NCBI GenBank assembly: GCA_963846575.1
Contig: CAWJWJ010000002.1
Span: 1,120,001 to 1,184,000, forward strand
Direction: 5' to 3'
Source of the DNA: an uncultured Nitrospiraceae bacterium
GTDB lineage: Bacteria; Nitrospirota; Nitrospiria; Nitrospirales; Nitrospiraceae
DNA length: 64,000 nucleotides
In this document: positions 1-64,000 of the stretch, piece after piece
Numbering within the stretch: position 1 is the first letter of the stretch
Layout of the letters: every line of letters begins with the position of its first letter
The notes under the pieces: generated by a model
The model's database searches: none
Told to the model about the DNA's origin: nothing
The model's input: the letters and a program-made list of their open reading frames with translations, nothing else
Translations under genes and position numbers: made by a program

Positions 1-1
1 G

Positions 2-346
2 CTGCTCCACGTCGGCCGGTCAGAAGAAGCCGCCGGACTGCTCGGTCGTCTGGTGGCCTGCGCCAACGATGTCGGTCTGTACGCCGAGGAGATCGATACG
101 GAGACCGGGGCCTTTCTGGGCAATTTTCCGCAGACCTACACGCAACTGGCGTTGATCGGCAGTGCGGTGCACCTCGCCCTGTGCCAAAAGGGGGGCACGG
201 AGGCGCTCAAGGCCACCCATGCCGAACGCGCCCATCGCATCGTCTCGGCCACACTCGGCTGGCGCGCGATCGTGGCCGCGTTCACGACGACCTGGCGCGT
301 CGGCCGTGTGTTCTCGTCAAAACGCTCGCTACTGAGACTGGAGTAA
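2..346 (+). CDS. glycoside hydrolase family 15 (glucoamylase/trehalase-like), C-terminal part, 5' end outside window
   Basis: Open frame from base 2; C-terminal GH15 motif [12 protein letters not shown]...[15 protein letters not shown]. Confidence 0.85.
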
Positions 347-404
347 AGGGAAACTTACTTCCCAGCGCATGTGCACCAGTCACCTGCCGCCATGTCTTGG
401 GCGG

Positions 405-467
405 CATGTTCGATTGCAAGTCCTGACCCCATTCTGAGTGCGCAAGTCCTGACCCCATTCTGAGTGC
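405..467 (+). repeat. dispersed motif copy with exact 26-bp tandem duplication
   Basis: gcaagtcctgaccccattctgagtgc at 416-441 and 442-467; core shared with 6311-6338 and 7380-7400. Confidence 0.9.
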
Positions 468-689
468 GAGTGGGTTCGTCTTGAAACGGCTGACGATCCG
501 TTCCTCAAGGAATAGTGAACCAAAGACCGCATCGATCAGGTTTTGAAAGATCGAAGGATCTGGGGCTGTATCAGCGCGTCGCAATCGGGCATAATGAAAG
601 TCAGTTTTTTTGCCCGCAACTTCGCAGGATGCTGTCGATGGTTGAGGTAAGCGGCACGTGGAATCACTTGACGTTAAATTCGAGGAATC

Positions 690-1289
690 ATGAGATTACA
701 CGCATCACGTTATGGATGGAGCGATGCATTGGCTTGTGGCCTGGTCCTCTGGCTGGTCACAGGCTGCGGGCCCTACATCCGCGCGGAAGGGACGCATCAG
801 CGCATTCCCCCGCCCGACACGCTTGTGGCGGTCTGGGGCGACAATCCGACCGTAGTGAAGACCGCGTCCATGTGGCTCAAAATGCGGGGATTGGCCGTGG
901 TCGACCCGGCGCAGGTACAGGCCGAGGTGCAGGATGTCAGCAAGGCGGCCGTGCACCTGCCGAGCGAGACAGACCTGCTGGGCATCGCCGACCGTCTCGG
1001 CATCGAACAACTCATCCTGGTAGGCATGGCCGGAGACCTGAGGGCGCCCTCGATTTTTGTCCGGGGGCTGGAGGTCAAATCTAGGCGTATCCAATGGATC
1101 GGGAGCGCCCGGTATGAGGACTACGTCTCCACGCCCGTCTCGAATCACGTGATCATCGCAACCTGTCGGGCGCTTTCCGCCGCCTGGGGCAACCCGGACC
1201 CGGGCAAGGAAACCTATTGTGCTCCGGCGGATGACGTGGCACGGCAGAAGAATCCGCCTGAGCCCGCGGGCAGAAGGACGCTCCCATGA
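690..1289 (+). CDS. putative lipoprotein
   Basis: GAGGA RBS, hydrophobic leader ending VTGC, ATGA overlap with next gene. Confidence 0.7.
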   Translation: MRLHASRYGWSDALACGLVLWLVTGCGPYIRAEGTHQRIPPPDTLVAVWGDNPTVVKTASMWLKMRGLAVVDPAQVQAEVQDVSKAAVHLPSETDLLGIADRLGIEQLILVGMAGDLRAPSIFVRGLEVKSRRIQWIGSARYEDYVSTPVSNHVIIATCRALSAAWGNPDPGKETYCAPADDVARQKNPPEPAGRRTLP

Positions 1290-1891
1290 GGCAGGGGCTA
1301 TGGCAACCTCCAGGGTGGACGCTCACCGGAATCCTGCTGGCGACAGGGCTGCTGGCCGCAGGCTGCAGCACGATGCAGGATCGCACCAATACTCCCCGGA
1401 CGTCGGGCGAACAATTGCTCCTGGCGCAAGCCATTGAACGGGGCCTGTCTGACCTGAGTCTGCCCCTCTCCACCAATACAGCCGTGGCGGTCAAGTCGTT
1501 CGGATTTACCGACGATAAGGAAGTCGCACACCGGCAGATCGAGAGCTGGTTCCTCGCTCAAGGCTATCCTGTCGTCGAAGACGATAAGGCCGCCATTAAC
1601 GTCCGGGTCCTGATCCAGGCTCTGGGGACCGAACGCAGCGAGACGTTTTTCGGGGTGCCGGCCATCTCCAGTCTCTTGATCCCGCTTGCCTTGCCCGAAC
1701 TGGTCGTGTACCGGGCCGCCAGGCAACAGGGAGTGGCACGGTACCAACTGGAGCTGACGGACGCGAAGACGGGCGCGCTTCTCCATCGCTCGCGTCTCTG
1801 TGAAGGCACGGCCTTCCTGAATCAATTCACCGTCTTGTTCTTGTTTACCTTCCAGCGGACCGACCTCCTCCCCCCGCCTCCGTTTTCATAA
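1286..1891 (+). CDS. lipoprotein, DUF6655-like
   Basis: Lipobox LAAGC followed by TPRTSGEQLLLAQAIERGL. Confidence 0.65.
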   Translation: MRQGLWQPPGWTLTGILLATGLLAAGCSTMQDRTNTPRTSGEQLLLAQAIERGLSDLSLPLSTNTAVAVKSFGFTDDKEVAHRQIESWFLAQGYPVVEDDKAAINVRVLIQALGTERSETFFGVPAISSLLIPLALPELVVYRAARQQGVARYQLELTDAKTGALLHRSRLCEGTAFLNQFTVLFLFTFQRTDLLPPPPFS

Positions 1892-2102
1892 TGAGGGGGT
1901 TGTCACTGGCCCGCCTTCTCTCTCACTACTTTCGAATCGGCCGTCCGGGCTGCCTTGTGGAGGGTCCTCGCCCGGGAGGAGATGCGTCCCCCTTGTCTAT
2001 CGACACCTGAGGACCATCATCTTGCGAGTGGGAGGCGATCCCTCTCGCGCAGGTGATCTTCTTCGCGGCAAAGGATCTTTGATGTGTTGTACCGTTCACA
2101 TT

Positions 2103-3503
2103 TCACGCCGCCGCTTTCTTCAGATCCTCGACCAGCAGGTCGAACAACCGGGCCTGCGACGAGGGATCCCGTGCGCGGAGAATGCTGGACGGGTGGTAGG
2201 TTAGCAAAATGCGTGACGAAAACGGGCTGCTGAAAAACCGCCCGTGCTGCCGCTCGATCGAAACCTGCCCGCCGATCAGCGATTGCGCGGCGGTGCGGCC
2301 CAGACAGACGACGATTTCCGGCCGTACCGCCTTCAACTCCGCTTCGAGCCAGGGCCGGCAGGCGATGACGTTCGATGGGCGCGGAGCTTGATGCCGCCGC
2401 AGGCGGCCATCCAGCACGAACCGGAAGTGTTTGACGGCATTCGTCACGTAGAGCTGCGAACGGTCGAGAGCCGCCCTGTCCAACGCCTGGTCCAAGACCT
2501 CACCCGCCGGGCCGACGAATGGCGCACCGGCCAGATCCTCCTGATCTCCCGGCTGTTCCCCGACGAGCATGACGCGCGCGGTGGTCGGGCCGCGCCCGAA
2601 GACTGTCTGGGTGGCGGCAAGGTGCAGCTCGCAGCCCGTGCAGGTGGCCGCGGCCTGGGCCAGATCCGGCAGCGAGGTCGCCATCGGCAGGGCGGCCATA
2701 CGCTGACGGCTGTCCATGACCTGTCCCACGCTGGCCCGCACCCCCTGGGTCAAGGGTGTGATCAGACGAGATTCCGGCAGCCCCTTCCAGAACCGTCCTG
2801 GGAGCTGCGCCTGCATCGCCGTTGGATTGATGCGAGCGGGATTGAACGTCGCCGCGTAATAGGCGCGCCAGACCAATTCCAGCGTATCGTCCGTCGGGGC
2901 CTCCCTCTGCATGACCCCGGGGCCGAACCGCAAGGTCTCACCGTCCCAATGGCTCGAGGCGTCCGGAGTCAGGATGGACCAGCGCAGGGCGGCAAACCGC
3001 TCCACAAAAAACGGCGCGGCGAGTGGCAGGACGGGATGATCCGGCTGGTGCCAGGCGACGTACTGTGCCCCCGCCCCATCGGTGATCTGTCGAAAACGCA
3101 CGAAGGCCTTCATGTGATAGACATCCCGCTGAACCTGCCGTTGCATCTTCAGCAGACGGGAGACCTCCCGGTCCACTTCGACGGCCAGCAAGCGGGGTTC
3201 GGTCGAAGTGAGCCGCCACAGGACCGAATAGAGCAGAGGCCACTTCGAGGCATCGCGATGGTACGCGACGATCTTCAGCATGCTGCGGAAATCTTTGGGA
3301 ATGCGGGGGGCAGGGATCGAACGGCCCGCCGGGAGTTCCCTCGGGGCGCTGCTCTGGAAGTCGGCGAAGAGGCCGGGCAAGGTTGGTTGTGCCGCGGTGG
3401 TCTCCGTCCAGAGCATCTCGGATGGGGGACGCCGCTGGGCCAACTGTTCGAGCGCCGCCGTCAGCCACCCGTCGGGCGTGGGAGTGAAGCAGACGTCACG
3501 CAA
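2103..3503 (-). CDS. udgX: DUF4130 domain fused to UdgX-family uracil-DNA binding protein
   Basis: N-terminal HMKAFVRF...FFVERFAALRWSILTP (DUF4130); C-terminal CTGC, GEQPG, TNAVKHF, HPSSILR (family 4 UDG/UdgX); TTG start. Confidence 0.88.
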   Translation of the reverse strand: MRDVCFTPTPDGWLTAALEQLAQRRPPSEMLWTETTAAQPTLPGLFADFQSSAPRELPAGRSIPAPRIPKDFRSMLKIVAYHRDASKWPLLYSVLWRLTSTEPRLLAVEVDREVSRLLKMQRQVQRDVYHMKAFVRFRQITDGAGAQYVAWHQPDHPVLPLAAPFFVERFAALRWSILTPDASSHWDGETLRFGPGVMQREAPTDDTLELVWRAYYAATFNPARINPTAMQAQLPGRFWKGLPESRLITPLTQGVRASVGQVMDSRQRMAALPMATSLPDLAQAAATCTGCELHLAATQTVFGRGPTTARVMLVGEQPGDQEDLAGAPFVGPAGEVLDQALDRAALDRSQLYVTNAVKHFRFVLDGRLRRHQAPRPSNVIACRPWLEAELKAVRPEIVVCLGRTAAQSLIGGQVSIERQHGRFFSSPFSSRILLTYHPSSILRARDPSSQARLFDLLVEDLKKAAA

Positions 3504-3505
3504 GG

Positions 3506-4756
3506 TCAGAGTTGCCCAAAGGTCGCCTCGAGCGAGGCGGAGAACAATTCCAACTGCGCCGGTTTGCTGAGCAGCTCCGGTAGATCGTCCCGGTCTAACC
3601 GCAACAGACGCTCCGAATAGGCCGGCGTGACGATGAACGGCCGTACCCGTCGGAGGGGCACGTGCAGGGTGCGCAGATCATCCAGCGTCACCCGGTGATA
3701 CCGCCGGATGGAAAGGATTCTGGCGACGTTCTTGTATCCCAGTCCCGGTACCCGCAGGAGCTCTTCGCGCGGCGCGCGGTTCACATCCACGGGGAAACGC
3801 TCTCGATGGCGCAGGGCCCAGGCGAGTTTCGGGTCGAGATCGAGCGACAGGTTGGGATCGTCGGCAGTGGTGAGTTCCTCCATGGAGAAACCATAAAAAC
3901 GGGTCAGCCAGTCGGCCTGGTAGAGGCGATGCTCCCGCACCAGTGGCGGCGCCTGCAGCGGCAGGCGGGGATCGGCGTTGGGGTAGGGGCTGAAGGCCGA
4001 GTAGTAGACGCGCTTGAGTCCGTAACGCTGATACAGGTGCGCCGCCGAAGCAAGAATCACCGCATCCGTGCTGGGCGTGGCCCCGATCACCATCTGGGTC
4101 GATTGACCGGCGGGCGCGAAGGAAGGCGCGGAACGCCGATGCGATCGCTCCGTGCGTGCCGCCTGCACCCCTTGCTGAATCTGCCCCATCGTGCCTTCGA
4201 TCACCATCATGTGCTTATCGGGTGCGAGGTGCACCAGATCGGCCTGCGTCGGCAGTTCGATGTTGGCGCTCAGGCGATCCACCCAGCGCCCGGCGTCTAC
4301 GATCAACCGCTGGGACGCGCCCGGTATGGCTTTGAGATGAATGTACCCGCCGAACCGATGGGTCTGCCGCAACGTCCGCACCACGGCTACGAGCTGCTCC
4401 ATGGTGTCGTCCGGCGAGCGAAAGATGCCGGAGCTCAAGAACAGCCCTTCGATGTAATTCCGTCGGTAGAAATCGAGCGTGAGGTCCACCACCTCCTGCG
4501 GGGTAAACGCTGCCCGCGGAATGTCGCTTGAGACCCGGTTGACGCAGAACACACAATCGTAGACGCAATGGTTCGTGAGCAGGATTTTCAGGAGCGAGAC
4601 GCAACGGCCGTCGGGCGTGAAACTATGGCAGATGCTATGGCCATCGGTATGGCCCAGACCGTCCTTGGAGCCGGCCCGGCGGGAGCCGCCGCTGGCGCAA
4701 GACACATCATATTTGGCGGCCTCGGCGAGGATCTTCAGCTTTGTGGTGAGCGACAT
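3506..4756 (-). CDS. putative DNA modification/repair radical SAM protein with C-terminal HhH
   Basis: AAKYDVSCASGG, CVYDCVFC (CxxxCxxC), REHRLYQADWL, LLRVPGLG. Confidence 0.92.
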   Translation of the reverse strand: MSLTTKLKILAEAAKYDVSCASGGSRRAGSKDGLGHTDGHSICHSFTPDGRCVSLLKILLTNHCVYDCVFCVNRVSSDIPRAAFTPQEVVDLTLDFYRRNYIEGLFLSSGIFRSPDDTMEQLVAVVRTLRQTHRFGGYIHLKAIPGASQRLIVDAGRWVDRLSANIELPTQADLVHLAPDKHMMVIEGTMGQIQQGVQAARTERSHRRSAPSFAPAGQSTQMVIGATPSTDAVILASAAHLYQRYGLKRVYYSAFSPYPNADPRLPLQAPPLVREHRLYQADWLTRFYGFSMEELTTADDPNLSLDLDPKLAWALRHRERFPVDVNRAPREELLRVPGLGYKNVARILSIRRYHRVTLDDLRTLHVPLRRVRPFIVTPAYSERLLRLDRDDLPELLSKPAQLELFSASLEATFGQL

Positions 4757-4761
4757 CGGTC

Positions 4762-4767
4762 ATTATA
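4762..4767 (-). promoter_or_regulatory. perfect -10 box 5 nt upstream of the radical SAM start (leaderless transcript candidate)
   Basis: Minus strand reads TATAAT-gaccg-ATG; no Shine-Dalgarno. Confidence 0.55.
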
Positions 4768-4941
4768 CCCGATGGGCTGGAGTCCAGGGGAGTCCTGGAG
4801 CCTCGCCGCCTGTGGGGTCAGCTTTTTCCGTCGTCACCTTTTATTGTGTTAGCCTGTGGGACGAGGGAGCGATTCTACTAGAGGCTCGCCACCCGGCCCG
4901 GGCCGGTGTCCTGCCGACGAGAGGGAGGGAAATCAGGAAAC

Positions 4942-5628
4942 ATGCTGCGTGTCGTTCTGATCGTGATCATTGTCGGTCTGGTCGTGTTCGGTCCGCAACT
5001 CTGGACCAGGCGGGTCTTTGCCAGGCATAGTGCGCCCCGTCCCGACTACCCGGGCACCGGAGGGGAACTGGCCCGGCACCTGCTGAATCGGCTCAACATG
5101 TCACACATCAAGGTCGAACCGACCGAGAAGGGAGACCACTACGATCCCGTCACCAAAGCGGTCCGCCTGACGCCGGACATCTTCGATGGAAAGTCCCTGA
5201 CGGCCATCACGGTGGCCGCCCACGAAGTCGGGCATGCCATCCAAGATCACGAAGGCTACCAGCCGCTCGCAGAACGGACGAAGCTCGTGAAGGTCGCGCA
5301 GGGAGCGGAGAAGGTGGGGGTGTTTTTGATGATGGGGATTCCGATCGCCGCGTCTCTGGCCAGGACCCCTGCGGCGGGCCTCCTGGTCATGGTGGCCGGG
5401 ATGGCGACGATGGGGATCGCGACGCTGGTCCACCTCTTCACGCTGCCGGTCGAGTGGGACGCCAGCTTCAGGCGCGCCCTTCCAGTCCTCCGGCACGGCA
5501 ACTATCTGTCTCCTGAAGACGAGCAGGGGGCCCGCAGTATCCTCACCGCAGCCGCGCTGACCTACGTGGCCGCCTCCCTCGCGAGCCTGCTCAACCTGTG
5601 GCGCTGGCTTGCCCTGCTACGGCGCTAG
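4942..5628 (+). CDS. neutral zinc metallopeptidase, YugP-like
   Basis: GDHYDP, AAHEVGHAIQ, TLPVEWDAS, AAALTYVA. Confidence 0.9.
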   Translation: MLRVVLIVIIVGLVVFGPQLWTRRVFARHSAPRPDYPGTGGELARHLLNRLNMSHIKVEPTEKGDHYDPVTKAVRLTPDIFDGKSLTAITVAAHEVGHAIQDHEGYQPLAERTKLVKVAQGAEKVGVFLMMGIPIAASLARTPAAGLLVMVAGMATMGIATLVHLFTLPVEWDASFRRALPVLRHGNYLSPEDEQGARSILTAAALTYVAASLASLLNLWRWLALLRR

Positions 5629-5808
5629 GCCCTTCACTCACTTTTGCACATGATCGCGCCTGGTGATACTGCGAGCCTGCGGATGGCTTCACAGCGCGTG
5701 TCTAGCGTGCGAGGATCGCCGTATTTGGGACGACAGGTGTCGGCTGCAACATCCAGGGTGATGGTGGCAGCATCAGTGCTCAGAGGCCAATGGGCAAGAG
5801 GAGGACGC

Positions 5809-6156
5809 ATGGAGATGGTTGGAATCTTCGCTGTGGCCTGCGTGACCGACATGGAACGCAGCGTCGCATGGTATGCGCGGTTGATGGGGCCGGCCCCGGA
5901 CGACCGTCCCATGGAGGGGCTTGTCCAGTGGCGGAGCGCCAGCGGCGCAGGACTGCAACTGGTGCTGGAGGTCGAGAAGTCGGGCAGCAGTCTGATCACG
6001 ATCGTGACACGGGAGATGGATCTCGTTCGAGCCCAACTTGCCGCCGCAACACTCCAGCTGGAGCCCAATATTCAGGGCGATTTCGGGATTATTGCCCAGA
6101 TCAGCGATCCCGATGGCAACCGCGTAACTCTCGCTGAGCCGCCACAGGGCATGTAA
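5809..6156 (+). CDS. VOC/glyoxalase family protein
   Basis: GAGGA RBS; VTDMERSVAWYARLMG and DPDGNRVTL. Confidence 0.85.
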   Translation: MEMVGIFAVACVTDMERSVAWYARLMGPAPDDRPMEGLVQWRSASGAGLQLVLEVEKSGSSLITIVTREMDLVRAQLAAATLQLEPNIQGDFGIIAQISDPDGNRVTLAEPPQGM

Positions 6157-6310
6157 TCCGACGCGGTGGAGACCTCACGACGGCAACTCCCTCAGGCGGC
6201 GCCGTGAAGGTAGCTTGCCACGATCGGCGGCTGATTAGGAGTCTTAGGCCATGTTGAGGGGGAGAAGGCCCGATCATGGTAGTGACGGGGCTTCATCACG
6301 GCCGATAAAA

Positions 6311-6338
6311 CATGTTGGATTGCAAGACCTGACCCCAT
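6311..6338 (+). repeat. dispersed motif copy
   Basis: catgttggattgcaagacctgaccccat, 26/28 identical to 405-432. Confidence 0.9.
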
Positions 6339-6425
6339 CTTGCATCTTGGGACAGCTAAATCGGGATCCGCGAAGCCCCGGCACGGCTACGACGCCGTGA
6401 CGGAGCCTCAGCAATTCGAAGACGC

Positions 6426-6944
6426 TCAGTGGCTTTCCTTGTGTTTGCCTTCATGCAAATCGATGACGGTCCCCGCCTCGTTCAGTTCCACCGTCACTTC
6501 CGCACCCTCAGCCAAACCCTTGGTTTTGGTCTCTTGCAGCAAAAGCGGAAACGTTTGCTCCCCTTCCGCCGTCTGTAGCTTGATCTCCTTCTTCATCAAT
6601 CCAACATGCACGAGCTTTCCTGTGACATGCTTGTGCTTCCCCTTTTCCCCCGCATGATGGACGTCAATCAATGTGTTGTTCTCATTGACGGTGAAATCCA
6701 CCTTGTCACCGATCTTGAACTCACGCCCTTGCCGATGCGCCTCTTTTTCGCTTAAAGAATAGGTAGACCCGGTTTCATCCTTAATGGCCAGACTGCCCGC
6801 CTTCTCGACCACTTCCCCCTTGTAATGTCGATGCGTTCCCTTACCCTTATCGTCCGCAACGGCCAATCCCGCCGTACCCAAGGCCACCGCACTGCAGATG
6901 ACCGCCGCAATCACGACTCCTGAAATCCCCTTGGTACTTGTCAT
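6426..6944 (-). CDS. exported protein with two internal OB-fold-like repeats
   Basis: Signal peptide ending AVA; repeats GDKVDFTVNENNTLIDVH / GAEVTVELNEAGTVIDLH; AGGAGG RBS. Confidence 0.75.
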   Translation of the reverse strand: MTSTKGISGVVIAAVICSAVALGTAGLAVADDKGKGTHRHYKGEVVEKAGSLAIKDETGSTYSLSEKEAHRQGREFKIGDKVDFTVNENNTLIDVHHAGEKGKHKHVTGKLVHVGLMKKEIKLQTAEGEQTFPLLLQETKTKGLAEGAEVTVELNEAGTVIDLHEGKHKESH

Positions 6945-7379
6945 TTGATCCCTCCTGAATTGAATGAATGAAACCCATCTTCGCCATGGTAATGATCTTG
7001 CCGAAGAGAATCACCCTTTTTCTCTCGGGCCATATGCTATGAGCCGGGACAGCCGGCGGAGGCACACATGCGAGGCAGATGGGGGAAAGGTCTTAACTTG
7101 AATGGTCTCTGGAACGAGTAGGATCCTTACCTTGCATTTAAGGCGCAAACTACAGAGTTCGACCTGCCCCCGAGTCTGCAGGCTGCCTCATGGGGTCTGT
7201 CTGGTGGACGAGGGAGCGATACGTGTGGGATGCCACATCGAACGTGATGGTGCAAGCATCAGCCGACCTGGCCAGCCGGTCACGCATCCCGCTACGCCCG
7301 CTGCTGAGAATGGCGTAAAGAGCGGCCCTGGCATGCGCATCCTGGTCGGGTGTCTGCCGTCCTGATTCAGTCGGTGCTA

Positions 7380-7400
7380 GATTGCAAGACCTGACCCCAT
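7380..7400 (+). repeat. dispersed motif copy
   Basis: gattgcaagacctgaccccat, identical to 6318-6338. Confidence 0.9.
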
Positions 7401-7573
7401 CCTTGACCTGCAGTATCAAGTTGTATACCGGCGGCGCGGCTGGTGGCACACCGCCTGGCCCTAGGCAATATCCTGGAAAAAAATTGGCAGCCCCGGCCTG
7501 CTCGTCGCCATTGCCGCACCCTGAGTAGTACACTCCTCTCTGTAACCGTCCCCCAACCTGTGAGACCCACTCG

Positions 7574-8578
7574 ATGCTCGTGACGCCGGAAGTGAACAGC
7601 CGGAACAGGAAGCAGGCTCTGGCTGCCGCTGCCCTGGTGGCCCTGGCGGTGTCGATCTGGGGCTGGATCGCCACCCCCATGTTCCTCTTGCTGGTCTTAA
7701 GTCCGTTAACCTATTGGTGGCTGCGGCAGCGCAGCCTGCGGCGTCTGGAGGTCATGACGCAGCCCTTTCCCGCCGAGTGGGAGCCGATCCTCCGCGGCCA
7801 GGTGGCCTTCTTCGCGGCGCTCGATGAGGCAGGCCAGGCACGGTTCCGGCAGATGATGCAGATCTTTCTCGACGAGGTGCGGATCACGGGTATTCGCACG
7901 GAGATCGACGAGACGGTGTTGGTGCTGGTGGCGGCGAGCGCGGTGATCCCCATCTTCGGTTTCAGCGATTGGGAATACCATCGGTTGCGCGAGGTGCTGA
8001 TCTATCCCGACGCGTTCGACGATGCGTACCAGACGGCCGAGGGCCCGGACCCGGCCATGCTGGGAATGGTCGGGCTGCACCATTTGAGCGGGGTGATGAT
8101 CCTCTCCAAACCCGCCCTGCTGGAAGGGTTCGCGCGTCCCTCAGGCAAGCAGAACGTGGGGGTCCATGAGTTCGCGCACCTGGTCGAGCGGGAGGCGAGC
8201 GAGTACGGGCTGCCTCCCGAAGTGCCCTGGCGGGCGGTCCGGCAGTGGGTGCGGTACGTGGCCCGCGAATTGGAAGGTCCACCGGGGCATCATGACCACG
8301 TGAACCCCTATGCCTACACGAACTCCCACGAATTCTTCGCGGTGCTGGCCGAATATTTCTTCACGTCGCCGGATCTTTTGAAACGGCGGGATCCCGCCCT
8401 CTACGCCATGCTCCGTCAGATGTTTCACCAGGACCCGCACGCGTTGCTCCCGCCGGTACCGAGGCGCCGCCGGGGCGTCGGCCGCAATGCCCGCTGTCCC
8501 TGCGGGAGCGGCAGGAGATACAAGCACTGTTGTCTCGCGAAGGCGGATCGGCCTCACGCTGAAGAGAAGCGCGTCTGA
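7574..8578 (+). CDS. MtfA/M90-family zinc peptidase with C-terminal SEC-C motif
   Basis: NVGVHEFAH, YAYTNSHEFFAV; GRNARCPCGSGRRYKHCC; N-terminal TM segments. Confidence 0.88.
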   Translation: MLVTPEVNSRNRKQALAAAALVALAVSIWGWIATPMFLLLVLSPLTYWWLRQRSLRRLEVMTQPFPAEWEPILRGQVAFFAALDEAGQARFRQMMQIFLDEVRITGIRTEIDETVLVLVAASAVIPIFGFSDWEYHRLREVLIYPDAFDDAYQTAEGPDPAMLGMVGLHHLSGVMILSKPALLEGFARPSGKQNVGVHEFAHLVEREASEYGLPPEVPWRAVRQWVRYVARELEGPPGHHDHVNPYAYTNSHEFFAVLAEYFFTSPDLLKRRDPALYAMLRQMFHQDPHALLPPVPRRRRGVGRNARCPCGSGRRYKHCCLAKADRPHAEEKRV

Positions 8579-8662
8579 CCTACGGTCCGTCGGACCGGAA
8601 GCGTGGGTTGCGGTGAGAGTGACGGGCGGCCGGAGAACAGGCCGCAGACCTCATGCCTCGAC

Positions 8663-9424
8663 TCACTGTCTGGCGCGAATCTGGAGAAAATCCTGATGGA
8701 CCGACAGGCGGTAGGCTTGCTGGTCCGTCGCGAAGTGTTTGGCGACGTAGGCTTCCAGGTCGCGCCGGGCGGGGGGCCGGCTGATCGGCAGGAGATTCAG
8801 CATGAATTCCGCCACGGTGTAGGCATCGGACTGCTCGCTGGTGTCCACATGGGCCTGGTCGAGGGTGATGTCTACGTCATAGCGGTTCCCATGTTTGGCA
8901 CGGAAGGCGTCGGCCAGGCCGGCCAGGTCGAACCGGTGGCCGAAGAAATGCTCCAGCATCGTCATGCAGGCGGTCCCGCGGTTCTGGAGGATCACGACGG
9001 TCACCCCGTCGGGCGACATCCAGGAGACCAGCCGCTCCAGGTGCGCAAGCCACTCCGCCGCCGGAATGTAGTAGAGGGTGTGGGAGCAGAGCACGAAATC
9101 GCCGGGAGCGGCCGGGCTGGCGTCGAGAATCGACCTGCCGATGGCGTCGGCAAGAGGAATCGCCTGTCTGAGCCGGTTGAGCAGATGGGGGTTGGGCTCG
9201 ATGGCGATCGTGCGGTCGAAGGTCGGGGCGAAGGCGCTGGTGACTTCCCCCGTGCCGGCACCGGCGTCGATGAAGACCTTTTTTGCGGGCAGATCGTCCA
9301 CGACCCGCTGCAAGAACCGCTTCGCGTTGCGCTTCTGATCCGTGTGGTCCAGGAACACCTGGAAGGCGCGTTTGTAATCTTCGCCCTGCGAGTCGAACAC
9401 CCGAATGAGATCCGGTTGCGTCAT
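8663..9424 (-). CDS. class I SAM-dependent methyltransferase
   Basis: FIDAGAGTG, IAIEPN, DFVLCSHTLYY. Confidence 0.85.
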   Translation of the reverse strand: MTQPDLIRVFDSQGEDYKRAFQVFLDHTDQKRNAKRFLQRVVDDLPAKKVFIDAGAGTGEVTSAFAPTFDRTIAIEPNPHLLNRLRQAIPLADAIGRSILDASPAAPGDFVLCSHTLYYIPAAEWLAHLERLVSWMSPDGVTVVILQNRGTACMTMLEHFFGHRFDLAGLADAFRAKHGNRYDVDITLDQAHVDTSEQSDAYTVAEFMLNLLPISRPPARRDLEAYVAKHFATDQQAYRLSVHQDFLQIRARQ

Positions 9425-9538
9425 GGGCCGTTCCTTCCGTCGGTGTAGGGTTGGTCCGGGTCGCGGCGGCGTCGCAGCATACGTCTTTTTTCGCGGGAAG
9501 GCGAGGAGGAGTATGCTGCGAACGGCGCTCGCCAGTTG

Positions 9539-10168
9539 CTAGAGTTTCGGAATGTGCAGGGTCTTGCTGATCATCAGGCTGCCGGAGAGGACGAAGAGCA
9601 GCGATAGCGGGTGCAGGTCCCAGGGGCCCACGTTCCAGACTCCCCAGTAGAGGTGCTCGCCCAGCCGATCCTGCCAGGCGGCCGTGGCCAGCAGGCCGGT
9701 CAGCACGAACGTGGTGGGAATGGGCGTGCCTTCGAAGTAGGCCACTTTGTCGGCGCCTTCGGAGAGTTTTTCAGCGGTCACGTTGTAGCGGGCCAGGCGG
9801 CTCACCCCGCAGCAGACGAAGTAGATCAGCGCCATGCCGTCCCAGCCTCCGCGCAGGCCCGCGGCGAAGCCCAGTGCCGCCGGAGCCACCCCGAACGAGA
9901 TGATGTCCGCCAGTGAATCCAGCTCGCGGCCCAGCGTCGAATGCTGGTGCCGCCATCGCGCCACGCGGCCATCGAGCCAGTCGAGCCACAGCGCCGCCGG
10001 CGTCATGGCCGTGGCGGCGAAGAAATAGCCGGGGGATTGGCTGCTGCCCATGTAGAGCATGCTGAGGAAGACCGCCGCGACTCCGCAGGCGGCGTTGCCG
10101 AGGGTCAGCACGTCGGCCAGGTGAAACTCGCGGAGCATCGTAAAGTGTTTGGCGTGGTGCACTGACAT
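9539..10168 (-). CDS. pssA: CDP-alcohol phosphatidyltransferase (phosphatidylserine synthase-like)
   Basis: DWLDGRVAR...GRELDSLADIISFG motif; RLARYN; FEGTPIP. Confidence 0.85.
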   Translation of the reverse strand: MSVHHAKHFTMLREFHLADVLTLGNAACGVAAVFLSMLYMGSSQSPGYFFAATAMTPAALWLDWLDGRVARWRHQHSTLGRELDSLADIISFGVAPAALGFAAGLRGGWDGMALIYFVCCGVSRLARYNVTAEKLSEGADKVAYFEGTPIPTTFVLTGLLATAAWQDRLGEHLYWGVWNVGPWDLHPLSLLFVLSGSLMISKTLHIPKL

Positions 10169-10487
10169 GCTATGAAAATCTACGCGGGCATGCGGCGAAT
10201 GTCCAGCATGGTATCGGATCCGTTCCTGCCTCCGTTGAGTCTGACCCCGGCTCCGATGGTTGAACTCCCGTGAACGCGTCACTTGCGTGCGGCGCTTTAC
10301 ATCCTGGGCCGGTCGCACTACGATGCGCGGCGTCGATCCCGCCCGTCGGCCTGGCGGGTGGTTGCCGTAATCTTACTTGGAGCGTCGGCCCTATTGGTGT
10401 AGGCTCCGGTAGCCGGACCTGTTCAATTCCCCGCGATGACCGGCAGGATGATCCGGCGCACGGACAACAGCGAATCAGGAGGACTGT

Positions 10488-10745
10488 ATGCCGCCTAAGA
10501 GAAAAGTGCCACGGAAGTCAGGACGCAACCGCCCATCCGGTCAGAAACGGAAGGGCGCAGCGGCCAAAAGTGGTGAGGCGGGGATGACCCGTCGCCTGCA
10601 GGACCTGGTGGAGCGGATCGATGTCGTGCTGCCGGAAGTGGCGGCGCGCGTTGCGGCGTTGGAACATCTCCTGCTGGAGCTGAAGCTCTGCACGCAGCAG
10701 GATTTGCGTGCGGCACGAGAGTTTGTGCGCGTCCAGGAAGAGTAG
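10488..10745 (+). CDS. hypothetical protein, basic N-terminus and helical C-terminus
   Basis: AGGAGG RBS; plausible coiled helix RVAALEHLL. Confidence 0.6.
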   Translation: MPPKRKVPRKSGRNRPSGQKRKGAAAKSGEAGMTRRLQDLVERIDVVLPEVAARVAALEHLLLELKLCTQQDLRAAREFVRVQEE

Positions 10746-10785
10746 CCGGGGCCGCCGGTCGCGGCTCGATCCTCCGACCGGTCGG

Positions 10786-10974
10786 TCAGGGTTGGTGCTG
10801 TTGATGCAGGGGGTCCGGAAACAGGGTTTTGCATTCCATACAGAGGAGCTGGCCTGTGGCGGTGCCCCGGCTGTCCAGGACTGCTTCGACGAGACGTCTG
10901 TGGTCACAATGCTTTTTCGGAGCGGGGCGGGGGGTCAGCTTCTGAGGCTCCTTCGTGGGACCGACTCGTATCAT
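10786..10974 (-). CDS. small putative Zn-binding protein
   Basis: AAAGGA RBS; CDH...CMEC motif, 62 aa. Confidence 0.55.
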   Translation of the reverse strand: MIRVGPTKEPQKLTPRPAPKKHCDHRRLVEAVLDSRGTATGQLLCMECKTLFPDPLHQQHQP

Positions 10975-11271
10975 GCGGGTTCCTTTCGGTAGGCTCTGAT
11001 CTCGAAGGAGGCTCGTCAAGCCGGGTGATGAATCGCTTCTCCAGGCCGAGCCCACGAATGGAAGCATGGACTTTTGCCCTCTCCCGGTCAAGTCATCCCC
11101 GATGGTTTCGACGTTTCCCCACCGACCGGCCCCGCTTCAATACTGCCGATTCGTCTGCCGGTAATTTTTTTTGATGATCTTTCCACAGGATGGTTCGGCT
11201 ACGATTGTCATCAGCCAGGCAGGGGCTGTGACGCGTTTACTTTCTTTCCCCCGCCTCGTTAGACTGCCAGC

Positions 11272-13041
11272 ATGAATACTGAACAACCGCTGCCTCCCGT
11301 GCCGTCCGAACCGCTGTCCGCCGATCCGGTCGATCGAGTCATGGGTTACCACGTGCGCACCAAACACCATTTCCACAAGTATGCACGGTCGCTTGGATTC
11401 TTGGATTGGGCCAATCAACCCAACCCCTTCCGGCGATTCGAGGGGGCCGCGCTGGTCCGTTTGCCCTTACTCAGGGAGGATGAAGGTCCGTCATCGCCCT
11501 CCTATGAAGCGATCTACCGGCAGGGGGCCGTGCCCTCGCAGCCACTGACCATGGAAACGTTCTCGAGGTTTTTTGAATTGTCGCTCGGGCTCTCGGCGTG
11601 GAAGAGAGCCGGAGAGTCGGAGTGGGCGCTCCGCAACAATCCGTCCTCCGGCAACCTCCACCCGACGGAGGGCTACCTGCTGCTGCCTGAAGTCGAGGGG
11701 CTCGGTCTGAAGGCGGGGCTGTATCACTATGCCTCCAAGGAACATGCCCTGGAATTACGCGCGGGTTTTGCCCCGACGGATATCGCTCGCCTGTTGACCG
11801 GCTTTCCGCCGGGCGCCTGTCTCTTCGGTCTGACGTCGGTCCATTGGCGGGAGGCCTGGAAGTATGGCGAGCGGGCGTTCCGGTACTGTAACCACGATGT
11901 CGGCCATGCGATCGGGTCCGCGCGCATGGCGGCGGCCACGCTCGGCTGGCGCATGACGCTCCTGGATGGCCTTGACCAAAATACGGCGGCCATGCTGTTA
12001 GGCACGCACCGCACCGACGACTTCCGCGACGTGGAACCGGAGCATCCCGATTGCCTCGCGGTGATATGGCCGTCGGAGCAGGGAACCGGCCAGACCTTAG
12101 TCGTGAGCCACGGGACGCCGGAGCTGCCGCTGTTTCTGGATCAATCAGTCGTGAAGGATCTGGCCGCCGGGCCCTGGTATGGCAAGGCCAATGCGTTGAG
12201 CCGCGAGCACGGGGTGCATTGGGAGGTCATCGACGAAGTGGCGGAGGAGTCCTGGAAGACCACCACCGAGCAGGTCTCGGTGAAAGCGGCTCCCGGCGCG
12301 GCCGGCGTTTCCGATCGGATGACCCCGTCGCCGAAGGGCCTGGATGCCGGCAGGATTATCCGGCAGCGGCGGAGTGCCGTCTCGTTCGACGGCCGCACGT
12401 CGATTACGGCCGATACGTTCTTCCACATGCTGCAGCGCGTGATGCCGCTGGTCGAGCTGCCGCAGTTGGATCGACCGATGCCCTGGGACGTGTTGGCCTG
12501 GGAGCCGGCGATCCATTTGATGTTGTTCGTGCATCGCGTGGAGGGCATCCCGCCGGGACTCTACGTACTGGTGCGTGATCCGAACAAGCTGCCTCTGCTG
12601 CAGCAGTCGATGAATCCTGAATTGGAGTGGACGCCGGCGCCGGGCTGTCCCGCCGGCCTTCCGCTCTACTGGCTGTTTCAGGGCGATGCGCAACGGCTGG
12701 CGGCGCAAGTGAGTTGTCACCAGGGCATCGCGGGGGACAGTGCCTTTTCGTTGGGGATGCTGGCCGAGTTCGAGGGACGGTTGCGGCAGGGCGGCCCTTG
12801 GTGGTACCCACGGCTGTTTTGGGAGTCCGGTCTGGTGGGACAGGTGCTGTATCTCGAGGCCGAAGCGGCCGGCGTGCGGGGCACCGGCATCGGTTGTTTC
12901 TTCGACGATCCGGTCCATGAAATCGTGGGCATCAAGGATCTGTCCGTGCAGTCGTTATATCATTTTACGATCGGTGGACCGGTGGACGACGATCGGTTGA
13001 TGACCCTGCCGCCGTACCACCATCTGGTGCCTCGCGCATAA
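11272..13041 (+). CDS. SagB/ThcOx-family nitroreductase-like dehydrogenase, two domains
   Basis: YHVRTKH, LRNNPSSGNLHPTE, WKYGERAFRY, IIRQRRSA, GIGCFFDD. Confidence 0.88.
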   Translation: MNTEQPLPPVPSEPLSADPVDRVMGYHVRTKHHFHKYARSLGFLDWANQPNPFRRFEGAALVRLPLLREDEGPSSPSYEAIYRQGAVPSQPLTMETFSRFFELSLGLSAWKRAGESEWALRNNPSSGNLHPTEGYLLLPEVEGLGLKAGLYHYASKEHALELRAGFAPTDIARLLTGFPPGACLFGLTSVHWREAWKYGERAFRYCNHDVGHAIGSARMAAATLGWRMTLLDGLDQNTAAMLLGTHRTDDFRDVEPEHPDCLAVIWPSEQGTGQTLVVSHGTPELPLFLDQSVVKDLAAGPWYGKANALSREHGVHWEVIDEVAEESWKTTTEQVSVKAAPGAAGVSDRMTPSPKGLDAGRIIRQRRSAVSFDGRTSITADTFFHMLQRVMPLVELPQLDRPMPWDVLAWEPAIHLMLFVHRVEGIPPGLYVLVRDPNKLPLLQQSMNPELEWTPAPGCPAGLPLYWLFQGDAQRLAAQVSCHQGIAGDSAFSLGMLAEFEGRLRQGGPWWYPRLFWESGLVGQVLYLEAEAAGVRGTGIGCFFDDPVHEIVGIKDLSVQSLYHFTIGGPVDDDRLMTLPPYHHLVPRA

Positions 13042-13109
13042 CCGCCCGCGTGCGGCACCGGATCGAGCTGGCAGGAATCGCTGGGAGAATGCAAGAAGGG
13101 TAATCACGC

Positions 13110-13964
13110 ATGTTTAAGATCAAGAAGAAGATCGAGAAGCCGAAGCCGCCCATTTTGTACAACGTGATCGAGGATTATTCGGAGTTCGATGCGCCGGGGA
13201 ATGTCACGGTCTGTGCCATGACGCTCCCGGAAGACCTGGCGGCGCATGCGAAGATCCTGGCTGAAAGTTACGAGGTGCCGTTGGAGGAGATGACGGCCCT
13301 GCTCCGGGACGGCGGTATCTATGTCTACCCGCAAGTGGGTGGTGTGCTGACGCGAGGGCTCTTTGCCTGCCGGGTGGACGCGAGCGGCGCGACGCCGAAG
13401 CAGACCTGGGTACTGGACCTGATGCAGTTTGCCGAGGCCGAGCAGTGGGCCAGATCCCGCGCCTGTTCCCTGTCGGAGGCGGCCTCGGCGGTGTTCCATC
13501 GAACCCTGCCCGACGACCTCAAGAAGAAGCTGGAGCAGAAGAACCTGGGACTCGACTACCGCACGTTGGACCGCGCTGTGGCGAAGGGCGGCGACATCAA
13601 GTACATGGATTTCAGGAAAGACTGGTCGCCCCATTTCAAACGGCTCTGCATTATGCCCGATGGCCGGTTGATTGAAACGGGCGGTCTGGAGGAGTTCGCG
13701 CAGCTGCACCAGATCACCGTGCCCCAGGCGAAGCGACTCGTCGAGGAGGGCGGCACGCTGGAAGTGGGACCGGAAGTGTTGGCCTGCCAGATCGTCAACG
13801 GGCAGCCGGCGGTGGCGCGGTTCAGCGCCAAGAACTACGTGAAGGCCAAGGAACTGGTGGCGAGCAAGGGTCTCCATCTCATGGATGCGTTGAGCGAAGT
13901 GGCCTACAACGATCCGGGGATGATGCGGAGCCTTCAGCGGAAGGACCTGGGCGCCCGTACCTAG
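13110..13964 (+). CDS. hypothetical protein with internal two-fold repeat
   Basis: Long ORF with host-like codon use; repeat visible by eye. Confidence 0.75.
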   Translation: MFKIKKKIEKPKPPILYNVIEDYSEFDAPGNVTVCAMTLPEDLAAHAKILAESYEVPLEEMTALLRDGGIYVYPQVGGVLTRGLFACRVDASGATPKQTWVLDLMQFAEAEQWARSRACSLSEAASAVFHRTLPDDLKKKLEQKNLGLDYRTLDRAVAKGGDIKYMDFRKDWSPHFKRLCIMPDGRLIETGGLEEFAQLHQITVPQAKRLVEEGGTLEVGPEVLACQIVNGQPAVARFSAKNYVKAKELVASKGLHLMDALSEVAYNDPGMMRSLQRKDLGART

Positions 13965-14141
13965 CCCGGACCATTCACGAATCGCTGCTCCGGCGCCCGA
14001 TCCTCTTGCCCGGCGAGGCTTTTCTCGTTCGGCCTTCTCGACGTACTGCCAGTACGCCTGCGGCGGCCTCACTTGCGAGAAGCCTCGGCGGGCGTCGGTC
14101 TCGAACGCCTCGCGAAGGGATTCCTGAATAATCCGGGCCAG
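13961..14141. mobile_element. MITE-like palindromic element
   Basis: 20-bp terminal inverted repeats 13964-13983 / 14119-14138 (17/20), bounded by ctag / ccag, nested internal stems, no ORF. Confidence 0.7.
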
Positions 14142-14195
14142 GCTGATGGTCGAAGGTCATCCCGCTATCGCTGGTGTAGGAGGGGAGGAGAAGTC

Positions 14196-14612
14196 ATGAT
14201 CCGGAACATCCTGCTCTGTCTCATTGCCCTGATGATCGGCGGCTGCTCCGCGCACAAACCGGTCCTGTACCCGAACGATCATTTCCGCGAGGTGGGAGCG
14301 GAGGCGGCGGAGTCGGACATCGAGGCATGTATGGCAGAAGCGCGGGAGGCCGGTGCCTCGCCCAGCGAAGGAAAGACGGCCCCGGCGGCAACCGGCACGG
14401 TGGTCGGCGGGGCAGTGGGGTCGGCGGCCGGCGCGGTGGGTGGCGCGATTCTCGGACGTCCCGGACGAGGCGCCATGGTGGGGGCGGCCGGCGGCGCCAC
14501 CGGCGGATTTCTTCGCGGCCTGTTCAGGCGATCGCCGCCGAGCGGAGCCTATATGAATTACGTGAATCGCTGCCTGCACGACCGGGGGTACGATCCCGTG
14601 GGGTGGGACTGA
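14196..14612 (+). CDS. glycine-zipper lipoprotein
   Basis: GGAGA RBS, lipobox IGGC, GAVGSAAGAVGGA zipper, CLHDRGY tail. Confidence 0.85.
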   Translation: MIRNILLCLIALMIGGCSAHKPVLYPNDHFREVGAEAAESDIEACMAEAREAGASPSEGKTAPAATGTVVGGAVGSAAGAVGGAILGRPGRGAMVGAAGGATGGFLRGLFRRSPPSGAYMNYVNRCLHDRGYDPVGWD

Positions 14613-14633
14613 TCGCCCTCAGGCTTCGCCCGG

Positions 14634-15062
14634 TTATCCCTGACCAACCCGCCACTTCCGCCGCAGCATGACCCCGATCCAGGTGCCGCTCACATTGCAG
14701 ATGATATCCGACAGGGCGGCGCGGCGGTTGTGGGAATAGAGCTGATAAAGCTCGACCGCGCAGGAAAGACAGAGCCCGTACAACATGACTTTGACCGCCA
14801 GCGATCTCGTGACCGTGGGACTCCGCTGGAGATAGAGGAGCGCGAACGGCACATACAGCAGGATGTTGACGGCGATGTCGAGCCAGAATCCGGCGGTCCA
14901 TATTTCCTCGGCGGGTGGAATCCACTTGAGGAACTCCCAATGGCCGTGCGCAACGAAGTGGGTGTGATAGATGCCTGAGGCTGCGATCAGGCAGACATAG
15001 ACCATCCAGAGGAACAGCCAGACGGTCGGGGAACTGGTGCGTGAATGCGTGAGGGCTATCAA
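14634..15062 (-). CDS. VanZ-family membrane protein (start uncertain)
   Basis: DIAVNILLYVPF, VELYQLYSHNR, DIICNVSG. Confidence 0.8.
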   Translation of the reverse strand: MIALTHSRTSSPTVWLFLWMVYVCLIAASGIYHTHFVAHGHWEFLKWIPPAEEIWTAGFWLDIAVNILLYVPFALLYLQRSPTVTRSLAVKVMLYGLCLSCAVELYQLYSHNRRAALSDIICNVSGTWIGVMLRRKWRVGQG

Positions 15063-15475
15063 GGGTGTGTGGGCGTCGCCTGTCCTGATTCTTGCAGAAC
15101 CCGCTCCAGGGTTTCCAGCAGTTTCTCTTTGGCGATCGGCTTTTGCAGGTAGGCTGCGGCGCCACAGGCCAGGACTTTCGCTTCGAGGCCCGGTTTGGTC
15201 TGGCTCGTGGCGACAATGATGGGAGTCGTCTTGGTGTGCGCATTCGCGCGCAAGCGGTCCAGGACGAGCAGGCCGTTGCCGCCCGGCAAACCGAGATCGA
15301 GAAGTATCACGCGCGGTCTTTCCCGCAGGGCTATCCCCATGGCTTGAAAGGCGTCGGACGCGCTCAAACAGCAAAAGCGAGTCCCCTGCAGGAAGGCCTT
15401 GATGAGGATTTGATAGTCGGGGCTATCGTCGATGATGAGAAGACGAATTTGTGGGGCTGGTTCTGCCATAGGCAT
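15059..15475 (-). CDS. single-domain response regulator
   Basis: LLIIDD, ILLDLGLP, YLQKP. Confidence 0.9.
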   Translation of the reverse strand: MPMAEPAPQIRLLIIDDSPDYQILIKAFLQGTRFCCLSASDAFQAMGIALRERPRVILLDLGLPGGNGLLVLDRLRANAHTKTTPIIVATSQTKPGLEAKVLACGAAAYLQKPIAKEKLLETLERVLQESGQATPTHP

Positions 15476-15531
15476 AGATGCCGGGATTGCGCCAGGCGCC
15501 CGCGCCGGGATCGAGTAAGCCTGTCATACAG

Positions 15532-15897
15532 TTATTTGTGAGCAAGTTCGGTTTCGACGGCGTCCAGCATGGCCTTCAGGTCAAAAGGCTTTTCGAACGC
15601 TTGATGGGCGCCGAAGAGTTTCGCAATTTCGAGAAAGTTGCGATCGCCCTGGGCGCCGGTCATGGCAATAATTTTCGTATCGATGTATTCCCTGGTGAGC
15701 TGCAAGGTGGCTTCCAGGCCATCGACTTCCGGCATGAGCAGATCCATGATGAGCAGATCGGCTTTATCCTTCTGATAGAGGCTCAACGCTTCCCGTCCAT
15801 CCTTGGCTTCGACGACTTTGTGGCCGGCCTTTTCCAGAACCTCGCGCAGCAGGCTGCGGATGGATGCTTCGTCATCGATTACCATGATGGTCGCCAT
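15532..15897 (-). CDS. single-domain response regulator
   Basis: GAGGAG RBS; IMVIDDE, IMDLLMP, AFEKPF. Confidence 0.9.
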   Translation of the reverse strand: MATIMVIDDEASIRSLLREVLEKAGHKVVEAKDGREALSLYQKDKADLLIMDLLMPEVDGLEATLQLTREYIDTKIIAMTGAQGDRNFLEIAKLFGAHQAFEKPFDLKAMLDAVETELAHK

Positions 15898-16085
15898 AGC
15901 TACTCCTCGAAAGGGTCTATCAGGTTTGTATGAAGGCTTATGGATTGCGCAATGTCGAAGTCGACACCTACGAAGCTTACCGCCTGGCTGAAACTCTGTC
16001 CAGGAAAGAGTGAAAGCAGGGAGGCCGTAGATTGTCGTAGACCGCGACATCCTACCCTGGCCGGCCGCCAGACGCGAGCGTTATC

Positions 16086-19000
16086 TCACGTCTCGTAATC
16101 CGCCGTTCCCGGTCGTTCCCGTCCCGCCAGACGGGAATACAGGGCCGGCAGAATCAGGAGCGTCAGAATGGTCGCCGTGACGAGCCCCCCGATCACGACG
16201 GTGGCCAGGGGCCGTTGCACCTCCGCGCCCGTGCTCGTCGCCAGCGCCATGGGAAGAAATCCCAGACTGGCCACAAGCGCGGTCATGAGCACCGGCCGCA
16301 AGCGATCCATTGTGCCGTGATACAGGGCCTCATCCGTCGGCAGCCCCTCATCTTCCAGGTGACGGATGTGGCTGACCAGCACGACCGCGTTTAACACGGC
16401 AATGCCGAACAGGGCGATAAAGCCGATGATCGCGGAGATGCTGAGCGGAAGGCCCCGCAGCCACAGAGCCAGGATGCCGCCGGACAGGGCCAGTGGGACG
16501 TTGAGGAAAATCAGGAGGGCCGGGCGCATCGAGCCGAAGATCACCGACAGCACCCCGAGAATCAGGAGCAGTGTGACCGGCACGATCGCTGCCAATCGCC
16601 AAGCGGCTTCCTGCAAATGCTCATATTGTCCGCCCCAGATCAGTTCATACCCGGCCGGGAGCGTGACCGCCCGGGCCACCGCCTGCTGAGCCTCGGCGAC
16701 GAAGCCGCCCAGATCCCGCCCTCGAATATTGCATTCCACCACGATGCGTCGTTGCACATGTTCCCGGCTGATCTGCGCCGGGCCTGAATCGATCACGATC
16801 GTGGTGACGCGCGAGAGCGGCACGAGTTCACCGTGCATGGCCGGGATCAGAAGATTGCCCAGCATGCCGGGATCCCGGGAGGCGCGGTCGGTGAACCGTA
16901 CGACCAGTTCGAACCGCCGTGCGCCCTGGACCACGGTGCCCACAACCGTGCCGGCCCGGGTGGTTTGGACGAGTCTGAGGACGTCTTCGGCCGTGAGACC
17001 GTATCGCGCGATTTCTGCGCGATCGACAATGACGCGCAGGAGCGGCAATCCGGCCACCTGCTCAACCTTGACGTCCGCCGCGCCCGGTACGGCCTGAAGG
17101 GCCCGCGCGGCGCGGTCGGCCTGCTGTTTGAGCAGGTCCAGATCGGGGCCGAAGATCTTGACCGCGAGATCCGATCGCACGCCGGCAATCAGTTCATTGA
17201 AGCGCATCTCGATAGGTTGCGTGAATCCCAGGCCGACGCCCGGTACCTGCTCCAGGAGGGCATTCTTCATCACCTCGATCAGGCCGTCGCGATCTGCGGC
17301 TGTGACCCAGTCGCGTTGAGGTGTGAGGATGACGAAGACATCCGACAGTTCGACACCCATCACATCTGTCGCGACTTCCGGACTGCCGGTACGGGTGACC
17401 ACCTGGGTGACTTCCGGAAAACGGCGCAGCACCCGCTCGATCTCGAGCGCCGTGGTGACGGACTCCGTCAGCGAGATGCTGGGGAGTCGCCAGACCTGCA
17501 CCGCGAGGTCACCTTCCTCGAGACGGGGGACGAACTCGATGCCGAGCCTGGTTCCCGCCGCCAGACTGAGAGCGAAGAGGAGCAGGCTCGCCACAACGGG
17601 CCAGACCGGCCGGGCCACGGCCCATCGCAGGCAGGGGGCATAGAGGTTCCGGAGCAGGCGGAGGAGCCGCGTCTCCTCATGCTGTGGCCGGACCCGCACG
17701 AACCAGAATGACAGTAACGGGGTGACCGCGACGGCGAAGAGCAGGGATCCGGCCAGGGCCATGATGACCGTCAGGGCCATCGGTCTGAACATCTTCCCTT
17801 CGATGCCGGTCAGCGCGAGGATGGGCACGTAGACCAAAATGATAATGCCGACGGCGAGCGTCATCGGTCGCAGCACCTCCCGCCCGGCCGCGAGCACCAC
17901 TGCCAGCCGCTCCTCGCGATTGCCGGGCGGTCGGAGCGCCAGGCGGCGAAGGATATTATCGATCATCACGACGGACCCGTCGACCAGGAGGCCGAAGTCG
18001 ATGGCGCCCAGGCTCATGAGGTTGCCGGAAATATTCGCCTGCATCATGCCGGTAAAAGCGATCAACATTGAGAGAGGGATGGCCGAGGCCACGATGAGGC
18101 CGGCCCGCAGATCGCCGAGAAACAGAAAGAGTACGGCGACCACCAGCAGGCCGCCTTCGACAAGATTGTTACGCACGGTGGTCATGACGTGAGAAACGAA
18201 GCGCGTACGATCGTAGTAGGGCTCGATCGTGACGCCGGCCGGCAGGCCGGCTTGAATCTCCCGCACGCGCGTCTTGACGCGACTGACCACCTCCTGCGCA
18301 TTCTCGCCGGCGAGCATCTGCACCATGCCGATCACGGTTTCGCCCTCGCCCATGGCCGTGGCGGCGCCGATCCTGAGGGCGGAGCCCTCCGTGACCTCGG
18401 CCAGATCCTCAATGTAGACCGGAACCCCGCCAGGACCGTGCGCGACCACGATGCGGGCCAGGTCGCTCGCGCTCGTGGCCAGGGCTTCGCCCCGGATCAA
18501 AAGCTGCTCGCGCCGGTGTTCGATATACCCGCCGCCGACGATGGCGTTGTTCCGCTGCAAGGCCTCGAAGATTTGTTTCAAGGACAATCGATAGGACAGC
18601 AACTTCGAGGGGTCCACGACCACATGGAATTGTTGCGGCTCGCCTCCCCAGATGTTGACCTCGACGACGCCCGGCACCGCGCGCAGCTTCATCCCGATGT
18701 CCCATTGCAGCAGGGTTCTCAACGCCATGGGGCCATAGCCCGGGCCTTTGACGGTGAACTGATAGACCTCTCCGAGACCGGTCGTCAGGGGACCCATGAC
18801 CGGTCTGCCATACTCCTCCGGGATGCGTTCCATGGCCTGGGCCAACCGCTCCGCGACGAATTGCCTGGCGCGATAGATGTCGGTCCGTTCATCGAAAATA
18901 GCGGTGACGACGGAGAGGCCATACCGTGAGACCGACCGCAGTTCCTGCAAAGCCGGTAGGCCGTTCAGGGAGGCCTCGATCGGAAAGGTTATGAACTGCT

Positions 19001-19181
19001 CGACCTCGATCGGCCCCAGCGCCGGCGCGCGGGTGAGAATTTGCACCTGGACCGGCGTCAGGTCCGGGACAGCGTCGATTGTGAGATGGGCGAAGGACCA
19101 GAAGCCGGAGGCCATCACCAGCGCGATGGCCACCAGCGTAAAAAAACGATAATGAAGGGAGAAGGTCAGCAGGCGTTCCAT
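16086..19181 (-). CDS. czcA: CusA/CzcA-family heavy-metal RND permease
   Basis: IDAVPD, NLMSLGAIDFG, RLRPVLMTALVASLGFLPMA, GAEVQRPLATVVIGG. Confidence 0.93.
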   Translation of the reverse strand: MERLLTFSLHYRFFTLVAIALVMASGFWSFAHLTIDAVPDLTPVQVQILTRAPALGPIEVEQFITFPIEASLNGLPALQELRSVSRYGLSVVTAIFDERTDIYRARQFVAERLAQAMERIPEEYGRPVMGPLTTGLGEVYQFTVKGPGYGPMALRTLLQWDIGMKLRAVPGVVEVNIWGGEPQQFHVVVDPSKLLSYRLSLKQIFEALQRNNAIVGGGYIEHRREQLLIRGEALATSASDLARIVVAHGPGGVPVYIEDLAEVTEGSALRIGAATAMGEGETVIGMVQMLAGENAQEVVSRVKTRVREIQAGLPAGVTIEPYYDRTRFVSHVMTTVRNNLVEGGLLVVAVLFLFLGDLRAGLIVASAIPLSMLIAFTGMMQANISGNLMSLGAIDFGLLVDGSVVMIDNILRRLALRPPGNREERLAVVLAAGREVLRPMTLAVGIIILVYVPILALTGIEGKMFRPMALTVIMALAGSLLFAVAVTPLLSFWFVRVRPQHEETRLLRLLRNLYAPCLRWAVARPVWPVVASLLLFALSLAAGTRLGIEFVPRLEEGDLAVQVWRLPSISLTESVTTALEIERVLRRFPEVTQVVTRTGSPEVATDVMGVELSDVFVILTPQRDWVTAADRDGLIEVMKNALLEQVPGVGLGFTQPIEMRFNELIAGVRSDLAVKIFGPDLDLLKQQADRAARALQAVPGAADVKVEQVAGLPLLRVIVDRAEIARYGLTAEDVLRLVQTTRAGTVVGTVVQGARRFELVVRFTDRASRDPGMLGNLLIPAMHGELVPLSRVTTIVIDSGPAQISREHVQRRIVVECNIRGRDLGGFVAEAQQAVARAVTLPAGYELIWGGQYEHLQEAAWRLAAIVPVTLLLILGVLSVIFGSMRPALLIFLNVPLALSGGILALWLRGLPLSISAIIGFIALFGIAVLNAVVLVSHIRHLEDEGLPTDEALYHGTMDRLRPVLMTALVASLGFLPMALATSTGAEVQRPLATVVIGGLVTATILTLLILPALYSRLAGRERPGTADYET

Positions 19182-19188
19182 GCGAGCC

Positions 19189-20361
19189 TCAGTCACCCGA
19201 TCCGATGTGCTCCTTGAGGAGCACGTTTTTGAGATCGAAGACGCCGTCAACGACGACCTGGTCTCCGACCGAGAGCCCCTGCCGGATCTCCGCCCACCCG
19301 CCGCCCTCACGCCCCGCCTCTACCGGTACGAAGGCATATCCGTCAGCCCTGGCGACGAAGACGCCCCTGGTCCGGTCCACGGTCGTGAGCGCGGACAGCG
19401 GGATCGCGAGCAGGGGCGGGCTGGCGTGGATGAGCGCCACCTCGACGTATTCATGTGGCTTCAGGTGTCCCCCCGGATTGGCGACTTCAAACCGCACGCG
19501 GATGGTGCGGGTGGTTTCATCGGCCATCGGTGCGATGTAGGTCAGGGGAGCGGTCATGGGATCACCTCCCTTGGGCGTGATTGTTCCCGTATCCCCCTCC
19601 TTGAAGTTTCGAGCCTGCTCGATCGGCAGGCTCGCGAACACCCAGACCCGGCTGGTATCGACGACCTCGAAGAGTTCGTCTCCCGGCGCGACGCCCTGTC
19701 CGCGCACGGCGTTCTGAGTGACCAGCCTGCCTGCGATCGGCGCGGTCAGCGTATATTGATGGCCCTTGTCATGCCGTCCCTGCTCGATCTGCTTGAGTTC
19801 GACGGTCGGAATCCCCATGTTCAGGAGTTTCTCGCGGACATGTTGGAAGCGCGCCTGGGTTTCGAGATACCGGCCTTTGGCATCGATCAGTTTCTGTTCC
19901 GTGACGATGTCGTCGGCACGGAGTTTTTCCGTCCGGCGGAAGCTGTTTTCAGCGACATCGGCCTGGGCCTTGCCGACCAGGTACTCTTCGATCAACTGAT
20001 CGAGTTGGAGGCTGCTGATCGCGACGAGTGGCTGGCCGCGCGTGACCCGATCCCCCAGTTGCACATGCATCTGTTCCACCTGGCCGGCGATGCGGGAGGT
20101 GATCTTGGCGACCTGTGCAAGATCAAGCGCGACTTCGCCGGGCGCGGCGATTCGTTCCGGGATCGATCGCAGGGAGGCGCTCTGAACCTGCAGCCGGTCG
20201 CGGACGGCCGCAGACGGATGGATCGACGCAACCTCGCGCGCCGCCGGTTGGGTTTCCATGGACGGCGTCGGTTTGGGCGGTTCGGCGCCCTGATCGCGAC
20301 AGCCGGGCAGCAGCAGCGCGGTAACGACGAGAGGAACCATCAGCCGCGCGGGAGGGTTCAT
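19189..20361 (-). CDS. czcB: RND periplasmic adaptor (CzcB-like)
   Basis: Lipobox LPGC, lipoyl half motifs GDRVTRGQPL / LTAPIAG, TRTIRVR. Confidence 0.88.
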   Translation of the reverse strand: MNPPARLMVPLVVTALLLPGCRDQGAEPPKPTPSMETQPAAREVASIHPSAAVRDRLQVQSASLRSIPERIAAPGEVALDLAQVAKITSRIAGQVEQMHVQLGDRVTRGQPLVAISSLQLDQLIEEYLVGKAQADVAENSFRRTEKLRADDIVTEQKLIDAKGRYLETQARFQHVREKLLNMGIPTVELKQIEQGRHDKGHQYTLTAPIAGRLVTQNAVRGQGVAPGDELFEVVDTSRVWVFASLPIEQARNFKEGDTGTITPKGGDPMTAPLTYIAPMADETTRTIRVRFEVANPGGHLKPHEYVEVALIHASPPLLAIPLSALTTVDRTRGVFVARADGYAFVPVEAGREGGGWAEIRQGLSVGDQVVVDGVFDLKNVLLKEHIGSGD

Positions 20362-21614
20362 AACGAGACCCCCAGCGAGCGTTCCAACCGGGCGAGGGCG
20401 ATCGACAGATCGGCCCGTGCCTGGACATATTCCAGTAAGGTCTGCCGGAAGACCCGCTGTGCATCCAGCACATCGAGCAGACTCGCCGCGCCATGCCGGA
20501 AGCTGGTGCGGGCCACGGTCACGGTCTGTTCGGCCTGCTTCAGCAATCCGGTTTCGAAGACCTGCAGTTGATCCTCCGCCGTGCGCACGTCCTGCGCATA
20601 TTGGGTGATGGCCTGCTCCAGTTCGGTCTGCGCCCGTCGGCGCTCCGCGTCGGCGCGGAGTTTCGCCCCGAGTGCCGTCTGGATTTCTCCCTGCCGCCGA
20701 TACCAGAGCGGCAGCGGCACGCTGAGCCCCGCAACGACCGATTCATCTCCCGCCTCCCGGTGATAACTCCCGATGAGGCTGATGTTCGGCACCCGCGCTT
20801 CCCGTTCGAAGCGCAGGGTATGTTCGGCCTGTTCCGCCAGTTTGCTTTGGCGCCGGACGGCCGGGTGTTGCTCCAGGACCTGGGTGAGCGTCGCGTCCAC
20901 GCTCACGACCGTTGTGGGAGTGTGGAAGTCGCCTTGAATGGCAAACTGCTTGCCGAGTGAGCCGGCGGTGAGCGCGTTCAGGCGGCCCTTCGCAACCACC
21001 AGGCTGTTCGTGGCGCGCGCGACCTCTTTTTGTGCCTTCTGGACTTCGACGGTGGATTTCATGCGGTCGAATGAGGTGGCTTCACCCGCTGCGATCCGGG
21101 CGTTCACGGTCTTTAAAACCTCCTCGACCGCGCTGACGTTTTGCGCCGCCAGTTCCACGTCACGCTGGGCGAAGAGCAGCTGGTAGAAAGCGACCTTCAC
21201 GTCGGCCTGCAACGCCAGGCGCTGATCTTCCACCTCGGCGTTCGCGCCAGCCACGCCGGCATTGGCCGCGTCCTGTCGAGCCTGCCTCTTGCCCGTCCAT
21301 TCCAGTGGTTGTTCGACGATCACGGTGCGTTCGGTGACTCGTACCCCGGTGCTCGGGTCGCGGATGGCTCCTCGTCCGGCGCTGCCTGAGAGCGACGGAT
21401 TCGGGTAGGCGCCTGCGGCAATCTGTTGGCCATGACGCTGTTTCAGCAACCCTTCGGCGCCGGCCAGGGCGGGATTATGCTGAACGGCCAATGCCAGGAT
21501 GTCGGGGAGCGAATCGGCCGCGGCACGTGGTTCATCGGCGAGAGCGGCGGCCTGTTGGCCAAGGCAAACGAGCGTGCCTGCCAGACACAGTGAAGCGAGG
21601 GTACGGGCAATCAT
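20358..21614 (-). CDS. czcC: TolC-family outer membrane efflux protein (CzcC-like)
   Basis: Signal peptide, HNPAL, GAASLLDVLDAQR; AGGAGG RBS before ATG 21614. Confidence 0.88.
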   Translation of the reverse strand: MIARTLASLCLAGTLVCLGQQAAALADEPRAAADSLPDILALAVQHNPALAGAEGLLKQRHGQQIAAGAYPNPSLSGSAGRGAIRDPSTGVRVTERTVIVEQPLEWTGKRQARQDAANAGVAGANAEVEDQRLALQADVKVAFYQLLFAQRDVELAAQNVSAVEEVLKTVNARIAAGEATSFDRMKSTVEVQKAQKEVARATNSLVVAKGRLNALTAGSLGKQFAIQGDFHTPTTVVSVDATLTQVLEQHPAVRRQSKLAEQAEHTLRFEREARVPNISLIGSYHREAGDESVVAGLSVPLPLWYRRQGEIQTALGAKLRADAERRRAQTELEQAITQYAQDVRTAEDQLQVFETGLLKQAEQTVTVARTSFRHGAASLLDVLDAQRVFRQTLLEYVQARADLSIALARLERSLGVSL

Positions 21615-21719
21615 GTGGCACCTCCTCCTTCGCAAACCTCCCGGCCGCAGGAACGACCTGTTGCTGCCGATCAGTGGTTCACGATCCTATGATGGAAAGA
21701 AATTGACCGGGAACGGACG

Positions 21720-22196
21720 TTACCCAAGCGAAGGGGAGGGCGGGGCACGTGCAGGAATCTCGTGAACGACGAGCCCCGGGCACGGGGTCGAGGCGTCTTC
21801 CTCTTCCGTCAGATCCGGACGGGGCGGAGGCGGCAGTCCCAAGTGACTGAGAAAGATGAGATGGATCAGTCCGGGCTTGAAGCACTTACGATCGGGCGAA
21901 TTATGCAGCAGGGAGAAACCAAACTCCGGGTCAGCCGTCAAGGGATGCAGGCTGCCGCTCGACAGCGGGAGCCCGGCGTCCGGATCCATCGTAGCCGGAA
22001 CCTGGTCGTGATGATGGCCGAATTCACCATCGAGATCGGCGGAAAAAACCGTATGCACGGCTGCGGCATGCACATGGACGGCCTGGCCGTGATGCGGATC
22101 GATCTCCGGATGGATGTGGAAAAGAGGGATTGCGATCAGCCACAGGATGGCCCAGGCGCGGAGCAGGGGGTGTCGTTTCAACGTCGGATGGTGCAT
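21720..22196 (-). CDS. His-rich exported/membrane protein heading the efflux operon
   Basis: TM segment then FHIHPEIDPHHGQAVHVH...GHHHD; C-terminal RAPP. Confidence 0.65.
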   Translation of the reverse strand: MHHPTLKRHPLLRAWAILWLIAIPLFHIHPEIDPHHGQAVHVHAAAVHTVFSADLDGEFGHHHDQVPATMDPDAGLPLSSGSLHPLTADPEFGFSLLHNSPDRKCFKPGLIHLIFLSHLGLPPPPRPDLTEEEDASTPCPGLVVHEIPARAPPSPSLG

Positions 22197-22383
22197 GGAT
22201 GCCCGGCCCAGGGTTATCGACGTGACGCTACCACAGGGAGTCGACCACATCAAGAAGCCCCGGGTACAGGGAAGCGCGTCAGATCTGTCTCCTCAGTCGC
22301 GCCCGTCATCTGCGGAACGTGATGGATGAGCGCTTCCATGGTCAGCTCCTCCGGTAGGGCGATGAGGAGGGAATCGGGGGCCT

Positions 22384-22425
22384 AAAAAAGAGCGGGGGAG
22401 AAATAACCGAGGCTACTTCTCCCCC
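22384..22425 (-). terminator. probable intrinsic terminator
   Basis: Stem gggggagaa / ttctccccc with a T tract a few bases downstream on the minus strand, just after 22447..23616. Confidence 0.6.
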
Positions 22426-22446
22426 TGGTCACGAAACAGTCGGGGT

Positions 22447-23616
22447 TTACCGACGGTTGTCCTCCCGGATGGTGCCGTCCATCGCGTTGGTGTGCGGATC
22501 GCGAGGCTGTCCCCGGTTGATGGACTGATTCTCACAGCCCCCGCCGAGGCAGTCGGGGTTGTTGATTCCACTCCCCGTCGTGGAGCCTGCGGTGTCCGCC
22601 CGGCGAGGAATTTGAACAGGCTGACCATCGTTGATCGCAACCTGGTTCGCGAGCAGCACCGGGTAGTTGCCGACTTGAACGACCCGGCCGTCGGCCACGA
22701 TTCGATCACCGGGTGCCGCTTTGCTGACACCAGGCGCGGTCATGTCCTGACCCAAATCAACGATCGCGAAACGTCCATCCGAAGTCTGGACCGCTGCGGT
22801 GCGATGCATTTCCGAACCGCGGTTCGTGCGGACGTCGCGGAATTGCTGAATGCGGCCTTCGATCTGCCGGTTGTCGGCCGACGACGTCCCGGCCATGCGA
22901 TGAAGGTTCGCACGGTTGACGCCCGATTTGACTTGCTCAGCCATCAGGACTGAGTACTGGCCCACCTCTTCCCATTGCCCTCCCACCTGGATCTGGTCCC
23001 CCTTCGCGAGTGCCATGTCCAAGGTACGCCGGTTCGGACCCAGGTCCGTGATGACTGGCCGTCCGTCGGTCGTCTTGATGAGAGCTACCGTGTTTTGGTC
23101 ACCGGTGGTCCGGTTTCGCACTTGTTTGGTTGAGGTCACGGTTCCCCTCACGACATGATCGTTGTGAGCGGTAGAGGAACTGGTCATCCTTGAGGTCCGG
23201 GCATCCGGCATCCCGTAGTTCGGATCCCGCTGATCGTAAAACCACGGTTCGTCATAATATTGTTGAAAGGCGGACATCTGCTCCGTGCGAGTCTGCGAGC
23301 GGTTCATATTCCAGGGATGCGCAGCGTCCGACGACCCTGTGTCATCGCCATAGGACGTGGGTGTTGCATTTCTGTTGTTGGTGCGGCTGGCATCGGGACT
23401 GTCGTAAAAATCGTAATACCAGTTATCGGTTTTATATGGATCCTCGTAAAACCCGCCGGTCAGATCGCTGTTGCGCATGCGTGTTCCGTCACTGGCGGTG
23501 GTGTCGGAACTGCCGATGGTCCGAGGCTGTTCAGCAAAGAGGGTGGTCCCGCCCAGGAGTCCCACTCCCAGGACAGCGGCGAGCAGCGCGGTCTGTGTAT
23601 GTTGTCGTTGTGGCAT
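22447..23616 (-). CDS. exported protein with two OB-fold-like repeats and aromatic/acidic motifs
   Basis: AAGGAGG RBS, signal peptide, repeats TTDGRPVITDLGP / TSDGRFAIVDLGQ. Confidence 0.75.
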   Translation of the reverse strand: MPQRQHTQTALLAAVLGVGLLGGTTLFAEQPRTIGSSDTTASDGTRMRNSDLTGGFYEDPYKTDNWYYDFYDSPDASRTNNRNATPTSYGDDTGSSDAAHPWNMNRSQTRTEQMSAFQQYYDEPWFYDQRDPNYGMPDARTSRMTSSSTAHNDHVVRGTVTSTKQVRNRTTGDQNTVALIKTTDGRPVITDLGPNRRTLDMALAKGDQIQVGGQWEEVGQYSVLMAEQVKSGVNRANLHRMAGTSSADNRQIEGRIQQFRDVRTNRGSEMHRTAAVQTSDGRFAIVDLGQDMTAPGVSKAAPGDRIVADGRVVQVGNYPVLLANQVAINDGQPVQIPRRADTAGSTTGSGINNPDCLGGGCENQSINRGQPRDPHTNAMDGTIREDNRR

Positions 23617-23718
23617 TGGTGCCTCCTTGAATGAGAGAAAGTAGGGAGTTGTTATGCTGATCGTGCAAGCGGGCTCTTAGGTTTCGCGATAACCCTTCCG
23701 GTCCCCACCCCCACTCTT

Positions 23719-23734
23719 AGCAAGACGCGCACCC
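23719..23734 (-). promoter_or_regulatory. sigma-54 -24/-12 promoter candidate
   Basis: GGGTGCGCGTCTTGCT (GG-N10-GC). Confidence 0.6.
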
Positions 23735-23810
23735 TGGGAGCCGCACATGAATCAAGCGGGATATTATGGCGTTCTGCTTCACCTCTGCTTTCATGTTGCC
23801 ATCGTGCAGG

Positions 23811-23840
23811 GACAGCTTGTCTCCGGGCGGACAACCTGTC
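23811..23840. promoter_or_regulatory. tandem GACA-N3-TGTC activator site
   Basis: GACAGCTTGTC + GACAACCTGTC, 19-bp period. Confidence 0.7.
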
Positions 23841-23879
23841 GAGAGGAAGTTCCTGCATGCCTCTGCCCGGGGGCTTTAC

Positions 23880-24224
23880 CTAGTGTCCGACTGCTCCCGT
23901 GACTCCACCGCCACCCGATCCCGGCTCGAAGCGTTTCTCCGGGGATCCGCTTTCACTGCCCGAAGACTTGTCATCCTCATGCTTGGATTTGCGGCCGGTG
24001 ACTTGGTCGTCCGTGCCAGGCGTTCCTGATGGCCCGGGTTTCTTGCCGTTGTCAGGCTGCTTGGTCGCTCCATCGGACGAGCCGGGATGTTTCCGACTGT
24101 CTTCCATCACCCGGGGCGTCGGCCCTTTCTTCGACTCTGCCGCGCCCGATGGTGCGATGGGCAGACCGATGAAGCCACCGACGAGGAACGCGATCGTGAC
24201 GGTCAAACATGTCCTTCCCTTCAT
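23880..24224 (-). CDS. small exported low-complexity Gly/Ser/Lys-rich protein
   Basis: GGAGG RBS, signal peptide, polar tail. Confidence 0.65.
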   Translation of the reverse strand: MKGRTCLTVTIAFLVGGFIGLPIAPSGAAESKKGPTPRVMEDSRKHPGSSDGATKQPDNGKKPGPSGTPGTDDQVTGRKSKHEDDKSSGSESGSPEKRFEPGSGGGGVTGAVGH

Positions 24225-24311
24225 ACTTCCTCCCTGTTGGTTAGATCATCAGATATGCGGCGTTGTAGATCGCGGCGTGACCGCAAGACCACCGGCAGAC
24301 ATACGCTTGAT

Positions 24312-24611
24312 CTAGGGCGTTGGACGGTCGGGGCTCTCCCTGGAGTACCGCAGATGGAAACCGTCGAACGGCCTCTTGAACAGGCTTCGTACCACATAGG
24401 GCATGATCACAAAGGTGCAGAGCAACGTCACCAGCGTAATGGGAACAAACGCCACCCACAGCGGGGGTCCCGAACGCGTGAGTTCGGGGAAGAGGTACAA
24501 CAGCAGTCCATTCATGGCGAAGATGAGCAACATGAAGCTCCCGACGGTGCGCCAGAAGACCGCCCATCCGAGGGACAGCGACTCACGATAGGTCGGTTCG
24601 ACAGAGTGCAT
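24312..24611 (-). CDS. small two-TM membrane protein
   Basis: GGAGG RBS, two hydrophobic helices. Confidence 0.65.
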   Translation of the reverse strand: MHSVEPTYRESLSLGWAVFWRTVGSFMLLIFAMNGLLLYLFPELTRSGPPLWVAFVPITLVTLLCTFVIMPYVVRSLFKRPFDGFHLRYSRESPDRPTP

Positions 24612-24624
24612 GATGAGGTCCTCC

Positions 24625-26043
24625 CTACGGTGGCGGAACGGGGCTTGGCAAGGGCGGGGTCGGCCCCGGCAGGGGCGGTTCCGGTCGTGGATCAGGGGGA
24701 CGGGGGACGGGGTCCGTCGGTCCCGGCCCCGGCTTGGGCACCGGCGGGGGATCGGTCACGGTGCCGATAGGGACGGTCAGCCAGCCCGCCAATAGGAGCA
24801 GGAGTATTCCCCGAGCCGCTCGTGCGACGGTTGTATCCGGTTGACTGGTTTGCATAGGCGAGGCCATGGGTTCTGTCCTCTCTTCAGGAATGGCTTGCGG
24901 TGTCTGCTGATGTACAACGCGCCGCGCCTGTGAGACGTCCGCAGGGCGCGAGGCTCTGGCGACTGAGATAGGACTGTCCGCTACCGATGGAACAGGACGA
25001 TAATACAGGTCGAGCCAGGGGGCCATCTGAGCGCTCTTGTGCCGCGTCTGTTCCAGGCGAGCTAGAGCCAGCGAAGTCCATTTCACGAGTCTTTCCTCCC
25101 ATCGGGCCCACGCCGCCGTGTCCTTATTGGCGACCGTCATCAGCGTGTCGGGACGTATGCCCAAAGGAGCAAAACCGTGGCGGGCCATCAACCGGTTCAT
25201 GGTGGGCACCGTATATCCATACAAATAGGGAAAGCCCAGCAGATTGTTCCATGCCAGCGCCGCTGTGACCCATCCCTTCACCGGTTCCACGCATCGATGC
25301 TGCCAGGAGAGGAGCAGGCGGAATGCGGAGCCGTTCGGCACGCGGATGACCAATACGCCGTCCTCCCGCAACATCTGTCTCGCTGCCGCGAGCGTGGAGT
25401 CGGGATTCGGCAGTTGATCGAACGTATTCCAGATCGTCACGGCGTCGGCGGTCCCGGGTGCGACCGGGGCTTCCACGAGCGTGCCGGTAAAGACTTCCAG
25501 TTTCCGGTTCCGGCAGAAGGCAGCCACTTCCTTCCCCGGATCGACTCCCATCATCTTCCAGCCGCGTTCCCGGCCCGCCGCAAGAAAACCGCCGACAAAA
25601 CTGCCGACCTCGACGACAAAGGGCGCACTCGACGCATCCTCCCGCAGCCGGGCATCGAGCGCCTGCGCTTTGGACTGGGCCCATTCATGTTGGAGTGCGA
25701 ACTCCGACCGGAGGTGTTCTTCGCCATAACGGTCCGCGCTATAGGTTTCAGTGATGCTTCCTGCGGGAGGGCGCGGCGAACGACAGACTAATCCGCAGCC
25801 GCGACAGGCCACGATGTTGGTGCTGTACGATTGGGTGAATTCCGCACGGTCCTTCGGGGTCGACTCTTGCGGATGTTTCAAACGGCGGCGGTGAAAGCGG
25901 CGCAGATAGTCAAGCTGTTCGCGTAACTCCAGGGCGGAACAGAGCTCGTCTGCTTCAGATCCGCCACAGATATGACAAAAAAATCTGACGGAGACGACAG
26001 ATGGTTCCACCTTTGGATCCTCTGAAGTGTGAAGCATCGACAT
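24625..26043 (-). CDS. class I SAM methyltransferase with Zn-binding N-terminus, in frame with a TM + Pro-rich tail
   Basis: CHICGG...CRGCGL, VVEVGSFVGGF, GVLVIRVPN; internal RBS+ATG at 24867. Confidence 0.75.
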   Translation of the reverse strand: MSMLHTSEDPKVEPSVVSVRFFCHICGGSEADELCSALELREQLDYLRRFHRRRLKHPQESTPKDRAEFTQSYSTNIVACRGCGLVCRSPRPPAGSITETYSADRYGEEHLRSEFALQHEWAQSKAQALDARLREDASSAPFVVEVGSFVGGFLAAGRERGWKMMGVDPGKEVAAFCRNRKLEVFTGTLVEAPVAPGTADAVTIWNTFDQLPNPDSTLAAARQMLREDGVLVIRVPNGSAFRLLLSWQHRCVEPVKGWVTAALAWNNLLGFPYLYGYTVPTMNRLMARHGFAPLGIRPDTLMTVANKDTAAWARWEERLVKWTSLALARLEQTRHKSAQMAPWLDLYYRPVPSVADSPISVARASRPADVSQARRVVHQQTPQAIPEERTEPMASPMQTSQPDTTVARAARGILLLLLAGWLTVPIGTVTDPPPVPKPGPGPTDPVPRPPDPRPEPPLPGPTPPLPSPVPPP

Positions 26044-26065
26044 CGGTCGATCCTTCCGAAACTCG

Positions 26066-26830
26066 TTATGGCTCCACCACCGACGCATTGTCGGTGAGAA
26101 ACGGGTGATCCGTCAGGGCCTGATAGGCGACGGCCGCCGTGTGAATCGGAGACACCTGCATGAGAAACGGCGTGAACCAGTCCGAGTCCGCCACGTCGAA
26201 CGTGTCCGGGATGACCACCCGCCGGAGATGCTTGAGATAGGCCGCCTGGATTTTCAAGGGGACGGAGGTGACGGGGCCGATCGTCCCGTCCGCGGTAATG
26301 GTCCCGGTCATCGTTCTGTCCAAAGGGATAAAGTCTCCCTTCGCGAGCGCCACCACGGAGAGCCCGACGATGGCCGACAGACTGTCGCCATAGATGGTTC
26401 CGGCCGGTTCATGAACCGAGAGACTCACGGTCCATGAGTCAGTACGTAAACGTGCCGCATGTGCCGCGCGGTCGATAGCTGAGAGAATGGCGATCTCGGT
26501 GCCGGGGCTGAAGGACCCGCGTCCGGTGAGAAAACTCACCACGATGCCGTGGTGATCGGCGCGTCCTTCCCACCCTACGACCAGTTCGCCCACCGCGCCT
26601 TCCCGAGCGCGTTGCGATTCGACTTCCTCCACGATGGTGACACCCAGGAAGCGAATGATCTGCGCGCGTTGAGTTTCTGCCCGAACCGGTTGGGGCAGAA
26701 ATGAGACCAGTGAGAGGAGTGACAGGATGACGGCCAGCCCTAGAACCCACCACCGACTTGGCATCGCGGTTAGATGCTCCTGTTTATGAGATTGTCTGCA
26801 TCCTGCCAGAAGGGACTGCGCGTCCGACAC
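26066..26830 (-). CDS. stand-alone Lon/S16 protease domain with signal peptide
   Basis: GDSLSA and MTGTITADGTIGPVTSVPLKIQAA; Ser and Lys 43 residues apart; GGAGG RBS. Confidence 0.75.
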   Translation of the reverse strand: MSDAQSLLAGCRQSHKQEHLTAMPSRWWVLGLAVILSLLSLVSFLPQPVRAETQRAQIIRFLGVTIVEEVESQRAREGAVGELVVGWEGRADHHGIVVSFLTGRGSFSPGTEIAILSAIDRAAHAARLRTDSWTVSLSVHEPAGTIYGDSLSAIVGLSVVALAKGDFIPLDRTMTGTITADGTIGPVTSVPLKIQAAYLKHLRRVVIPDTFDVADSDWFTPFLMQVSPIHTAAVAYQALTDHPFLTDNASVVEP

Positions 26831-26971
26831 TAGGCACCTCCCTATATTGATAGGCGGCGAGGCCTGGTCCGTGGCCTGGTCTTAACACCGCGGTCGATCC
26901 GGACGCCGGATGGAGCGATCTAGCAGCTGGGAGGAGGGTGTAGGGGCCCGGGCCGGAGGATCAGGAAAGGG

Positions 26972-28825
26972 TCACGCCCGCCGGGTTCGTCGATGGAGGA
27001 TCCCTGCGAGGGCTCTCGGAAGCTCGGCGGATTCGAGTTCCTCGATGGTCGTGGGAAGAGCGAGCGACCAGTTGGGATAGTCTCCGGCCGACGACGGCAG
27101 ATTGGGACGTTCGTTCACTGCGCAGGCGGCCTCCAGTTCCGCGAGCACCACGGCGGAGGGTGCGTTCGACAGCTGTTCGAAGGTCTGCGTGATCGCGAGG
27201 GCGACATCAGCGCGGGGGTCGAGATCGCTCGTCTCCATGATCTTCTGCCTGAACTCATCCTGCGCGGCCTGATTCGGTGTCACCCCATGTGCCCGTTGCA
27301 CGTCGAGGTCCGCCCCGGTCCAGACACCGGCCAGGGTGGGCAAATCATGGGTGGTGACCGCGGCCAGCGCCTTCTCCGGATATTTTGACGGCGGCTGCTC
27401 CTCGAACCAGAGGAGACGGTAGGAGAGCACGTTCTGTTCAGCCAGCATCTCGCGCACGCCTTCTTCCACGGTTCCCAGATCTTCGCCGACCACGATGGCA
27501 TTGGCGCGCTGACTTTCCACGGCCAGGATCGCCAAAAGTTCCTGGGCGGGGTAGCGCACAAAGGCGCCGTCCTTGGGCTGGCAGCCCTGCGGCACCCACC
27601 AGAGTCGGAACAGGCCCATGACATGATCGATACGAATTCCTCCGGCATAACGGAGGATCGATCGAATCGTTTGTCTGAACGGCTCATAACCGGCCGAGCG
27701 GAGTTTATGCGGGATGAAGGGCGGCAGGCCCCAATCCTGGCCGGCCTTGTTATAGAGATCCGGAGGAGCCCCGACGGTCATGTCGGCTGCGATCAGGTCC
27801 TGCCACAACCAGGCGTCGGCTCCGTCCGGCGAAAATCCGATAGGGAGGTCCTGCATGATCGGCACTGAGCCGGCCGCCCGCTTCAATTGTTGATTGAGCA
27901 ACCACTGCAACCACATGTGAAACCGGACCCGCTCCGCCTCGGCGGAGGCGAACGCGGCGATGCCCGGGTGATCGGGGCGGCGATACTCCGAAGGCCACTC
28001 GCGCCAGTTCGCACCATGTTTCTCGGTCAGGCAACAGAAGAGGGCAAACTGCCGGAGGGAGTCGCCTTCCTGCCGTCGATAGAGGTCGAAGTCCGGGTCG
28101 CCATCGAACTGTGCCCAGAGGAGCTGCAGGGCCTCCTGTTTCAGCTGAAACACCCGGTCGCGGTCGATCCGGCGATCTTCGTTGAGGGCCTGTCCGAGGG
28201 CGGCGAGGCGAGTCATGTCCTGCCCGAGTCTCGCCGCTCCCGGGATTTCTTCGATCCGCAAATACAGCGGATTCAAAAAACGCCGGCTCGAAGGCGAGTA
28301 GGGACTGGCTTCCTGCGGCAGCAGCGGTTGAATCGCATGCAGGGGATTGATGAGGAACAGTCCTGCCCCCAGGCTCCCGGCCCAGGTCGTCAATCGGCGG
28401 AGATCGGCAAGATCCCCCATGCCCCAGCTTTCCCGGCTGCGGGTCGCATAGAGTTGCGCACTCCACCCCCAGATCCTCAGGTCGTCGGGCAGATGGCACC
28501 GGCCCGGTGTCACGATGAGGAGCACAGACGCGTCGGGATTTTCGTTGGCTGCGAGTCGGTGATATCCGATCGGCAGATCCTTCGGCAACCGGTTGGCCAC
28601 TTGTGTGGTGCTGCCGTCTTCGAGCGTCAATGTCGATGCCGTCTGGAGCCGCGGCGATTGGCCTTGTCTGATAATCTTGACGCGTTCTTCGCACCAGGAA
28701 GCGGCAGGGGGTGGAGGCGGTCCCATGGACTTCCTGATCCGTGCCTGCGCTTCTTGAGACACCCGGCGCTTCTTCCCGGCGGCATCTTCGTACGTGGTCT
28801 GAATTCCCCACAGGCTGGTCTTCAT
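26972..28825 (-). CDS. malQ: 4-alpha-glucanotransferase (GH77)
   Basis: SPYSPSSRRFLNP, QDLPIG, IRIDHVMGLFRLWW, VGEDLG, TTHDLPT. Confidence 0.93.
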   Translation of the reverse strand: MKTSLWGIQTTYEDAAGKKRRVSQEAQARIRKSMGPPPPPAASWCEERVKIIRQGQSPRLQTASTLTLEDGSTTQVANRLPKDLPIGYHRLAANENPDASVLLIVTPGRCHLPDDLRIWGWSAQLYATRSRESWGMGDLADLRRLTTWAGSLGAGLFLINPLHAIQPLLPQEASPYSPSSRRFLNPLYLRIEEIPGAARLGQDMTRLAALGQALNEDRRIDRDRVFQLKQEALQLLWAQFDGDPDFDLYRRQEGDSLRQFALFCCLTEKHGANWREWPSEYRRPDHPGIAAFASAEAERVRFHMWLQWLLNQQLKRAAGSVPIMQDLPIGFSPDGADAWLWQDLIAADMTVGAPPDLYNKAGQDWGLPPFIPHKLRSAGYEPFRQTIRSILRYAGGIRIDHVMGLFRLWWVPQGCQPKDGAFVRYPAQELLAILAVESQRANAIVVGEDLGTVEEGVREMLAEQNVLSYRLLWFEEQPPSKYPEKALAAVTTHDLPTLAGVWTGADLDVQRAHGVTPNQAAQDEFRQKIMETSDLDPRADVALAITQTFEQLSNAPSAVVLAELEAACAVNERPNLPSSAGDYPNWSLALPTTIEELESAELPRALAGILHRRTRRA

Positions 28826-28972
28826 GTGTCAGATCTCTCCCTATTCCACCGTGGGCAGTCAGGCCGCGCGGCGAGGCAGCGATGCCTCCGCCGGCCTTGG
28901 CGCCTCTGCGTCAAGACCACTGGAGGAGGCACAGCTGCCCGTTCCCCGCTTCGGATCTTTTCTTGAGGACTC

Positions 28973-31159
28973 CTATTTCATGCGGTTCCAGTGGCGATGC
29001 TTACTAATGGCCTCAATAAAGGTATCCCCCCAATCGGAACCTTTTTTCTCGGAAATCACCCCCGGCGCAGACGTGATGCCCACCGCCTTGAACAATTCAG
29101 TCCCTTCCTGTTCAGCGGCCAGGGCCTTGCCGTGGTTGTAGGCTTCGCGAACAAAATGGCGGGCCTCATAGTCGCCCAACAGGCGTTTCACGCTTTCTTT
29201 CCCCCCCGCGATGTACACCGCATCGTACAGGATTGAATCAGCGGTCGCTAGCGACTTGTCGATCTTGAGGCTGTCGCCTGAGGCACTCTGCAACACCCCT
29301 AAATGGGGCGCGATGAGTTCCGCGGTCGCGCCTTTCTGTTTCAGACGATCTTCCATGCGAAGGAGATCGGCGCTGTCCACTCCGTCGGCGGCGAGGATAG
29401 CGATCTTCCGGCTCTTGATGGATTGGCTGGGCCCCTCGACCTGGCTCAAGCCTTTGGCCTTGCCTGCCTTCGTGCTGTCCTGCCCCTCAGGAGCTTTGAT
29501 GCCCAGGTACGTGCCGACCAGCTTGGCCAATGGCCCGTCGATTTTGGCGAGGTGTGCGACCATCCGCTGCTGAACGTCCTTCTTGGTCACCTTGCCCAGT
29601 TCGAACTGCAACGCTTGGCGGATATGCTCTTGTTCCGGCAGGGTCATGCTGTTGTAGAACAACGATGCCTGGCTGTAATGGTCGCCGAAGCTGGAGCTCC
29701 GCTCGCGTATCTTGGTGCCCTCGACCCGCGAGGGATAATGGACATACCCGCCTTTCTCGGCGGGTGCTTCCTTGGGCGATCCCTCCAGAGAGTTCGGATG
29801 ATAATTGGCCTTCCCTGCTCGATTCGCAAAACGCATCATGCCGTCTTCCTGGAAGTTGTTCACCGGCGATTTCGGTTGGTTGATGGGCAGCTGAACAAAA
29901 TTCGGCGTGCCGAACCGATTCAGCTGAGTGTCCAGATAGGAAAACAGACGGCCCTGCAGGAGCGGATCGTCGGACACGTCGATTCCGGAGACCACATGGC
30001 CGGGATGGAAGGCCACCTCCTCGGTTTCGGTGAAGAAATTATCCGGGTTCCGATCCAGGGTCAGTTTGCCGACCCGCTGAAGCGGGATCAGGTCTTCGGG
30101 CCAGAGCTTCGTCGGATCCAGGATGTCGAAGGGAGCCTTGCCTGCGTCCTCCTCAGGGAGGAGCTGCAGCGCCAGTTCGTACTCTGCAAACGCGCCACTC
30201 TCGATGGCGTCCCACAGGTCTCGCCGGTGGAAATCAGGATCTTTCCCCGCAATGAGCTGCGCCTCGTCCCAGACCAGCGAATGCACCCCGAGTAACGGCT
30301 TCCAATGAAATTTGACGAAGGTGGATTTGCCTTGCGCGTTCACGAGCCGGAACGTATGCACGCCGAACCCGTCCATCATGCGGTAGCTGCGCGGGATCGC
30401 GCGATCGCTCATGATCCACATGACCATGTGCATGGATTCCGGCGTCAGGGAGATGAAGTCCCAGAAGGAGTTGTGGGCCGTCGAGCCGGTCGGGAATCCA
30501 TTATCAGGCTCGGACTGAAACGCATGGACCAGGTCGGGGAACTTGATGGCGTCCTGAATGAAAAAGACCGGGATGTTATTTCCTACGAGATCCCACACGC
30601 CGTCCTTGGTGTAGAACTTTGTGGCAAATCCTCTCGCGTCACGAATCGTATCGGCGGTCCCGCGGGAACCGTTCACGTTCGAAAAGCGGACGAAGACCGG
30701 TGTCTTCACGGACGGATCGGAAAATACGGCCGCCTTCGAATATTGAGTCAAGGGCTTGTAGACCTGAAAATATCCATGCGCGCCGGACCCGCGCGGGTGC
30801 ACCACACGTTCGGGCATGGGTTCATGGTCGAAGTGCATCATCTTCTCCCGGAACTGAAAGTCTTCCAGCAACGTGGGGCCTCGCACGCCGGCTTTCAATG
30901 AATTATCATCGTCGGCGATACGGGTGCCCTGGTTCGTCGTCAGCGAGGTGCCATCCGCCACGCTGGGTTCATTCGCGTCCCGCGGGGCAATCTTAGGATT
31001 GGTCTCGGAGTTCGAGTCAGCCCACAGGGACTGGGGAGCGGCCCACGGCCCGGTTGTGAAACTTAGAACGGCGCTCAGAACGATTATCGTTTTCAGGGGG
31101 TAACGGCGGGGGACGGGTCCAACCAGGCCGGACGGAGAAGGAGATACGTGGGTCGTCAT
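28973..31159 (-). CDS. katE: large-subunit catalase (HPII type) with C-terminal DJ-1-like domain and N-terminal signal peptide
   Basis: [35 protein letters not shown]. Confidence 0.93.
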
Positions 31160-31427
31160 AGAAGCCTCTCTTTCGTGAATGAAGCTGATGGGCTGAGACA
31201 CAAGGACCTGCTTCTCAGGGCACGCGATGTGTTTCCCGGGCTTATTTGAGGTACAGGGGGCAATGTTCTGCTGCTCAACGGGATCTGTCGGCTCTCGTGC
31301 AAGTGAGCTCCGGGCATCCTCCTATGCAATGTTCGGGCTCGCGTGTGTCGGTGTCCCATGGCGGATGTTTCCCAGGTAGAACGAGAGCAGGCGGGCCGCA
31401 GGAGCCCGCGCGGCAGGATCTGGAAGT

Positions 31428-31457
31428 AGCGTTTTGTCCGTAACCGGACAACCTGTC
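31428..31457. promoter_or_regulatory. tandem GACA-N3-TGTC activator site (first copy a half site)
   Basis: AGCGTTTTGTC + GACAACCTGTC, 19-bp period. Confidence 0.6.
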
Positions 31458-31531
31458 CGCGGTCGCAGCGGGGATGGCAACGCCAGGGCGCAGTCTGGTT
31501 GAATAAGCAAGCCGTGCATCCTGCGTGCGGA

Positions 31532-31547
31532 TGGTGCATCATTTGCA
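31532..31547 (+). promoter_or_regulatory. sigma-54 promoter candidate for treZ
   Basis: TGGTGCATCATTTGCA. Confidence 0.65.
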
Positions 31548-31613
31548 TCACTCACGCCCCGCTTGCGGTGAGGGGGAGTACGGGGCCGTTCAAAGATTGG
31601 AAAGGAGCGCGGA

Positions 31614-33470
31614 ATGGGTTACATGCGACAGAGTTGTGGCGCGGTGCTCGCGGCTGATGGCGCGGTTGAATGGCGGCTGTGGGCCCCGAAAGCCAAACAG
31701 GTCGACCTCATCCTGATCGACGGGAGCCACCGGCACGTCGAATCGATGGTATCTGAACCTTGTGGACATTTTCTTTTTCGCCGGGAGAATGTGTCCGAGG
31801 GACAGCGCTACATGTTTTCGCTTGATGGGGGACCGGACAGAGCCGATCCGGCCTCCCGTTGGCAACCGGATGGAGTAGGCGGTCCCTCGGCATTGCTGCG
31901 CCCCGCGCGATTCGAATGGTCGGACAATCAGTGGCAGGGCGTTTCCCGCCAAGACCTCGTGTTTTACGAGGTGCATGTCGGGACCTTTACGGCAGAGGGC
32001 ACCTTCGAGGCCATCATTCCGAGACTGCCGGCTCTCCGGGAACTCGGCATCACTGCCGTGGAGTTAATGCCCGTGGGCCAGTTTCCCGGTTCGAGGAATT
32101 GGGGTTATGACGGGGTCTACCTGTATGCCCCTCAGCAGAGCTACGGGGGACCATCAGGATTGCAGCGACTCGTGGATGCCTGCCACCGCGAGGGCATGGC
32201 CTGTTTCCTTGACGTGGTCTATAACCACGTCGGTCCCGAGGGGAGTTACCTGTCGGAGTTCGGTCCATACTTCACCGACCACTATCGGACGCCCTGGGGT
32301 CATGCGGTCAATTACGACGGGCCGGGAAGTGAAGCCGTGCGGACCTTCGTCACAGACAACGTCCGCATGTGGATCCGGGACTACCACCTGGACGGCCTGA
32401 GGCTGGATGCGGTCCACGCAATCTATGACTTCGGCGCCCGGCACATTTTACAGGACATCAAGGAGGCGGCGGATCAGGCCGCGGAGGGACGCGGGTACGA
32501 GGCTCAGATCGTGGCGGAAAGCGATCTGAACGACGTGCGCCTCCTCCTACCGAAGGAGCGCGGCGGCTACGGTCTCGATGCGCAATGGAGTGACGATTTT
32601 CACCATACGGTCCACGCATTGTTGACCGGAGAGCGGCAGGGGTACTACGCGGACTATGGCGATCCGGAACAGCTCAGAAAGGTGCTCGACGACACCTTTG
32701 TTCTGGACGGCTGCTTCAGCCGGCATCGCGATCGCTGCCATGGGGCGCCGGTAGCCGGACTTCCGGGAGATCGATTCGCCGGATGCATTCAGAATCACGA
32801 TCAAATCGGCAACCGGGCCGTGGGTGAGCGGCTCGGGGTGCTCATTACCCCGCCGGCCCAACGGTTGGCCGCGACACTGCTGTTGCTGGCTCCGCATCTT
32901 CCTCTGCTCTTTATGGGGGAAGAGTATGGCGAAACCGCGCCGTTTCAGTTCTTCTGCTCCTTCGAAGGAGCGGAGTTGATTGAGGCGGTGCGCCAGGGCC
33001 GGAAGAGGGAATTCGAAGCCTTTCATGCGGAGGGTGTGGTGGCACCGGATCCCCAGTCGGAAGAGACCTTCGATCGCTCCCGTCTCAGCTGGCGCTGGCA
33101 GGACCAGCCGCACCGCGCCGGACTCAGACGGCTGTATGCAGAGTTGCTCGCGGCGAGACGGTCGTGCGCTCCGCTGCGAAACTTCTCCCAACGGGCGGCA
33201 ACGCTGCATCAAGGTCCTTCCGGTCCCGTCGTGCTGGAGCTGATTCGAGGGGGGACGAAGCCGGACGCCGACAAGACGGTCCAGGCTTTCTGCAATCTCA
33301 CGGCTGAACCGCAACGATTGCCGGCAGTGACTCCGCAGACGTTGCTGTTCAGCTCCGAGTCGACCCGTTTCGACGGGGGACGCACCTCGGCAGCGAGGCC
33401 GGAAGCGCTGCTTCCATTTGAGTGCCTGCTCTTCGGGTCGAGCGCTTCGAACTATCCGCGCGTGGAATAG
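31614..33470 (+). CDS. treZ: malto-oligosyltrehalose trehalohydrolase
   Basis: WGYDGV, DVVYNHVGPEG, GLRLDAVHAI, QNHDQIGNR, LFMGEEYG. Confidence 0.93.
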   Translation: MGYMRQSCGAVLAADGAVEWRLWAPKAKQVDLILIDGSHRHVESMVSEPCGHFLFRRENVSEGQRYMFSLDGGPDRADPASRWQPDGVGGPSALLRPARFEWSDNQWQGVSRQDLVFYEVHVGTFTAEGTFEAIIPRLPALRELGITAVELMPVGQFPGSRNWGYDGVYLYAPQQSYGGPSGLQRLVDACHREGMACFLDVVYNHVGPEGSYLSEFGPYFTDHYRTPWGHAVNYDGPGSEAVRTFVTDNVRMWIRDYHLDGLRLDAVHAIYDFGARHILQDIKEAADQAAEGRGYEAQIVAESDLNDVRLLLPKERGGYGLDAQWSDDFHHTVHALLTGERQGYYADYGDPEQLRKVLDDTFVLDGCFSRHRDRCHGAPVAGLPGDRFAGCIQNHDQIGNRAVGERLGVLITPPAQRLAATLLLLAPHLPLLFMGEEYGETAPFQFFCSFEGAELIEAVRQGRKREFEAFHAEGVVAPDPQSEETFDRSRLSWRWQDQPHRAGLRRLYAELLAARRSCAPLRNFSQRAATLHQGPSGPVVLELIRGGTKPDADKTVQAFCNLTAEPQRLPAVTPQTLLFSSESTRFDGGRTSAARPEALLPFECLLFGSSASNYPRVE

Positions 33471-33619
33471 GCGGAACAGGTGGTGAGAGAGAGGGCGATC
33501 CAGCCGGCTCTCTCAACGAGGGGAGAATCTCAGCGGGGGATCGTCGAGCTCCGGTGCAGACTGCCGGGGCGATGCGGCGAGGGCGGGGACGGGTGGGTCC
33601 CGGCACACCCCGCGTGCCA

Positions 33620-33985
33620 TCACCCGGCGGAGCAGCGGCGCACGATACGATTCCTGTGATCGACGTGTATGACGCTCCGTTCCTGCCGGCGGAGCATCCT
33701 GACGTCAATATGTTCAAAACCGGAAATGATCAACCGGTCTCCCCGGACGCCGTGACGGGGTGACGGCCCATTGAGAATGATCTCCCCCCGGCCGGGCCTT
33801 CCTTTCCTGGCATTCACAAGAAACTGTTCTCCGTTATTCAGATTGGAGCACAGGATCGTTTCATGAGGAAGGATGCCGGCGGCATCGAGAAGGCGTGCAT
33901 CGACCGTGATGCCGCCCGCCGGTTGGCGCGATGTCCCGGTCACCGTGATCGGATAGATCTGACTTCGCAAGAATCGTCGAAACAT
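33620..33985 (-). CDS. aspartate 1-decarboxylase (PanD)-like protein, predicted catalytically inactive
   Basis: Colinear with PanD (ITVDARLLDAAGILPHE, NNG, IILNG, GDRLII) but GG at the GS cleavage site; GAGG RBS. Confidence 0.8.
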   Translation of the reverse strand: MFRRFLRSQIYPITVTGTSRQPAGGITVDARLLDAAGILPHETILCSNLNNGEQFLVNARKGRPGRGEIILNGPSPRHGVRGDRLIISGFEHIDVRMLRRQERSVIHVDHRNRIVRRCSAG

Positions 33986-34094
33986 GATGGCCTCGGTGAC
34001 TCACGTGTCAGCCGCTCCCGCTCGTGGGTGACAGGTCCCGGCGTCATGGACGGGGGGCGGTGAGCGTCCTGCTAAAAATGAAAGAAAGTCGGAG

Positions 34095-34538
34095 TCAATG
34101 TTTGGGGACGAGAAGGGTCCCGGGCGCGGCTTGGACACATTCGTCTTGCAGAAATGAGGCCTGCTCATCGCGCCTCACTCGAAGCGTCTGCTCTTCCTCC
34201 GTCTTTCCGGCATCGCGTGAGGCGACGATCGCCGTATCCAGCAATCCTATTGCCTCACCGGCTTCACGACATTTGCGTTCCGCCGCGGCCCGGAGATAGG
34301 CGTCGAGAAGCTCATGCTGCCTGGCATGGGCCTCTTCGCGCGAGGATTTCATTCCGGCAGTGGCGTCCAGCTCCCTGGTTGCCTCCAGGAGTTCTTTGGG
34401 AATCGGTCCGCGCTCAAAGAGCTCTTGTAGGTCGTTGGCGCTGTGGGCGGCGGCGGAAAGCGGAGAGTGACACGAGACCGCGAGCACGAGGAGGGCACAG
34501 TACCGTAGCACCCGTCCTAGATGTCCTGCATTAGCCAT
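34095..34538 (-). CDS. hypothetical exported helical protein
   Basis: Signal-like leader, helical body; start uncertain. Confidence 0.55.
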   Translation of the reverse strand: MANAGHLGRVLRYCALLVLAVSCHSPLSAAAHSANDLQELFERGPIPKELLEATRELDATAGMKSSREEAHARQHELLDAYLRAAAERKCREAGEAIGLLDTAIVASRDAGKTEEEQTLRVRRDEQASFLQDECVQAAPGTLLVPKH

Positions 34539-34652
34539 GGAGACCGGGCCCTTGTCGTGCCGCGAAGGCACAGTGCGTTGCCGGAAGGTGATTCGCCCCG
34601 TCATTCGAACCGATAGGTTCATCGCGGCTGAACTCAAGGCCATCGTCGCATC

Positions 34653-34823
34653 TCACTTGGACCAAAGATATTGCAGGATGTCGCCGGCGTCCTTGCGGAG
34701 CCTGAATGATTCGGTTTTGTTGTGCTCGTTCATCCAGATGACGACGTACCCGGCCTCATCTGTGTCGATGCGCACGATTCGATTCACATTGATATAGCCC
34801 TTACCGTGCTGAATAAACTGCAT
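34653..34823 (-). CDS. 56-aa small protein missing from the ORF track
   Basis: GAGGA RBS; MQFIQHGKGYINVNRIVRIDTDEAGYVVIWMNEHNKTESFRLRKDAGDILQYLWSK. Confidence 0.65.
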   Translation of the reverse strand: MQFIQHGKGYINVNRIVRIDTDEAGYVVIWMNEHNKTESFRLRKDAGDILQYLWSK

Positions 34824-35012
34824 GGCCTGTTCCTCGGTCGTCGGTTGACTCCTATGCTGCGCGTCCGATGACGGGAAATCCGGTCACATCAATTCCCGTT
34901 CAATCCGATCCAGACGAGGCAGGCGTCCCCCGGCACGATCCTCACGACCGATGCCGGAGCTGTCACCGGGAGCCGCCCTTCCTCCATACACATCACGTCA
35001 GCCGGCTGCGTC

Positions 35013-35477
35013 TCATTTTCCTTTCGACTTGCTCATCAACGCTTCCTTGCGTTTCATGACCGTGGCCTCGAGCGCCTCCCAATCGATGTCGCTCTTCTCC
35101 GCCTTCGGCAGCATCTCGCCTTCTTCTTCTTCAACATGGTGTTTGACCAGTTCGCCCAATACTTTGAACTTCGCTTGAAACGTTTCGTCCTTCGGCTTGA
35201 GTTTCTTGAGCTCCTTGATCAGAACGTGCACGAGGTGATGCTCCTCGATCGCCTCGTTCATCAGGTCGTCCTCTTCGATTTCCTTTCTGATGGCGGGATA
35301 GATGAGTTTCTCCTCCAGTTCAGCATGGATTTCGAGTTCCATAATTGTCGTGGCCGCAATTTCTGCGCGATCCCGGCCCTCGGCCGACTCGAATTCTTCG
35401 AACAGTTCCTTTACCTTCGCGTGATCCTTTTTCAACATTGCGACAACTCCTGATGCGAATGCCGATTTCGTGGCCAT
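35013..35477 (-). CDS. hemerythrin-like domain protein
   Basis: AAGGAGG RBS; LKKDH, HAELEE, EEHH, HHVEEEE. Confidence 0.9.
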   Translation of the reverse strand: MATKSAFASGVVAMLKKDHAKVKELFEEFESAEGRDRAEIAATTIMELEIHAELEEKLIYPAIRKEIEEDDLMNEAIEEHHLVHVLIKELKKLKPKDETFQAKFKVLGELVKHHVEEEEGEMLPKAEKSDIDWEALEATVMKRKEALMSKSKGK

Positions 35478-35508
35478 ATCTGCCTCCTTATATGAATGAA
35501 GTAGTGAG

Positions 35509-35955
35509 TTAGAGAACCGGTGACCGCTTCGACCGTGACGGGTCGGACACATCCTGCACGACAGCTCCGGATGTCCTGGTATCCAGGGCCTCGACGACGA
35601 GGTCGCCCAACGACACGATCCCGACCAACCGCTTAGTGCGGGTGAGAATGGGAAGGCGACGGATCTGCTTTTCGGCCATGAGCTCCGCGGCGGTTTCCGC
35701 CTCCTCGTCCTCATAACAAAAGACCACTCCCGGCGTCATCGCGTCGCTGACCAGGGCCTGGACAGGATCACGGCCGATGGCCATGACCCGAAGGACCAGA
35801 TCTCTGTCAGTGATCATCCCGATGAGTGTTTCTCCATCGCACACCGGAATCGCGCCGACATCCAGGTCTTTCATTTTTCGCGCCGCATCAGCCGTGGTGG
35901 CTCTCGGAGAAATGATATCCACTGATGACGTCATGATGTCTTTCACCTTCGGCAT
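35509..35955 (-). CDS. CBS domain pair protein
   Basis: VKDIMT, VGAIPV, GMITDRD, IRRLP, VGIVSLGD. Confidence 0.92.
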   Translation of the reverse strand: MPKVKDIMTSSVDIISPRATTADAARKMKDLDVGAIPVCDGETLIGMITDRDLVLRVMAIGRDPVQALVSDAMTPGVVFCYEDEEAETAAELMAEKQIRRLPILTRTKRLVGIVSLGDLVVEALDTRTSGAVVQDVSDPSRSKRSPVL

Positions 35956-36110
35956 ACGAATCTCCTGGAGAGTGGATAGCATCCGAATTCTATCCGAGGT
36001 TAAGAAGAACGCGACTGGGCAAATCCCTGGAACGACCCTTCCTGCGTAAAAATTCTTTCTCGTGACCACACTGAAACGTGCCTGTGCATGAGCCGACAGT
36101 CACCGCCAGG

Positions 36111-36287
36111 TTACTGCCACGTCGTGCTGCGGTTTTCCGGATGGGCGTAAAGATGCGTACCCGCGAGGGGCTCGTCTGCCCCTGGGTCCGCGATGGACGC
36201 GCAATGAATGCATCGCCAGATAAACGTATCCGGAGAAAAGTCCGGCCGCCGTTCCACTAATAAATCCTGACAGCGCACGCAGCTCAT
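36111..36287 (-). CDS. small zinc-ribbon protein
   Basis: GGAG RBS; MSCVRC...WRCIHC...DP. Confidence 0.6.
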   Translation of the reverse strand: MSCVRCQDLLVERRPDFSPDTFIWRCIHCASIADPGADEPLAGTHLYAHPENRSTTWQ

Positions 36288-36494
36288 AAGATGACTCCAA
36301 TCGGTTGAAGGACCGGCGGGATGGTGCTGCATCGAGGTCAGACATGGTGTCTCCCGCGGCCGGCTCTGATCGTAACGGCCGGGAGCCCTCAACCCTACTA
36401 GGTCCAACCCTGGTCGCGTTGTCCTCTGTTGGGATGTCGCGCTCCGGCGGGAGGACCTGCGGGGAGGCAGCACCGTTCAGAGCACGAAGCGAAG

Positions 36495-36523
36495 GACAAC
36501 TTGTCGAGCGGAGACAGTTAGTC
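36495..36523. promoter_or_regulatory. tandem GACA-N3-TGTC activator site
   Basis: GACAACTTGTC + GACAGTTAGTC, 18-bp period. Confidence 0.65.
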
Positions 36524-36667
36524 CGGCCAACAAGTCCGTGGGGCTCTGGTGACTGGCGTGAGTCCTGTTCGGGCTAGGTGCCTCAGGTGTTGGAAACGCG
36601 GCTCTGGCAGCGGTTCTGCGTGCATCGGCTGCAGGGAGAAGCGTCTGCGGGCCGGTGAGGTACGGCA

Positions 36668-36683
36668 AGGCCTGCCATTTGCA
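36668..36683 (+). promoter_or_regulatory. sigma-54 promoter candidate
   Basis: AGGCCTGCCATTTGCA. Confidence 0.6.
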
Positions 36684-36761
36684 GAGGGAGGGGGCGCGTG
36701 GTCGACAGCGCAATATTTACCACACTCAATGGTTCACCTTTATCACATGGAGGATCGTGCA

Positions 36762-37667
36762 ATGTTTTCTAAACGGTTTTCTAAACGACGGGCGGTGCAA
36801 TGCGTAGTGGTCTCGGGACTGGTATTTGGATCGGCAGTCACCGGCTTTACGCAATCGGCGGTGCCGGCTCAGGAGCAGCCAGTGGAAGTGGGACCGCGCA
36901 CAGGCGATCGAACCACTCAGGACCGGGTGGTCACGCGGGAACGCACCGGCGATCGGACGGTCGTGGAGGAACGGGTCGTGGAGCGGAGGAGAGAAGGGGA
37001 GGTCTACGTAGGAGGTTTCGGCGGCTTCACCTGGGGCCACAACTTTTCAGATGTGGAGGGGAGAGGAACCCTTGCCGGACAGTCGTTCGGAGGCCGTGAC
37101 CTGGCGAATTCCGGGGTGTACGGCGCGAAGATCGGATATTTCCATCCGGGCCGTCTGAACTGGCTGGGACTCGAAGTGGAAGGATTCAATTCGACCCCTC
37201 ATATTGAACAGGGTGGCGGCCTGCCCGGCGCCCATCTTCGGGTGACCACGCTCGCCTTTAATGCCATCGCCCGCACCAAGGTGGGGTGCCGGAATCGCGA
37301 CGACGTCCGCCGCGGGGATGTCGTTCATCGGGACGGCACGGTGCATGACGCCGACCACGACCGGACCCATTGGTCGGCGCTTGATGACAATCTACGTTGC
37401 CCCCTTCAGCTGTATGCGGGAGCGGGCCCCGGCATCTTTTTCGCCGAAACATCGAATCAGTTCGGCCGCAGCACCGATAACGGACGCATCGGCTTGAATG
37501 CATTGGCCGGCGTGAAATATTTCATGACCCGTAATCTGTCTGTCTATGCCGAATACAAGTTTAACTATGCTCAATTTGACTTTACCCAGATTCAAGGCAC
37601 CACGGCAGGGTTGACCGGTGACTACATGGCAAGCCATGTGGTCGGCGGCTTGGCCATGCACTTCTAG
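36762..37667 (+). CDS. outer-membrane beta-barrel protein
   Basis: GGAGG RBS, signal peptide, GAKIGYF, YAEYKFNY, terminal Phe. Confidence 0.82.
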   Translation: MFSKRFSKRRAVQCVVVSGLVFGSAVTGFTQSAVPAQEQPVEVGPRTGDRTTQDRVVTRERTGDRTVVEERVVERRREGEVYVGGFGGFTWGHNFSDVEGRGTLAGQSFGGRDLANSGVYGAKIGYFHPGRLNWLGLEVEGFNSTPHIEQGGGLPGAHLRVTTLAFNAIARTKVGCRNRDDVRRGDVVHRDGTVHDADHDRTHWSALDDNLRCPLQLYAGAGPGIFFAETSNQFGRSTDNGRIGLNALAGVKYFMTRNLSVYAEYKFNYAQFDFTQIQGTTAGLTGDYMASHVVGGLAMHF

Positions 37668-37733
37668 TCGCCGGTGGCGCACCCTGTCGCCACTCGACGG
37701 AAGAGCGATCTGTTTTTTACAATGGGGATGGCA

Positions 37734-37768
37734 TGCCGGAGGGAACGGCCAGTGCGTTCCCTCCGGCA
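37734..37768. terminator. perfect 14-bp stem-loop after the beta-barrel gene
   Basis: tgccggagggaacg-N7-cgttccctccggca; no clear U tract. Confidence 0.45.
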
Positions 37769-37840
37769 ACGGGGAGATGATTGGAGTGAAGACCCGGTTC
37801 TCGTGACTGACCACAAGGCCCTTACCCACGGGAGGTGAGT

Positions 37841-38044
37841 ATGCGATTATTCTCATCCACACTGGCGATAATGGCGCTGCCGGTTCTGTTGAGCGTTTCC
37901 GCGGGCTGCGATCAGGGCTCCAAACCATCTGATCGGCCCGCCGCGCCGGGGGCGACGTCCTCCGAACGTGGCGAGACCCATCCCCAACAACCGACCGGAG
38001 AGCCTCAAAGCGGCGAAGTGACTCAGCCTGCCGGTACGCGCTGA
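37841..38044 (+). CDS. small lipoprotein with disordered tail
   Basis: GGAGG RBS, lipobox SAGC. Confidence 0.6.
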   Translation: MRLFSSTLAIMALPVLLSVSAGCDQGSKPSDRPAAPGATSSERGETHPQQPTGEPQSGEVTQPAGTR

Positions 38045-38134
38045 ACGGGAGTCCGAGAGGCAGGTTCAGGGAGGTTGACCAGGCCGTTGCGGACCTCCGG
38101 GGAAAAAGGGTGCTCTGTCGACTCGGCGGTCCGA

Positions 38135-38500
38135 TCAGCCGGAGGAGGCTTTGGGTTTCCGCGAAGGTGAGGCGGATGAGGCCGGCCCGGTTCTGCCGAA
38201 GAGGCGGCGCAACTCGTCTTTGGCGCGGTCCAACCGCTCCCGCTGGACGGCCGTGAGGTTTTTCCCCGCGCGGTTCATGTGAAAATTGAGCATGGACATG
38301 GCCGATTGAAACGCGGTGCCTTTTCTCCGGCGGCTCAGTTCGGCTGAGCGTTTGAGAGAGGCCGCAATCTTCTGAGCGCTTCGTTGGGTAAAGACGCCTT
38401 CTTCGAGGTCCAGGGCGTCACTGTTCTGCGTAACCGCGGCTGACCATTTTTTCGGTTTCTTGTTCTGTGTGCCGGCTGAGGACTTTGCCATCCGTGCCAT
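38135..38500 (-). CDS. DUF3175 family protein
   Basis: WSAAVTQNSDALDLEEGVF, SAMSMLNFHMNRAGKNL. Confidence 0.85.
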   Translation of the reverse strand: MARMAKSSAGTQNKKPKKWSAAVTQNSDALDLEEGVFTQRSAQKIAASLKRSAELSRRRKGTAFQSAMSMLNFHMNRAGKNLTAVQRERLDRAKDELRRLFGRTGPASSASPSRKPKASSG

Positions 38501-38567
38501 CGACAATCCTTCCTTTCGCCATCGCAGGGTGAACGTCCACTCGATTCCCTTGCGCCTGCCTGAGGGC

Positions 38568-39578
38568 TCACGACCGGCGGGAGAGGTTCTTAATCATGAG
38601 ACCCGCCCCGAGCAGAGCCATTCCCGTCAGGACGGGATGGAGTGAAGCCGTCGTGTACAGACTGGATTCCGCGACGTGTCCCTGGTATTCGCCCCGTTCC
38701 TGCAGATCTCCCGACGGGCGGTCCAGGGCATTATCCCGGCGCGGCCTGGCAGGGGGACGATCCGATTGTTGCTGCCGGACCAAGAAGGATTCCATCAGTA
38801 GATCGGCCAGCCGCGGGGCGTAATACCCCAGCATCCCCATCCCTTTTCCTCCCGCCCCGACGAAGACATGCCGTTCAGGGCTCTCGGCGCAATGCAGGAT
38901 CGTCCTCGCCACGATGTCCGGCGCATAGACGGGCGGCGGATTGGTCGGTTCACTGTTCATGTAGTTCTTGGCGTGGCGCGAGTAGGGTGTGTCGATCGCA
39001 CCCGGTTGAATCAGGGTGACGGAGGTGGGGATCCGGTCCATCTCGAGTTCCATGCGTAACGCGTCGGTAAATCCCTTGACCGCATGTTTCGAGGCGGAGT
39101 AGATCCCCTGCAGAATCAGGGCGCGCTCGGAGAGCGTGCTTCCCACATTGATGATCGCGCTGGGCTGCAGGCGTTCCTTGAAATGCCGCGCCGCTTCCAA
39201 AGAGCCGTACACGAGGCCCCAGAAATTGGTTTCGAAGAGCCGCCGCATATCTTCGATCGGTTCATCGAGCAGCTTCCCGTAGATCGACACCCCGGCATTG
39301 TTCACCCAGGTGTCGAAGCCGCCGAACTTCTGTCGCGCGACTCGAGAGATCCGTTGAACGTCGGCGGGTTTTCCCACATCCGCGGTCACGGTCACGGCCC
39401 GCCGGTCCCCGTCGGAGAGTTCGCGATCGAGTTCCAGCAGGGCTGCATCGCTCCGTGCGGCGAGGACGAGGCGGGCTCCGGCCCGGCGTGCCATGCGGGC
39501 CGTCACGAGACCGATACCCGAAGAGGCGCCGGTAATGACGATGACTTGATCGCGGAGTTTTTTTAGACGCCTGGCCAT
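38568..39578 (-). CDS. short-chain dehydrogenase/reductase
   Basis: TGASSGIG, NNAG, YSASK. Confidence 0.92.
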   Translation of the reverse strand: MARRLKKLRDQVIVITGASSGIGLVTARMARRAGARLVLAARSDAALLELDRELSDGDRRAVTVTADVGKPADVQRISRVARQKFGGFDTWVNNAGVSIYGKLLDEPIEDMRRLFETNFWGLVYGSLEAARHFKERLQPSAIINVGSTLSERALILQGIYSASKHAVKGFTDALRMELEMDRIPTSVTLIQPGAIDTPYSRHAKNYMNSEPTNPPPVYAPDIVARTILHCAESPERHVFVGAGGKGMGMLGYYAPRLADLLMESFLVRQQQSDRPPARPRRDNALDRPSGDLQERGEYQGHVAESSLYTTASLHPVLTGMALLGAGLMIKNLSRRS

Positions 39579-39773
39579 GCGTGATTGCTCCTTTGCTGCC
39601 GGTCATGACATGCGCGACGCACTGCCGGAGAGGCCCTTCCGCCGCGCGGATCAGCTCATGCAGCCCGCCGCGCGGTGTTGCTGGCCGGGCCTCGTGAGGC
39701 TGGCGTGCCCGACGGCAAAGGGCCAGCCTGATTCACGCCCAGCGTCAGGGCAGAACCGGTCTCTCATAGGGCA

Positions 39774-39789
39774 GGCAAACGCTATACCA
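39774..39789 (-). promoter_or_regulatory. sigma-54 promoter candidate
   Basis: TGGTATAGCGTTTGCC. Confidence 0.6.
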
Positions 39790-39862
39790 CCGAACGTCTC
39801 GCGGGCAACGCAGGAACCCCAGGAATCAGAGAATCCAGGTCGGCGGCCGCTGACGAGCGGGG

Positions 39863-39892
39863 GACGAATTGTCCTGACCGGCACGTCCTGTC
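39863..39892. promoter_or_regulatory. tandem GACA-N3-TGTC-like activator site
   Basis: GACGAATTGTC + CACGTCCTGTC, 19-bp period. Confidence 0.6.
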
Positions 39893-39982
39893 CGCAGTCG
39901 GGATACGTAGCTGATGAGCTGGACCGTGCATTGCAGAAGGGAACAGGTGAAGGCCGACCAGGTCGTGCGGTCGCTGGCTGGC

Positions 39983-41503
39983 TCATACTACGGCTGTGTG
40001 ATGTTGGTGCAGGTCACGAATGTCCACTCTCAGACGCGTGCGGCCAGTCCGACAGTTGTCGCATCGTCCGCAGTCCCTGCTGATCTCGCGGGAGAAGTAT
40101 CTGGTCAGGAACCGCACGCGGCAGTCGGTGGTTTGTCCGTACTTCATCATGGCCGCAAGACGACTTTCGTCCTGCCGATGCCGTTGGTCGTACTCTTCGA
40201 GATACAGGGCAAACTCGGACTCGTCACGAAATGCGCGCCGGCAAAGAAACCGGCGGCCTGTCGGCTCCACAATTCCGGCCCGCTCCAGGAGGGCGAGAAT
40301 CACACGGAGGCGACGCGGCGCAATGCCGGTGGTCTTGTGCAGGGATGCGACCGATCGCGGGCCCTGGTGGTCTTGGAATGACGCATCCCCCTGCAACGCG
40401 TGATAGACGCGGGCGCATTCCGCCTGCCGCGGATACTTTCCTCGTAAAAAATATGCCTGCACCCGCCGGTCCTCCAGCCGATACATGAGCGCCGCGAGCG
40501 CCGGTTGACCGTCTCTTCCCGCCCGGCCTGCCTCCTGAACATAACTCTCCAGGGAGTCTGGAAAGGCGTAGTGAATGACGAATCGAAGATCGGGCTTGTC
40601 GATGCCTAATCCGAAAGCCTTTGTGGCGACGATGACCCGGTAGCGATCCCGCATGAAGGCTTGCTGCGTAGACCGGCGCTCAATCAGTGTCATCCTGCCG
40701 TGATACTGACCGGCGGGGAGGCCTGCCCGGACAAGGCGCGCATACAACTCATCGGCTTGTCGAATGGTGGCTACATAGACGATTCCCGTCGCGTCGCCCT
40801 GTTCCTTCACGATCTGCAGGAGGCGCGCGAACTTCTCCTCTTCGTTGGGCGTGGCATAGACCTCGTACCTGAGGCTGGGCCGGTCTATCCCGTGATTGAC
40901 CACGAGGGCGTCGGGAATAGCCAGTTGGGTCAGGATGTCGGAGACCACCGCCGGGGTGGCGGTGGCCGTCAGGGCCAGCACCGGTGGGTGATCCAAGCTG
41001 TGTATGGCGTCGCGGATAGCCAGATAGGCCGGTCGAAAATCGTGTCCCCACTGAGAAATGCAATGGGCCTCATCCACGACGACCAGCGAGACGCCGCTCT
41101 CTCGAAGGAGATTCACATAGTCGGGCTGCTCCAGGCGTTCCGGAGTGACGTAGATCATTTCCGGTAGTTGATGGGTGATATCCCGCAGACATTGCCGTTC
41201 CTCCGGTGCCGTCAGGGTGCTGTTGATCACGGCAACCGGGATCTGTCGTCCCCTGAGTTTGTCTTCCTGATCCTGCATCAAGGAGATCAACGGGGAGATG
41301 ACGAGGACGGCACGGGGCAGAAACAAAGAAGGCAGTTGAAAGCAGAGTGATTTCCCGCCGCCGGTCGGCAGGATGCCGACCGCATCACGTCCGCTCAGGA
41401 CGGCCTCAATCAGCCGGCGTTGACCGGGGCGATAGGTCCTGACGCCGAGCAGGCGTTGCGCTTTACGCTCGTTTGCCGGCGACCACTTCCAGGCGGCGTT
41501 CAT
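39983..41503 (-). CDS. RecQ-family ATP-dependent DNA helicase, short form without HRDC
   Basis: PTGGGKSLCFQ, DEAHCISQWGHDFRP, QEAGRAGRDG, CGRCDNC. Confidence 0.92.
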   Translation of the reverse strand: MNAAWKWSPANERKAQRLLGVRTYRPGQRRLIEAVLSGRDAVGILPTGGGKSLCFQLPSLFLPRAVLVISPLISLMQDQEDKLRGRQIPVAVINSTLTAPEERQCLRDITHQLPEMIYVTPERLEQPDYVNLLRESGVSLVVVDEAHCISQWGHDFRPAYLAIRDAIHSLDHPPVLALTATATPAVVSDILTQLAIPDALVVNHGIDRPSLRYEVYATPNEEEKFARLLQIVKEQGDATGIVYVATIRQADELYARLVRAGLPAGQYHGRMTLIERRSTQQAFMRDRYRVIVATKAFGLGIDKPDLRFVIHYAFPDSLESYVQEAGRAGRDGQPALAALMYRLEDRRVQAYFLRGKYPRQAECARVYHALQGDASFQDHQGPRSVASLHKTTGIAPRRLRVILALLERAGIVEPTGRRFLCRRAFRDESEFALYLEEYDQRHRQDESRLAAMMKYGQTTDCRVRFLTRYFSREISRDCGRCDNCRTGRTRLRVDIRDLHQHHTAVV

Positions 41504-41534
41504 GCGCGTGGACGGTCGCCGGCTTCAGAACTTC

Positions 41535-42332
41535 TCATCGGGACGCCGATGCGGTCGATTCCATGGTCTCTTTGAATCGCTCCAGATCACTCGCAATCTT
41601 TCGGCCCGGGTCCTGTCCGAACAATCCGGCAATGGCTGCTCCGATAGGACCGGCGGGCGGGTCATATTGAAGGGTGACCGTGACCCTGCAGCTACGCCCC
41701 CCTTCGACCGGTTCGAAGTGCACGGATCCGGCATGACCCACCATCGCCCCCTGGAGGGTCCGCCACCCGATCCGCTCGTTCTCCACCTCGTTGATGATCT
41801 CCGCGTCCCATTCCACTGTGGGGGCCCCGGGGACCGTGTCGATCACCCAATGGGATTTGCGATCGTTGAGGGTCTTCACGCTCCGTACCTGGCTCATCAC
41901 GGTCGAAAGGTTCTCCAGGTTCCTCCAGAATGCATACAGATCCTTTGCCGGCCGGGCGATCACAATCGACTCCTCGATCTTGAGCGCGCGCCTGCTGTGT
42001 ATTTTCCTCCGTCCCAAGGAAGACGTGTCGGTCTTATCCCTGGTGCTGACGCCCATGCTGTGATAGGCCGGACAAAATCCGGTGAGCGCACGATACAGGA
42101 GGGTGACACCGAGCATGGCGCCCACTCCGGTGATCGGTGACAAGGGGCGTGTGACGGTCCGGAGCAACAGACCTCCCCCGACCAATCCGGAAATGACCCG
42201 TTCGGTTTCGCCCACGTTCGACTGCGCCTCGTCGCCCTGTTCGTTTTTCCATTCCTCGTTCCGCAAGTCTTGTCCGTTGTGTGCGGGTCTCGCCTTTGGC
42301 GTTGTCCTGATACCGCCGCGCATATGTGCCAT
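41535..42332 (-). CDS. SRPBCC/cyclase-dehydrase family protein with N-terminal DUF2892-like TM hairpin
   Basis: NVGETER, TGFCPAY, LYAFWRNLENL, EWDAEI, DLERFK. Confidence 0.88.
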   Translation of the reverse strand: MAHMRGGIRTTPKARPAHNGQDLRNEEWKNEQGDEAQSNVGETERVISGLVGGGLLLRTVTRPLSPITGVGAMLGVTLLYRALTGFCPAYHSMGVSTRDKTDTSSLGRRKIHSRRALKIEESIVIARPAKDLYAFWRNLENLSTVMSQVRSVKTLNDRKSHWVIDTVPGAPTVEWDAEIINEVENERIGWRTLQGAMVGHAGSVHFEPVEGGRSCRVTVTLQYDPPAGPIGAAIAGLFGQDPGRKIASDLERFKETMESTASASR

Positions 42333-42445
42333 AGCTCCTCCTGATTTCGGCCAGGTTGTGAATGTCTCGAGAAGGTATCCGGGAGCCCCCTGGAACGGTG
42401 CGTTGCTCTCCGGGGTCCAGCCCTGCTTTTCCGCAACATCAGAGG

Positions 42446-42461
42446 TGCAAGTGTGGGGCCA
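42446..42461 (-). promoter_or_regulatory. sigma-54 promoter candidate
   Basis: TGGCCCCACACTTGCA. Confidence 0.68.
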
Positions 42462-42567
42462 TCGTCACCCTCATGGGACAGGACGAGAGCCCGTTCAATC
42501 CAGCCGTAAATCGCGGGATGTTCCGGCTGCTGCCGGATTCAGACAGTGAGAAGAGCCGGACCGGCAG

Positions 42568-42597
42568 GACCGATTGTCTTACGCGGGACAAATTGTC
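42568..42597. promoter_or_regulatory. tandem GACA-N3-TGTC activator site between divergent promoters
   Basis: GACCGATTGTC + GACAAATTGTC, 19-bp period. Confidence 0.7.
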
Positions 42598-42665
42598 TGA
42601 GGGGCTCCGGCAGAGTTCCATCCGTAAGTCTTGGTGACTGATGCACTTTTCGTAGACCATGCGAC

Positions 42666-42681
42666 TGGTTGATCCTTTGCA
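42666..42681 (+). promoter_or_regulatory. sigma-54 promoter candidate
   Basis: TGGTTGATCCTTTGCA. Confidence 0.62.
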
Positions 42682-42741
42682 TACGCCACGACAGACAAGA
42701 GAGCGGTGTGCCCAACTCTACGTCAGCTCAGGAGGTCCCTC

Positions 42742-43086
42742 ATGGCAGATAAGAGCGTCAAGAAGGTTACGTCGGACTATTCGCCGAACGGCAGGATGGG
42801 ACAGAAGTATCTTGCTTCAGGCATCAACGTCTCGATGCGGCTGTGGGAATCTTTGCCTCCCGCGCCGCCGACGCCGCAAAAGAAGCGGGACTATGAGGTC
42901 GTCGGGTATGTCATTCAGGGACGGGCCAAGCTGGAGCTCGAAGGGCAGACCATCCTGCTGGAGCCGGGGGATTCCTGGGTCGTTCCCCAACAGGCGACTC
43001 ACCGTTATGAAATCCTCGAACCATTCACCGCGGTCGAGGCGACGACCCCTCCGGCCCAGGTGCACGGGCGGGACGAAGGAGACTGA
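42742..43086 (+). CDS. cupin domain protein
   Basis: AGGAGG RBS; YEVVGYVIQGRA, LEPGDSWVVP, HRY. Confidence 0.88.
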   Translation: MADKSVKKVTSDYSPNGRMGQKYLASGINVSMRLWESLPPAPPTPQKKRDYEVVGYVIQGRAKLELEGQTILLEPGDSWVVPQQATHRYEILEPFTAVEATTPPAQVHGRDEGD

Positions 43087-43154
43087 GACCGGGCCACGCA
43101 CCTGTCGCGCACCCGTTGACCGGGAAACATGGTACGGGGGTGCCGGGTCGGGAG

Positions 43155-43979
43155 TTATTTGGAATTGGGGACCGGAAGCGGAGCCCCGGGGTCATGGGGG
43201 TCGTGCCAGAGGGCAATCCCGCCCAAAAGCCCGTTGAGATTTGAGACGATCGTGACATTTCCGGGAAGCCGGCTGATATCGACTTGCGCCGCATTCCCGC
43301 CGCCGATATAAAGGCGCTCGTAATGGAACATCCGTTCGAGTTTGGTGACGGCCTTGACCAGGCGGTTGTTCCACAGTTTCTTGCCGAGCCGTTCGAACTC
43401 CTCATTCCGGAGCCGGTTCTTCCCGACTTCCACGTTCGGTATCAGCCTCCCGTCCACGAAGAGAGCCGAGCCGACCCCCGTGCCCAATGTGAGCACCAAC
43501 TCGACGCCCTTGCCCGAGATAGCCCCGAACCCCTGGATGTCCGCATCGTTCGCCGCACGAACCGGTTTTTTGCGGAACATTTTGCTGAGGGCCTTCGTGA
43601 GGTGGAAATGGTCCCAGGCGGGGTCCAGATTCGGCGCCCCTGATACCACTCCGTTCCGGACAATGCCCGGGAATCCCACGCTCGCCCGATGGAATTTCCC
43701 GGCTTGTTTTGCCAGGACTTTAATCGTTTTAAGAACATTTTCCGGATTTTTTGGTTCCGGAGTCGGGAGCCGTTGACGCTCGCCGATTGGCTCCCCGATT
43801 TCGTTGACGACCATCACTTTGATTCCCGTCCCGCCGATGTCGATGACCAGCGTCCTGATCGGCTCATGCTCCGGGGGAGCGGGCGCCGCGGTGGCAGCTT
43901 GCGAGGCTGCTGACGTCTTTGAGTTCTTGGAGGGTGGGGATGTTTTCGGAGACCGTGACTTCGCTTTAGTAGTGGCCAT
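43155..43979 (-). CDS. ROK-family sugar kinase (polyphosphate glucokinase-like)
   Basis: IDIGGTGIK, VGFPG, NDAD, LTLGTGVGSA, IGGG. Confidence 0.85.
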   Translation of the reverse strand: MATTKAKSRSPKTSPPSKNSKTSAASQAATAAPAPPEHEPIRTLVIDIGGTGIKVMVVNEIGEPIGERQRLPTPEPKNPENVLKTIKVLAKQAGKFHRASVGFPGIVRNGVVSGAPNLDPAWDHFHLTKALSKMFRKKPVRAANDADIQGFGAISGKGVELVLTLGTGVGSALFVDGRLIPNVEVGKNRLRNEEFERLGKKLWNNRLVKAVTKLERMFHYERLYIGGGNAAQVDISRLPGNVTIVSNLNGLLGGIALWHDPHDPGAPLPVPNSK

Positions 43980-44207
43980 GCTGTATTTATCACCCGTTGA
44001 GAAGACCTGTCGATTGTTCCGGATATATGCTTAGGCACACGAGGCCGCAGCGGTGGCGACTATACCAGAATAGGGTGTTATCCGCACCTGTTCTACCCGG
44101 AAGAGCGTCGCCTGCCATGATTGTTCGTGGAGGCAGGCGGACGAGGCGCATGGCCCGCGACGCAAGGCCGTGAGGGGTCACGAATCCCCCTCGCTCTCCG
44201 CCTGCGT

Positions 44208-44561
44208 TCAATTTCCTTTGTCTGCTCCGGTCTTCCCCGTCGTGCCGCCCTTATGGGAATCCTTGGTGGAGTCCGATCCGGCCGGCTGAGACTTGCCATC
44301 CCGCGCTGCAGGCGGTTCCGCTTGATGAGGGTCTCTCACGGCTCCGGTGCCCGACCCGCTCTGGTCGTTGCGGCCGGTATGTTCGCCGGTATTGCCGCCG
44401 CGAGGCGTGGTGATCGACCCGTCCTTTCCTTGCACCGTGCCGGGGCCGGTCGATTGTTTCGGGTCATAGGCCGAAGCCGGGGCAATGGTCGCAAGTGCCA
44501 TAGTCAAGAGCGCGCCAGCGGTAAACGAGAGGCGTATTTTGGTGCCTGCTTCTTGTGTCAT
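44208..44561 (-). CDS. small exported low-complexity Gly/Thr/Ser-rich protein
   Basis: AGGAGG RBS, signal peptide ending ASA. Confidence 0.65.
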   Translation of the reverse strand: MTQEAGTKIRLSFTAGALLTMALATIAPASAYDPKQSTGPGTVQGKDGSITTPRGGNTGEHTGRNDQSGSGTGAVRDPHQAEPPAARDGKSQPAGSDSTKDSHKGGTTGKTGADKGN

Positions 44562-44691
44562 GTCGATCCTCCTGCAGTTACGTGCGTTGTGAAATGAAAG
44601 GATTCTTGATTGTGTGTGTTATCTGCTCCGACCGGTTTTCGTCTTCAGATGAAGATACCGAAACCTGAAGGCTTGAGCGAGCCACTGAAAC

Positions 44692-45543
44692 TCAGCCATT
44701 CACGATCGTCCCGCCGTTGGGATGCAGCACCTGCCCGGTCATGTAGGACGAGTCGTCCGAAGCCAGGAAGAGATAGCAGGGCGCGACTTCCTCCGGCTGG
44801 CCAGCCCGTTTCAAAGGCACCTGCGATCCGAAGGTCTCGACCTTCTCGGTCGGGAACGTGGAAGGGATGAGCGGGGTCCAGATCGGACCCGGCGCCACCG
44901 CATTGACCCTGATTTTTTTATCCGCCAGGGCCTGGGACAGGGATCGGGTAAAGGACACGATGGCCCCCTTGGTCGATGAGTAGTCCAGGAGATGCCAGCT
45001 TCCCTTATAGGCAGTCACCGACGTCGTATTGATGATGGCGGCCCCTTCCGGCAGGTGGGGGAGCGCTGCCTGGGTCATATAGAAGAATGAAAAGATGTTC
45101 GTCCGGAAGGTTCGCTCCAGCTGGTCGGGAGAAATCTTCGTAATGCTGTCTTGTGGATGCTGCTCCGCGGCATTGTTCACCAGGATGTCCAGGTGTCCGA
45201 ACTCCTTCAGGGTGCGATCCACGCCTTCCATGCAAAAGTCGGCGGCTCCGACATCCCCTGCCAGGGCCAGGCAGCGGCGCCCCTCTTTTTCCACCAGGCC
45301 TACCGTCTCCTTGGCATCCCCGTGCTCGTTCAAATAGAGGATGGAAACATCCGCGCCCTCTCTCGCAAACGCGATGGCCACGGCGCGGCCGATCCCGCTG
45401 TCTCCACCGGTCACGATCGCGACCTTCCCCGCCAATTTGCCGGTGCCGCGGTGCTGGGGATCGTCGGATCGAGGGGCGGGGGTCATTTCAGATTCAAGCC
45501 CCGGGCGTCGATGTTGCTGTTGGGCCGGTTGTTGTGTTGCCAT
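44692..45543 (-). CDS. SDR oxidoreductase, general stress protein 39/YhdF-like
   Basis: TGGDSGIGRA, NNAAEQH, YSSTK, APGPIWTPLIP. Confidence 0.92.
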   Translation of the reverse strand: MATQQPAQQQHRRPGLESEMTPAPRSDDPQHRGTGKLAGKVAIVTGGDSGIGRAVAIAFAREGADVSILYLNEHGDAKETVGLVEKEGRRCLALAGDVGAADFCMEGVDRTLKEFGHLDILVNNAAEQHPQDSITKISPDQLERTFRTNIFSFFYMTQAALPHLPEGAAIINTTSVTAYKGSWHLLDYSSTKGAIVSFTRSLSQALADKKIRVNAVAPGPIWTPLIPSTFPTEKVETFGSQVPLKRAGQPEEVAPCYLFLASDDSSYMTGQVLHPNGGTIVNG

Positions 45544-45668
45544 ACGCCAGACACTCCTGTTGCTTCGGCACGAGCAGGGCCCGCGCCAGTCCTTGCCGTA
45601 CGAACTGCTGCTCGTTGAACGGCGCCTCGATCGCCGTTGTGACGCGTAGTGCTGAAAGGCACACCGTC

Positions 45669-45712
45669 CAGAGAGGGCAGGGGACGAACAGACTTCGTGC
45701 CCTGCCTCTCTG
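45669..45712. terminator. long intergenic stem-loop
   Basis: cagagagggcaggggacgaa / ttcgtgccctgcctctctg imperfect inverted repeat. Confidence 0.45.
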
Positions 45713-45735
45713 TTCGGCGAAGCGGTCAGAGGCTG

Positions 45736-46095
45736 CTATTTGCCTCCCCCGCCACTTCCACCGGACGACTGCCCGCCGCCTGAAGACGAGTGCCCGCCTC
45801 CTGACGTAGAAGCTCCGTGCGCACCTGAGTTACCGCCCGATCCCGTGTTGTCATGTCCCGAGCCGGTGCCTTTGTTGGAGCCGGAGCCGGATGACATCGG
45901 TTTTCCGTCCTTGTCGTAGTTCCACCCGCTGCCCGGGACGCCCTTGCCGCCCTTGGAGTCCGATTCACCCTGCTTCCCCTCAGTGACGCTGGGCGATGTG
46001 CCGCCGCTGGAATGCTGAGCCACGGCAGGCAATCCTGCGAATGCGATGAGTCCCCCCGCGAGGCAGGCGACCTTGAATGCTTGCACGGTCTTCAT
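45736..46095 (-). CDS. small exported Gly/Ser-rich protein
   Basis: AAGGAGG RBS, signal peptide ending AVA, Gly/Ser tail. Confidence 0.7.
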   Translation of the reverse strand: MKTVQAFKVACLAGGLIAFAGLPAVAQHSSGGTSPSVTEGKQGESDSKGGKGVPGSGWNYDKDGKPMSSGSGSNKGTGSGHDNTGSGGNSGAHGASTSGGGHSSSGGGQSSGGSGGGGK

Positions 46096-46155
46096 TGCGC
46101 TCCTCCTTCGTGAAGTGAGTGAACTGGTGGTTTAGCCAGTGACGCTGACTACCTC

Positions 46156-46171
46156 TGCAAAAGAAAGGCCT
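46156..46171 (-). promoter_or_regulatory. sigma-54 promoter candidate
   Basis: AGGCCTTTCTTTTGCA. Confidence 0.6.
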
Positions 46172-46311
46172 CGCCGCTGTCCAACGTCATCCGGGCAGTT
46201 CGGCGGACAAAGGCCAGCTAACCCTACGTATTACCTCCATCCATGGCCGTTTCAGGGAATTGTCGGTTGGGCGTGAGGGTGGGTGCGGGTCCGGCCACGC
46301 GGTGAAACGAA

Positions 46312-46341
46312 GACAGGATGTCTCGTGCAGGACAGTCTATC
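46312..46341. promoter_or_regulatory. tandem GACA-N3-TGTC activator site
   Basis: GACAGGATGTC + GACAGTCTATC, 19-bp period. Confidence 0.68.
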
Positions 46342-46596
46342 CTCCCGGAGGTTCCTCCCTGACGGGGATGCGCCTCCCTCCATCGGCTGCCCGCGCCGCA
46401 GTGCGATGACGGAAGTTGAGAGATCCCACCGGAGCGGCAGCGGTGTCCCGTGAAACTGCCAATCGCTGCGGCCAGTCGGTTCCGAACGGCGTGAGGCAGG
46501 ATCTGTCGATGCGCAGGGTTTCCGGCCCTGACACCGCCCTTACTGCGTGGGACGACAGGGCCGGTAGTCATACGCGCGGTCAGACGGCCAAGGAAC

Positions 46597-47157
46597 TTAC
46601 AATCGAACTCCCGTATCCGCCCCATGGCGGGCCAGCAGCTTCTGGATCTTCAGGGGGTCCTCGTCGGTCCGCACCGTGATCAGCACCTGGCCCTTCTGGA
46701 CGGCTGCGTCATATTCTTGGGCGGCGGTTTCGGGAACGTTGATGCTGACCAACGCGCCCACGAGTCCACCGGCGACCGCGCCGACGCCACTTCCTGCGAC
46801 GATCGAAGCGCCGGTTGCGCCCAATAGGGAGATGAGCGCGCCGCCCGCCAACAAAGGCGCCAACCCGGGAACGGCCACAAGTCCGGTTGCGGTGAGCAGA
46901 CCGGCAAGCCCGCCGATGATTCCTCCTCCGACCGCACCCTTCGTCGCCTCCTGGGCGGTGGGAGAGGACCCTTCGTCTTCTATAAAGGAGGTGTCGCCAT
47001 CGGCCTGCCGCATGGCCAGCCCGATCTGTTCATCGGCTATTCCATGCGCGCGCAGCGTTTGGACCGCCTGCTTCACGGCTTCCAGGTCCGGCAGCAGTCC
47101 GACGACGACATGACCTGCCGAGCCGGACGATTGATGGACTGATGTCGTAGAATTCAT
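46597..47157 (-). CDS. general stress membrane protein with glycine-rich hairpin
   Basis: AVQTLRAHGIADEQIG, GGIIGGLAG...PLLAGG, GQVLITV. Confidence 0.8.
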   Translation of the reverse strand: MNSTTSVHQSSGSAGHVVVGLLPDLEAVKQAVQTLRAHGIADEQIGLAMRQADGDTSFIEDEGSSPTAQEATKGAVGGGIIGGLAGLLTATGLVAVPGLAPLLAGGALISLLGATGASIVAGSGVGAVAGGLVGALVSINVPETAAQEYDAAVQKGQVLITVRTDEDPLKIQKLLARHGADTGVRL

Positions 47158-47245
47158 AGGGTCACCCTTTTAACTGAACTCAATTTCCCTTACTGTCCTT
47201 TCTACATGCCGTACACAGTGCCCGTTTCCACTCGATGACCGGACC

Positions 47246-47746
47246 TTAGCTTGAGCGCTTGCGTCGTGCCGTCTTCCGTGGTGCGGCTGCGGCCCGCCGC
47301 TTCGAAGGAGACGCAGGTGCCGGGTCTCTCTCCGGCTGCCTCATGAGCCGCTCCTTGTAGTCTTCCGAGGAGGCCGGGTTCAACTCCCACCGTGCCTCAT
47401 CCCGCACGGTCATTTTCTCGCCGAAGTTCAGGGGCTCCTGATCCTCGTAGGTGATGCCCGCAGCCCGGCCGATATCATCGACTCGATCCTGGTCCGGCGT
47501 CGGATTGGATCCGCCGGGCGTTTCCGTTCCCGCGTCGAGGCCTTGCTGGGATACGTCGGGATCTCCGCCGCTCAATCGGGTCTGGTCGCTGGTGAGCGGA
47601 TGGATCTTCCCGGCCAGTTCTGCCGAGGATGTCACGGTTTCCGTTTGATCCCGAAACCCCTCCGACTCGGAAGGGGGTTGGTTCTCGTAGTAATCACGGA
47701 TGGTTTGATCCGCATCCACGGTGTTATGCGCTTGTGGCTCTTTCAT
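47246..47746 (-). CDS. DUF6335-like protein
   Basis: LSGGDPD...GGSNPTPDQDRVDDIGRAAG...RWELNPASSED. Confidence 0.75.
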   Translation of the reverse strand: MKEPQAHNTVDADQTIRDYYENQPPSESEGFRDQTETVTSSAELAGKIHPLTSDQTRLSGGDPDVSQQGLDAGTETPGGSNPTPDQDRVDDIGRAAGITYEDQEPLNFGEKMTVRDEARWELNPASSEDYKERLMRQPERDPAPASPSKRRAAAAPRKTARRKRSS

Positions 47747-47802
47747 GTTCCCTCCTTCTACAACGCACCCCTCAGGGTGCGGTCATTCTCTCGCCCGGAG
47801 AC

Positions 47803-48174
47803 TCAGGCTCCTACAGAGCGATCACCATAACCTGCCCGGATAGACGTGAGACGGTCCATCGGGGGACCATCTGCCATGACCGGACTTCCCGTAACTGACT
47901 GCGAAAGGCCGGACTTCGTGTGTCGGACGGTCTGTCGCTTCACATCCGCCGCATGAGCAGAGAGGGTCGTTTCCTGGGGCGGAGCGGGTGGAATCGGTTT
48001 CGGAGCAGGCGGCGGAATCGGCGCGGGAGGTAACGGTCTGGGTGAAGGGCTGGGAATGGGCGCCGGTGGAATGGGCTCCGGTTGTTGCAGCACCGGTATC
48101 GGAGCCAACAAATGAGCGGCCAGGAAACAGGTGGCCGCAAAACCGTAACACGAAAGCCTCTGTAACCCCTTCAT
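47803..48174 (-). CDS. putative Pro-rich exported/membrane protein
   Basis: GGAGG RBS, hydrophobic leader, PIPPAP repeats. Confidence 0.45.
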   Translation of the reverse strand: MKGLQRLSCYGFAATCFLAAHLLAPIPVLQQPEPIPPAPIPSPSPRPLPPAPIPPPAPKPIPPAPPQETTLSAHAADVKRQTVRHTKSGLSQSVTGSPVMADGPPMDRLTSIRAGYGDRSVGA

Positions 48175-48500
48175 CGCGCCCTCCCGGGAACCGGTTTCCA
48201 AGCCCATCCATCGATGTGGGTATCGTCGACGCGTGAGGACGAATTCCTCCGCAGTGCCTCACGACCCCCACGTCGCTTCATTCGCTTTCTCTGTATGATG
48301 TACGACAATCCCCACAGGGCCACCACTAGGCAGGTCCCCTGGGATCAATCGTGGACAGGCTCTTCGAGCGACGAAAAATCTGTAGGAAACGCCGCGCCGA
48401 TTCGCTAGGGAGCCTCCTAGTGGCAAGACAGCGGATACTTTCATAGAGTCGCCCTAAGTAGAACATGCTGGATCGAATTCCGCACCGATGGAGGGTGGCC

Positions 48501-48965
48501 ATGAATGCAGTCGCGACTCAAACGTTCATTCCTGTGTGCTGTGTATGCGGACTCGCGAGAGATCACGAAGCAACCGGCGACGGCCCCGGGCGCGAGCAGT
48601 GGTCTGATTTCGATGACTATCTGACCCGTCATGGGCTTCATGGCGCGGACTATCGGCTGACCCATGCCTACTGCCCGATCTGTCTCCGCCAGTACGTGCC
48701 ATTGAAAAAGAAATCCGCCAGGGGCCGCGCGCCGTCGGGCCCAGGTGAAGCGGACCTCGCCACTGTGATTGCCCGGATCATTGCTGATACGGGAGAGTGC
48801 GATCTGGATACGCTCGTGCGGACCTGTCCGCAATTGACCTGGAATCAAATCTTCCTGGAGGTCGACCGCCTCAGCAGGGCGGGGGAAGTTTGTTTGACAT
48901 TGTCCGCTCCGGGTCACTATCGGGTGAGCCTGCCGGACCGGCAGATCCCTGCGTTGGCCGGATGA
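48501..48965 (+). CDS. hypothetical protein, Cys/His-rich N-domain plus HTH-like C-domain
   Basis: GGAGG RBS; VCCVC...THAYCPIC; TWNQIFLEVDRLSR. Confidence 0.7.
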   Translation: MNAVATQTFIPVCCVCGLARDHEATGDGPGREQWSDFDDYLTRHGLHGADYRLTHAYCPICLRQYVPLKKKSARGRAPSGPGEADLATVIARIIADTGECDLDTLVRTCPQLTWNQIFLEVDRLSRAGEVCLTLSAPGHYRVSLPDRQIPALAG

Positions 48966-49196
48966 CTTCCTCCCTGTAGGTGTCGGAGGGGGCATGCGCG
49001 CGCTGCAGGATGCCAAGGTGCTTTGATCGGACCGTTCCCCCGCACCATGACCCTGCCCGGTGGTGTGGCCGTGGTGCGATGACGGCTTTGTCAGTCACGT
49101 TTCTCCTCGCTAAAACTCCTTCCCCGTTCAGCAGCGTCCTCTCACGAAGCCGTGCAGGACGCCTGCGGCAGCCTGCGGACGAACCCGGAACCGGCG

Positions 49197-49237
49197 AACA
49201 TGAAACCCGGATGAAGTCCGGGTGAAGAACCTCTCAT
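49197..49237. promoter_or_regulatory. 41-bp box with three TGAA at 11-bp period (OmpR-type site)
   Basis: TGAA at 49201, 49212, 49223; 27/41 identical to reverse complement of 51529-51569. Confidence 0.65.
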
Positions 49238-49351
49238 CTAATGGGAAAAACCTGGCTTGTCCCTGGTAAGATCGTTACCTTGATCCGCCGGCTGGGGAGG
49301 TGCGCAGATGGGGCGCCTCCTCCTGCCGGCGTGATCGAAACGAGGAGCCGC

Positions 49352-50026
49352 ATGCGAATCCTAGTCATCGAGGACGACGCCGACCTGACCCACTTTCTCC
49401 GCAAGGGGCTACAAGAGGAACAGCACACGGTTGAGACCGCGGCAGACGGCGAGACGGGGCTGATCCTGGCCCTGGATCAGAGCTGGGATCTGCTGGTCAT
49501 CGACGTCATGTTGCCGAAGCTGGACGGACTGGCTTTGTGCCGGCGTCTGCGGGAGAAGGGGAACCGTACGGCGATTCTTCTGCTGACGGCCCGCGACACG
49601 GTCGAGGACAAGGTGGCCGGACTGGACGCCGGCGCAGACGACTACCTGACGAAGCCCTTCGCGTTTACGGAGCTGGTGGCGAGGATCAGAGCCGTGCTCC
49701 GGCGAGGCGGGCCGCTGGTCGGCAACCGCCTGAAGGTCAAAGACCTGGAGATGGATCCTGCCTCCCGGCGGGTGTGGCGCGCCGGGAAAGAGATCGTCCT
49801 GACCAGCAAGGAATTTGCCCTGCTGGAATACCTGTTGAGGAATCGCGATATCGTCCTGACCAGGACGGCGATCCTGGAGCGGGTCTGGGGCCTCAACTAC
49901 GATCCGATGACGAACGTCGTGGACGTGTACATTCGCTCGTTGCGAGTCAAAATCGACCGGGATTTCACCTCGCCCCTGATCGCCACCGTTCGTGGCGTGG
50001 GGTATAAGCTGGAGACCGGCGAGTGA
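49352..50026 (+). CDS. OmpR/CusR-family response regulator
   Basis: GAGGAG RBS; MRILVIEDD, DVMLP, GADDYLTKPF, TVRGVGY. Confidence 0.95.
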   Translation: MRILVIEDDADLTHFLRKGLQEEQHTVETAADGETGLILALDQSWDLLVIDVMLPKLDGLALCRRLREKGNRTAILLLTARDTVEDKVAGLDAGADDYLTKPFAFTELVARIRAVLRRGGPLVGNRLKVKDLEMDPASRRVWRAGKEIVLTSKEFALLEYLLRNRDIVLTRTAILERVWGLNYDPMTNVVDVYIRSLRVKIDRDFTSPLIATVRGVGYKLETGE

Positions 50027-51444
50027 GCAGCTTCCGCACCCACTTTCGCCTCTATACGGTGGCGCTCATCGCCGCCTTGCTCGGCCTGTTCAACGTGCTC
50101 GTCTATACCGGTTTCCATAGTCTCCTGCAGCAGTATGTGGATGGTCGGCTCTTAGGCTTTGCGGATACGCTGGCCGAGTTGATCGAGCGACGGCCGGCGT
50201 TGCTGACGCGTCCGGACCATGAGATCGTGGTGCCGACGAGGGGCACCCAGCTGCCCGACGAGCGGATGAAAGAACTGCGGGAGTTGTCGCATTCGGTCCA
50301 TGTCCTGGCGTTGGATGGGACTGTTGTATGGAAGGGAAGTGCGGTGCTGCCGAGACCGGCTGTGCACGGCAGCGTCCTGGAACGCGGTAAAAAGGGAGAG
50401 GTGGTCTACGAAACCATCGAGATCTCCACGGGCGCGCCGGTTCGGCAGGTCTTCGTGCCGATCCGGCAGCAGGATGAGGTGCAGTACCTGCTGCAAGCCG
50501 AGGAGTCTCTGGCATTCTTCCGGAGGACGCATCGGAGTCTCATGGGACTGCTCATGCTGGGGTCCGTAGGGGTCCTGGCCGCCTCCTGGTTCGGCAGCGG
50601 TTGGCTGGCCCGCAAGGTGCTTAGTCCTGTCGAGGTCTTGAGCCGGACCGCTGAAAGTATCTCCGAGGCCGCCTTGCGCTCCCGAGTCAATTTGAACGCA
50701 CCGTTCGAAGAGTTCGAATTGCTGGCCCAGGCGTTCAACGCGATGCTTGATCGAATCCAGAAATCCTCCGACGGCCAGCGCCGGTTCATGGATTATGCCG
50801 CGCATGAGATGAAGACCCCGTTGACCGTGATTCAGGGCAACCTCGAGGTGGCCTTACAGCGTTCGCGTTCGGCGGAGGAGTATCGCGATGTGCTGGTTTC
50901 CAACCTCTCACAGGTCCAGCGGCTGATCGTCCTGACGAGGTCGCTCTTGACCCTGGCCCGCTTCGCCGGCGACAGCCCGCCCGTAAAACTGGTGTCGCTT
51001 CCCCTTGCGCCGCTCCTGTGTGAGTTGATCGAGGATCTGACGCCGGTGGCCGAAGACCGGCGCATCCGGCTGGTTCTGGAGCAGGAACCGGTCAGGCCGG
51101 TGCTCGGCGATGCAGAGCGGTTGAACCAGGTGTTTATCAATCTGTTGGACAACGCGCTGCGGTACACGGGACTGGGAGGAACGGTGACGGTTCGTCTGAC
51201 CGGTTCCCACGACCAAGTGCAGGTGGCCGTGAATGATACGGGTGAAGGGATCGCCCGGGAGCACCTCCCGCTGCTCTTCGAGCGGTTTTACCGGACCGAT
51301 CCGGTACGAGCCGGGGACCTGTCGGGCCACGGCCTCGGGCTCCCGATCGTCAAGGAAATCGCCACGGCTCATCACGGATCTATTACAGTTGAAAGCGAGG
51401 TCGGCAAGGGCTCGACATTCACGTTGACCTTGCCCGCCGCCTGA
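50023..51444 (+). CDS. membrane sensor histidine kinase with HAMP domain
   Basis: Two TMs, HEMKTPL, NLLDNALRY, DTGEG, GLGLPI. Confidence 0.95.
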   Translation: MSSFRTHFRLYTVALIAALLGLFNVLVYTGFHSLLQQYVDGRLLGFADTLAELIERRPALLTRPDHEIVVPTRGTQLPDERMKELRELSHSVHVLALDGTVVWKGSAVLPRPAVHGSVLERGKKGEVVYETIEISTGAPVRQVFVPIRQQDEVQYLLQAEESLAFFRRTHRSLMGLLMLGSVGVLAASWFGSGWLARKVLSPVEVLSRTAESISEAALRSRVNLNAPFEEFELLAQAFNAMLDRIQKSSDGQRRFMDYAAHEMKTPLTVIQGNLEVALQRSRSAEEYRDVLVSNLSQVQRLIVLTRSLLTLARFAGDSPPVKLVSLPLAPLLCELIEDLTPVAEDRRIRLVLEQEPVRPVLGDAERLNQVFINLLDNALRYTGLGGTVTVRLTGSHDQVQVAVNDTGEGIAREHLPLLFERFYRTDPVRAGDLSGHGLGLPIVKEIATAHHGSITVESEVGKGSTFTLTLPAA

Positions 51445-51528
51445 ACGTCCCGCTCTACCCGATCCCTGCTCATCGTACGATCGACTGCGTCATCTCCCTC
51501 TCTTCCGGTGAATCTCCCCGGGTCCCAT

Positions 51529-51569
51529 ATGAACGATTCTTCATGTGCCTTTCACCACCGGTTCATGTT
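51529..51569. promoter_or_regulatory. second 41-bp box, followed by TATAGT -10
   Basis: TTCA at 51540, 51551, 51562. Confidence 0.65.
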
Positions 51570-51643
51570 GCCTGGTTATAGTGTGATCAGGACGGGCGCA
51601 TCAGGACGATCCCGCCGCGAATAGAGTTCTAAAAGGTGACGGA

Positions 51644-51754
51644 ATGAAGCATCGACGAGCCATGGTACCGGCCACGCTTCTGCTGTGGTTGATCATGTTG
51701 GCAATGGGAGTCATGGTTTTCTGGGGGTTGTCCCTGCTGGATCTCTCCGAATAG
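51644..51754 (+). CDS. 36-aa single-TM peptide missing from the ORF track
   Basis: AAGGTG RBS; MKHRRAMVPATLLLWLIMLAMGVMVFWGLSLLDLSE. Confidence 0.45.
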   Translation: MKHRRAMVPATLLLWLIMLAMGVMVFWGLSLLDLSE

Positions 51755-51846
51755 GGAGCGGATTCCGTCGCGACGCAGGGAGCGCGAAGGACGGGGGCGT
51801 GACATGTTGACGCTGTCGGAGAGAGGGCAAGTACAGGAGTACCGGT

Positions 51847-52263
51847 ATGAATCGTCGCGATATCTCTATCACCGAACTCGATCTCACTCGTCTGAGAGAT
51901 GTATTGGCTGCTCGCCTCAAGGGCGCGGCGCGGGATCGCGAGCATCTCAATCACTTGGCGTATGAGCTCGATCACGCGCATGTCGTCGCCCCTTCCGCCA
52001 TTCCTCATGATGTGGTCACGATGAATTCCAAGGTCCGGATCGAAGACGTGGAGACAGGCCTGGAGACCACCTATACCCTGGTCTTCCCCTCTGAGGCCCG
52101 GATCCCGGACAGGAAACTCTCGGTCCTCGCTCCGATCGGAACCGCCTTGCTGGGGAGCAGAGCAGGACGGACTGTCGACTGGCCGGCACCGGCCGGCCTG
52201 CGTACCGTCCTGGTCAAGGAAGTGCTCTATCAGCCGGAGGCCGCGGGCGATTACCATCTCTAG
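51847..52263 (+). CDS. rnk: nucleoside diphosphate kinase regulator (GreA/GreB-like)
   Basis: ITELDLTRL, DVVTMNSKV, SVLAPIGTALLG, YQPEAAG. Confidence 0.92.
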   Translation: MNRRDISITELDLTRLRDVLAARLKGAARDREHLNHLAYELDHAHVVAPSAIPHDVVTMNSKVRIEDVETGLETTYTLVFPSEARIPDRKLSVLAPIGTALLGSRAGRTVDWPAPAGLRTVLVKEVLYQPEAAGDYHL

Positions 52264-52666
52264 GGTATAGGTCGCTGCCGGCAGCCTATCCATGTCTCCC
52301 GGCCATAACCTTGTTCTGCCGGGCGAGGGTGCCGCAGGCCTTCCCACTTCTCCACCCGTTCCCCGTTGCATGCATTGTCGTTGCCGGCTCTCGTGACGCG
52401 CCCGGTCATAGTGCGGTCTTCTGCCACCATGGCCGTCAGACACTGTGGCTAATTGTCCCTGTCGTTCCCTGTGAGCAACTCAACCGCAGTAAAAACGCGA
52501 CATTTCGGACCGGTCCGGGCAGAGCCGGTAGGGCACTGCTCTTGCTGCCGTGGATCTCTAGTGGCTCCGCTGTGGAACGCCGCGTGCGTGGATCGAGGTG
52601 GAAGGTAACGGGGAGCGGCAGGGGCGCGATCATTCGTCCGGCCGGGAGAAAGAGACGGGATATCTC

Positions 52667-52891
52667 ATGAAGGGCGAGGGCTGGTTCGCCGCATTTCTCC
52701 GTGAAGTGATCAGTATGCCGCGCCGGCATGTACTGGTGTTTCTCCTCGCGACCTTTTTGCTGGTTGTCGTGGAAGTCGAGCTGGTCGAAGGGTGGCATCT
52801 CATTCATCTGGCGGAACTCGTGGGCGCGATGGTCTTTCTCTATCTCCTCGCTGCGGCCTGGCGTACCCGCGGCAGTCAGATGAGCGGGTGA
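52667..52891 (+). CDS. small two-TM membrane protein
   Basis: Two hydrophobic segments; weak RBS. Confidence 0.5.
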   Translation: MKGEGWFAAFLREVISMPRRHVLVFLLATFLLVVVEVELVEGWHLIHLAELVGAMVFLYLLAAAWRTRGSQMSG

Positions 52892-53002
52892 TCAGATGTG
52901 GGTTGTGCCCCGATCTCCCGGTTCAAGGGAAGGGTACATGGCCCGAACGGCTAAACGGAATGTTGCCGGGACAGTTGAAGCGAGACCTAAAATACCATTT
53001 CA

Positions 53003-54151
53003 ATGGCCAAGTCAACTAACGGGCACAGCGACAGATTACCTAAAGCATCACTTCAACACCTGATCGATGTCCTGTGTGCGAAGGGATATCGTGTGGTGGG
53101 CCCGGTCCCGCGGGATGGGGCGGTGCTGTGGGACACCATCAGGACGGTCTCGGACCTGCCCGTCGGCTGGCGCGATGAGCAGGAGCCCGGCCGTTACCGC
53201 CTGGAGCAGACCGACGCGACGCGTGTCTTCGGTGTCGTGCACGGGCCGCAATCTCTGAAGCCGCTGACGTTTGCTCCGCGGGAACCGTTGCTCGTGATCG
53301 AGCGCAGGAATGGACAGGTCTCGGCTCAGCCGACCCTGCCGAAGGAGGAGCAGGTGGCGGTCCTCGGCGCGCGGGCCTGCGATCTGGCCGGGCTCGCAAT
53401 ACAGGACGACATCTTTTTACACGACGCCTATCGGGATCCCTACTATCAGGCGCGCCGCGACGGGCTGTTTCTGATCGGGGTGAACTGCACGCGCGCGCTC
53501 AGTACCTGTTTTTGTGCCTCGCTGAACAGCGGTCCCCGTGTGCGTGCGGGTTTTGATCTGGCCCTGACCGAAATGGATGACCTGTTTCTCGTGGAGGGAG
53601 GGAGCGAGGCGGGCATGGAGATCCTCCGCGCGTTGTCGCTCGAGCCGGCATCGGCCGCGCAGGTCCGTGAAGCCGACGCGCAGATCGAGGCATGCGCCGG
53701 CAGCCAGGCGCGGCGATTGGACCAATCCGCGCTCCCGCAGGCGCTCTATGAGGCGCACGAACATCCCCGGTGGGACGACGTCGCGGCCCGGTGCCTCGCC
53801 TGCGGGAACTGCACGATGGTCTGCCCGACCTGTTTCTGCCACGCCGTGGAGGAGGTGCCGGATCTGACGCAACGACGTACTGAGCACAGCCGGGTCTGGG
53901 ATTCCTGTTTCACGCGGGAGCACGGGTACATTCACGGCAAAAATATCCGTCCGACGATCAAGGACCGCTATCGCATGTGGCTCACGCACAAGCTGGCGTC
54001 GTGGATCGATCAGTTCGGGACCTCCGGCTGCACCGGCTGCGGGCGCTGCATCACCTGGTGCCCGGTCGGGATCGATTTGACCGAGGAACTGCCGGCTCTG
54101 TTGACGCTGAAGCCCCCGGCCCCTGCCGGGGAGAGGCCGGGCCGGGCATGA
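53003..54151 (+). CDS. hydB: group 3b [NiFe] hydrogenase beta (Fe-S) subunit
   Basis: [33 protein letters not shown]. Confidence 0.9.
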
Positions 54152-54227
54152 CACATCCGGCCGGGATCGTCCGGCGGCGGGAGGGAACCTCGCCGCTGAT
54201 GAGGTCCGGTGCCCGGGATAGGGAGGC

Positions 54228-55094
54228 ATGATGTCCGTCTTGCCGGTTGCCGACAGGCCCCGGGACAATCCCTACCTCATCCAGACCGCTACGATCGTGG
54301 GGAAGGTCCGGGAAGCCGAGAGTATCGACACCTATCGCTTGCGTTTCGTCGATGAGCGGGTCCGGCGAACCTACCGGTTCGCGGCCGGCCAGTTCAACAT
54401 GGTGTATCTCTTCGGCGTCGGCGAGGTGGCGATCTCCATCGTATCGGACCCGGACGAGCCGGAGTCGCTGGACCACACCATCCGCGTGGTCGGACGGGTG
54501 ACGCAGGCCATCGCCCGGTTGCAGGCCGGCGATCAACTCGGCATCCGCGGGCCGTTCGGGCAGGGGTGGCCGCTCGATGAGGCGCAGGGCAAGGATGTGG
54601 TGATCGTGACCGGCGGACTGGGCTGCGCGCCGGTCGTCGGCGCCATCGAATATATCTTCCGCCGGCGAGGGCACTATGGAACCGTGAAGATCCTGCACGG
54701 GGTCAAGACTCCGCACGACCTGCTGTTTCGCGAACGGTTCGATGCCTGGCGGCGGCACCCGGATACCGAGGTGCTGTTGACCAGCGACCAGCCCGACAAG
54801 ACCTGGCACTATCACGTCGGCGTCGTAACGGAACTCTTCGAGCAGGTCGCGGTGAATCCGGCAGGCACCATGGTGCTGATGTGCGGACCGGAGATCATGA
54901 TGCGCCTGGGGGTGCCGATTCTGATTCAACGGGGCATCCCGGAGACCGCGATCTACGTGTCGCTCGAGCGGCATATGGAATGCGGGATCGGCCTCTGCGG
55001 CCATTGCCAACTGGGGCCCTACTTTCTCTGCAAAGACGGCCCGGTCATGCGGTATGACCGGGTGATGCCATGGTTGGGCAAAGCGGGGGTCTGA
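54228..55094 (+). CDS. hydG: group 3b hydrogenase gamma (FAD/NAD(P)-binding) subunit
   Basis: [33 protein letters not shown]...CKDGP. Confidence 0.9.
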
Positions 55095-55114
55095 AGCGAG
55101 GGAGGCCGATCAGG

Positions 55115-55963
55115 ATGGACGATCGTCTCGACCAGCATGGCATGGATGCGAATCAGCCGACGCGGCCCAGGCTCGGCGTCTTCAAATTCGCCTCCTGCGA
55201 CGGCTGCCAGCTCAGTATTCTGAACCTCGAAGACGATCTGCTCGCCCTGGGGAAAATGTTGGACATCGCCTACTTCCCCGAAGCTTCCAGCCGCATGAAA
55301 GAGGGGCCCTACGACATCGCGCTGGTGGAAGGTTCCATCACGACGCCGGAGGATGCGCATCGGATTCTGTCCGTGCGGAAACAAGCCACCTTTCTGATGA
55401 CGATCGGCGCCTGCGCCACGGCGGGCGGGATTCAAGCTTTGCGCAACTGGACGGATGTCGAAGCCTTCAAGCGGGTCGTGTATCCGAGTCCTCAGTATAT
55501 CCGGAGCCTCAGCCTGTCGACGCCCATCTCGGAACATGTGCGGGTGGACTTCGAACTGTGGGGCTGTCCCGTCGACAAAACACAATTGCTGAGGGTGATC
55601 ACCGATCTGTTGGCCGGAGTCGCCCCGCGCCTGCCGACGGAGAGTCTCTGCATCGATTGTAAACGCCGGGGGAACGTTTGCGTGATGGTCGCCAGGGGGA
55701 TTCCCTGTCTCGGGCCGGTGACGCGGACCGGGTGCGGCGCGATCTGCCCCGCCATGGGCAGGGACTGTTACGGCTGTTTCGGGCCGGCGGAGGGACCGCA
55801 TGGGGGTCTCGGACTGCCCCCCAACACGGCCTCATTGGCCGGTCGGTTCCATCGGGGTCTTCAGCTCATTCCGACCGAGGTCCTGCGCCGGTTTCGCGGG
55901 ATCAACGGCTCCGTCAGACCGTTTCGCGAGGAGAGTCGGGCCTGGGACCGTGACGAGGGATGA
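55115..55963 (+). CDS. hydD: group 3b hydrogenase small (delta) subunit
   Basis: FASCDGCQL, VEGSI, IGACATAGG, GCP, CLGPVT, CYGCFGP. Confidence 0.9.
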   Translation: MDDRLDQHGMDANQPTRPRLGVFKFASCDGCQLSILNLEDDLLALGKMLDIAYFPEASSRMKEGPYDIALVEGSITTPEDAHRILSVRKQATFLMTIGACATAGGIQALRNWTDVEAFKRVVYPSPQYIRSLSLSTPISEHVRVDFELWGCPVDKTQLLRVITDLLAGVAPRLPTESLCIDCKRRGNVCVMVARGIPCLGPVTRTGCGAICPAMGRDCYGCFGPAEGPHGGLGLPPNTASLAGRFHRGLQLIPTEVLRRFRGINGSVRPFREESRAWDRDEG

Positions 55964-56005
55964 TGCGCGTGATCAGATCCGAACAACTCATGGAGCCTGT
56001 CCGTC

Positions 56006-57313
56006 ATGAGTGACTCACAGCAGAGCGGCACCAGAACTATCGCGGTCGATATCCTGGCGCGGGTCGAGGGTGAAGGCGCCCTCCGGGCTACCGTAAAAGA
56101 CGGTGTCGTACAGGACGTCGAGCTGAAGATCTTCGAGCCGCCGCGTTTCTTTGAGGCGTTCTTGCAGGGGCGGCATTATGACGAGGTGCCGGATATCGTC
56201 GCGCGTATTTGCGGCATCTGCCCCGTGGCGTACCAGATGAGCGCCGTCCACGCATTGGAGCAGATCTTCGGGGTGAGGCTGGAGGGGGCGTTGCGCGATC
56301 TGCGGCGGTTGCTGTACTGCGGCGAATGGATCGAAAGCCACACGCTCCACATCTATATGCTCCATGCACCGGACTTTCTCGGTTATGCCGGCGCCATCGC
56401 GATGGCCAAGGACCATGCGGAGGTCGTGACGCGCGGGCTGCGGCTCAAGAAAGCCGGCAATGCCCTGATGACCCTGTTGGGCGGCCGTTCCGTGCATCCG
56501 GTCTCGGTCAAGGTCGGCGGGTTTTCACGCGTGCCGTTGCGCCGGGAACTGGAGGCGCTGAAAGACGAATTCCTCTGGGCGCGTGATGCGGCGGTAGAGA
56601 CCGTCCGCTGGGCAGGGGGGTTCGACTATCCGGATTTTTCACAGAACTATGTCTTCGTCGCCCTGCATCCTCCGGATGAGTATCCGTTCAATGAAGGCCC
56701 GATCCTGTCCAGTGGCGGCCTGAAGATTACGGCTGTGGAGTTCGAGCAACACTTCAAGGAGGAGCAGGCGCCCTATTCCACCGCGCTGCAATGCAGGCTC
56801 AACGGAAGCAGTTATCTGGTGGGGCCGTTGGCGCGGGTCAACCTCAACCACCACCACTTGTCGCCGCTGGCGAAGCAGGTCCTGACAGACACCGGGTTGG
56901 CGTTCCCCCTGGGCAACCCCTTTCATGCGGTGATCGCCCGGTCGCTTGAAGTGCTGTACGCGATCGAGGAGACGCTGCGGATCATCGAGAGTTATGAGCC
57001 GCCGCCGTTCCCATCGGTGCCCGTGGTTGTTCGCTCCGGTGTGGGCATGGCCTGTACGGAAGCGCCGCGAGGACTCCTCTATCACCGGTATCGGGTGGAG
57101 GGTGACGGCGTGATCCGCGACGCGACGATCGTGGCGCCCACCTCGCAGAATCAGCGGCGGATCGAAGATGATCTGCGTGCCTATCTGCCCCGGGTCCTGG
57201 ATCTCTCGAACGAGGAGGCGGCGCTGGGATGTGAAAAGGTCATCCGCTGTTACGACCCCTGCATCTCCTGCGCGACGCATTTCCTGCGCCTGGACATCCG
57301 GCGTGAGGAATGA
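56006..57313 (+). CDS. hydA: group 3b [NiFe] hydrogenase large (alpha) subunit
   Basis: RVEGEG, L1 RICGIC, L2 DPCISCATH plus cleavable C-terminal tail. Confidence 0.95.
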
Positions 57314-57316
57314 GGC

Positions 57317-57814
57317 GTGACAGGATCCGGCAGAGGACTGTCCGCGCGCATCATCGGCATCGGCAATCTGTTCCGAAGCGATGACGCGGCCGGGTTGCTC
57401 GCTGCGCGGCGATTGAAAGACCTGGTAGGCGATCGGGCTGAAGTCATGGAGGCGGATCCGGGCGGACTCGACCTGCTTGATTTGATGGCAGATGCTTCAA
57501 CCCTCATCCTGATCGACGCGGCGAGGAGCGGCCGGCCGCCCGGAACCATCCAACGTCTCGATGCGTCCGCCGGTCCCGTGTCCGGAGGCCTGTTCCCGCA
57601 TTCGTCGCATGCCTTCACTGCCCTGGACGCGATCGAGTTGGGCCGCACCCTCGGTCTGCTTCCGCCTCGCGTGATCGTCTTTGGAGTAGAGGTCGGCGAC
57701 ACGGGGACCGGTCTGGCACTGTCACCGGGGGGCCGGCTTGGATTGGATCGGGTCGTCGAGGAGGTTCTGCGTGAGGTGGAGGGGCCGGCCTGCCCGGATG
57801 GCCCCGAGGGTTGA
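57317..57814 (+). CDS. hydrogenase maturation protease
   Basis: IGIGNLFRSDDAAG, LIDA, SSH. Confidence 0.9.
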   Translation: MTGSGRGLSARIIGIGNLFRSDDAAGLLAARRLKDLVGDRAEVMEADPGGLDLLDLMADASTLILIDAARSGRPPGTIQRLDASAGPVSGGLFPHSSHAFTALDAIELGRTLGLLPPRVIVFGVEVGDTGTGLALSPGGRLGLDRVVEEVLREVEGPACPDGPEG

Positions 57815-57941
57815 AGCGGCGAGGTTCGAGGTCGCGTGTGATCGGCCTCGTGTGCCGCCCCGGCGGCGGACCGATGCTGCAAGGCAGCGTACGGGTGGTC
57901 CGGATCGCCGGCCGGTCTTCGCCCGTTCGAAGGAGGATGGC

Positions 57942-60364
57942 ATGGCAACAGGGACAGGGACTCCGCTCGTGAAATGGTTTGACGAACTCGGCATCGGGGA
58001 CGTGCCGCTGGTCGGGGGAAAAACGCGTCGCTGGGGGAAATGTACCGCGAGCTGGCCGGCCAGGGGGTCAAGGTCCCCAACGGGTTCGCCGTCACGGCGG
58101 AAGGGTACCGGCTCTTCCTGAGGGAGGCGGACCTCGGCGCGTCCATCCGGTCGATGCTCCGCGATCTGGACACGGGCGATCTCAATAATCTCCGGCAGCG
58201 CGGCAGGCAGGTGCGGCAGGCGATGATGGGTGCATCCTTCCCGACGGCGCTGGCCCACGCCATCACGGACGCCTACGACCGGCTGAGCGAAGGGCAGCCC
58301 GAGCCCCTGGATGTGGCGGTCCGCAGCAGCGCCACCGCCGAAGACCTGCCGGACGCGAGCTTTGCCGGACAGCAGGAGACCTATCTGAACGTGCGTGGGA
58401 CATCGCTCGCTGCTCGAGCATTGCAAGCGCTGTTTCGCCTCCTTGTTTACCGATCGGGCCATCTCCTACCGGACGGACAAGGGGTTCGACCATGTCAAGA
58501 TCGCGCTGTCGATCGGCGTCCAGCGGATGGTGCGGTCGGATCTGGCTGCTTCAGGCGTCATGTTCTCGATCGACACCGAGACAGGATTCCGCGAGGCCGT
58601 GTTGATCAACGCGGCCTACGGCCTCGGTGAAAACGTGGTTCAGGGAACCGTCAACCCCGATGAATATTACGTGTTCAAGCCGACGCTCAAACAGGGGTTC
58701 CGGCCCATCCTGCAGAAAATGCTCGGCACCAAGGAATTCAAGCTCGTCTATGACGTCGGCGGCGGCAAGATGGTCAAGAACCTGCCGGTGTCGCCGGAAG
58801 ACCGGTCGCGGTTCGCCGTGACGGACGACGAGATTCTGACCCTCGCCCGCTGGGCCTGCACCATTGAAGACCACTACAGCGCGAAGCGGGGAAGCCCGAG
58901 CCCGATGGACATGGAGTGGGCCAAGGACGGCCTGACCGGCGACCTGTTCATCGTCCAGGCCAGGCCTGAAACCGTTCAGTCCCGCAAGACGGGCGAGACG
59001 TTGGAAACCTATCACCTGCAGGAGCGGGGCCCGGTGCTGGTGACGGGCCGCAGCGTGGGCGAAAAGATCGCGGCAGGGGCCGGTCCGCGTGATCAAGCAG
59101 GTCCAACAGATTCACGAATTCAAGCCCGGCGAGGTGCTCGTGACCGACAAGACCGATCCCGACTGGGAACCCATCATGAAAAAGGCGCGCGCGATCGTCA
59201 CGAACCGCGGCGGCCGGACCTGCCATGCCGCCATCGTCAGCCGGGAACTGGGCCTGCCGGCCATCGTGGGCAGCGAGCGGGGCACGGATCTGCTCCATGA
59301 CGGGCAGGACGTGACCGTGTCCTGCGCCGAAGGCGATATCGGGTACGTCTATGAAGGGCAGCTCCCGTTTCACGTGGAGCGGCTGGATGTGAAAGGGTTC
59401 GGACGGCCGAAGACCAGGATCATGATGAATGTGGCGAGCCCCGAAGAGGCTTTCGGCTTGTCGTTTCTCCCCAACGACGGGGTCGGGCTCGCCAGGGAAG
59501 AGTTCATCATCAGTACGTACATCAAAGTGCATCCCATGGCGCTCGTCGATTTCGATCGGCTCGAGGATCCCTCCCTCAAGGCCGAGATCGAACGGATTAC
59601 CGCCGGCTACGTGGATAAGCCCGCACTTCTTCGTCGACAAGCTGGCCCAGGGGGTGGCGATGATCGCGGCCGCCTTCTACCCCAAGGACGTGATCGTGCG
59701 GCTCAGCGATTTCAAGACCAACGAATATGCGGACCTCGTGGGCGGGCGCCGCTACGAACCCGAGGAGGAAAATCCGATGCTCGGATTCCGCGGGGCCTCC
59801 CGCTATTACGACCCGCGCTACCGCGAGGGGTTCGCGTTGGAATGCCGGGCGATGGCCCGGGTCCGGGACGACATGGGGCTGACCAACGTGAAACTCATGA
59901 TGCCGTTCTGCCGCACGCTCGAGGAGGGGCGCCTGGTGCTGGCCGAGATGGCGCGCCACGGCCTGACGCGCGGGCACAACGGGCTCGAGGTCTATGTCAT
60001 GTGCGAGATCCCGAGCAACGTGATCCTCGCCGAGGAGTTTGCGGAGATCTTCGACGGGTTTTCCATCGGCTCGAATGACCTCACGCAGCTGGTCCTCGGG
60101 GTGGATCGCGATTCCGGGATCGTCGCGCACCTGTTCGACGAACGGAACGAGGCGGTGAAGACAATGCTGGCGGCGGTGATCCGGACGGTCAAAACGAAGG
60201 GGCGGAAGATCGGCATCTGCGGGCAGGCGCCGAGCGATTATCCCGAGTTCGCCCGTTTTCTCGTCGACCAGGGCATCGACAGCATCTCGTTGAACCCGGA
60301 CAGCGTCATCAAGACCGCCCTGGCGGTGCTGGAGCAGGAACGGAGCCGGGCGAGCCGGACATAA
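57942..60364 (+). pseudogene. ppsA: phosphoenolpyruvate synthase split by four single-base frameshifts (pseudogene or sequencing error)
   Basis: Five consecutive in-order fragments: [49 protein letters not shown]. Confidence 0.85.
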
Positions 60365-60385
60365 CGTCACAGGACCAGGAGGGGG

Positions 60386-62170
60386 ATGCCGGTTTTTCAC
60401 AACGTCTTTTATGAAATCGCGGCGCTCTTGTTGGTCGCCGCGGTCTGCGGCGCGCTGGCGTTCCGGCTGCGCCAACCGCTCATCGTCGCCTTCGTCGTCG
60501 TGGGGATTCTGGTGGGCCCGGCGGGACTCAACTGGGTCCACTCGGCGGACCAGGTCGATCTGCTGGCGAAGATGGGCATTGCGCTCCTGTTGTTCGTCGT
60601 GGGGCTGAGGCTCGACCTGCATCTGATCCGCAGCATGGGACGGGTGGCGCTGGCGACCGGCCTGGGGCAGGTGCTGTTTACGTCGCTGGTCGGATACGTC
60701 CTGGCACGGGGTCTGGGGCTTGAGCCGGTGTCCGCCCTCTACGTGGCGGTCGCGCTGACCTTCTCCAGCACCATCATCATCGTCAAGCTGCTGACCGATA
60801 AACGGGAGATCGATGCCCTGCATGGCCGGATCGCCGTCGGGGTCCTGATCGTGCAGGACATCGTCGTCGTGCTGATCATGATCGTCTTGTCCGCGTTCGG
60901 CGCCGGAGGCGAAGGCACCGGTCTGGCCACCGCGCTCGTGATCGTTGCGTTCAAAGGCGCGCTGTTTCTGCTGGGGGTCGGGTTCATGATGCGGGCGGTG
61001 TTCCCGGTGCTCCTGGCACGCCTGGCCCTCTCGCAGGAGCTGTTGGTGCTGTCTGCCGTGGCCTGGGGCATCTCGCTCGCCTCGCTGGGAGACGCGCTGG
61101 GGTTCAGCAAGGAACTGGGCGCCTTTGTCGCCGGCGTGTCGCTGGCGTCGTCTCCGTACCGCAACGCCATCGGCGCCCGGCTGGCCGGCCTGCGGGATTT
61201 TCTCCTGCTCTTTTTTTTCGTGACGCTCGGGGCGCAATTGGATCTCGGTCAGCTGGGAGTCCAGGCCGGTCCCGCCGCCGTGCTCTCGCTGTTCGTGCTT
61301 GTCGGCAATCCCCTGATCGTCATGGCCATCATGGGCGCGATGGGCTACCGGAAACGCACGGGATTCCTCACCGGCTTGACGGTCGCGCAGATCAGCGAGT
61401 TTTCCCTCATTCTCGGTTCCCTCGGGCTGACGCTGGGGCATATCGAGACGTCGGTCCTGGGCCTCATCACGTTGGTCGGGCTCACCACCATCGGCCTGTC
61501 GACCTACCTGATCCTCTATTCCCATCCCCTGTATGACCGGCTTGCGCCATACCTCGGCCTGTTCGAACGGCGCACCCCCCATCGAGAGGCGCAACTCGAT
61601 GGGGAATCCCTGTCCCCGAGGGTCGACGTCATCCTGGTGGGGGTGGGACGGTACGGGAGCCGGATCGCGAAGGGCTTACAGCGGCAGGAACTTGCCGTGG
61701 TAGGGGTGGATTTCGACCCGCAGGTGATGGGGCGCTGTCGCCGGGCTGGTATTGCCGCGCACTATGGCGACGCCGAAGATCCGCAATTGCCCGCCATGCT
61801 TCCCCTGGAGGGATGCCGATGGGTCCTGAGCACGATCGTGGCCCGGGAGGTGAATCGTGCCCTGCTGCAGGCGCTCCGCCACCACGGCTATCAGGGACGG
61901 GTGGCGGTCAGCGCCATGACGATCGAGGAGCGGGACGCGTTGGAACGGGCCGGAGCCGATCTCGTGCTGGTCCCCTATGCGGACGCGGCCGAACGGGCCG
62001 TCGAGGTGGTGTCGGCTTCGATGGGGCTGCCGTTCGGAGCCCGGGATCGCGGCGCAGGGGATCCGGACGAGATCGGCTCCCTCTCCAACGGGCCCTATAC
62101 GGCCCAACTCAGTATCTCATTCCCGCAGGCTGATGGCGGTAGCGCGCGGCCGCGGCAGGAGCGCGCATGA
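60386..62170 (+). CDS. CPA2 cation:proton antiporter with TrkA-N domain (Kef-like)
   Basis: FSSTIII, LIVQD, AQISEFS, GVGRYG, YGDAED. Confidence 0.9.
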   Translation: MPVFHNVFYEIAALLLVAAVCGALAFRLRQPLIVAFVVVGILVGPAGLNWVHSADQVDLLAKMGIALLLFVVGLRLDLHLIRSMGRVALATGLGQVLFTSLVGYVLARGLGLEPVSALYVAVALTFSSTIIIVKLLTDKREIDALHGRIAVGVLIVQDIVVVLIMIVLSAFGAGGEGTGLATALVIVAFKGALFLLGVGFMMRAVFPVLLARLALSQELLVLSAVAWGISLASLGDALGFSKELGAFVAGVSLASSPYRNAIGARLAGLRDFLLLFFFVTLGAQLDLGQLGVQAGPAAVLSLFVLVGNPLIVMAIMGAMGYRKRTGFLTGLTVAQISEFSLILGSLGLTLGHIETSVLGLITLVGLTTIGLSTYLILYSHPLYDRLAPYLGLFERRTPHREAQLDGESLSPRVDVILVGVGRYGSRIAKGLQRQELAVVGVDFDPQVMGRCRRAGIAAHYGDAEDPQLPAMLPLEGCRWVLSTIVAREVNRALLQALRHHGYQGRVAVSAMTIEERDALERAGADLVLVPYADAAERAVEVVSASMGLPFGARDRGAGDPDEIGSLSNGPYTAQLSISFPQADGGSARPRQERA

Positions 62171-63132
62171 AGAGACCGGGGCGAGATGCGGGCTCCATGT
62201 TGTTCACGACGGATTTCCTCAAGCCGGCCAGGCGGGCGTTTTCCTATGCGGTCATGCTGGCGAAGGCCTCGGGGGCCCGCCTGGTGATACTGCATGTCAT
62301 TGAAGGAGTCTCGGATGGGGGCGCTCCGGTTTCGTCCGGCAACCGCTATCTGCGACCGCTTCACACGGCGGCGATGCTGGAATTGGGCCGTCTCGTCCGA
62401 TTGGCGGAGGAAGCCGGGATCCCTGCCGAGCCTCGCTTGGAGATCGGAGATCCGGCGACCTCGGTCATCGAAACCATGGCTCACCTGAACGCACCACAGC
62501 TGATCGTGATGGGCACACAGGGACGAGCGGGCTGGGACCGGTTGAAACTCGGCAGTATGGCGGAGTCGGTGATCCGGAAGGCATCCTGTCCCGTGGTGAC
62601 GGTGCCGGGCATCGTGGCCGGTGATGCGCTGCGGAGTTCCAGGCACGTGCGGTGGTCCCGTCTGCTCCTTGCGACGGATTTTTCCGCTTGCGCGCACCAG
62701 GCCCTGCTGCATGCTGCCGCGTGGGCGCGGCGCTTCGAGAGCCGGATGCTGATTGTGCATGCCGTCGAGGCCTCGCGTCCGCGTTCGCACGGGGGACCGT
62801 GCGGGGCCGGCCGCTCAGCCGAACCGGCGGCTGGACTGGATCGAGCACGGCAGAGGTTGGACAGGCTGTTGTCGGAGCTGGAGGCTGAAGGCCTGACGGG
62901 TGAAGGGCGCTGCCTGGAAGGCCGGCCGATCGATATCATCCTGGAGCAGGCCGCCCGGTGGCAGGCCGATGCCATCGTCATCGGGACACAGGGGAGGCGG
63001 GGGCTCCGTCGTCTGATGCTGGGAAGTGTGGCCGAACAGGTAGTGAGACGAGCAGGCTGTCCGGTGGTGACCCTGAACCGGTCGGCCGCACAGCGTCTCA
63101 TGAGAAAGGATCGTGATGGTGAACGTGATTGA
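62167..63132 (+). CDS. tandem universal stress protein
   Basis: Two repeats of TDF...IV(M/I)GTQGR...LGS(M/V)AE...CPV. Confidence 0.92.
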   Translation: MKRPGRDAGSMLFTTDFLKPARRAFSYAVMLAKASGARLVILHVIEGVSDGGAPVSSGNRYLRPLHTAAMLELGRLVRLAEEAGIPAEPRLEIGDPATSVIETMAHLNAPQLIVMGTQGRAGWDRLKLGSMAESVIRKASCPVVTVPGIVAGDALRSSRHVRWSRLLLATDFSACAHQALLHAAAWARRFESRMLIVHAVEASRPRSHGGPCGAGRSAEPAAGLDRARQRLDRLLSELEAEGLTGEGRCLEGRPIDIILEQAARWQADAIVIGTQGRRGLRRLMLGSVAEQVVRRAGCPVVTLNRSAAQRLMRKDRDGERD

Positions 63133-64000
63133 ACCGATGTTGCATCATTTGCCGGCCCACGAAGTGCTGGTGCTGCTGGAGACCGATCTGGAGCGCGGCC
63201 TCACATCCGAGGAAGCCGCCAGGCGGCGGGTGAGGTTCGGCCCCAATGCGCTGCCGCAGTTCAAACGGCACGGGCCCTGGGTCCGGTTCCTGTTCCAGTT
63301 CCACCATCCGTTGATTTATGTCCTGCTGGCCGCGACCGCGACCACGGGACTGCTGGGAGAATGGGTCGACGCGGGGGTAATTTTCGGCGTGGTCCTGGTC
63401 AACGCGGTCGTCGGGTTCATCCAGGAGTCACGGGCCGAGAAGGCCCTCGACGCCCTCTCGTCGATGATGACCACCGTGGCCTTCGTGCGGCGAGACGGAG
63501 CCAAACACGCCATTGCCTCCGCGGAGATCGTGCCGGGCGATGTGGTGCTCCTGCAGTCGGGCGACAAGGTCCCGGCAGATCTGCGCCTCGCGGCGGTGCG
63601 CGAACTCCGGGTGGACGAGTCGGCGCTGACCGGCGAATCGGTGGCGGTGGAGAAGGAAGACCGCATCCTGGCCCCGGAGACCCTGGTCGCCGACCGCCGC
63701 AACATGGGCTTCTCCGGCACCTTCGTCACCTACGGGCAGGGCATCGGCGTGACGGTGGGGACGGGCGCCAACACGGAGCTGGGCCGCATCCATCAACTGG
63801 TTCACGAGACAACCACGATCGCCACGCCGCTGACCAGGAAACTGGCCCGGTTCAGCAAGGTGTTGACGGTGGCGATCATCGGCCTGGCGGCCGCGACCTT
63901 TGCGCTGGGGCTCTGGCGGGGCCAGGAGGCGGGGGCAGTGTTCATGGCGGCGGTGGCGCTCGCGGTCGGAGCCATCCCGGAGGGGCTGCCCGCGGTGGTG
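63116..64000 (+). CDS. P-type cation-transporting ATPase (type II), 3' end outside window
   Basis: Translated by hand from ATG 63116: GLTSEEA, FGPN, VPGD, PADLRL, DESALTGES, AIPEGLP. Confidence 0.92.
   Translation, partial: MVNVIEPMLHHLPAHEVLVLLETDLERGLTSEEAARRRVRFGPNALPQFKRHGPWVRFLFQFHHPLIYVLLAATATTGLLGEWVDAGVIFGVVLVNAVVGFIQESRAEKALDALSSMMTTVAFVRRDGAKHAIASAEIVPGDVVLLQSGDKVPADLRLAAVRELRVDESALTGESVAVEKEDRILAPETLVADRRNMGFSGTFVTYGQGIGVTVGTGANTELGRIHQLVHETTTIATPLTRKLARFSKVLTVAIIGLAAATFALGLWRGQEAGAVFMAAVALAVGAIPEGLPAVV

Follow-up and report, generated by a model that had tools for sequence, protein, structure and literature searches.

Paired palindromes upstream of sigma-54-type promoters in Nitrospira as predicted sites of an NtrC-type activator

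Six intergenic regions in a 64,000-nucleotide stretch of a Nitrospira genome (the window) each carry two GACA-N3-TGTC-like palindromes in tandem, upstream of elements that resemble sigma-54 promoters, which raises the question of what binds these pairs and which genes it controls. From sequence comparison, it is probable that the pairs are the sites of one NtrC-type activator (C2:1414880-1416241), which would drive stress-type genes via sigma-54.

Paired palindromes and promoter elements

All six pairs, which have no assigned strand, were found where the original prediction placed them, including the one with an 18-bp period.

23811..23840, pair 1 (sites 23811/23830): GACA-N3-TGTC twice, period 19, 0 mismatches in 16 defined bases, 33.2 bits
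31428..31457, pair 2 (31428/31447): katE-treZ interval, 3 mismatches, outer left half degenerate, 20.5 bits
36495..36523, pair 3 (36495/36513): period 18, 24.7 bits
39863..39892, pair 4 (39863/39882): 3 mismatches, 2 of them in an inner half, 23.1 bits
42568..42597, pair 5 (42568/42587): 1 mismatch, 34.1 bits, between two divergent promoters
46312..46341, pair 6 (46312/46331): 1 mismatch, 33.0 bits

The seven GG-N8-TTGC elements proposed as -24/-12 promoters also exist and point toward the genes named for them, but the coordinates given in the original prediction fall one base outside the GG..GC span and are corrected here. Distances run from the end of the pair to the GG.

23720..23733, minus: sigma-54-type -24/-12 element, first G at 23733, 77 bp from pair 1; GG and TTGC invariant (6/6) in aligned promoters
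31533..31546, plus: element, first G at 31533, 75 bp from pair 2; invariant (6/6) in the alignment
36669..36682, plus: element, first G at 36669, 145 bp from pair 3; 16.4 bits
39775..39788, minus: element, first G at 39788, 74 bp from pair 4; 11.3 bits; second candidate at 134 bp
42447..42460, minus: element, first G at 42460, 107 bp from pair 5; 107-111 bp in orthologues
42667..42680, plus: weak element, first G at 42667, 69 bp from pair 5; 7.2 bits; arrangement repeated in one relative (L086)
46157..46170, minus: element, first G at 46170, 141 bp from pair 6; 18.8 bits; invariant (6/6) in the alignment

Pair 5 is thus a shared upstream element of two divergent promoters. The weakest members of the set are pair 4 and the cupin promoter at 42667, and no fitting sigma-54-type promoter was found for katE in the window. 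The gene labels of the original prediction were confirmed with Pfam and NCBIfam, and the predicted targets and relevant neighbors are as follows.

22447..23616, minus: predicted target, 389-aa exported protein, no Pfam family, Nitrospirota cluster; orthologues with a pair
24625..26830, minus: Lon C-terminal-domain protein and methyltransferase genes
31614..33470, plus: predicted target, treZ, malto-oligosyltrehalose trehalohydrolase (TIGR02402, 698 bits, cut-off 539)
36762..37667, plus: predicted target, outer-membrane beta-barrel protein (PF13505; probable ATG 36762)
38135..39578, minus: predicted targets of pair 4, short-chain dehydrogenase and DUF3175 protein
39983..42332, minus: predicted targets of pair 5, SRPBCC protein (polyketide cyclase fold, YgaP-like helix) and RecQ helicase
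42742..43086, plus: predicted target of pair 5, cupin (probable ATG 42742)
43155..46095, minus: predicted targets of pair 6, two small exported low-complexity proteins, a short-chain dehydrogenase and a ROK/polyphosphate-glucokinase-like protein, presumably one transcript
46597..47746, minus: YflT-like and DUF6335 genes; relatives have a pair and a promoter at these genes, but neither was found here

The orthologues of the beta-barrel gene adjoin a pair in three relatives (L076, L081 and L091), with no GG-N8-TTGC within 200 bp at those loci.

A pair matrix trained on 50 sites from relatives only, with the window sites held out, gave six matches of at least 20 bits in the window, far above the 0-1 seen in third-order Markov copies of it (none in 99 and one in 1 of the 100 copies). 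Column-shuffled matrices (n=6) returned 0-1 such matches genome-wide, against seven for the real 19-bp matrix. Pairs with at most one mismatch and a 19-bp period number four in the genome, three of them inside the window, while the other spacings from 11 to 40 yield 0-1 each. Across the 4.2-Mb genome, the nine top-scoring sites are the six of the window together with C2:1417306, C1:144714 and C2:2565806, and a sigma-54-type promoter (score of at least 9) accompanies 8 of these 9, compared with a background of 3.2%, which bears out the proposed co-occurrence of pairs and promoters. In relatives, another 40 loci contain 69 pairs, 55 of them with a promoter, and over the top genome sites and the relatives the distance from pair to promoter ranges from 45 to 175 bp. 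One record with an exact pair and promoter comes from a cultured strain, Nitrospira moscoviensis M-1.

With 2904 copies of GG-N8-TTGC in the genome, and no enrichment of the promoter matrix by itself over a reversed-sequence control, the promoters are significant only jointly with the pair and through conservation. In four of five groups of orthologous promoters, at loci chosen by the pair and not by the promoter, GG and TTGC are invariant (6/6), as are 12-15 of the 16 pair positions, compared with 2-7 of the 197 remaining positions. Both elements stand out as unchanged blocks in orthologous DNA that has otherwise diverged. Promoter positions that were not selected for agree with the sigma-54 consensus (PMC9765219), as a pyrimidine follows GG in 65 of 67 promoters and A or T follows TTGC in 63 of 67; the T that precedes GG in that consensus is not kept (12/67).

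A candidate activator and its distribution

The genome contains rpoN (PF04552 at C2:586782, 190 bits), without which the proposed regulon would fail, and 23 enhancer-binding proteins. None of the 23 lies inside the window, in agreement with the suggestion that a single activator acts from outside it, and one of them, 270 kb away, both co-varies with the pairs and is linked to them. This receiver-AAA-HTH protein (C2:1414880-1416241) has intact Walker A and B motifs, a GSFTGA loop and a Fis-type HTH with a recognition helix that is invariant in the family; the loop reads GSFTGA or GAFTGA in 39 of 39 aligned orthologues. It scores below the NCBIfam cut-offs for AtoC (463/714), NtrC (421/559), ZraR (413/760) and GlrR (347/763).

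Within the genus, pairs occur in 22 of 22 activator-positive genomes and in 3 of 14 negative ones, with a single pair in each of those three; two of the three have a changed -24 GG in the promoter at that pair, and in two the neighboring genes are split. In other genera of the family, two or more pairs are present in 20 of 28 activator-positive and 2 of 52 negative genomes (a control pattern gave 8 single matches in 80 genomes). The counts for the genus and for the other genera overstate independence because the genomes are related. Of the two activator-negative genomes with pairs in other genera, one (G063) has its activator cut by a contig end. Among five activator-positive genomes lacking 19-bp pairs, four have 18-bp pairs. 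Individual genomes depart from the pattern: G068 has the activator and no pair, G118 (91% complete) has seven pairs with neither activator nor kinase found, and the lone 19-bp match of G036 falls within a long ORF and has no promoter.

The pairs are also linked to the activator gene, with a pair about 1.1 kb from its end in 21 of 23 genomes of the genus, and within about 100 bp of the activator stop codon in 7 of 19 loci from other genera. The activator could track the pairs simply by sharing an island with its neighbors. About half of the family is without the module. It appears to be an accessory one, whose activator, sites and at least part of the target set come and go jointly.

In most other genera of the family, a gene for a membrane histidine kinase lies directly upstream of the activator gene. 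This kinase is the likely phospho-donor there. At loci of other genera (L246, L250, L252, L255, L256, L257 and L265), the Lon C-terminal-domain and methyltransferase genes, or the methyltransferase gene alone, lie directly upstream of the kinase and activator genes. The present genus lacks this sensor kinase, and its receiver pocket has drifted; the input is thus likely to be another kinase, or activation may be partly phosphorylation-independent. In the proposed mechanism, each of the two 11-13-bp palindromes, set at a period of 19 bp or, more widely, 18-21 bp, would be bound by an activator dimer, and the two dimers would seed an AAA ring, which would loop to sigma-54 RNA polymerase at a -24/-12 element 45-175 bp away and open the promoter by ATP hydrolysis.

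What the regulon may do, and other readings

Trehalose synthesis, catalase, Ku and the like are typical of general stress regulons, and the target set spans broad protective functions. Family-wide, the first genes include those for catalase, Ku, YtxH, DUF326, DUF3309, hemerythrin, PRC-barrel, transglycosylase-associated and DksA-like proteins, otsA is also among the targets, and 21 of 45 first genes have no Pfam family. Not all targets are of the stress type, as the pair at C1:144714 faces genes for a DehI-like protein and a hydrolase. A pair at enhancer distance, stress-type genes and one co-travelling activator, found together in many Nitrospira genomes, make it likely that these nitrite oxidizers use sigma-54, and not the usual stress sigma factors, to turn on stress protection. 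The conserved promoter is of the -24/-12 type, and not of the sigma-70-family type of RpoS, SigB and EcfG responses, although additional sigma-70-type promoters may exist.

More tentatively, this may be a general stress response that, through sigma-54 and one dedicated enhancer-binding protein, adds a fourth wiring to those of RpoS, SigB and EcfG/RpoE2 (whose roles in general stress are covered in PMC3162934 and PMC6180224), as an accessory module that roughly half of the family has lost and that, after rewiring in this genus, no longer needs its ancestral kinase. The original prediction of a sigma-54-wired general stress response holds for the sigma-54 element, whereas its "general stress" part is drawn from gene content, and an RpoS-like sigma factor is also present (327.9 bits, cut-off 378.7). 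No sigma factor exceeds the SigB/F/G cut-offs, and there are several ECF factors.

If the proposal is true, the module would mark those nitrite oxidizers and comammox strains able to withstand drying, salt, oxidants and starvation, in a genus that oxidizes nitrite, and ammonia completely, in soils, aquifers and treatment plants. Its patchy presence would serve as a genomic predictor of nitrifier stress survival, and the known ways to wire a general stress response would increase. No description of a sigma-54 regulon in Nitrospira was found in the literature searched; the present analysis provides a named candidate activator, its predicted site, a likely kinase and predicted targets by the dozen, many of which have no known function.

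A somewhat unlikely alternative retains the enhancer and the activator, with the regulon answering one specific signal (e.g. low oxygen, envelope or osmotic change, or entry into biofilm or dormancy) beside a general stress response run by the RpoS-like factor. The presence of that factor is in its favor, as are the absence of the module from about half of the family and the occurrence of cydA, hemerythrin and a kinase with a PAS-like segment in the loci. Many targets are small exported proteins, a beta-barrel and glycosyltransferases, which fits the idea, put forward in PMC3162934, that sigma-54 controls the cell exterior. However, the targets range over trehalose synthesis, catalase, Ku, RecQ, SRPBCC, YflT, YtxH and several dehydrogenases, as wide a spread as general stress regulons typically have, and no pair was found near the RpoS-like gene.

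It is doubtful that the true dimer site is instead the central TGTC-N8-GACA, with NifA/GlrR-like geometry and the outer halves as accessory contacts. In 50 promoter-linked sites, which include many orthologues, the inner halves have 4 mismatches and the outer halves 64; GlrR binds TGTC-N10-GACA (PMC3045617), and TGT/ACA half-sites 9-12 bp apart are described as common among Desulfovibrio activators (PMC4641369). Against this, the gap within each palindrome is fixed at 3 bp (89 perfect GACA-N3-TGTC, compared with 5-12 when the gap is 1-2 or 4-7). The central gap, by contrast, takes values of 7-10 bp and the period values of 18-21 bp, which favors the parse into two palindromes. Pairs with the 18-bp period are common across the family, and one genome has 18 of them.

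That another protein binds the pairs, and that the candidate is just a passenger in their island, is improbable. The binder could be another of the 23 enhancer-binding proteins, only two of which were covered by the co-occurrence profiling, or a repressor unrelated to sigma-54 (TetR, BlaI/CopY or a small winged-helix protein). A second activator, C2:942792, neighbors the island in several relatives, but it does not track the pairs: its orthologue occurs in 9 of 11 genomes without pairs, and 5 genomes with pairs do not have it (Fisher p=1.0). The original prediction did not recognize the motif from a described regulator; the palindrome alone is not unique, since it matches the extended PetR motif (bioRxiv 10.1101/2020.07.31.226407), and the 30-bp pair pattern is used in other phyla by unrelated regulators without sigma-54 promoters, including as an apparent TetR-family operator in Actinomycetota. 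TetR proteins lie beside 40 of 119 exact pair matches, yet only 2 of these 40 loci have a sigma-54-type element, compared with 24 of 27 Nitrospira-titled loci with an exact match. In this genome, the pair-linked TetR family has no tblastn match and BlaI/CopY (PF03965) has no match, and the small winged-helix family, present in 35 of 36 genomes, does not track the pairs. A PetR/BlaI-CopY or TetR operator was rejected on the lack of these cognate families and on the position of the sites, which lie upstream of the promoter element and do not overlap the core promoter. The candidate NtrC-type activator, moreover, is linked to pairs across several different gene orders.

Chance palindromes and GG-N10-GC matches in GC-rich intergenic DNA are a negligible explanation, despite the abundance of GG-N8-TTGC and the unenriched promoter matrix, as the Markov, shuffled-matrix, reversed-pattern and spacing controls refute a chance origin of the pair and the conservation footprints speak against it as well.

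Comparison with known systems

Nla28 of Myxococcus xanthus, which PMC9765219 suggests is part of a starvation-induced general stress response, resembles the predicted system as an enhancer-binding protein with tandem short sites upstream of sigma-54 promoters and a multi-locus regulon. According to the same source, its half-sites differ, reading CT(C/G)CG(C/G)AG, most of its promoters are intragenic and most of its targets have regulatory or developmental roles, whereas here intergenic palindrome pairs directly precede genes for protective enzymes. GlrR/QseF at glmY and glmZ in Enterobacteriaceae shares the receiver-AAA-HTH architecture, the TGTC/GACA half-site letters and the placement of several sites more than 100 bp upstream of a sigma-54 promoter, but its small-RNA targets and N10 spacing contrast with the GACA-N3-TGTC unit found here at a period of 18-21 bp (PMC3045617).

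The sigma-54 regulome of Desulfovibrio vulgaris, also described by comparative genomics, likewise relies on numerous activators in each genome, every one recognizing a motif of its own; one carries the label "general stress response", and GSFTGA is among the loop variants given as functional (PMC4641369). DVU3305 differs in having two local target operons, and "GACA" does not appear in the text of that paper, where the motif logos are in a figure. PetR, a BlaI/CopY-family protein of cyanobacteria, has the extended petE motif GACA-N3-TGTC in common with the pairs, but is a winged-helix repressor/activator of four genes with a single site over a -10/-35 promoter (bioRxiv 10.1101/2020.07.31.226407).

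In target content, the predicted regulon resembles those of RpoS, SigB and EcfG/RpoE2, with trehalose synthesis, a large catalase, Ku, short-chain dehydrogenases, YflT, YtxH, SRPBCC and small exported proteins. Those regulons depend on sigma-70-family factors freed by proteolysis or partner switching, whereas the Nitrospira genes have sigma-54-type promoters and what is probably a dedicated enhancer.

Pairs and promoters in the genome and its relatives

The genome under study (4.2 Mb in two contigs, C1 and C2, with the window at C2:1120001-1184000) encodes proteins whose relatives are labelled Nitrospira or Nitrospirota. It also has two NxrA-sized molybdoenzyme ORFs, which score below the family cut-off. 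The original prediction, in which paired GACA-N3-TGTC palindromes and sigma-54-type promoters form a single stress regulon, proved accurate to within one base for the positions of its six pairs and seven GG-N8-TTGC (-24/-12) elements. The rpoN gene is present and, as anticipated, no activator is encoded in the window, which contains 0 of the 23 full sigma-54 activator domains of the genome. The window also includes a stress-type gene island:

Window 22.4-48 kb, stress-type gene island: malQ, large catalase, treZ, hemerythrin, CBS, beta-barrel and DUF3175 genes
Window 22.4-48 kb, further genes of the island: two short-chain dehydrogenases, RecQ, SRPBCC, cupin, ROK, YflT-like and DUF6335

Elsewhere in the window, a strong sigma-54-type element without a pair (52532, + strand; 18.5 bits) lies about 470 bp before a NiFe hydrogenase cluster (53003-57814). 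A PEP synthase/pyruvate-phosphate dikinase gene (58040-60364, + strand) is split by a frameshift or assembly error into three ORFs, of which the first and second overlap in different frames, and one 18-bp sequence, possibly a short repeat element, is present twice about 1 kb apart (6335 and 7397, - strand).

Period-19 pairs with at most one mismatch occur four times in the genome, three of them in the window, and every other spacing from 11 to 40 yields 0-1 each. Site matrices trained on relatives only, with this genome held out, gave nine matches of at least 20 bits (the six window sites, C2:1417306, C1:144714 and C2:2565806), compared with 0-1 for each of six shuffled matrices and one altogether in 100 Markov copies of the window. 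The predicted association with sigma-54 sites was also borne out, as a promoter score of at least 9 was found within 55-175 bp of 8 of these nine sites, against a background of 3.2% of 5000 random positions; the promoter matrix used alone on this genome gave no enrichment. Weaker candidate sites are found at C2:1581751, before a third SRPBCC gene, and at C1:374775. Pair-to-GG distances show helical phasing near 11 bp (R=0.35, nominal p ~0.001) that is only suggestive, because the 53 values were hand-picked, include orthologues and come from a scanned period. Downstream of the strong pair and promoter at C1:144714 (L004:6715) are genes for a DehI-like protein and an alpha/beta hydrolase, neither with an obvious link to stress. 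The C2:2565806 site (L006:5807) is an 18-bp pair with conservation across about 14 genus genomes; it stands ahead of the gene for a small exported protein, accompanied by no more than a non-canonical -12 element.

Allowing one mismatch at most, the search for the 19-bp pattern was positive in 16 of the 36 genomes of the genus and in none of 24 from other families of the order, and a reversed-pattern control gave no matches across all 61 genomes. In five aligned orthologous promoter groups, the pair is invariant at 12-15 of 16 columns, all 6 columns of GG..TTGC are invariant in four groups, and the remaining DNA has 2-7 such columns of 197; the fifth (SRPBCC) has one misaligned row and has lost the GG in two rows. 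Because these loci were picked for the pair, its conservation is partly circular, whereas that of the promoter is not. The sigma-54 consensus is given as TGGCACG-N4-TTGC(T/A) in one source (PMC9765219). Positions outside the selection fit it, with a pyrimidine after GG in 65 of 67 promoters and A/T after TTGC in 63 of 67, but the consensus T before GG is kept in only 12; many of the 67 promoters are orthologues. The element is real, and the case for reading it as a sigma-54 enhancer is strong.

Site anatomy and the pattern in other organisms

Two parses of the site may be considered. The inner halves are far better kept than the outer ones (4 versus 64 mismatches across 50 sites), which suggests a central TGTC-N8-GACA binding unit, similar to the TGTC-N10-GACA site described for GlrR in PMC3045617. 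However, the 713 kb surrounding activator orthologues contain 89 perfect copies of GACA-N3-TGTC, as compared to 5-12 for other inner gaps, with partner periods of 19 (48), 21 (10), 20 (6) and 18 (2). The 18-bp form is also common: one genome has 18 such sites, and the orthologue of C2:2565806 is a conserved instance. The central unit is accordingly disfavoured and kept as a less likely alternative. The originally proposed arrangement of two palindromes, with a fixed N3 gap and a slightly elastic period of 18-21, fits better, although it leaves the inner-half bias unaccounted for. One complete genome (G112, L266-L273) combines 18-bp pairs (18) and 19-bp pairs (8) with two activator paralogues, which may prefer different periods.

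An exact-pattern scan over 185,579 genomes returned at least 119 loci, one a duplicate. Among the matches listed, 27 loci are Nitrospira-titled, 24 of them with a sigma-54-type element, and 40 adjoin one TetR family, only 2 with such an element. The TetR-linked loci (L104, L108, L110 and 37 more listed) belong to Actinomycetota and Chloroflexia, have period 19, often with three palindromes running, and adjoin monooxygenase-like genes; here the tandem motif is apparently an operator that was reached independently. A third user, again unrelated, is found at three gammaproteobacterial loci (L113, L135, L140), where YheO-like PAS-HTH genes, which diverge from a DSD1-like/racemase gene, have an exact pair at their 5' end. 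The exact pair also adjoins kinase-activator pairs or formate-dehydrogenase-like genes in Alpha- and Betaproteobacteria and in one Gemmatimonadetes genome (L145, L153, L156, L162, L164, L165, L168); four of these loci have a sigma-54-type element 67-79 bp off, and their HTH is only distantly like that of the Nitrospira activator. Finally, a Pyrinomonadaceae locus (L111:773-995) has 5-6 pair copies in steps of about 58-77 bp before a 422-aa ORF, and looks like iterons or a transposon end.

A candidate activator of the paired sites

The held-out site C2:1417306 sits between two divergent promoters, one facing SPW, dehydrogenase, SRPBCC, zinc-dehydrogenase and HAD genes, the other an exported-protein gene that converges on the gene of a candidate activator:

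C2:1414880-1416241: activator, receiver-AAA-HTH, 453 aa

This protein exceeds the cut-off of no named NCBIfam model; among solved structures, those closest to it are NtrC-family proteins and ZraR. Its last 77 residues are matched in 22 of 36 genus genomes. With a relaxed pattern (at most two mismatches plus two extra half-defined bases) that was added after the stricter result was known, pairs occur in 25 of the 36, comprising 22/22 activator-positive versus 3/14 activator-negative genomes (Fisher p 6e-7, overstated by kinship; 2 single matches in the control). One of the 22, in G036, is probably a chance match inside an ORF. The three exceptions retain one site each, which looks decayed; its -24 GG is altered in G013 and G035, and the ROK and 389-aa genes are split in G019 and G035, possibly by assembly error. 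Among five activator-negative genomes searched, the SRPBCC target was found in none, in a search run with no positive-control genome alongside, and treZ-like genes persist in three (43-51% identity). In 21 of 23 genus genomes the distance between the activator's end and a pair is about 1.1 kb, and in several relatives the activator is flanked by window-gene orthologues (YflT, ROK, SRPBCC, 389-aa protein, SDR).

Outside the genus, 80 of 102 genomes drawn were searched (G141-G162, 22 genomes, were left out of the pattern search), and 28 have an activator orthologue (E <=1e-19; paralogues 1e-12 or weaker). Pairs are found in 23 of these 28, with two or more in 20 (118 sites), and in 10 of the 52 activator-negative genomes, with two or more in 2; the control pattern gave 8 single matches. 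In one of these two (G063) the activator is cut off by a contig end, with its front half present, and the other (G118) remains an exception. Of the five activator-positive genomes that lack 19-bp pairs, four have the 18-bp form. A search of 125 genomes from 23 other families of the phylum detected the activator in none.

Two of the 23 activators were profiled for co-occurrence. The second (C2:942792) adjoins the island in several relatives; it was rejected as the binder, since its orthologue occurs in 29 of 36 genomes, 9 of the 11 pair-negative ones among them, and is missing from 5 pair-positive ones. A small winged-helix-like family without a Pfam match (five paralogues here) is often found by the activator locus, as at window 48465-48965 (+ strand) and L003:6006-6437, but was rejected as sole binder because it is present, in 1-7 copies, in 35 of 36 genus genomes. 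The TetR family found beside pairs elsewhere has no match in this genome, and neither does PF03965, which dismisses a BlaI/CopY (PetR-type) binder; cyanobacterial PetR has the same 11-bp palindrome (bioRxiv 10.1101/2020.07.31.226407). The receiver-AAA-HTH protein is the likely activator predicted to act at the pairs.

In 16 of 19 loci of other genera, the activator follows a membrane histidine kinase gene, itself often preceded by methyltransferase (and Lon-domain) genes with counterparts at window 24625-26830, and in 7 of 19 a pair follows the activator's stop, before single-domain receiver or other genes. With one query and 43 candidates scored in each genome, none of 25 genus genomes yielded a cognate kinase, and the best tblastn matches in the genome under study have 28-41% identity. 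In the genus, the acidic pocket of the receiver drifts from DDD to DSN, DRN, DNN and EDH, the phospho-aspartate and lysine are kept in all rows covering them, and the recognition helix is invariant.

Target genes and the general-stress label

Across the family, a promoter accompanies 55 of 69 pairs in 40 loci. The 45 first genes scanned include catalase, Ku, YtxH, DUF326 (2), DUF3309, DUF2630, hemerythrin (2), PRC-barrel (2), transglycosylase-associated, DksA-like, DUF6335 (2), dehydrogenases and a glycosyltransferase; 21 belong to no family, many with signal-peptide-like starts. In L151, otsA comes after a pair. In the window, katE was considered as a direct target and rejected for want of a fitting promoter; catalase is a putative direct target, with pair and promoter, in another genus.

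Such target families typify SigB, RpoS and EcfG regulons. The roles of these sigma factors are described in two sources, in which a reference title indicates that RpoE2 needs trehalose synthesis (PMC3162934, PMC6180224). The gene content agrees with the general stress response originally proposed, but an RpoS-like sigma (score under cut-off) is also encoded in the genome, so sigma-54 need not replace it. No pair was detected near this gene or upstream of the activator gene (best score 5.1 bits), giving no sign of autoregulation or of an activator-to-RpoS cascade. The general-stress label is plausible, its basis being gene content.

No literature was found that links the pair motif to sigma-54 or describes a sigma-54 regulon of Nitrospira, in a search largely confined to journals outside subscription and, for the Desulfovibrio regulome (PMC4641369), to the text exclusive of motif logos and supplements. 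The nearest precedent is Nla28 of Myxococcus, an enhancer-binding protein with a suggested general-stress role (PMC9765219).
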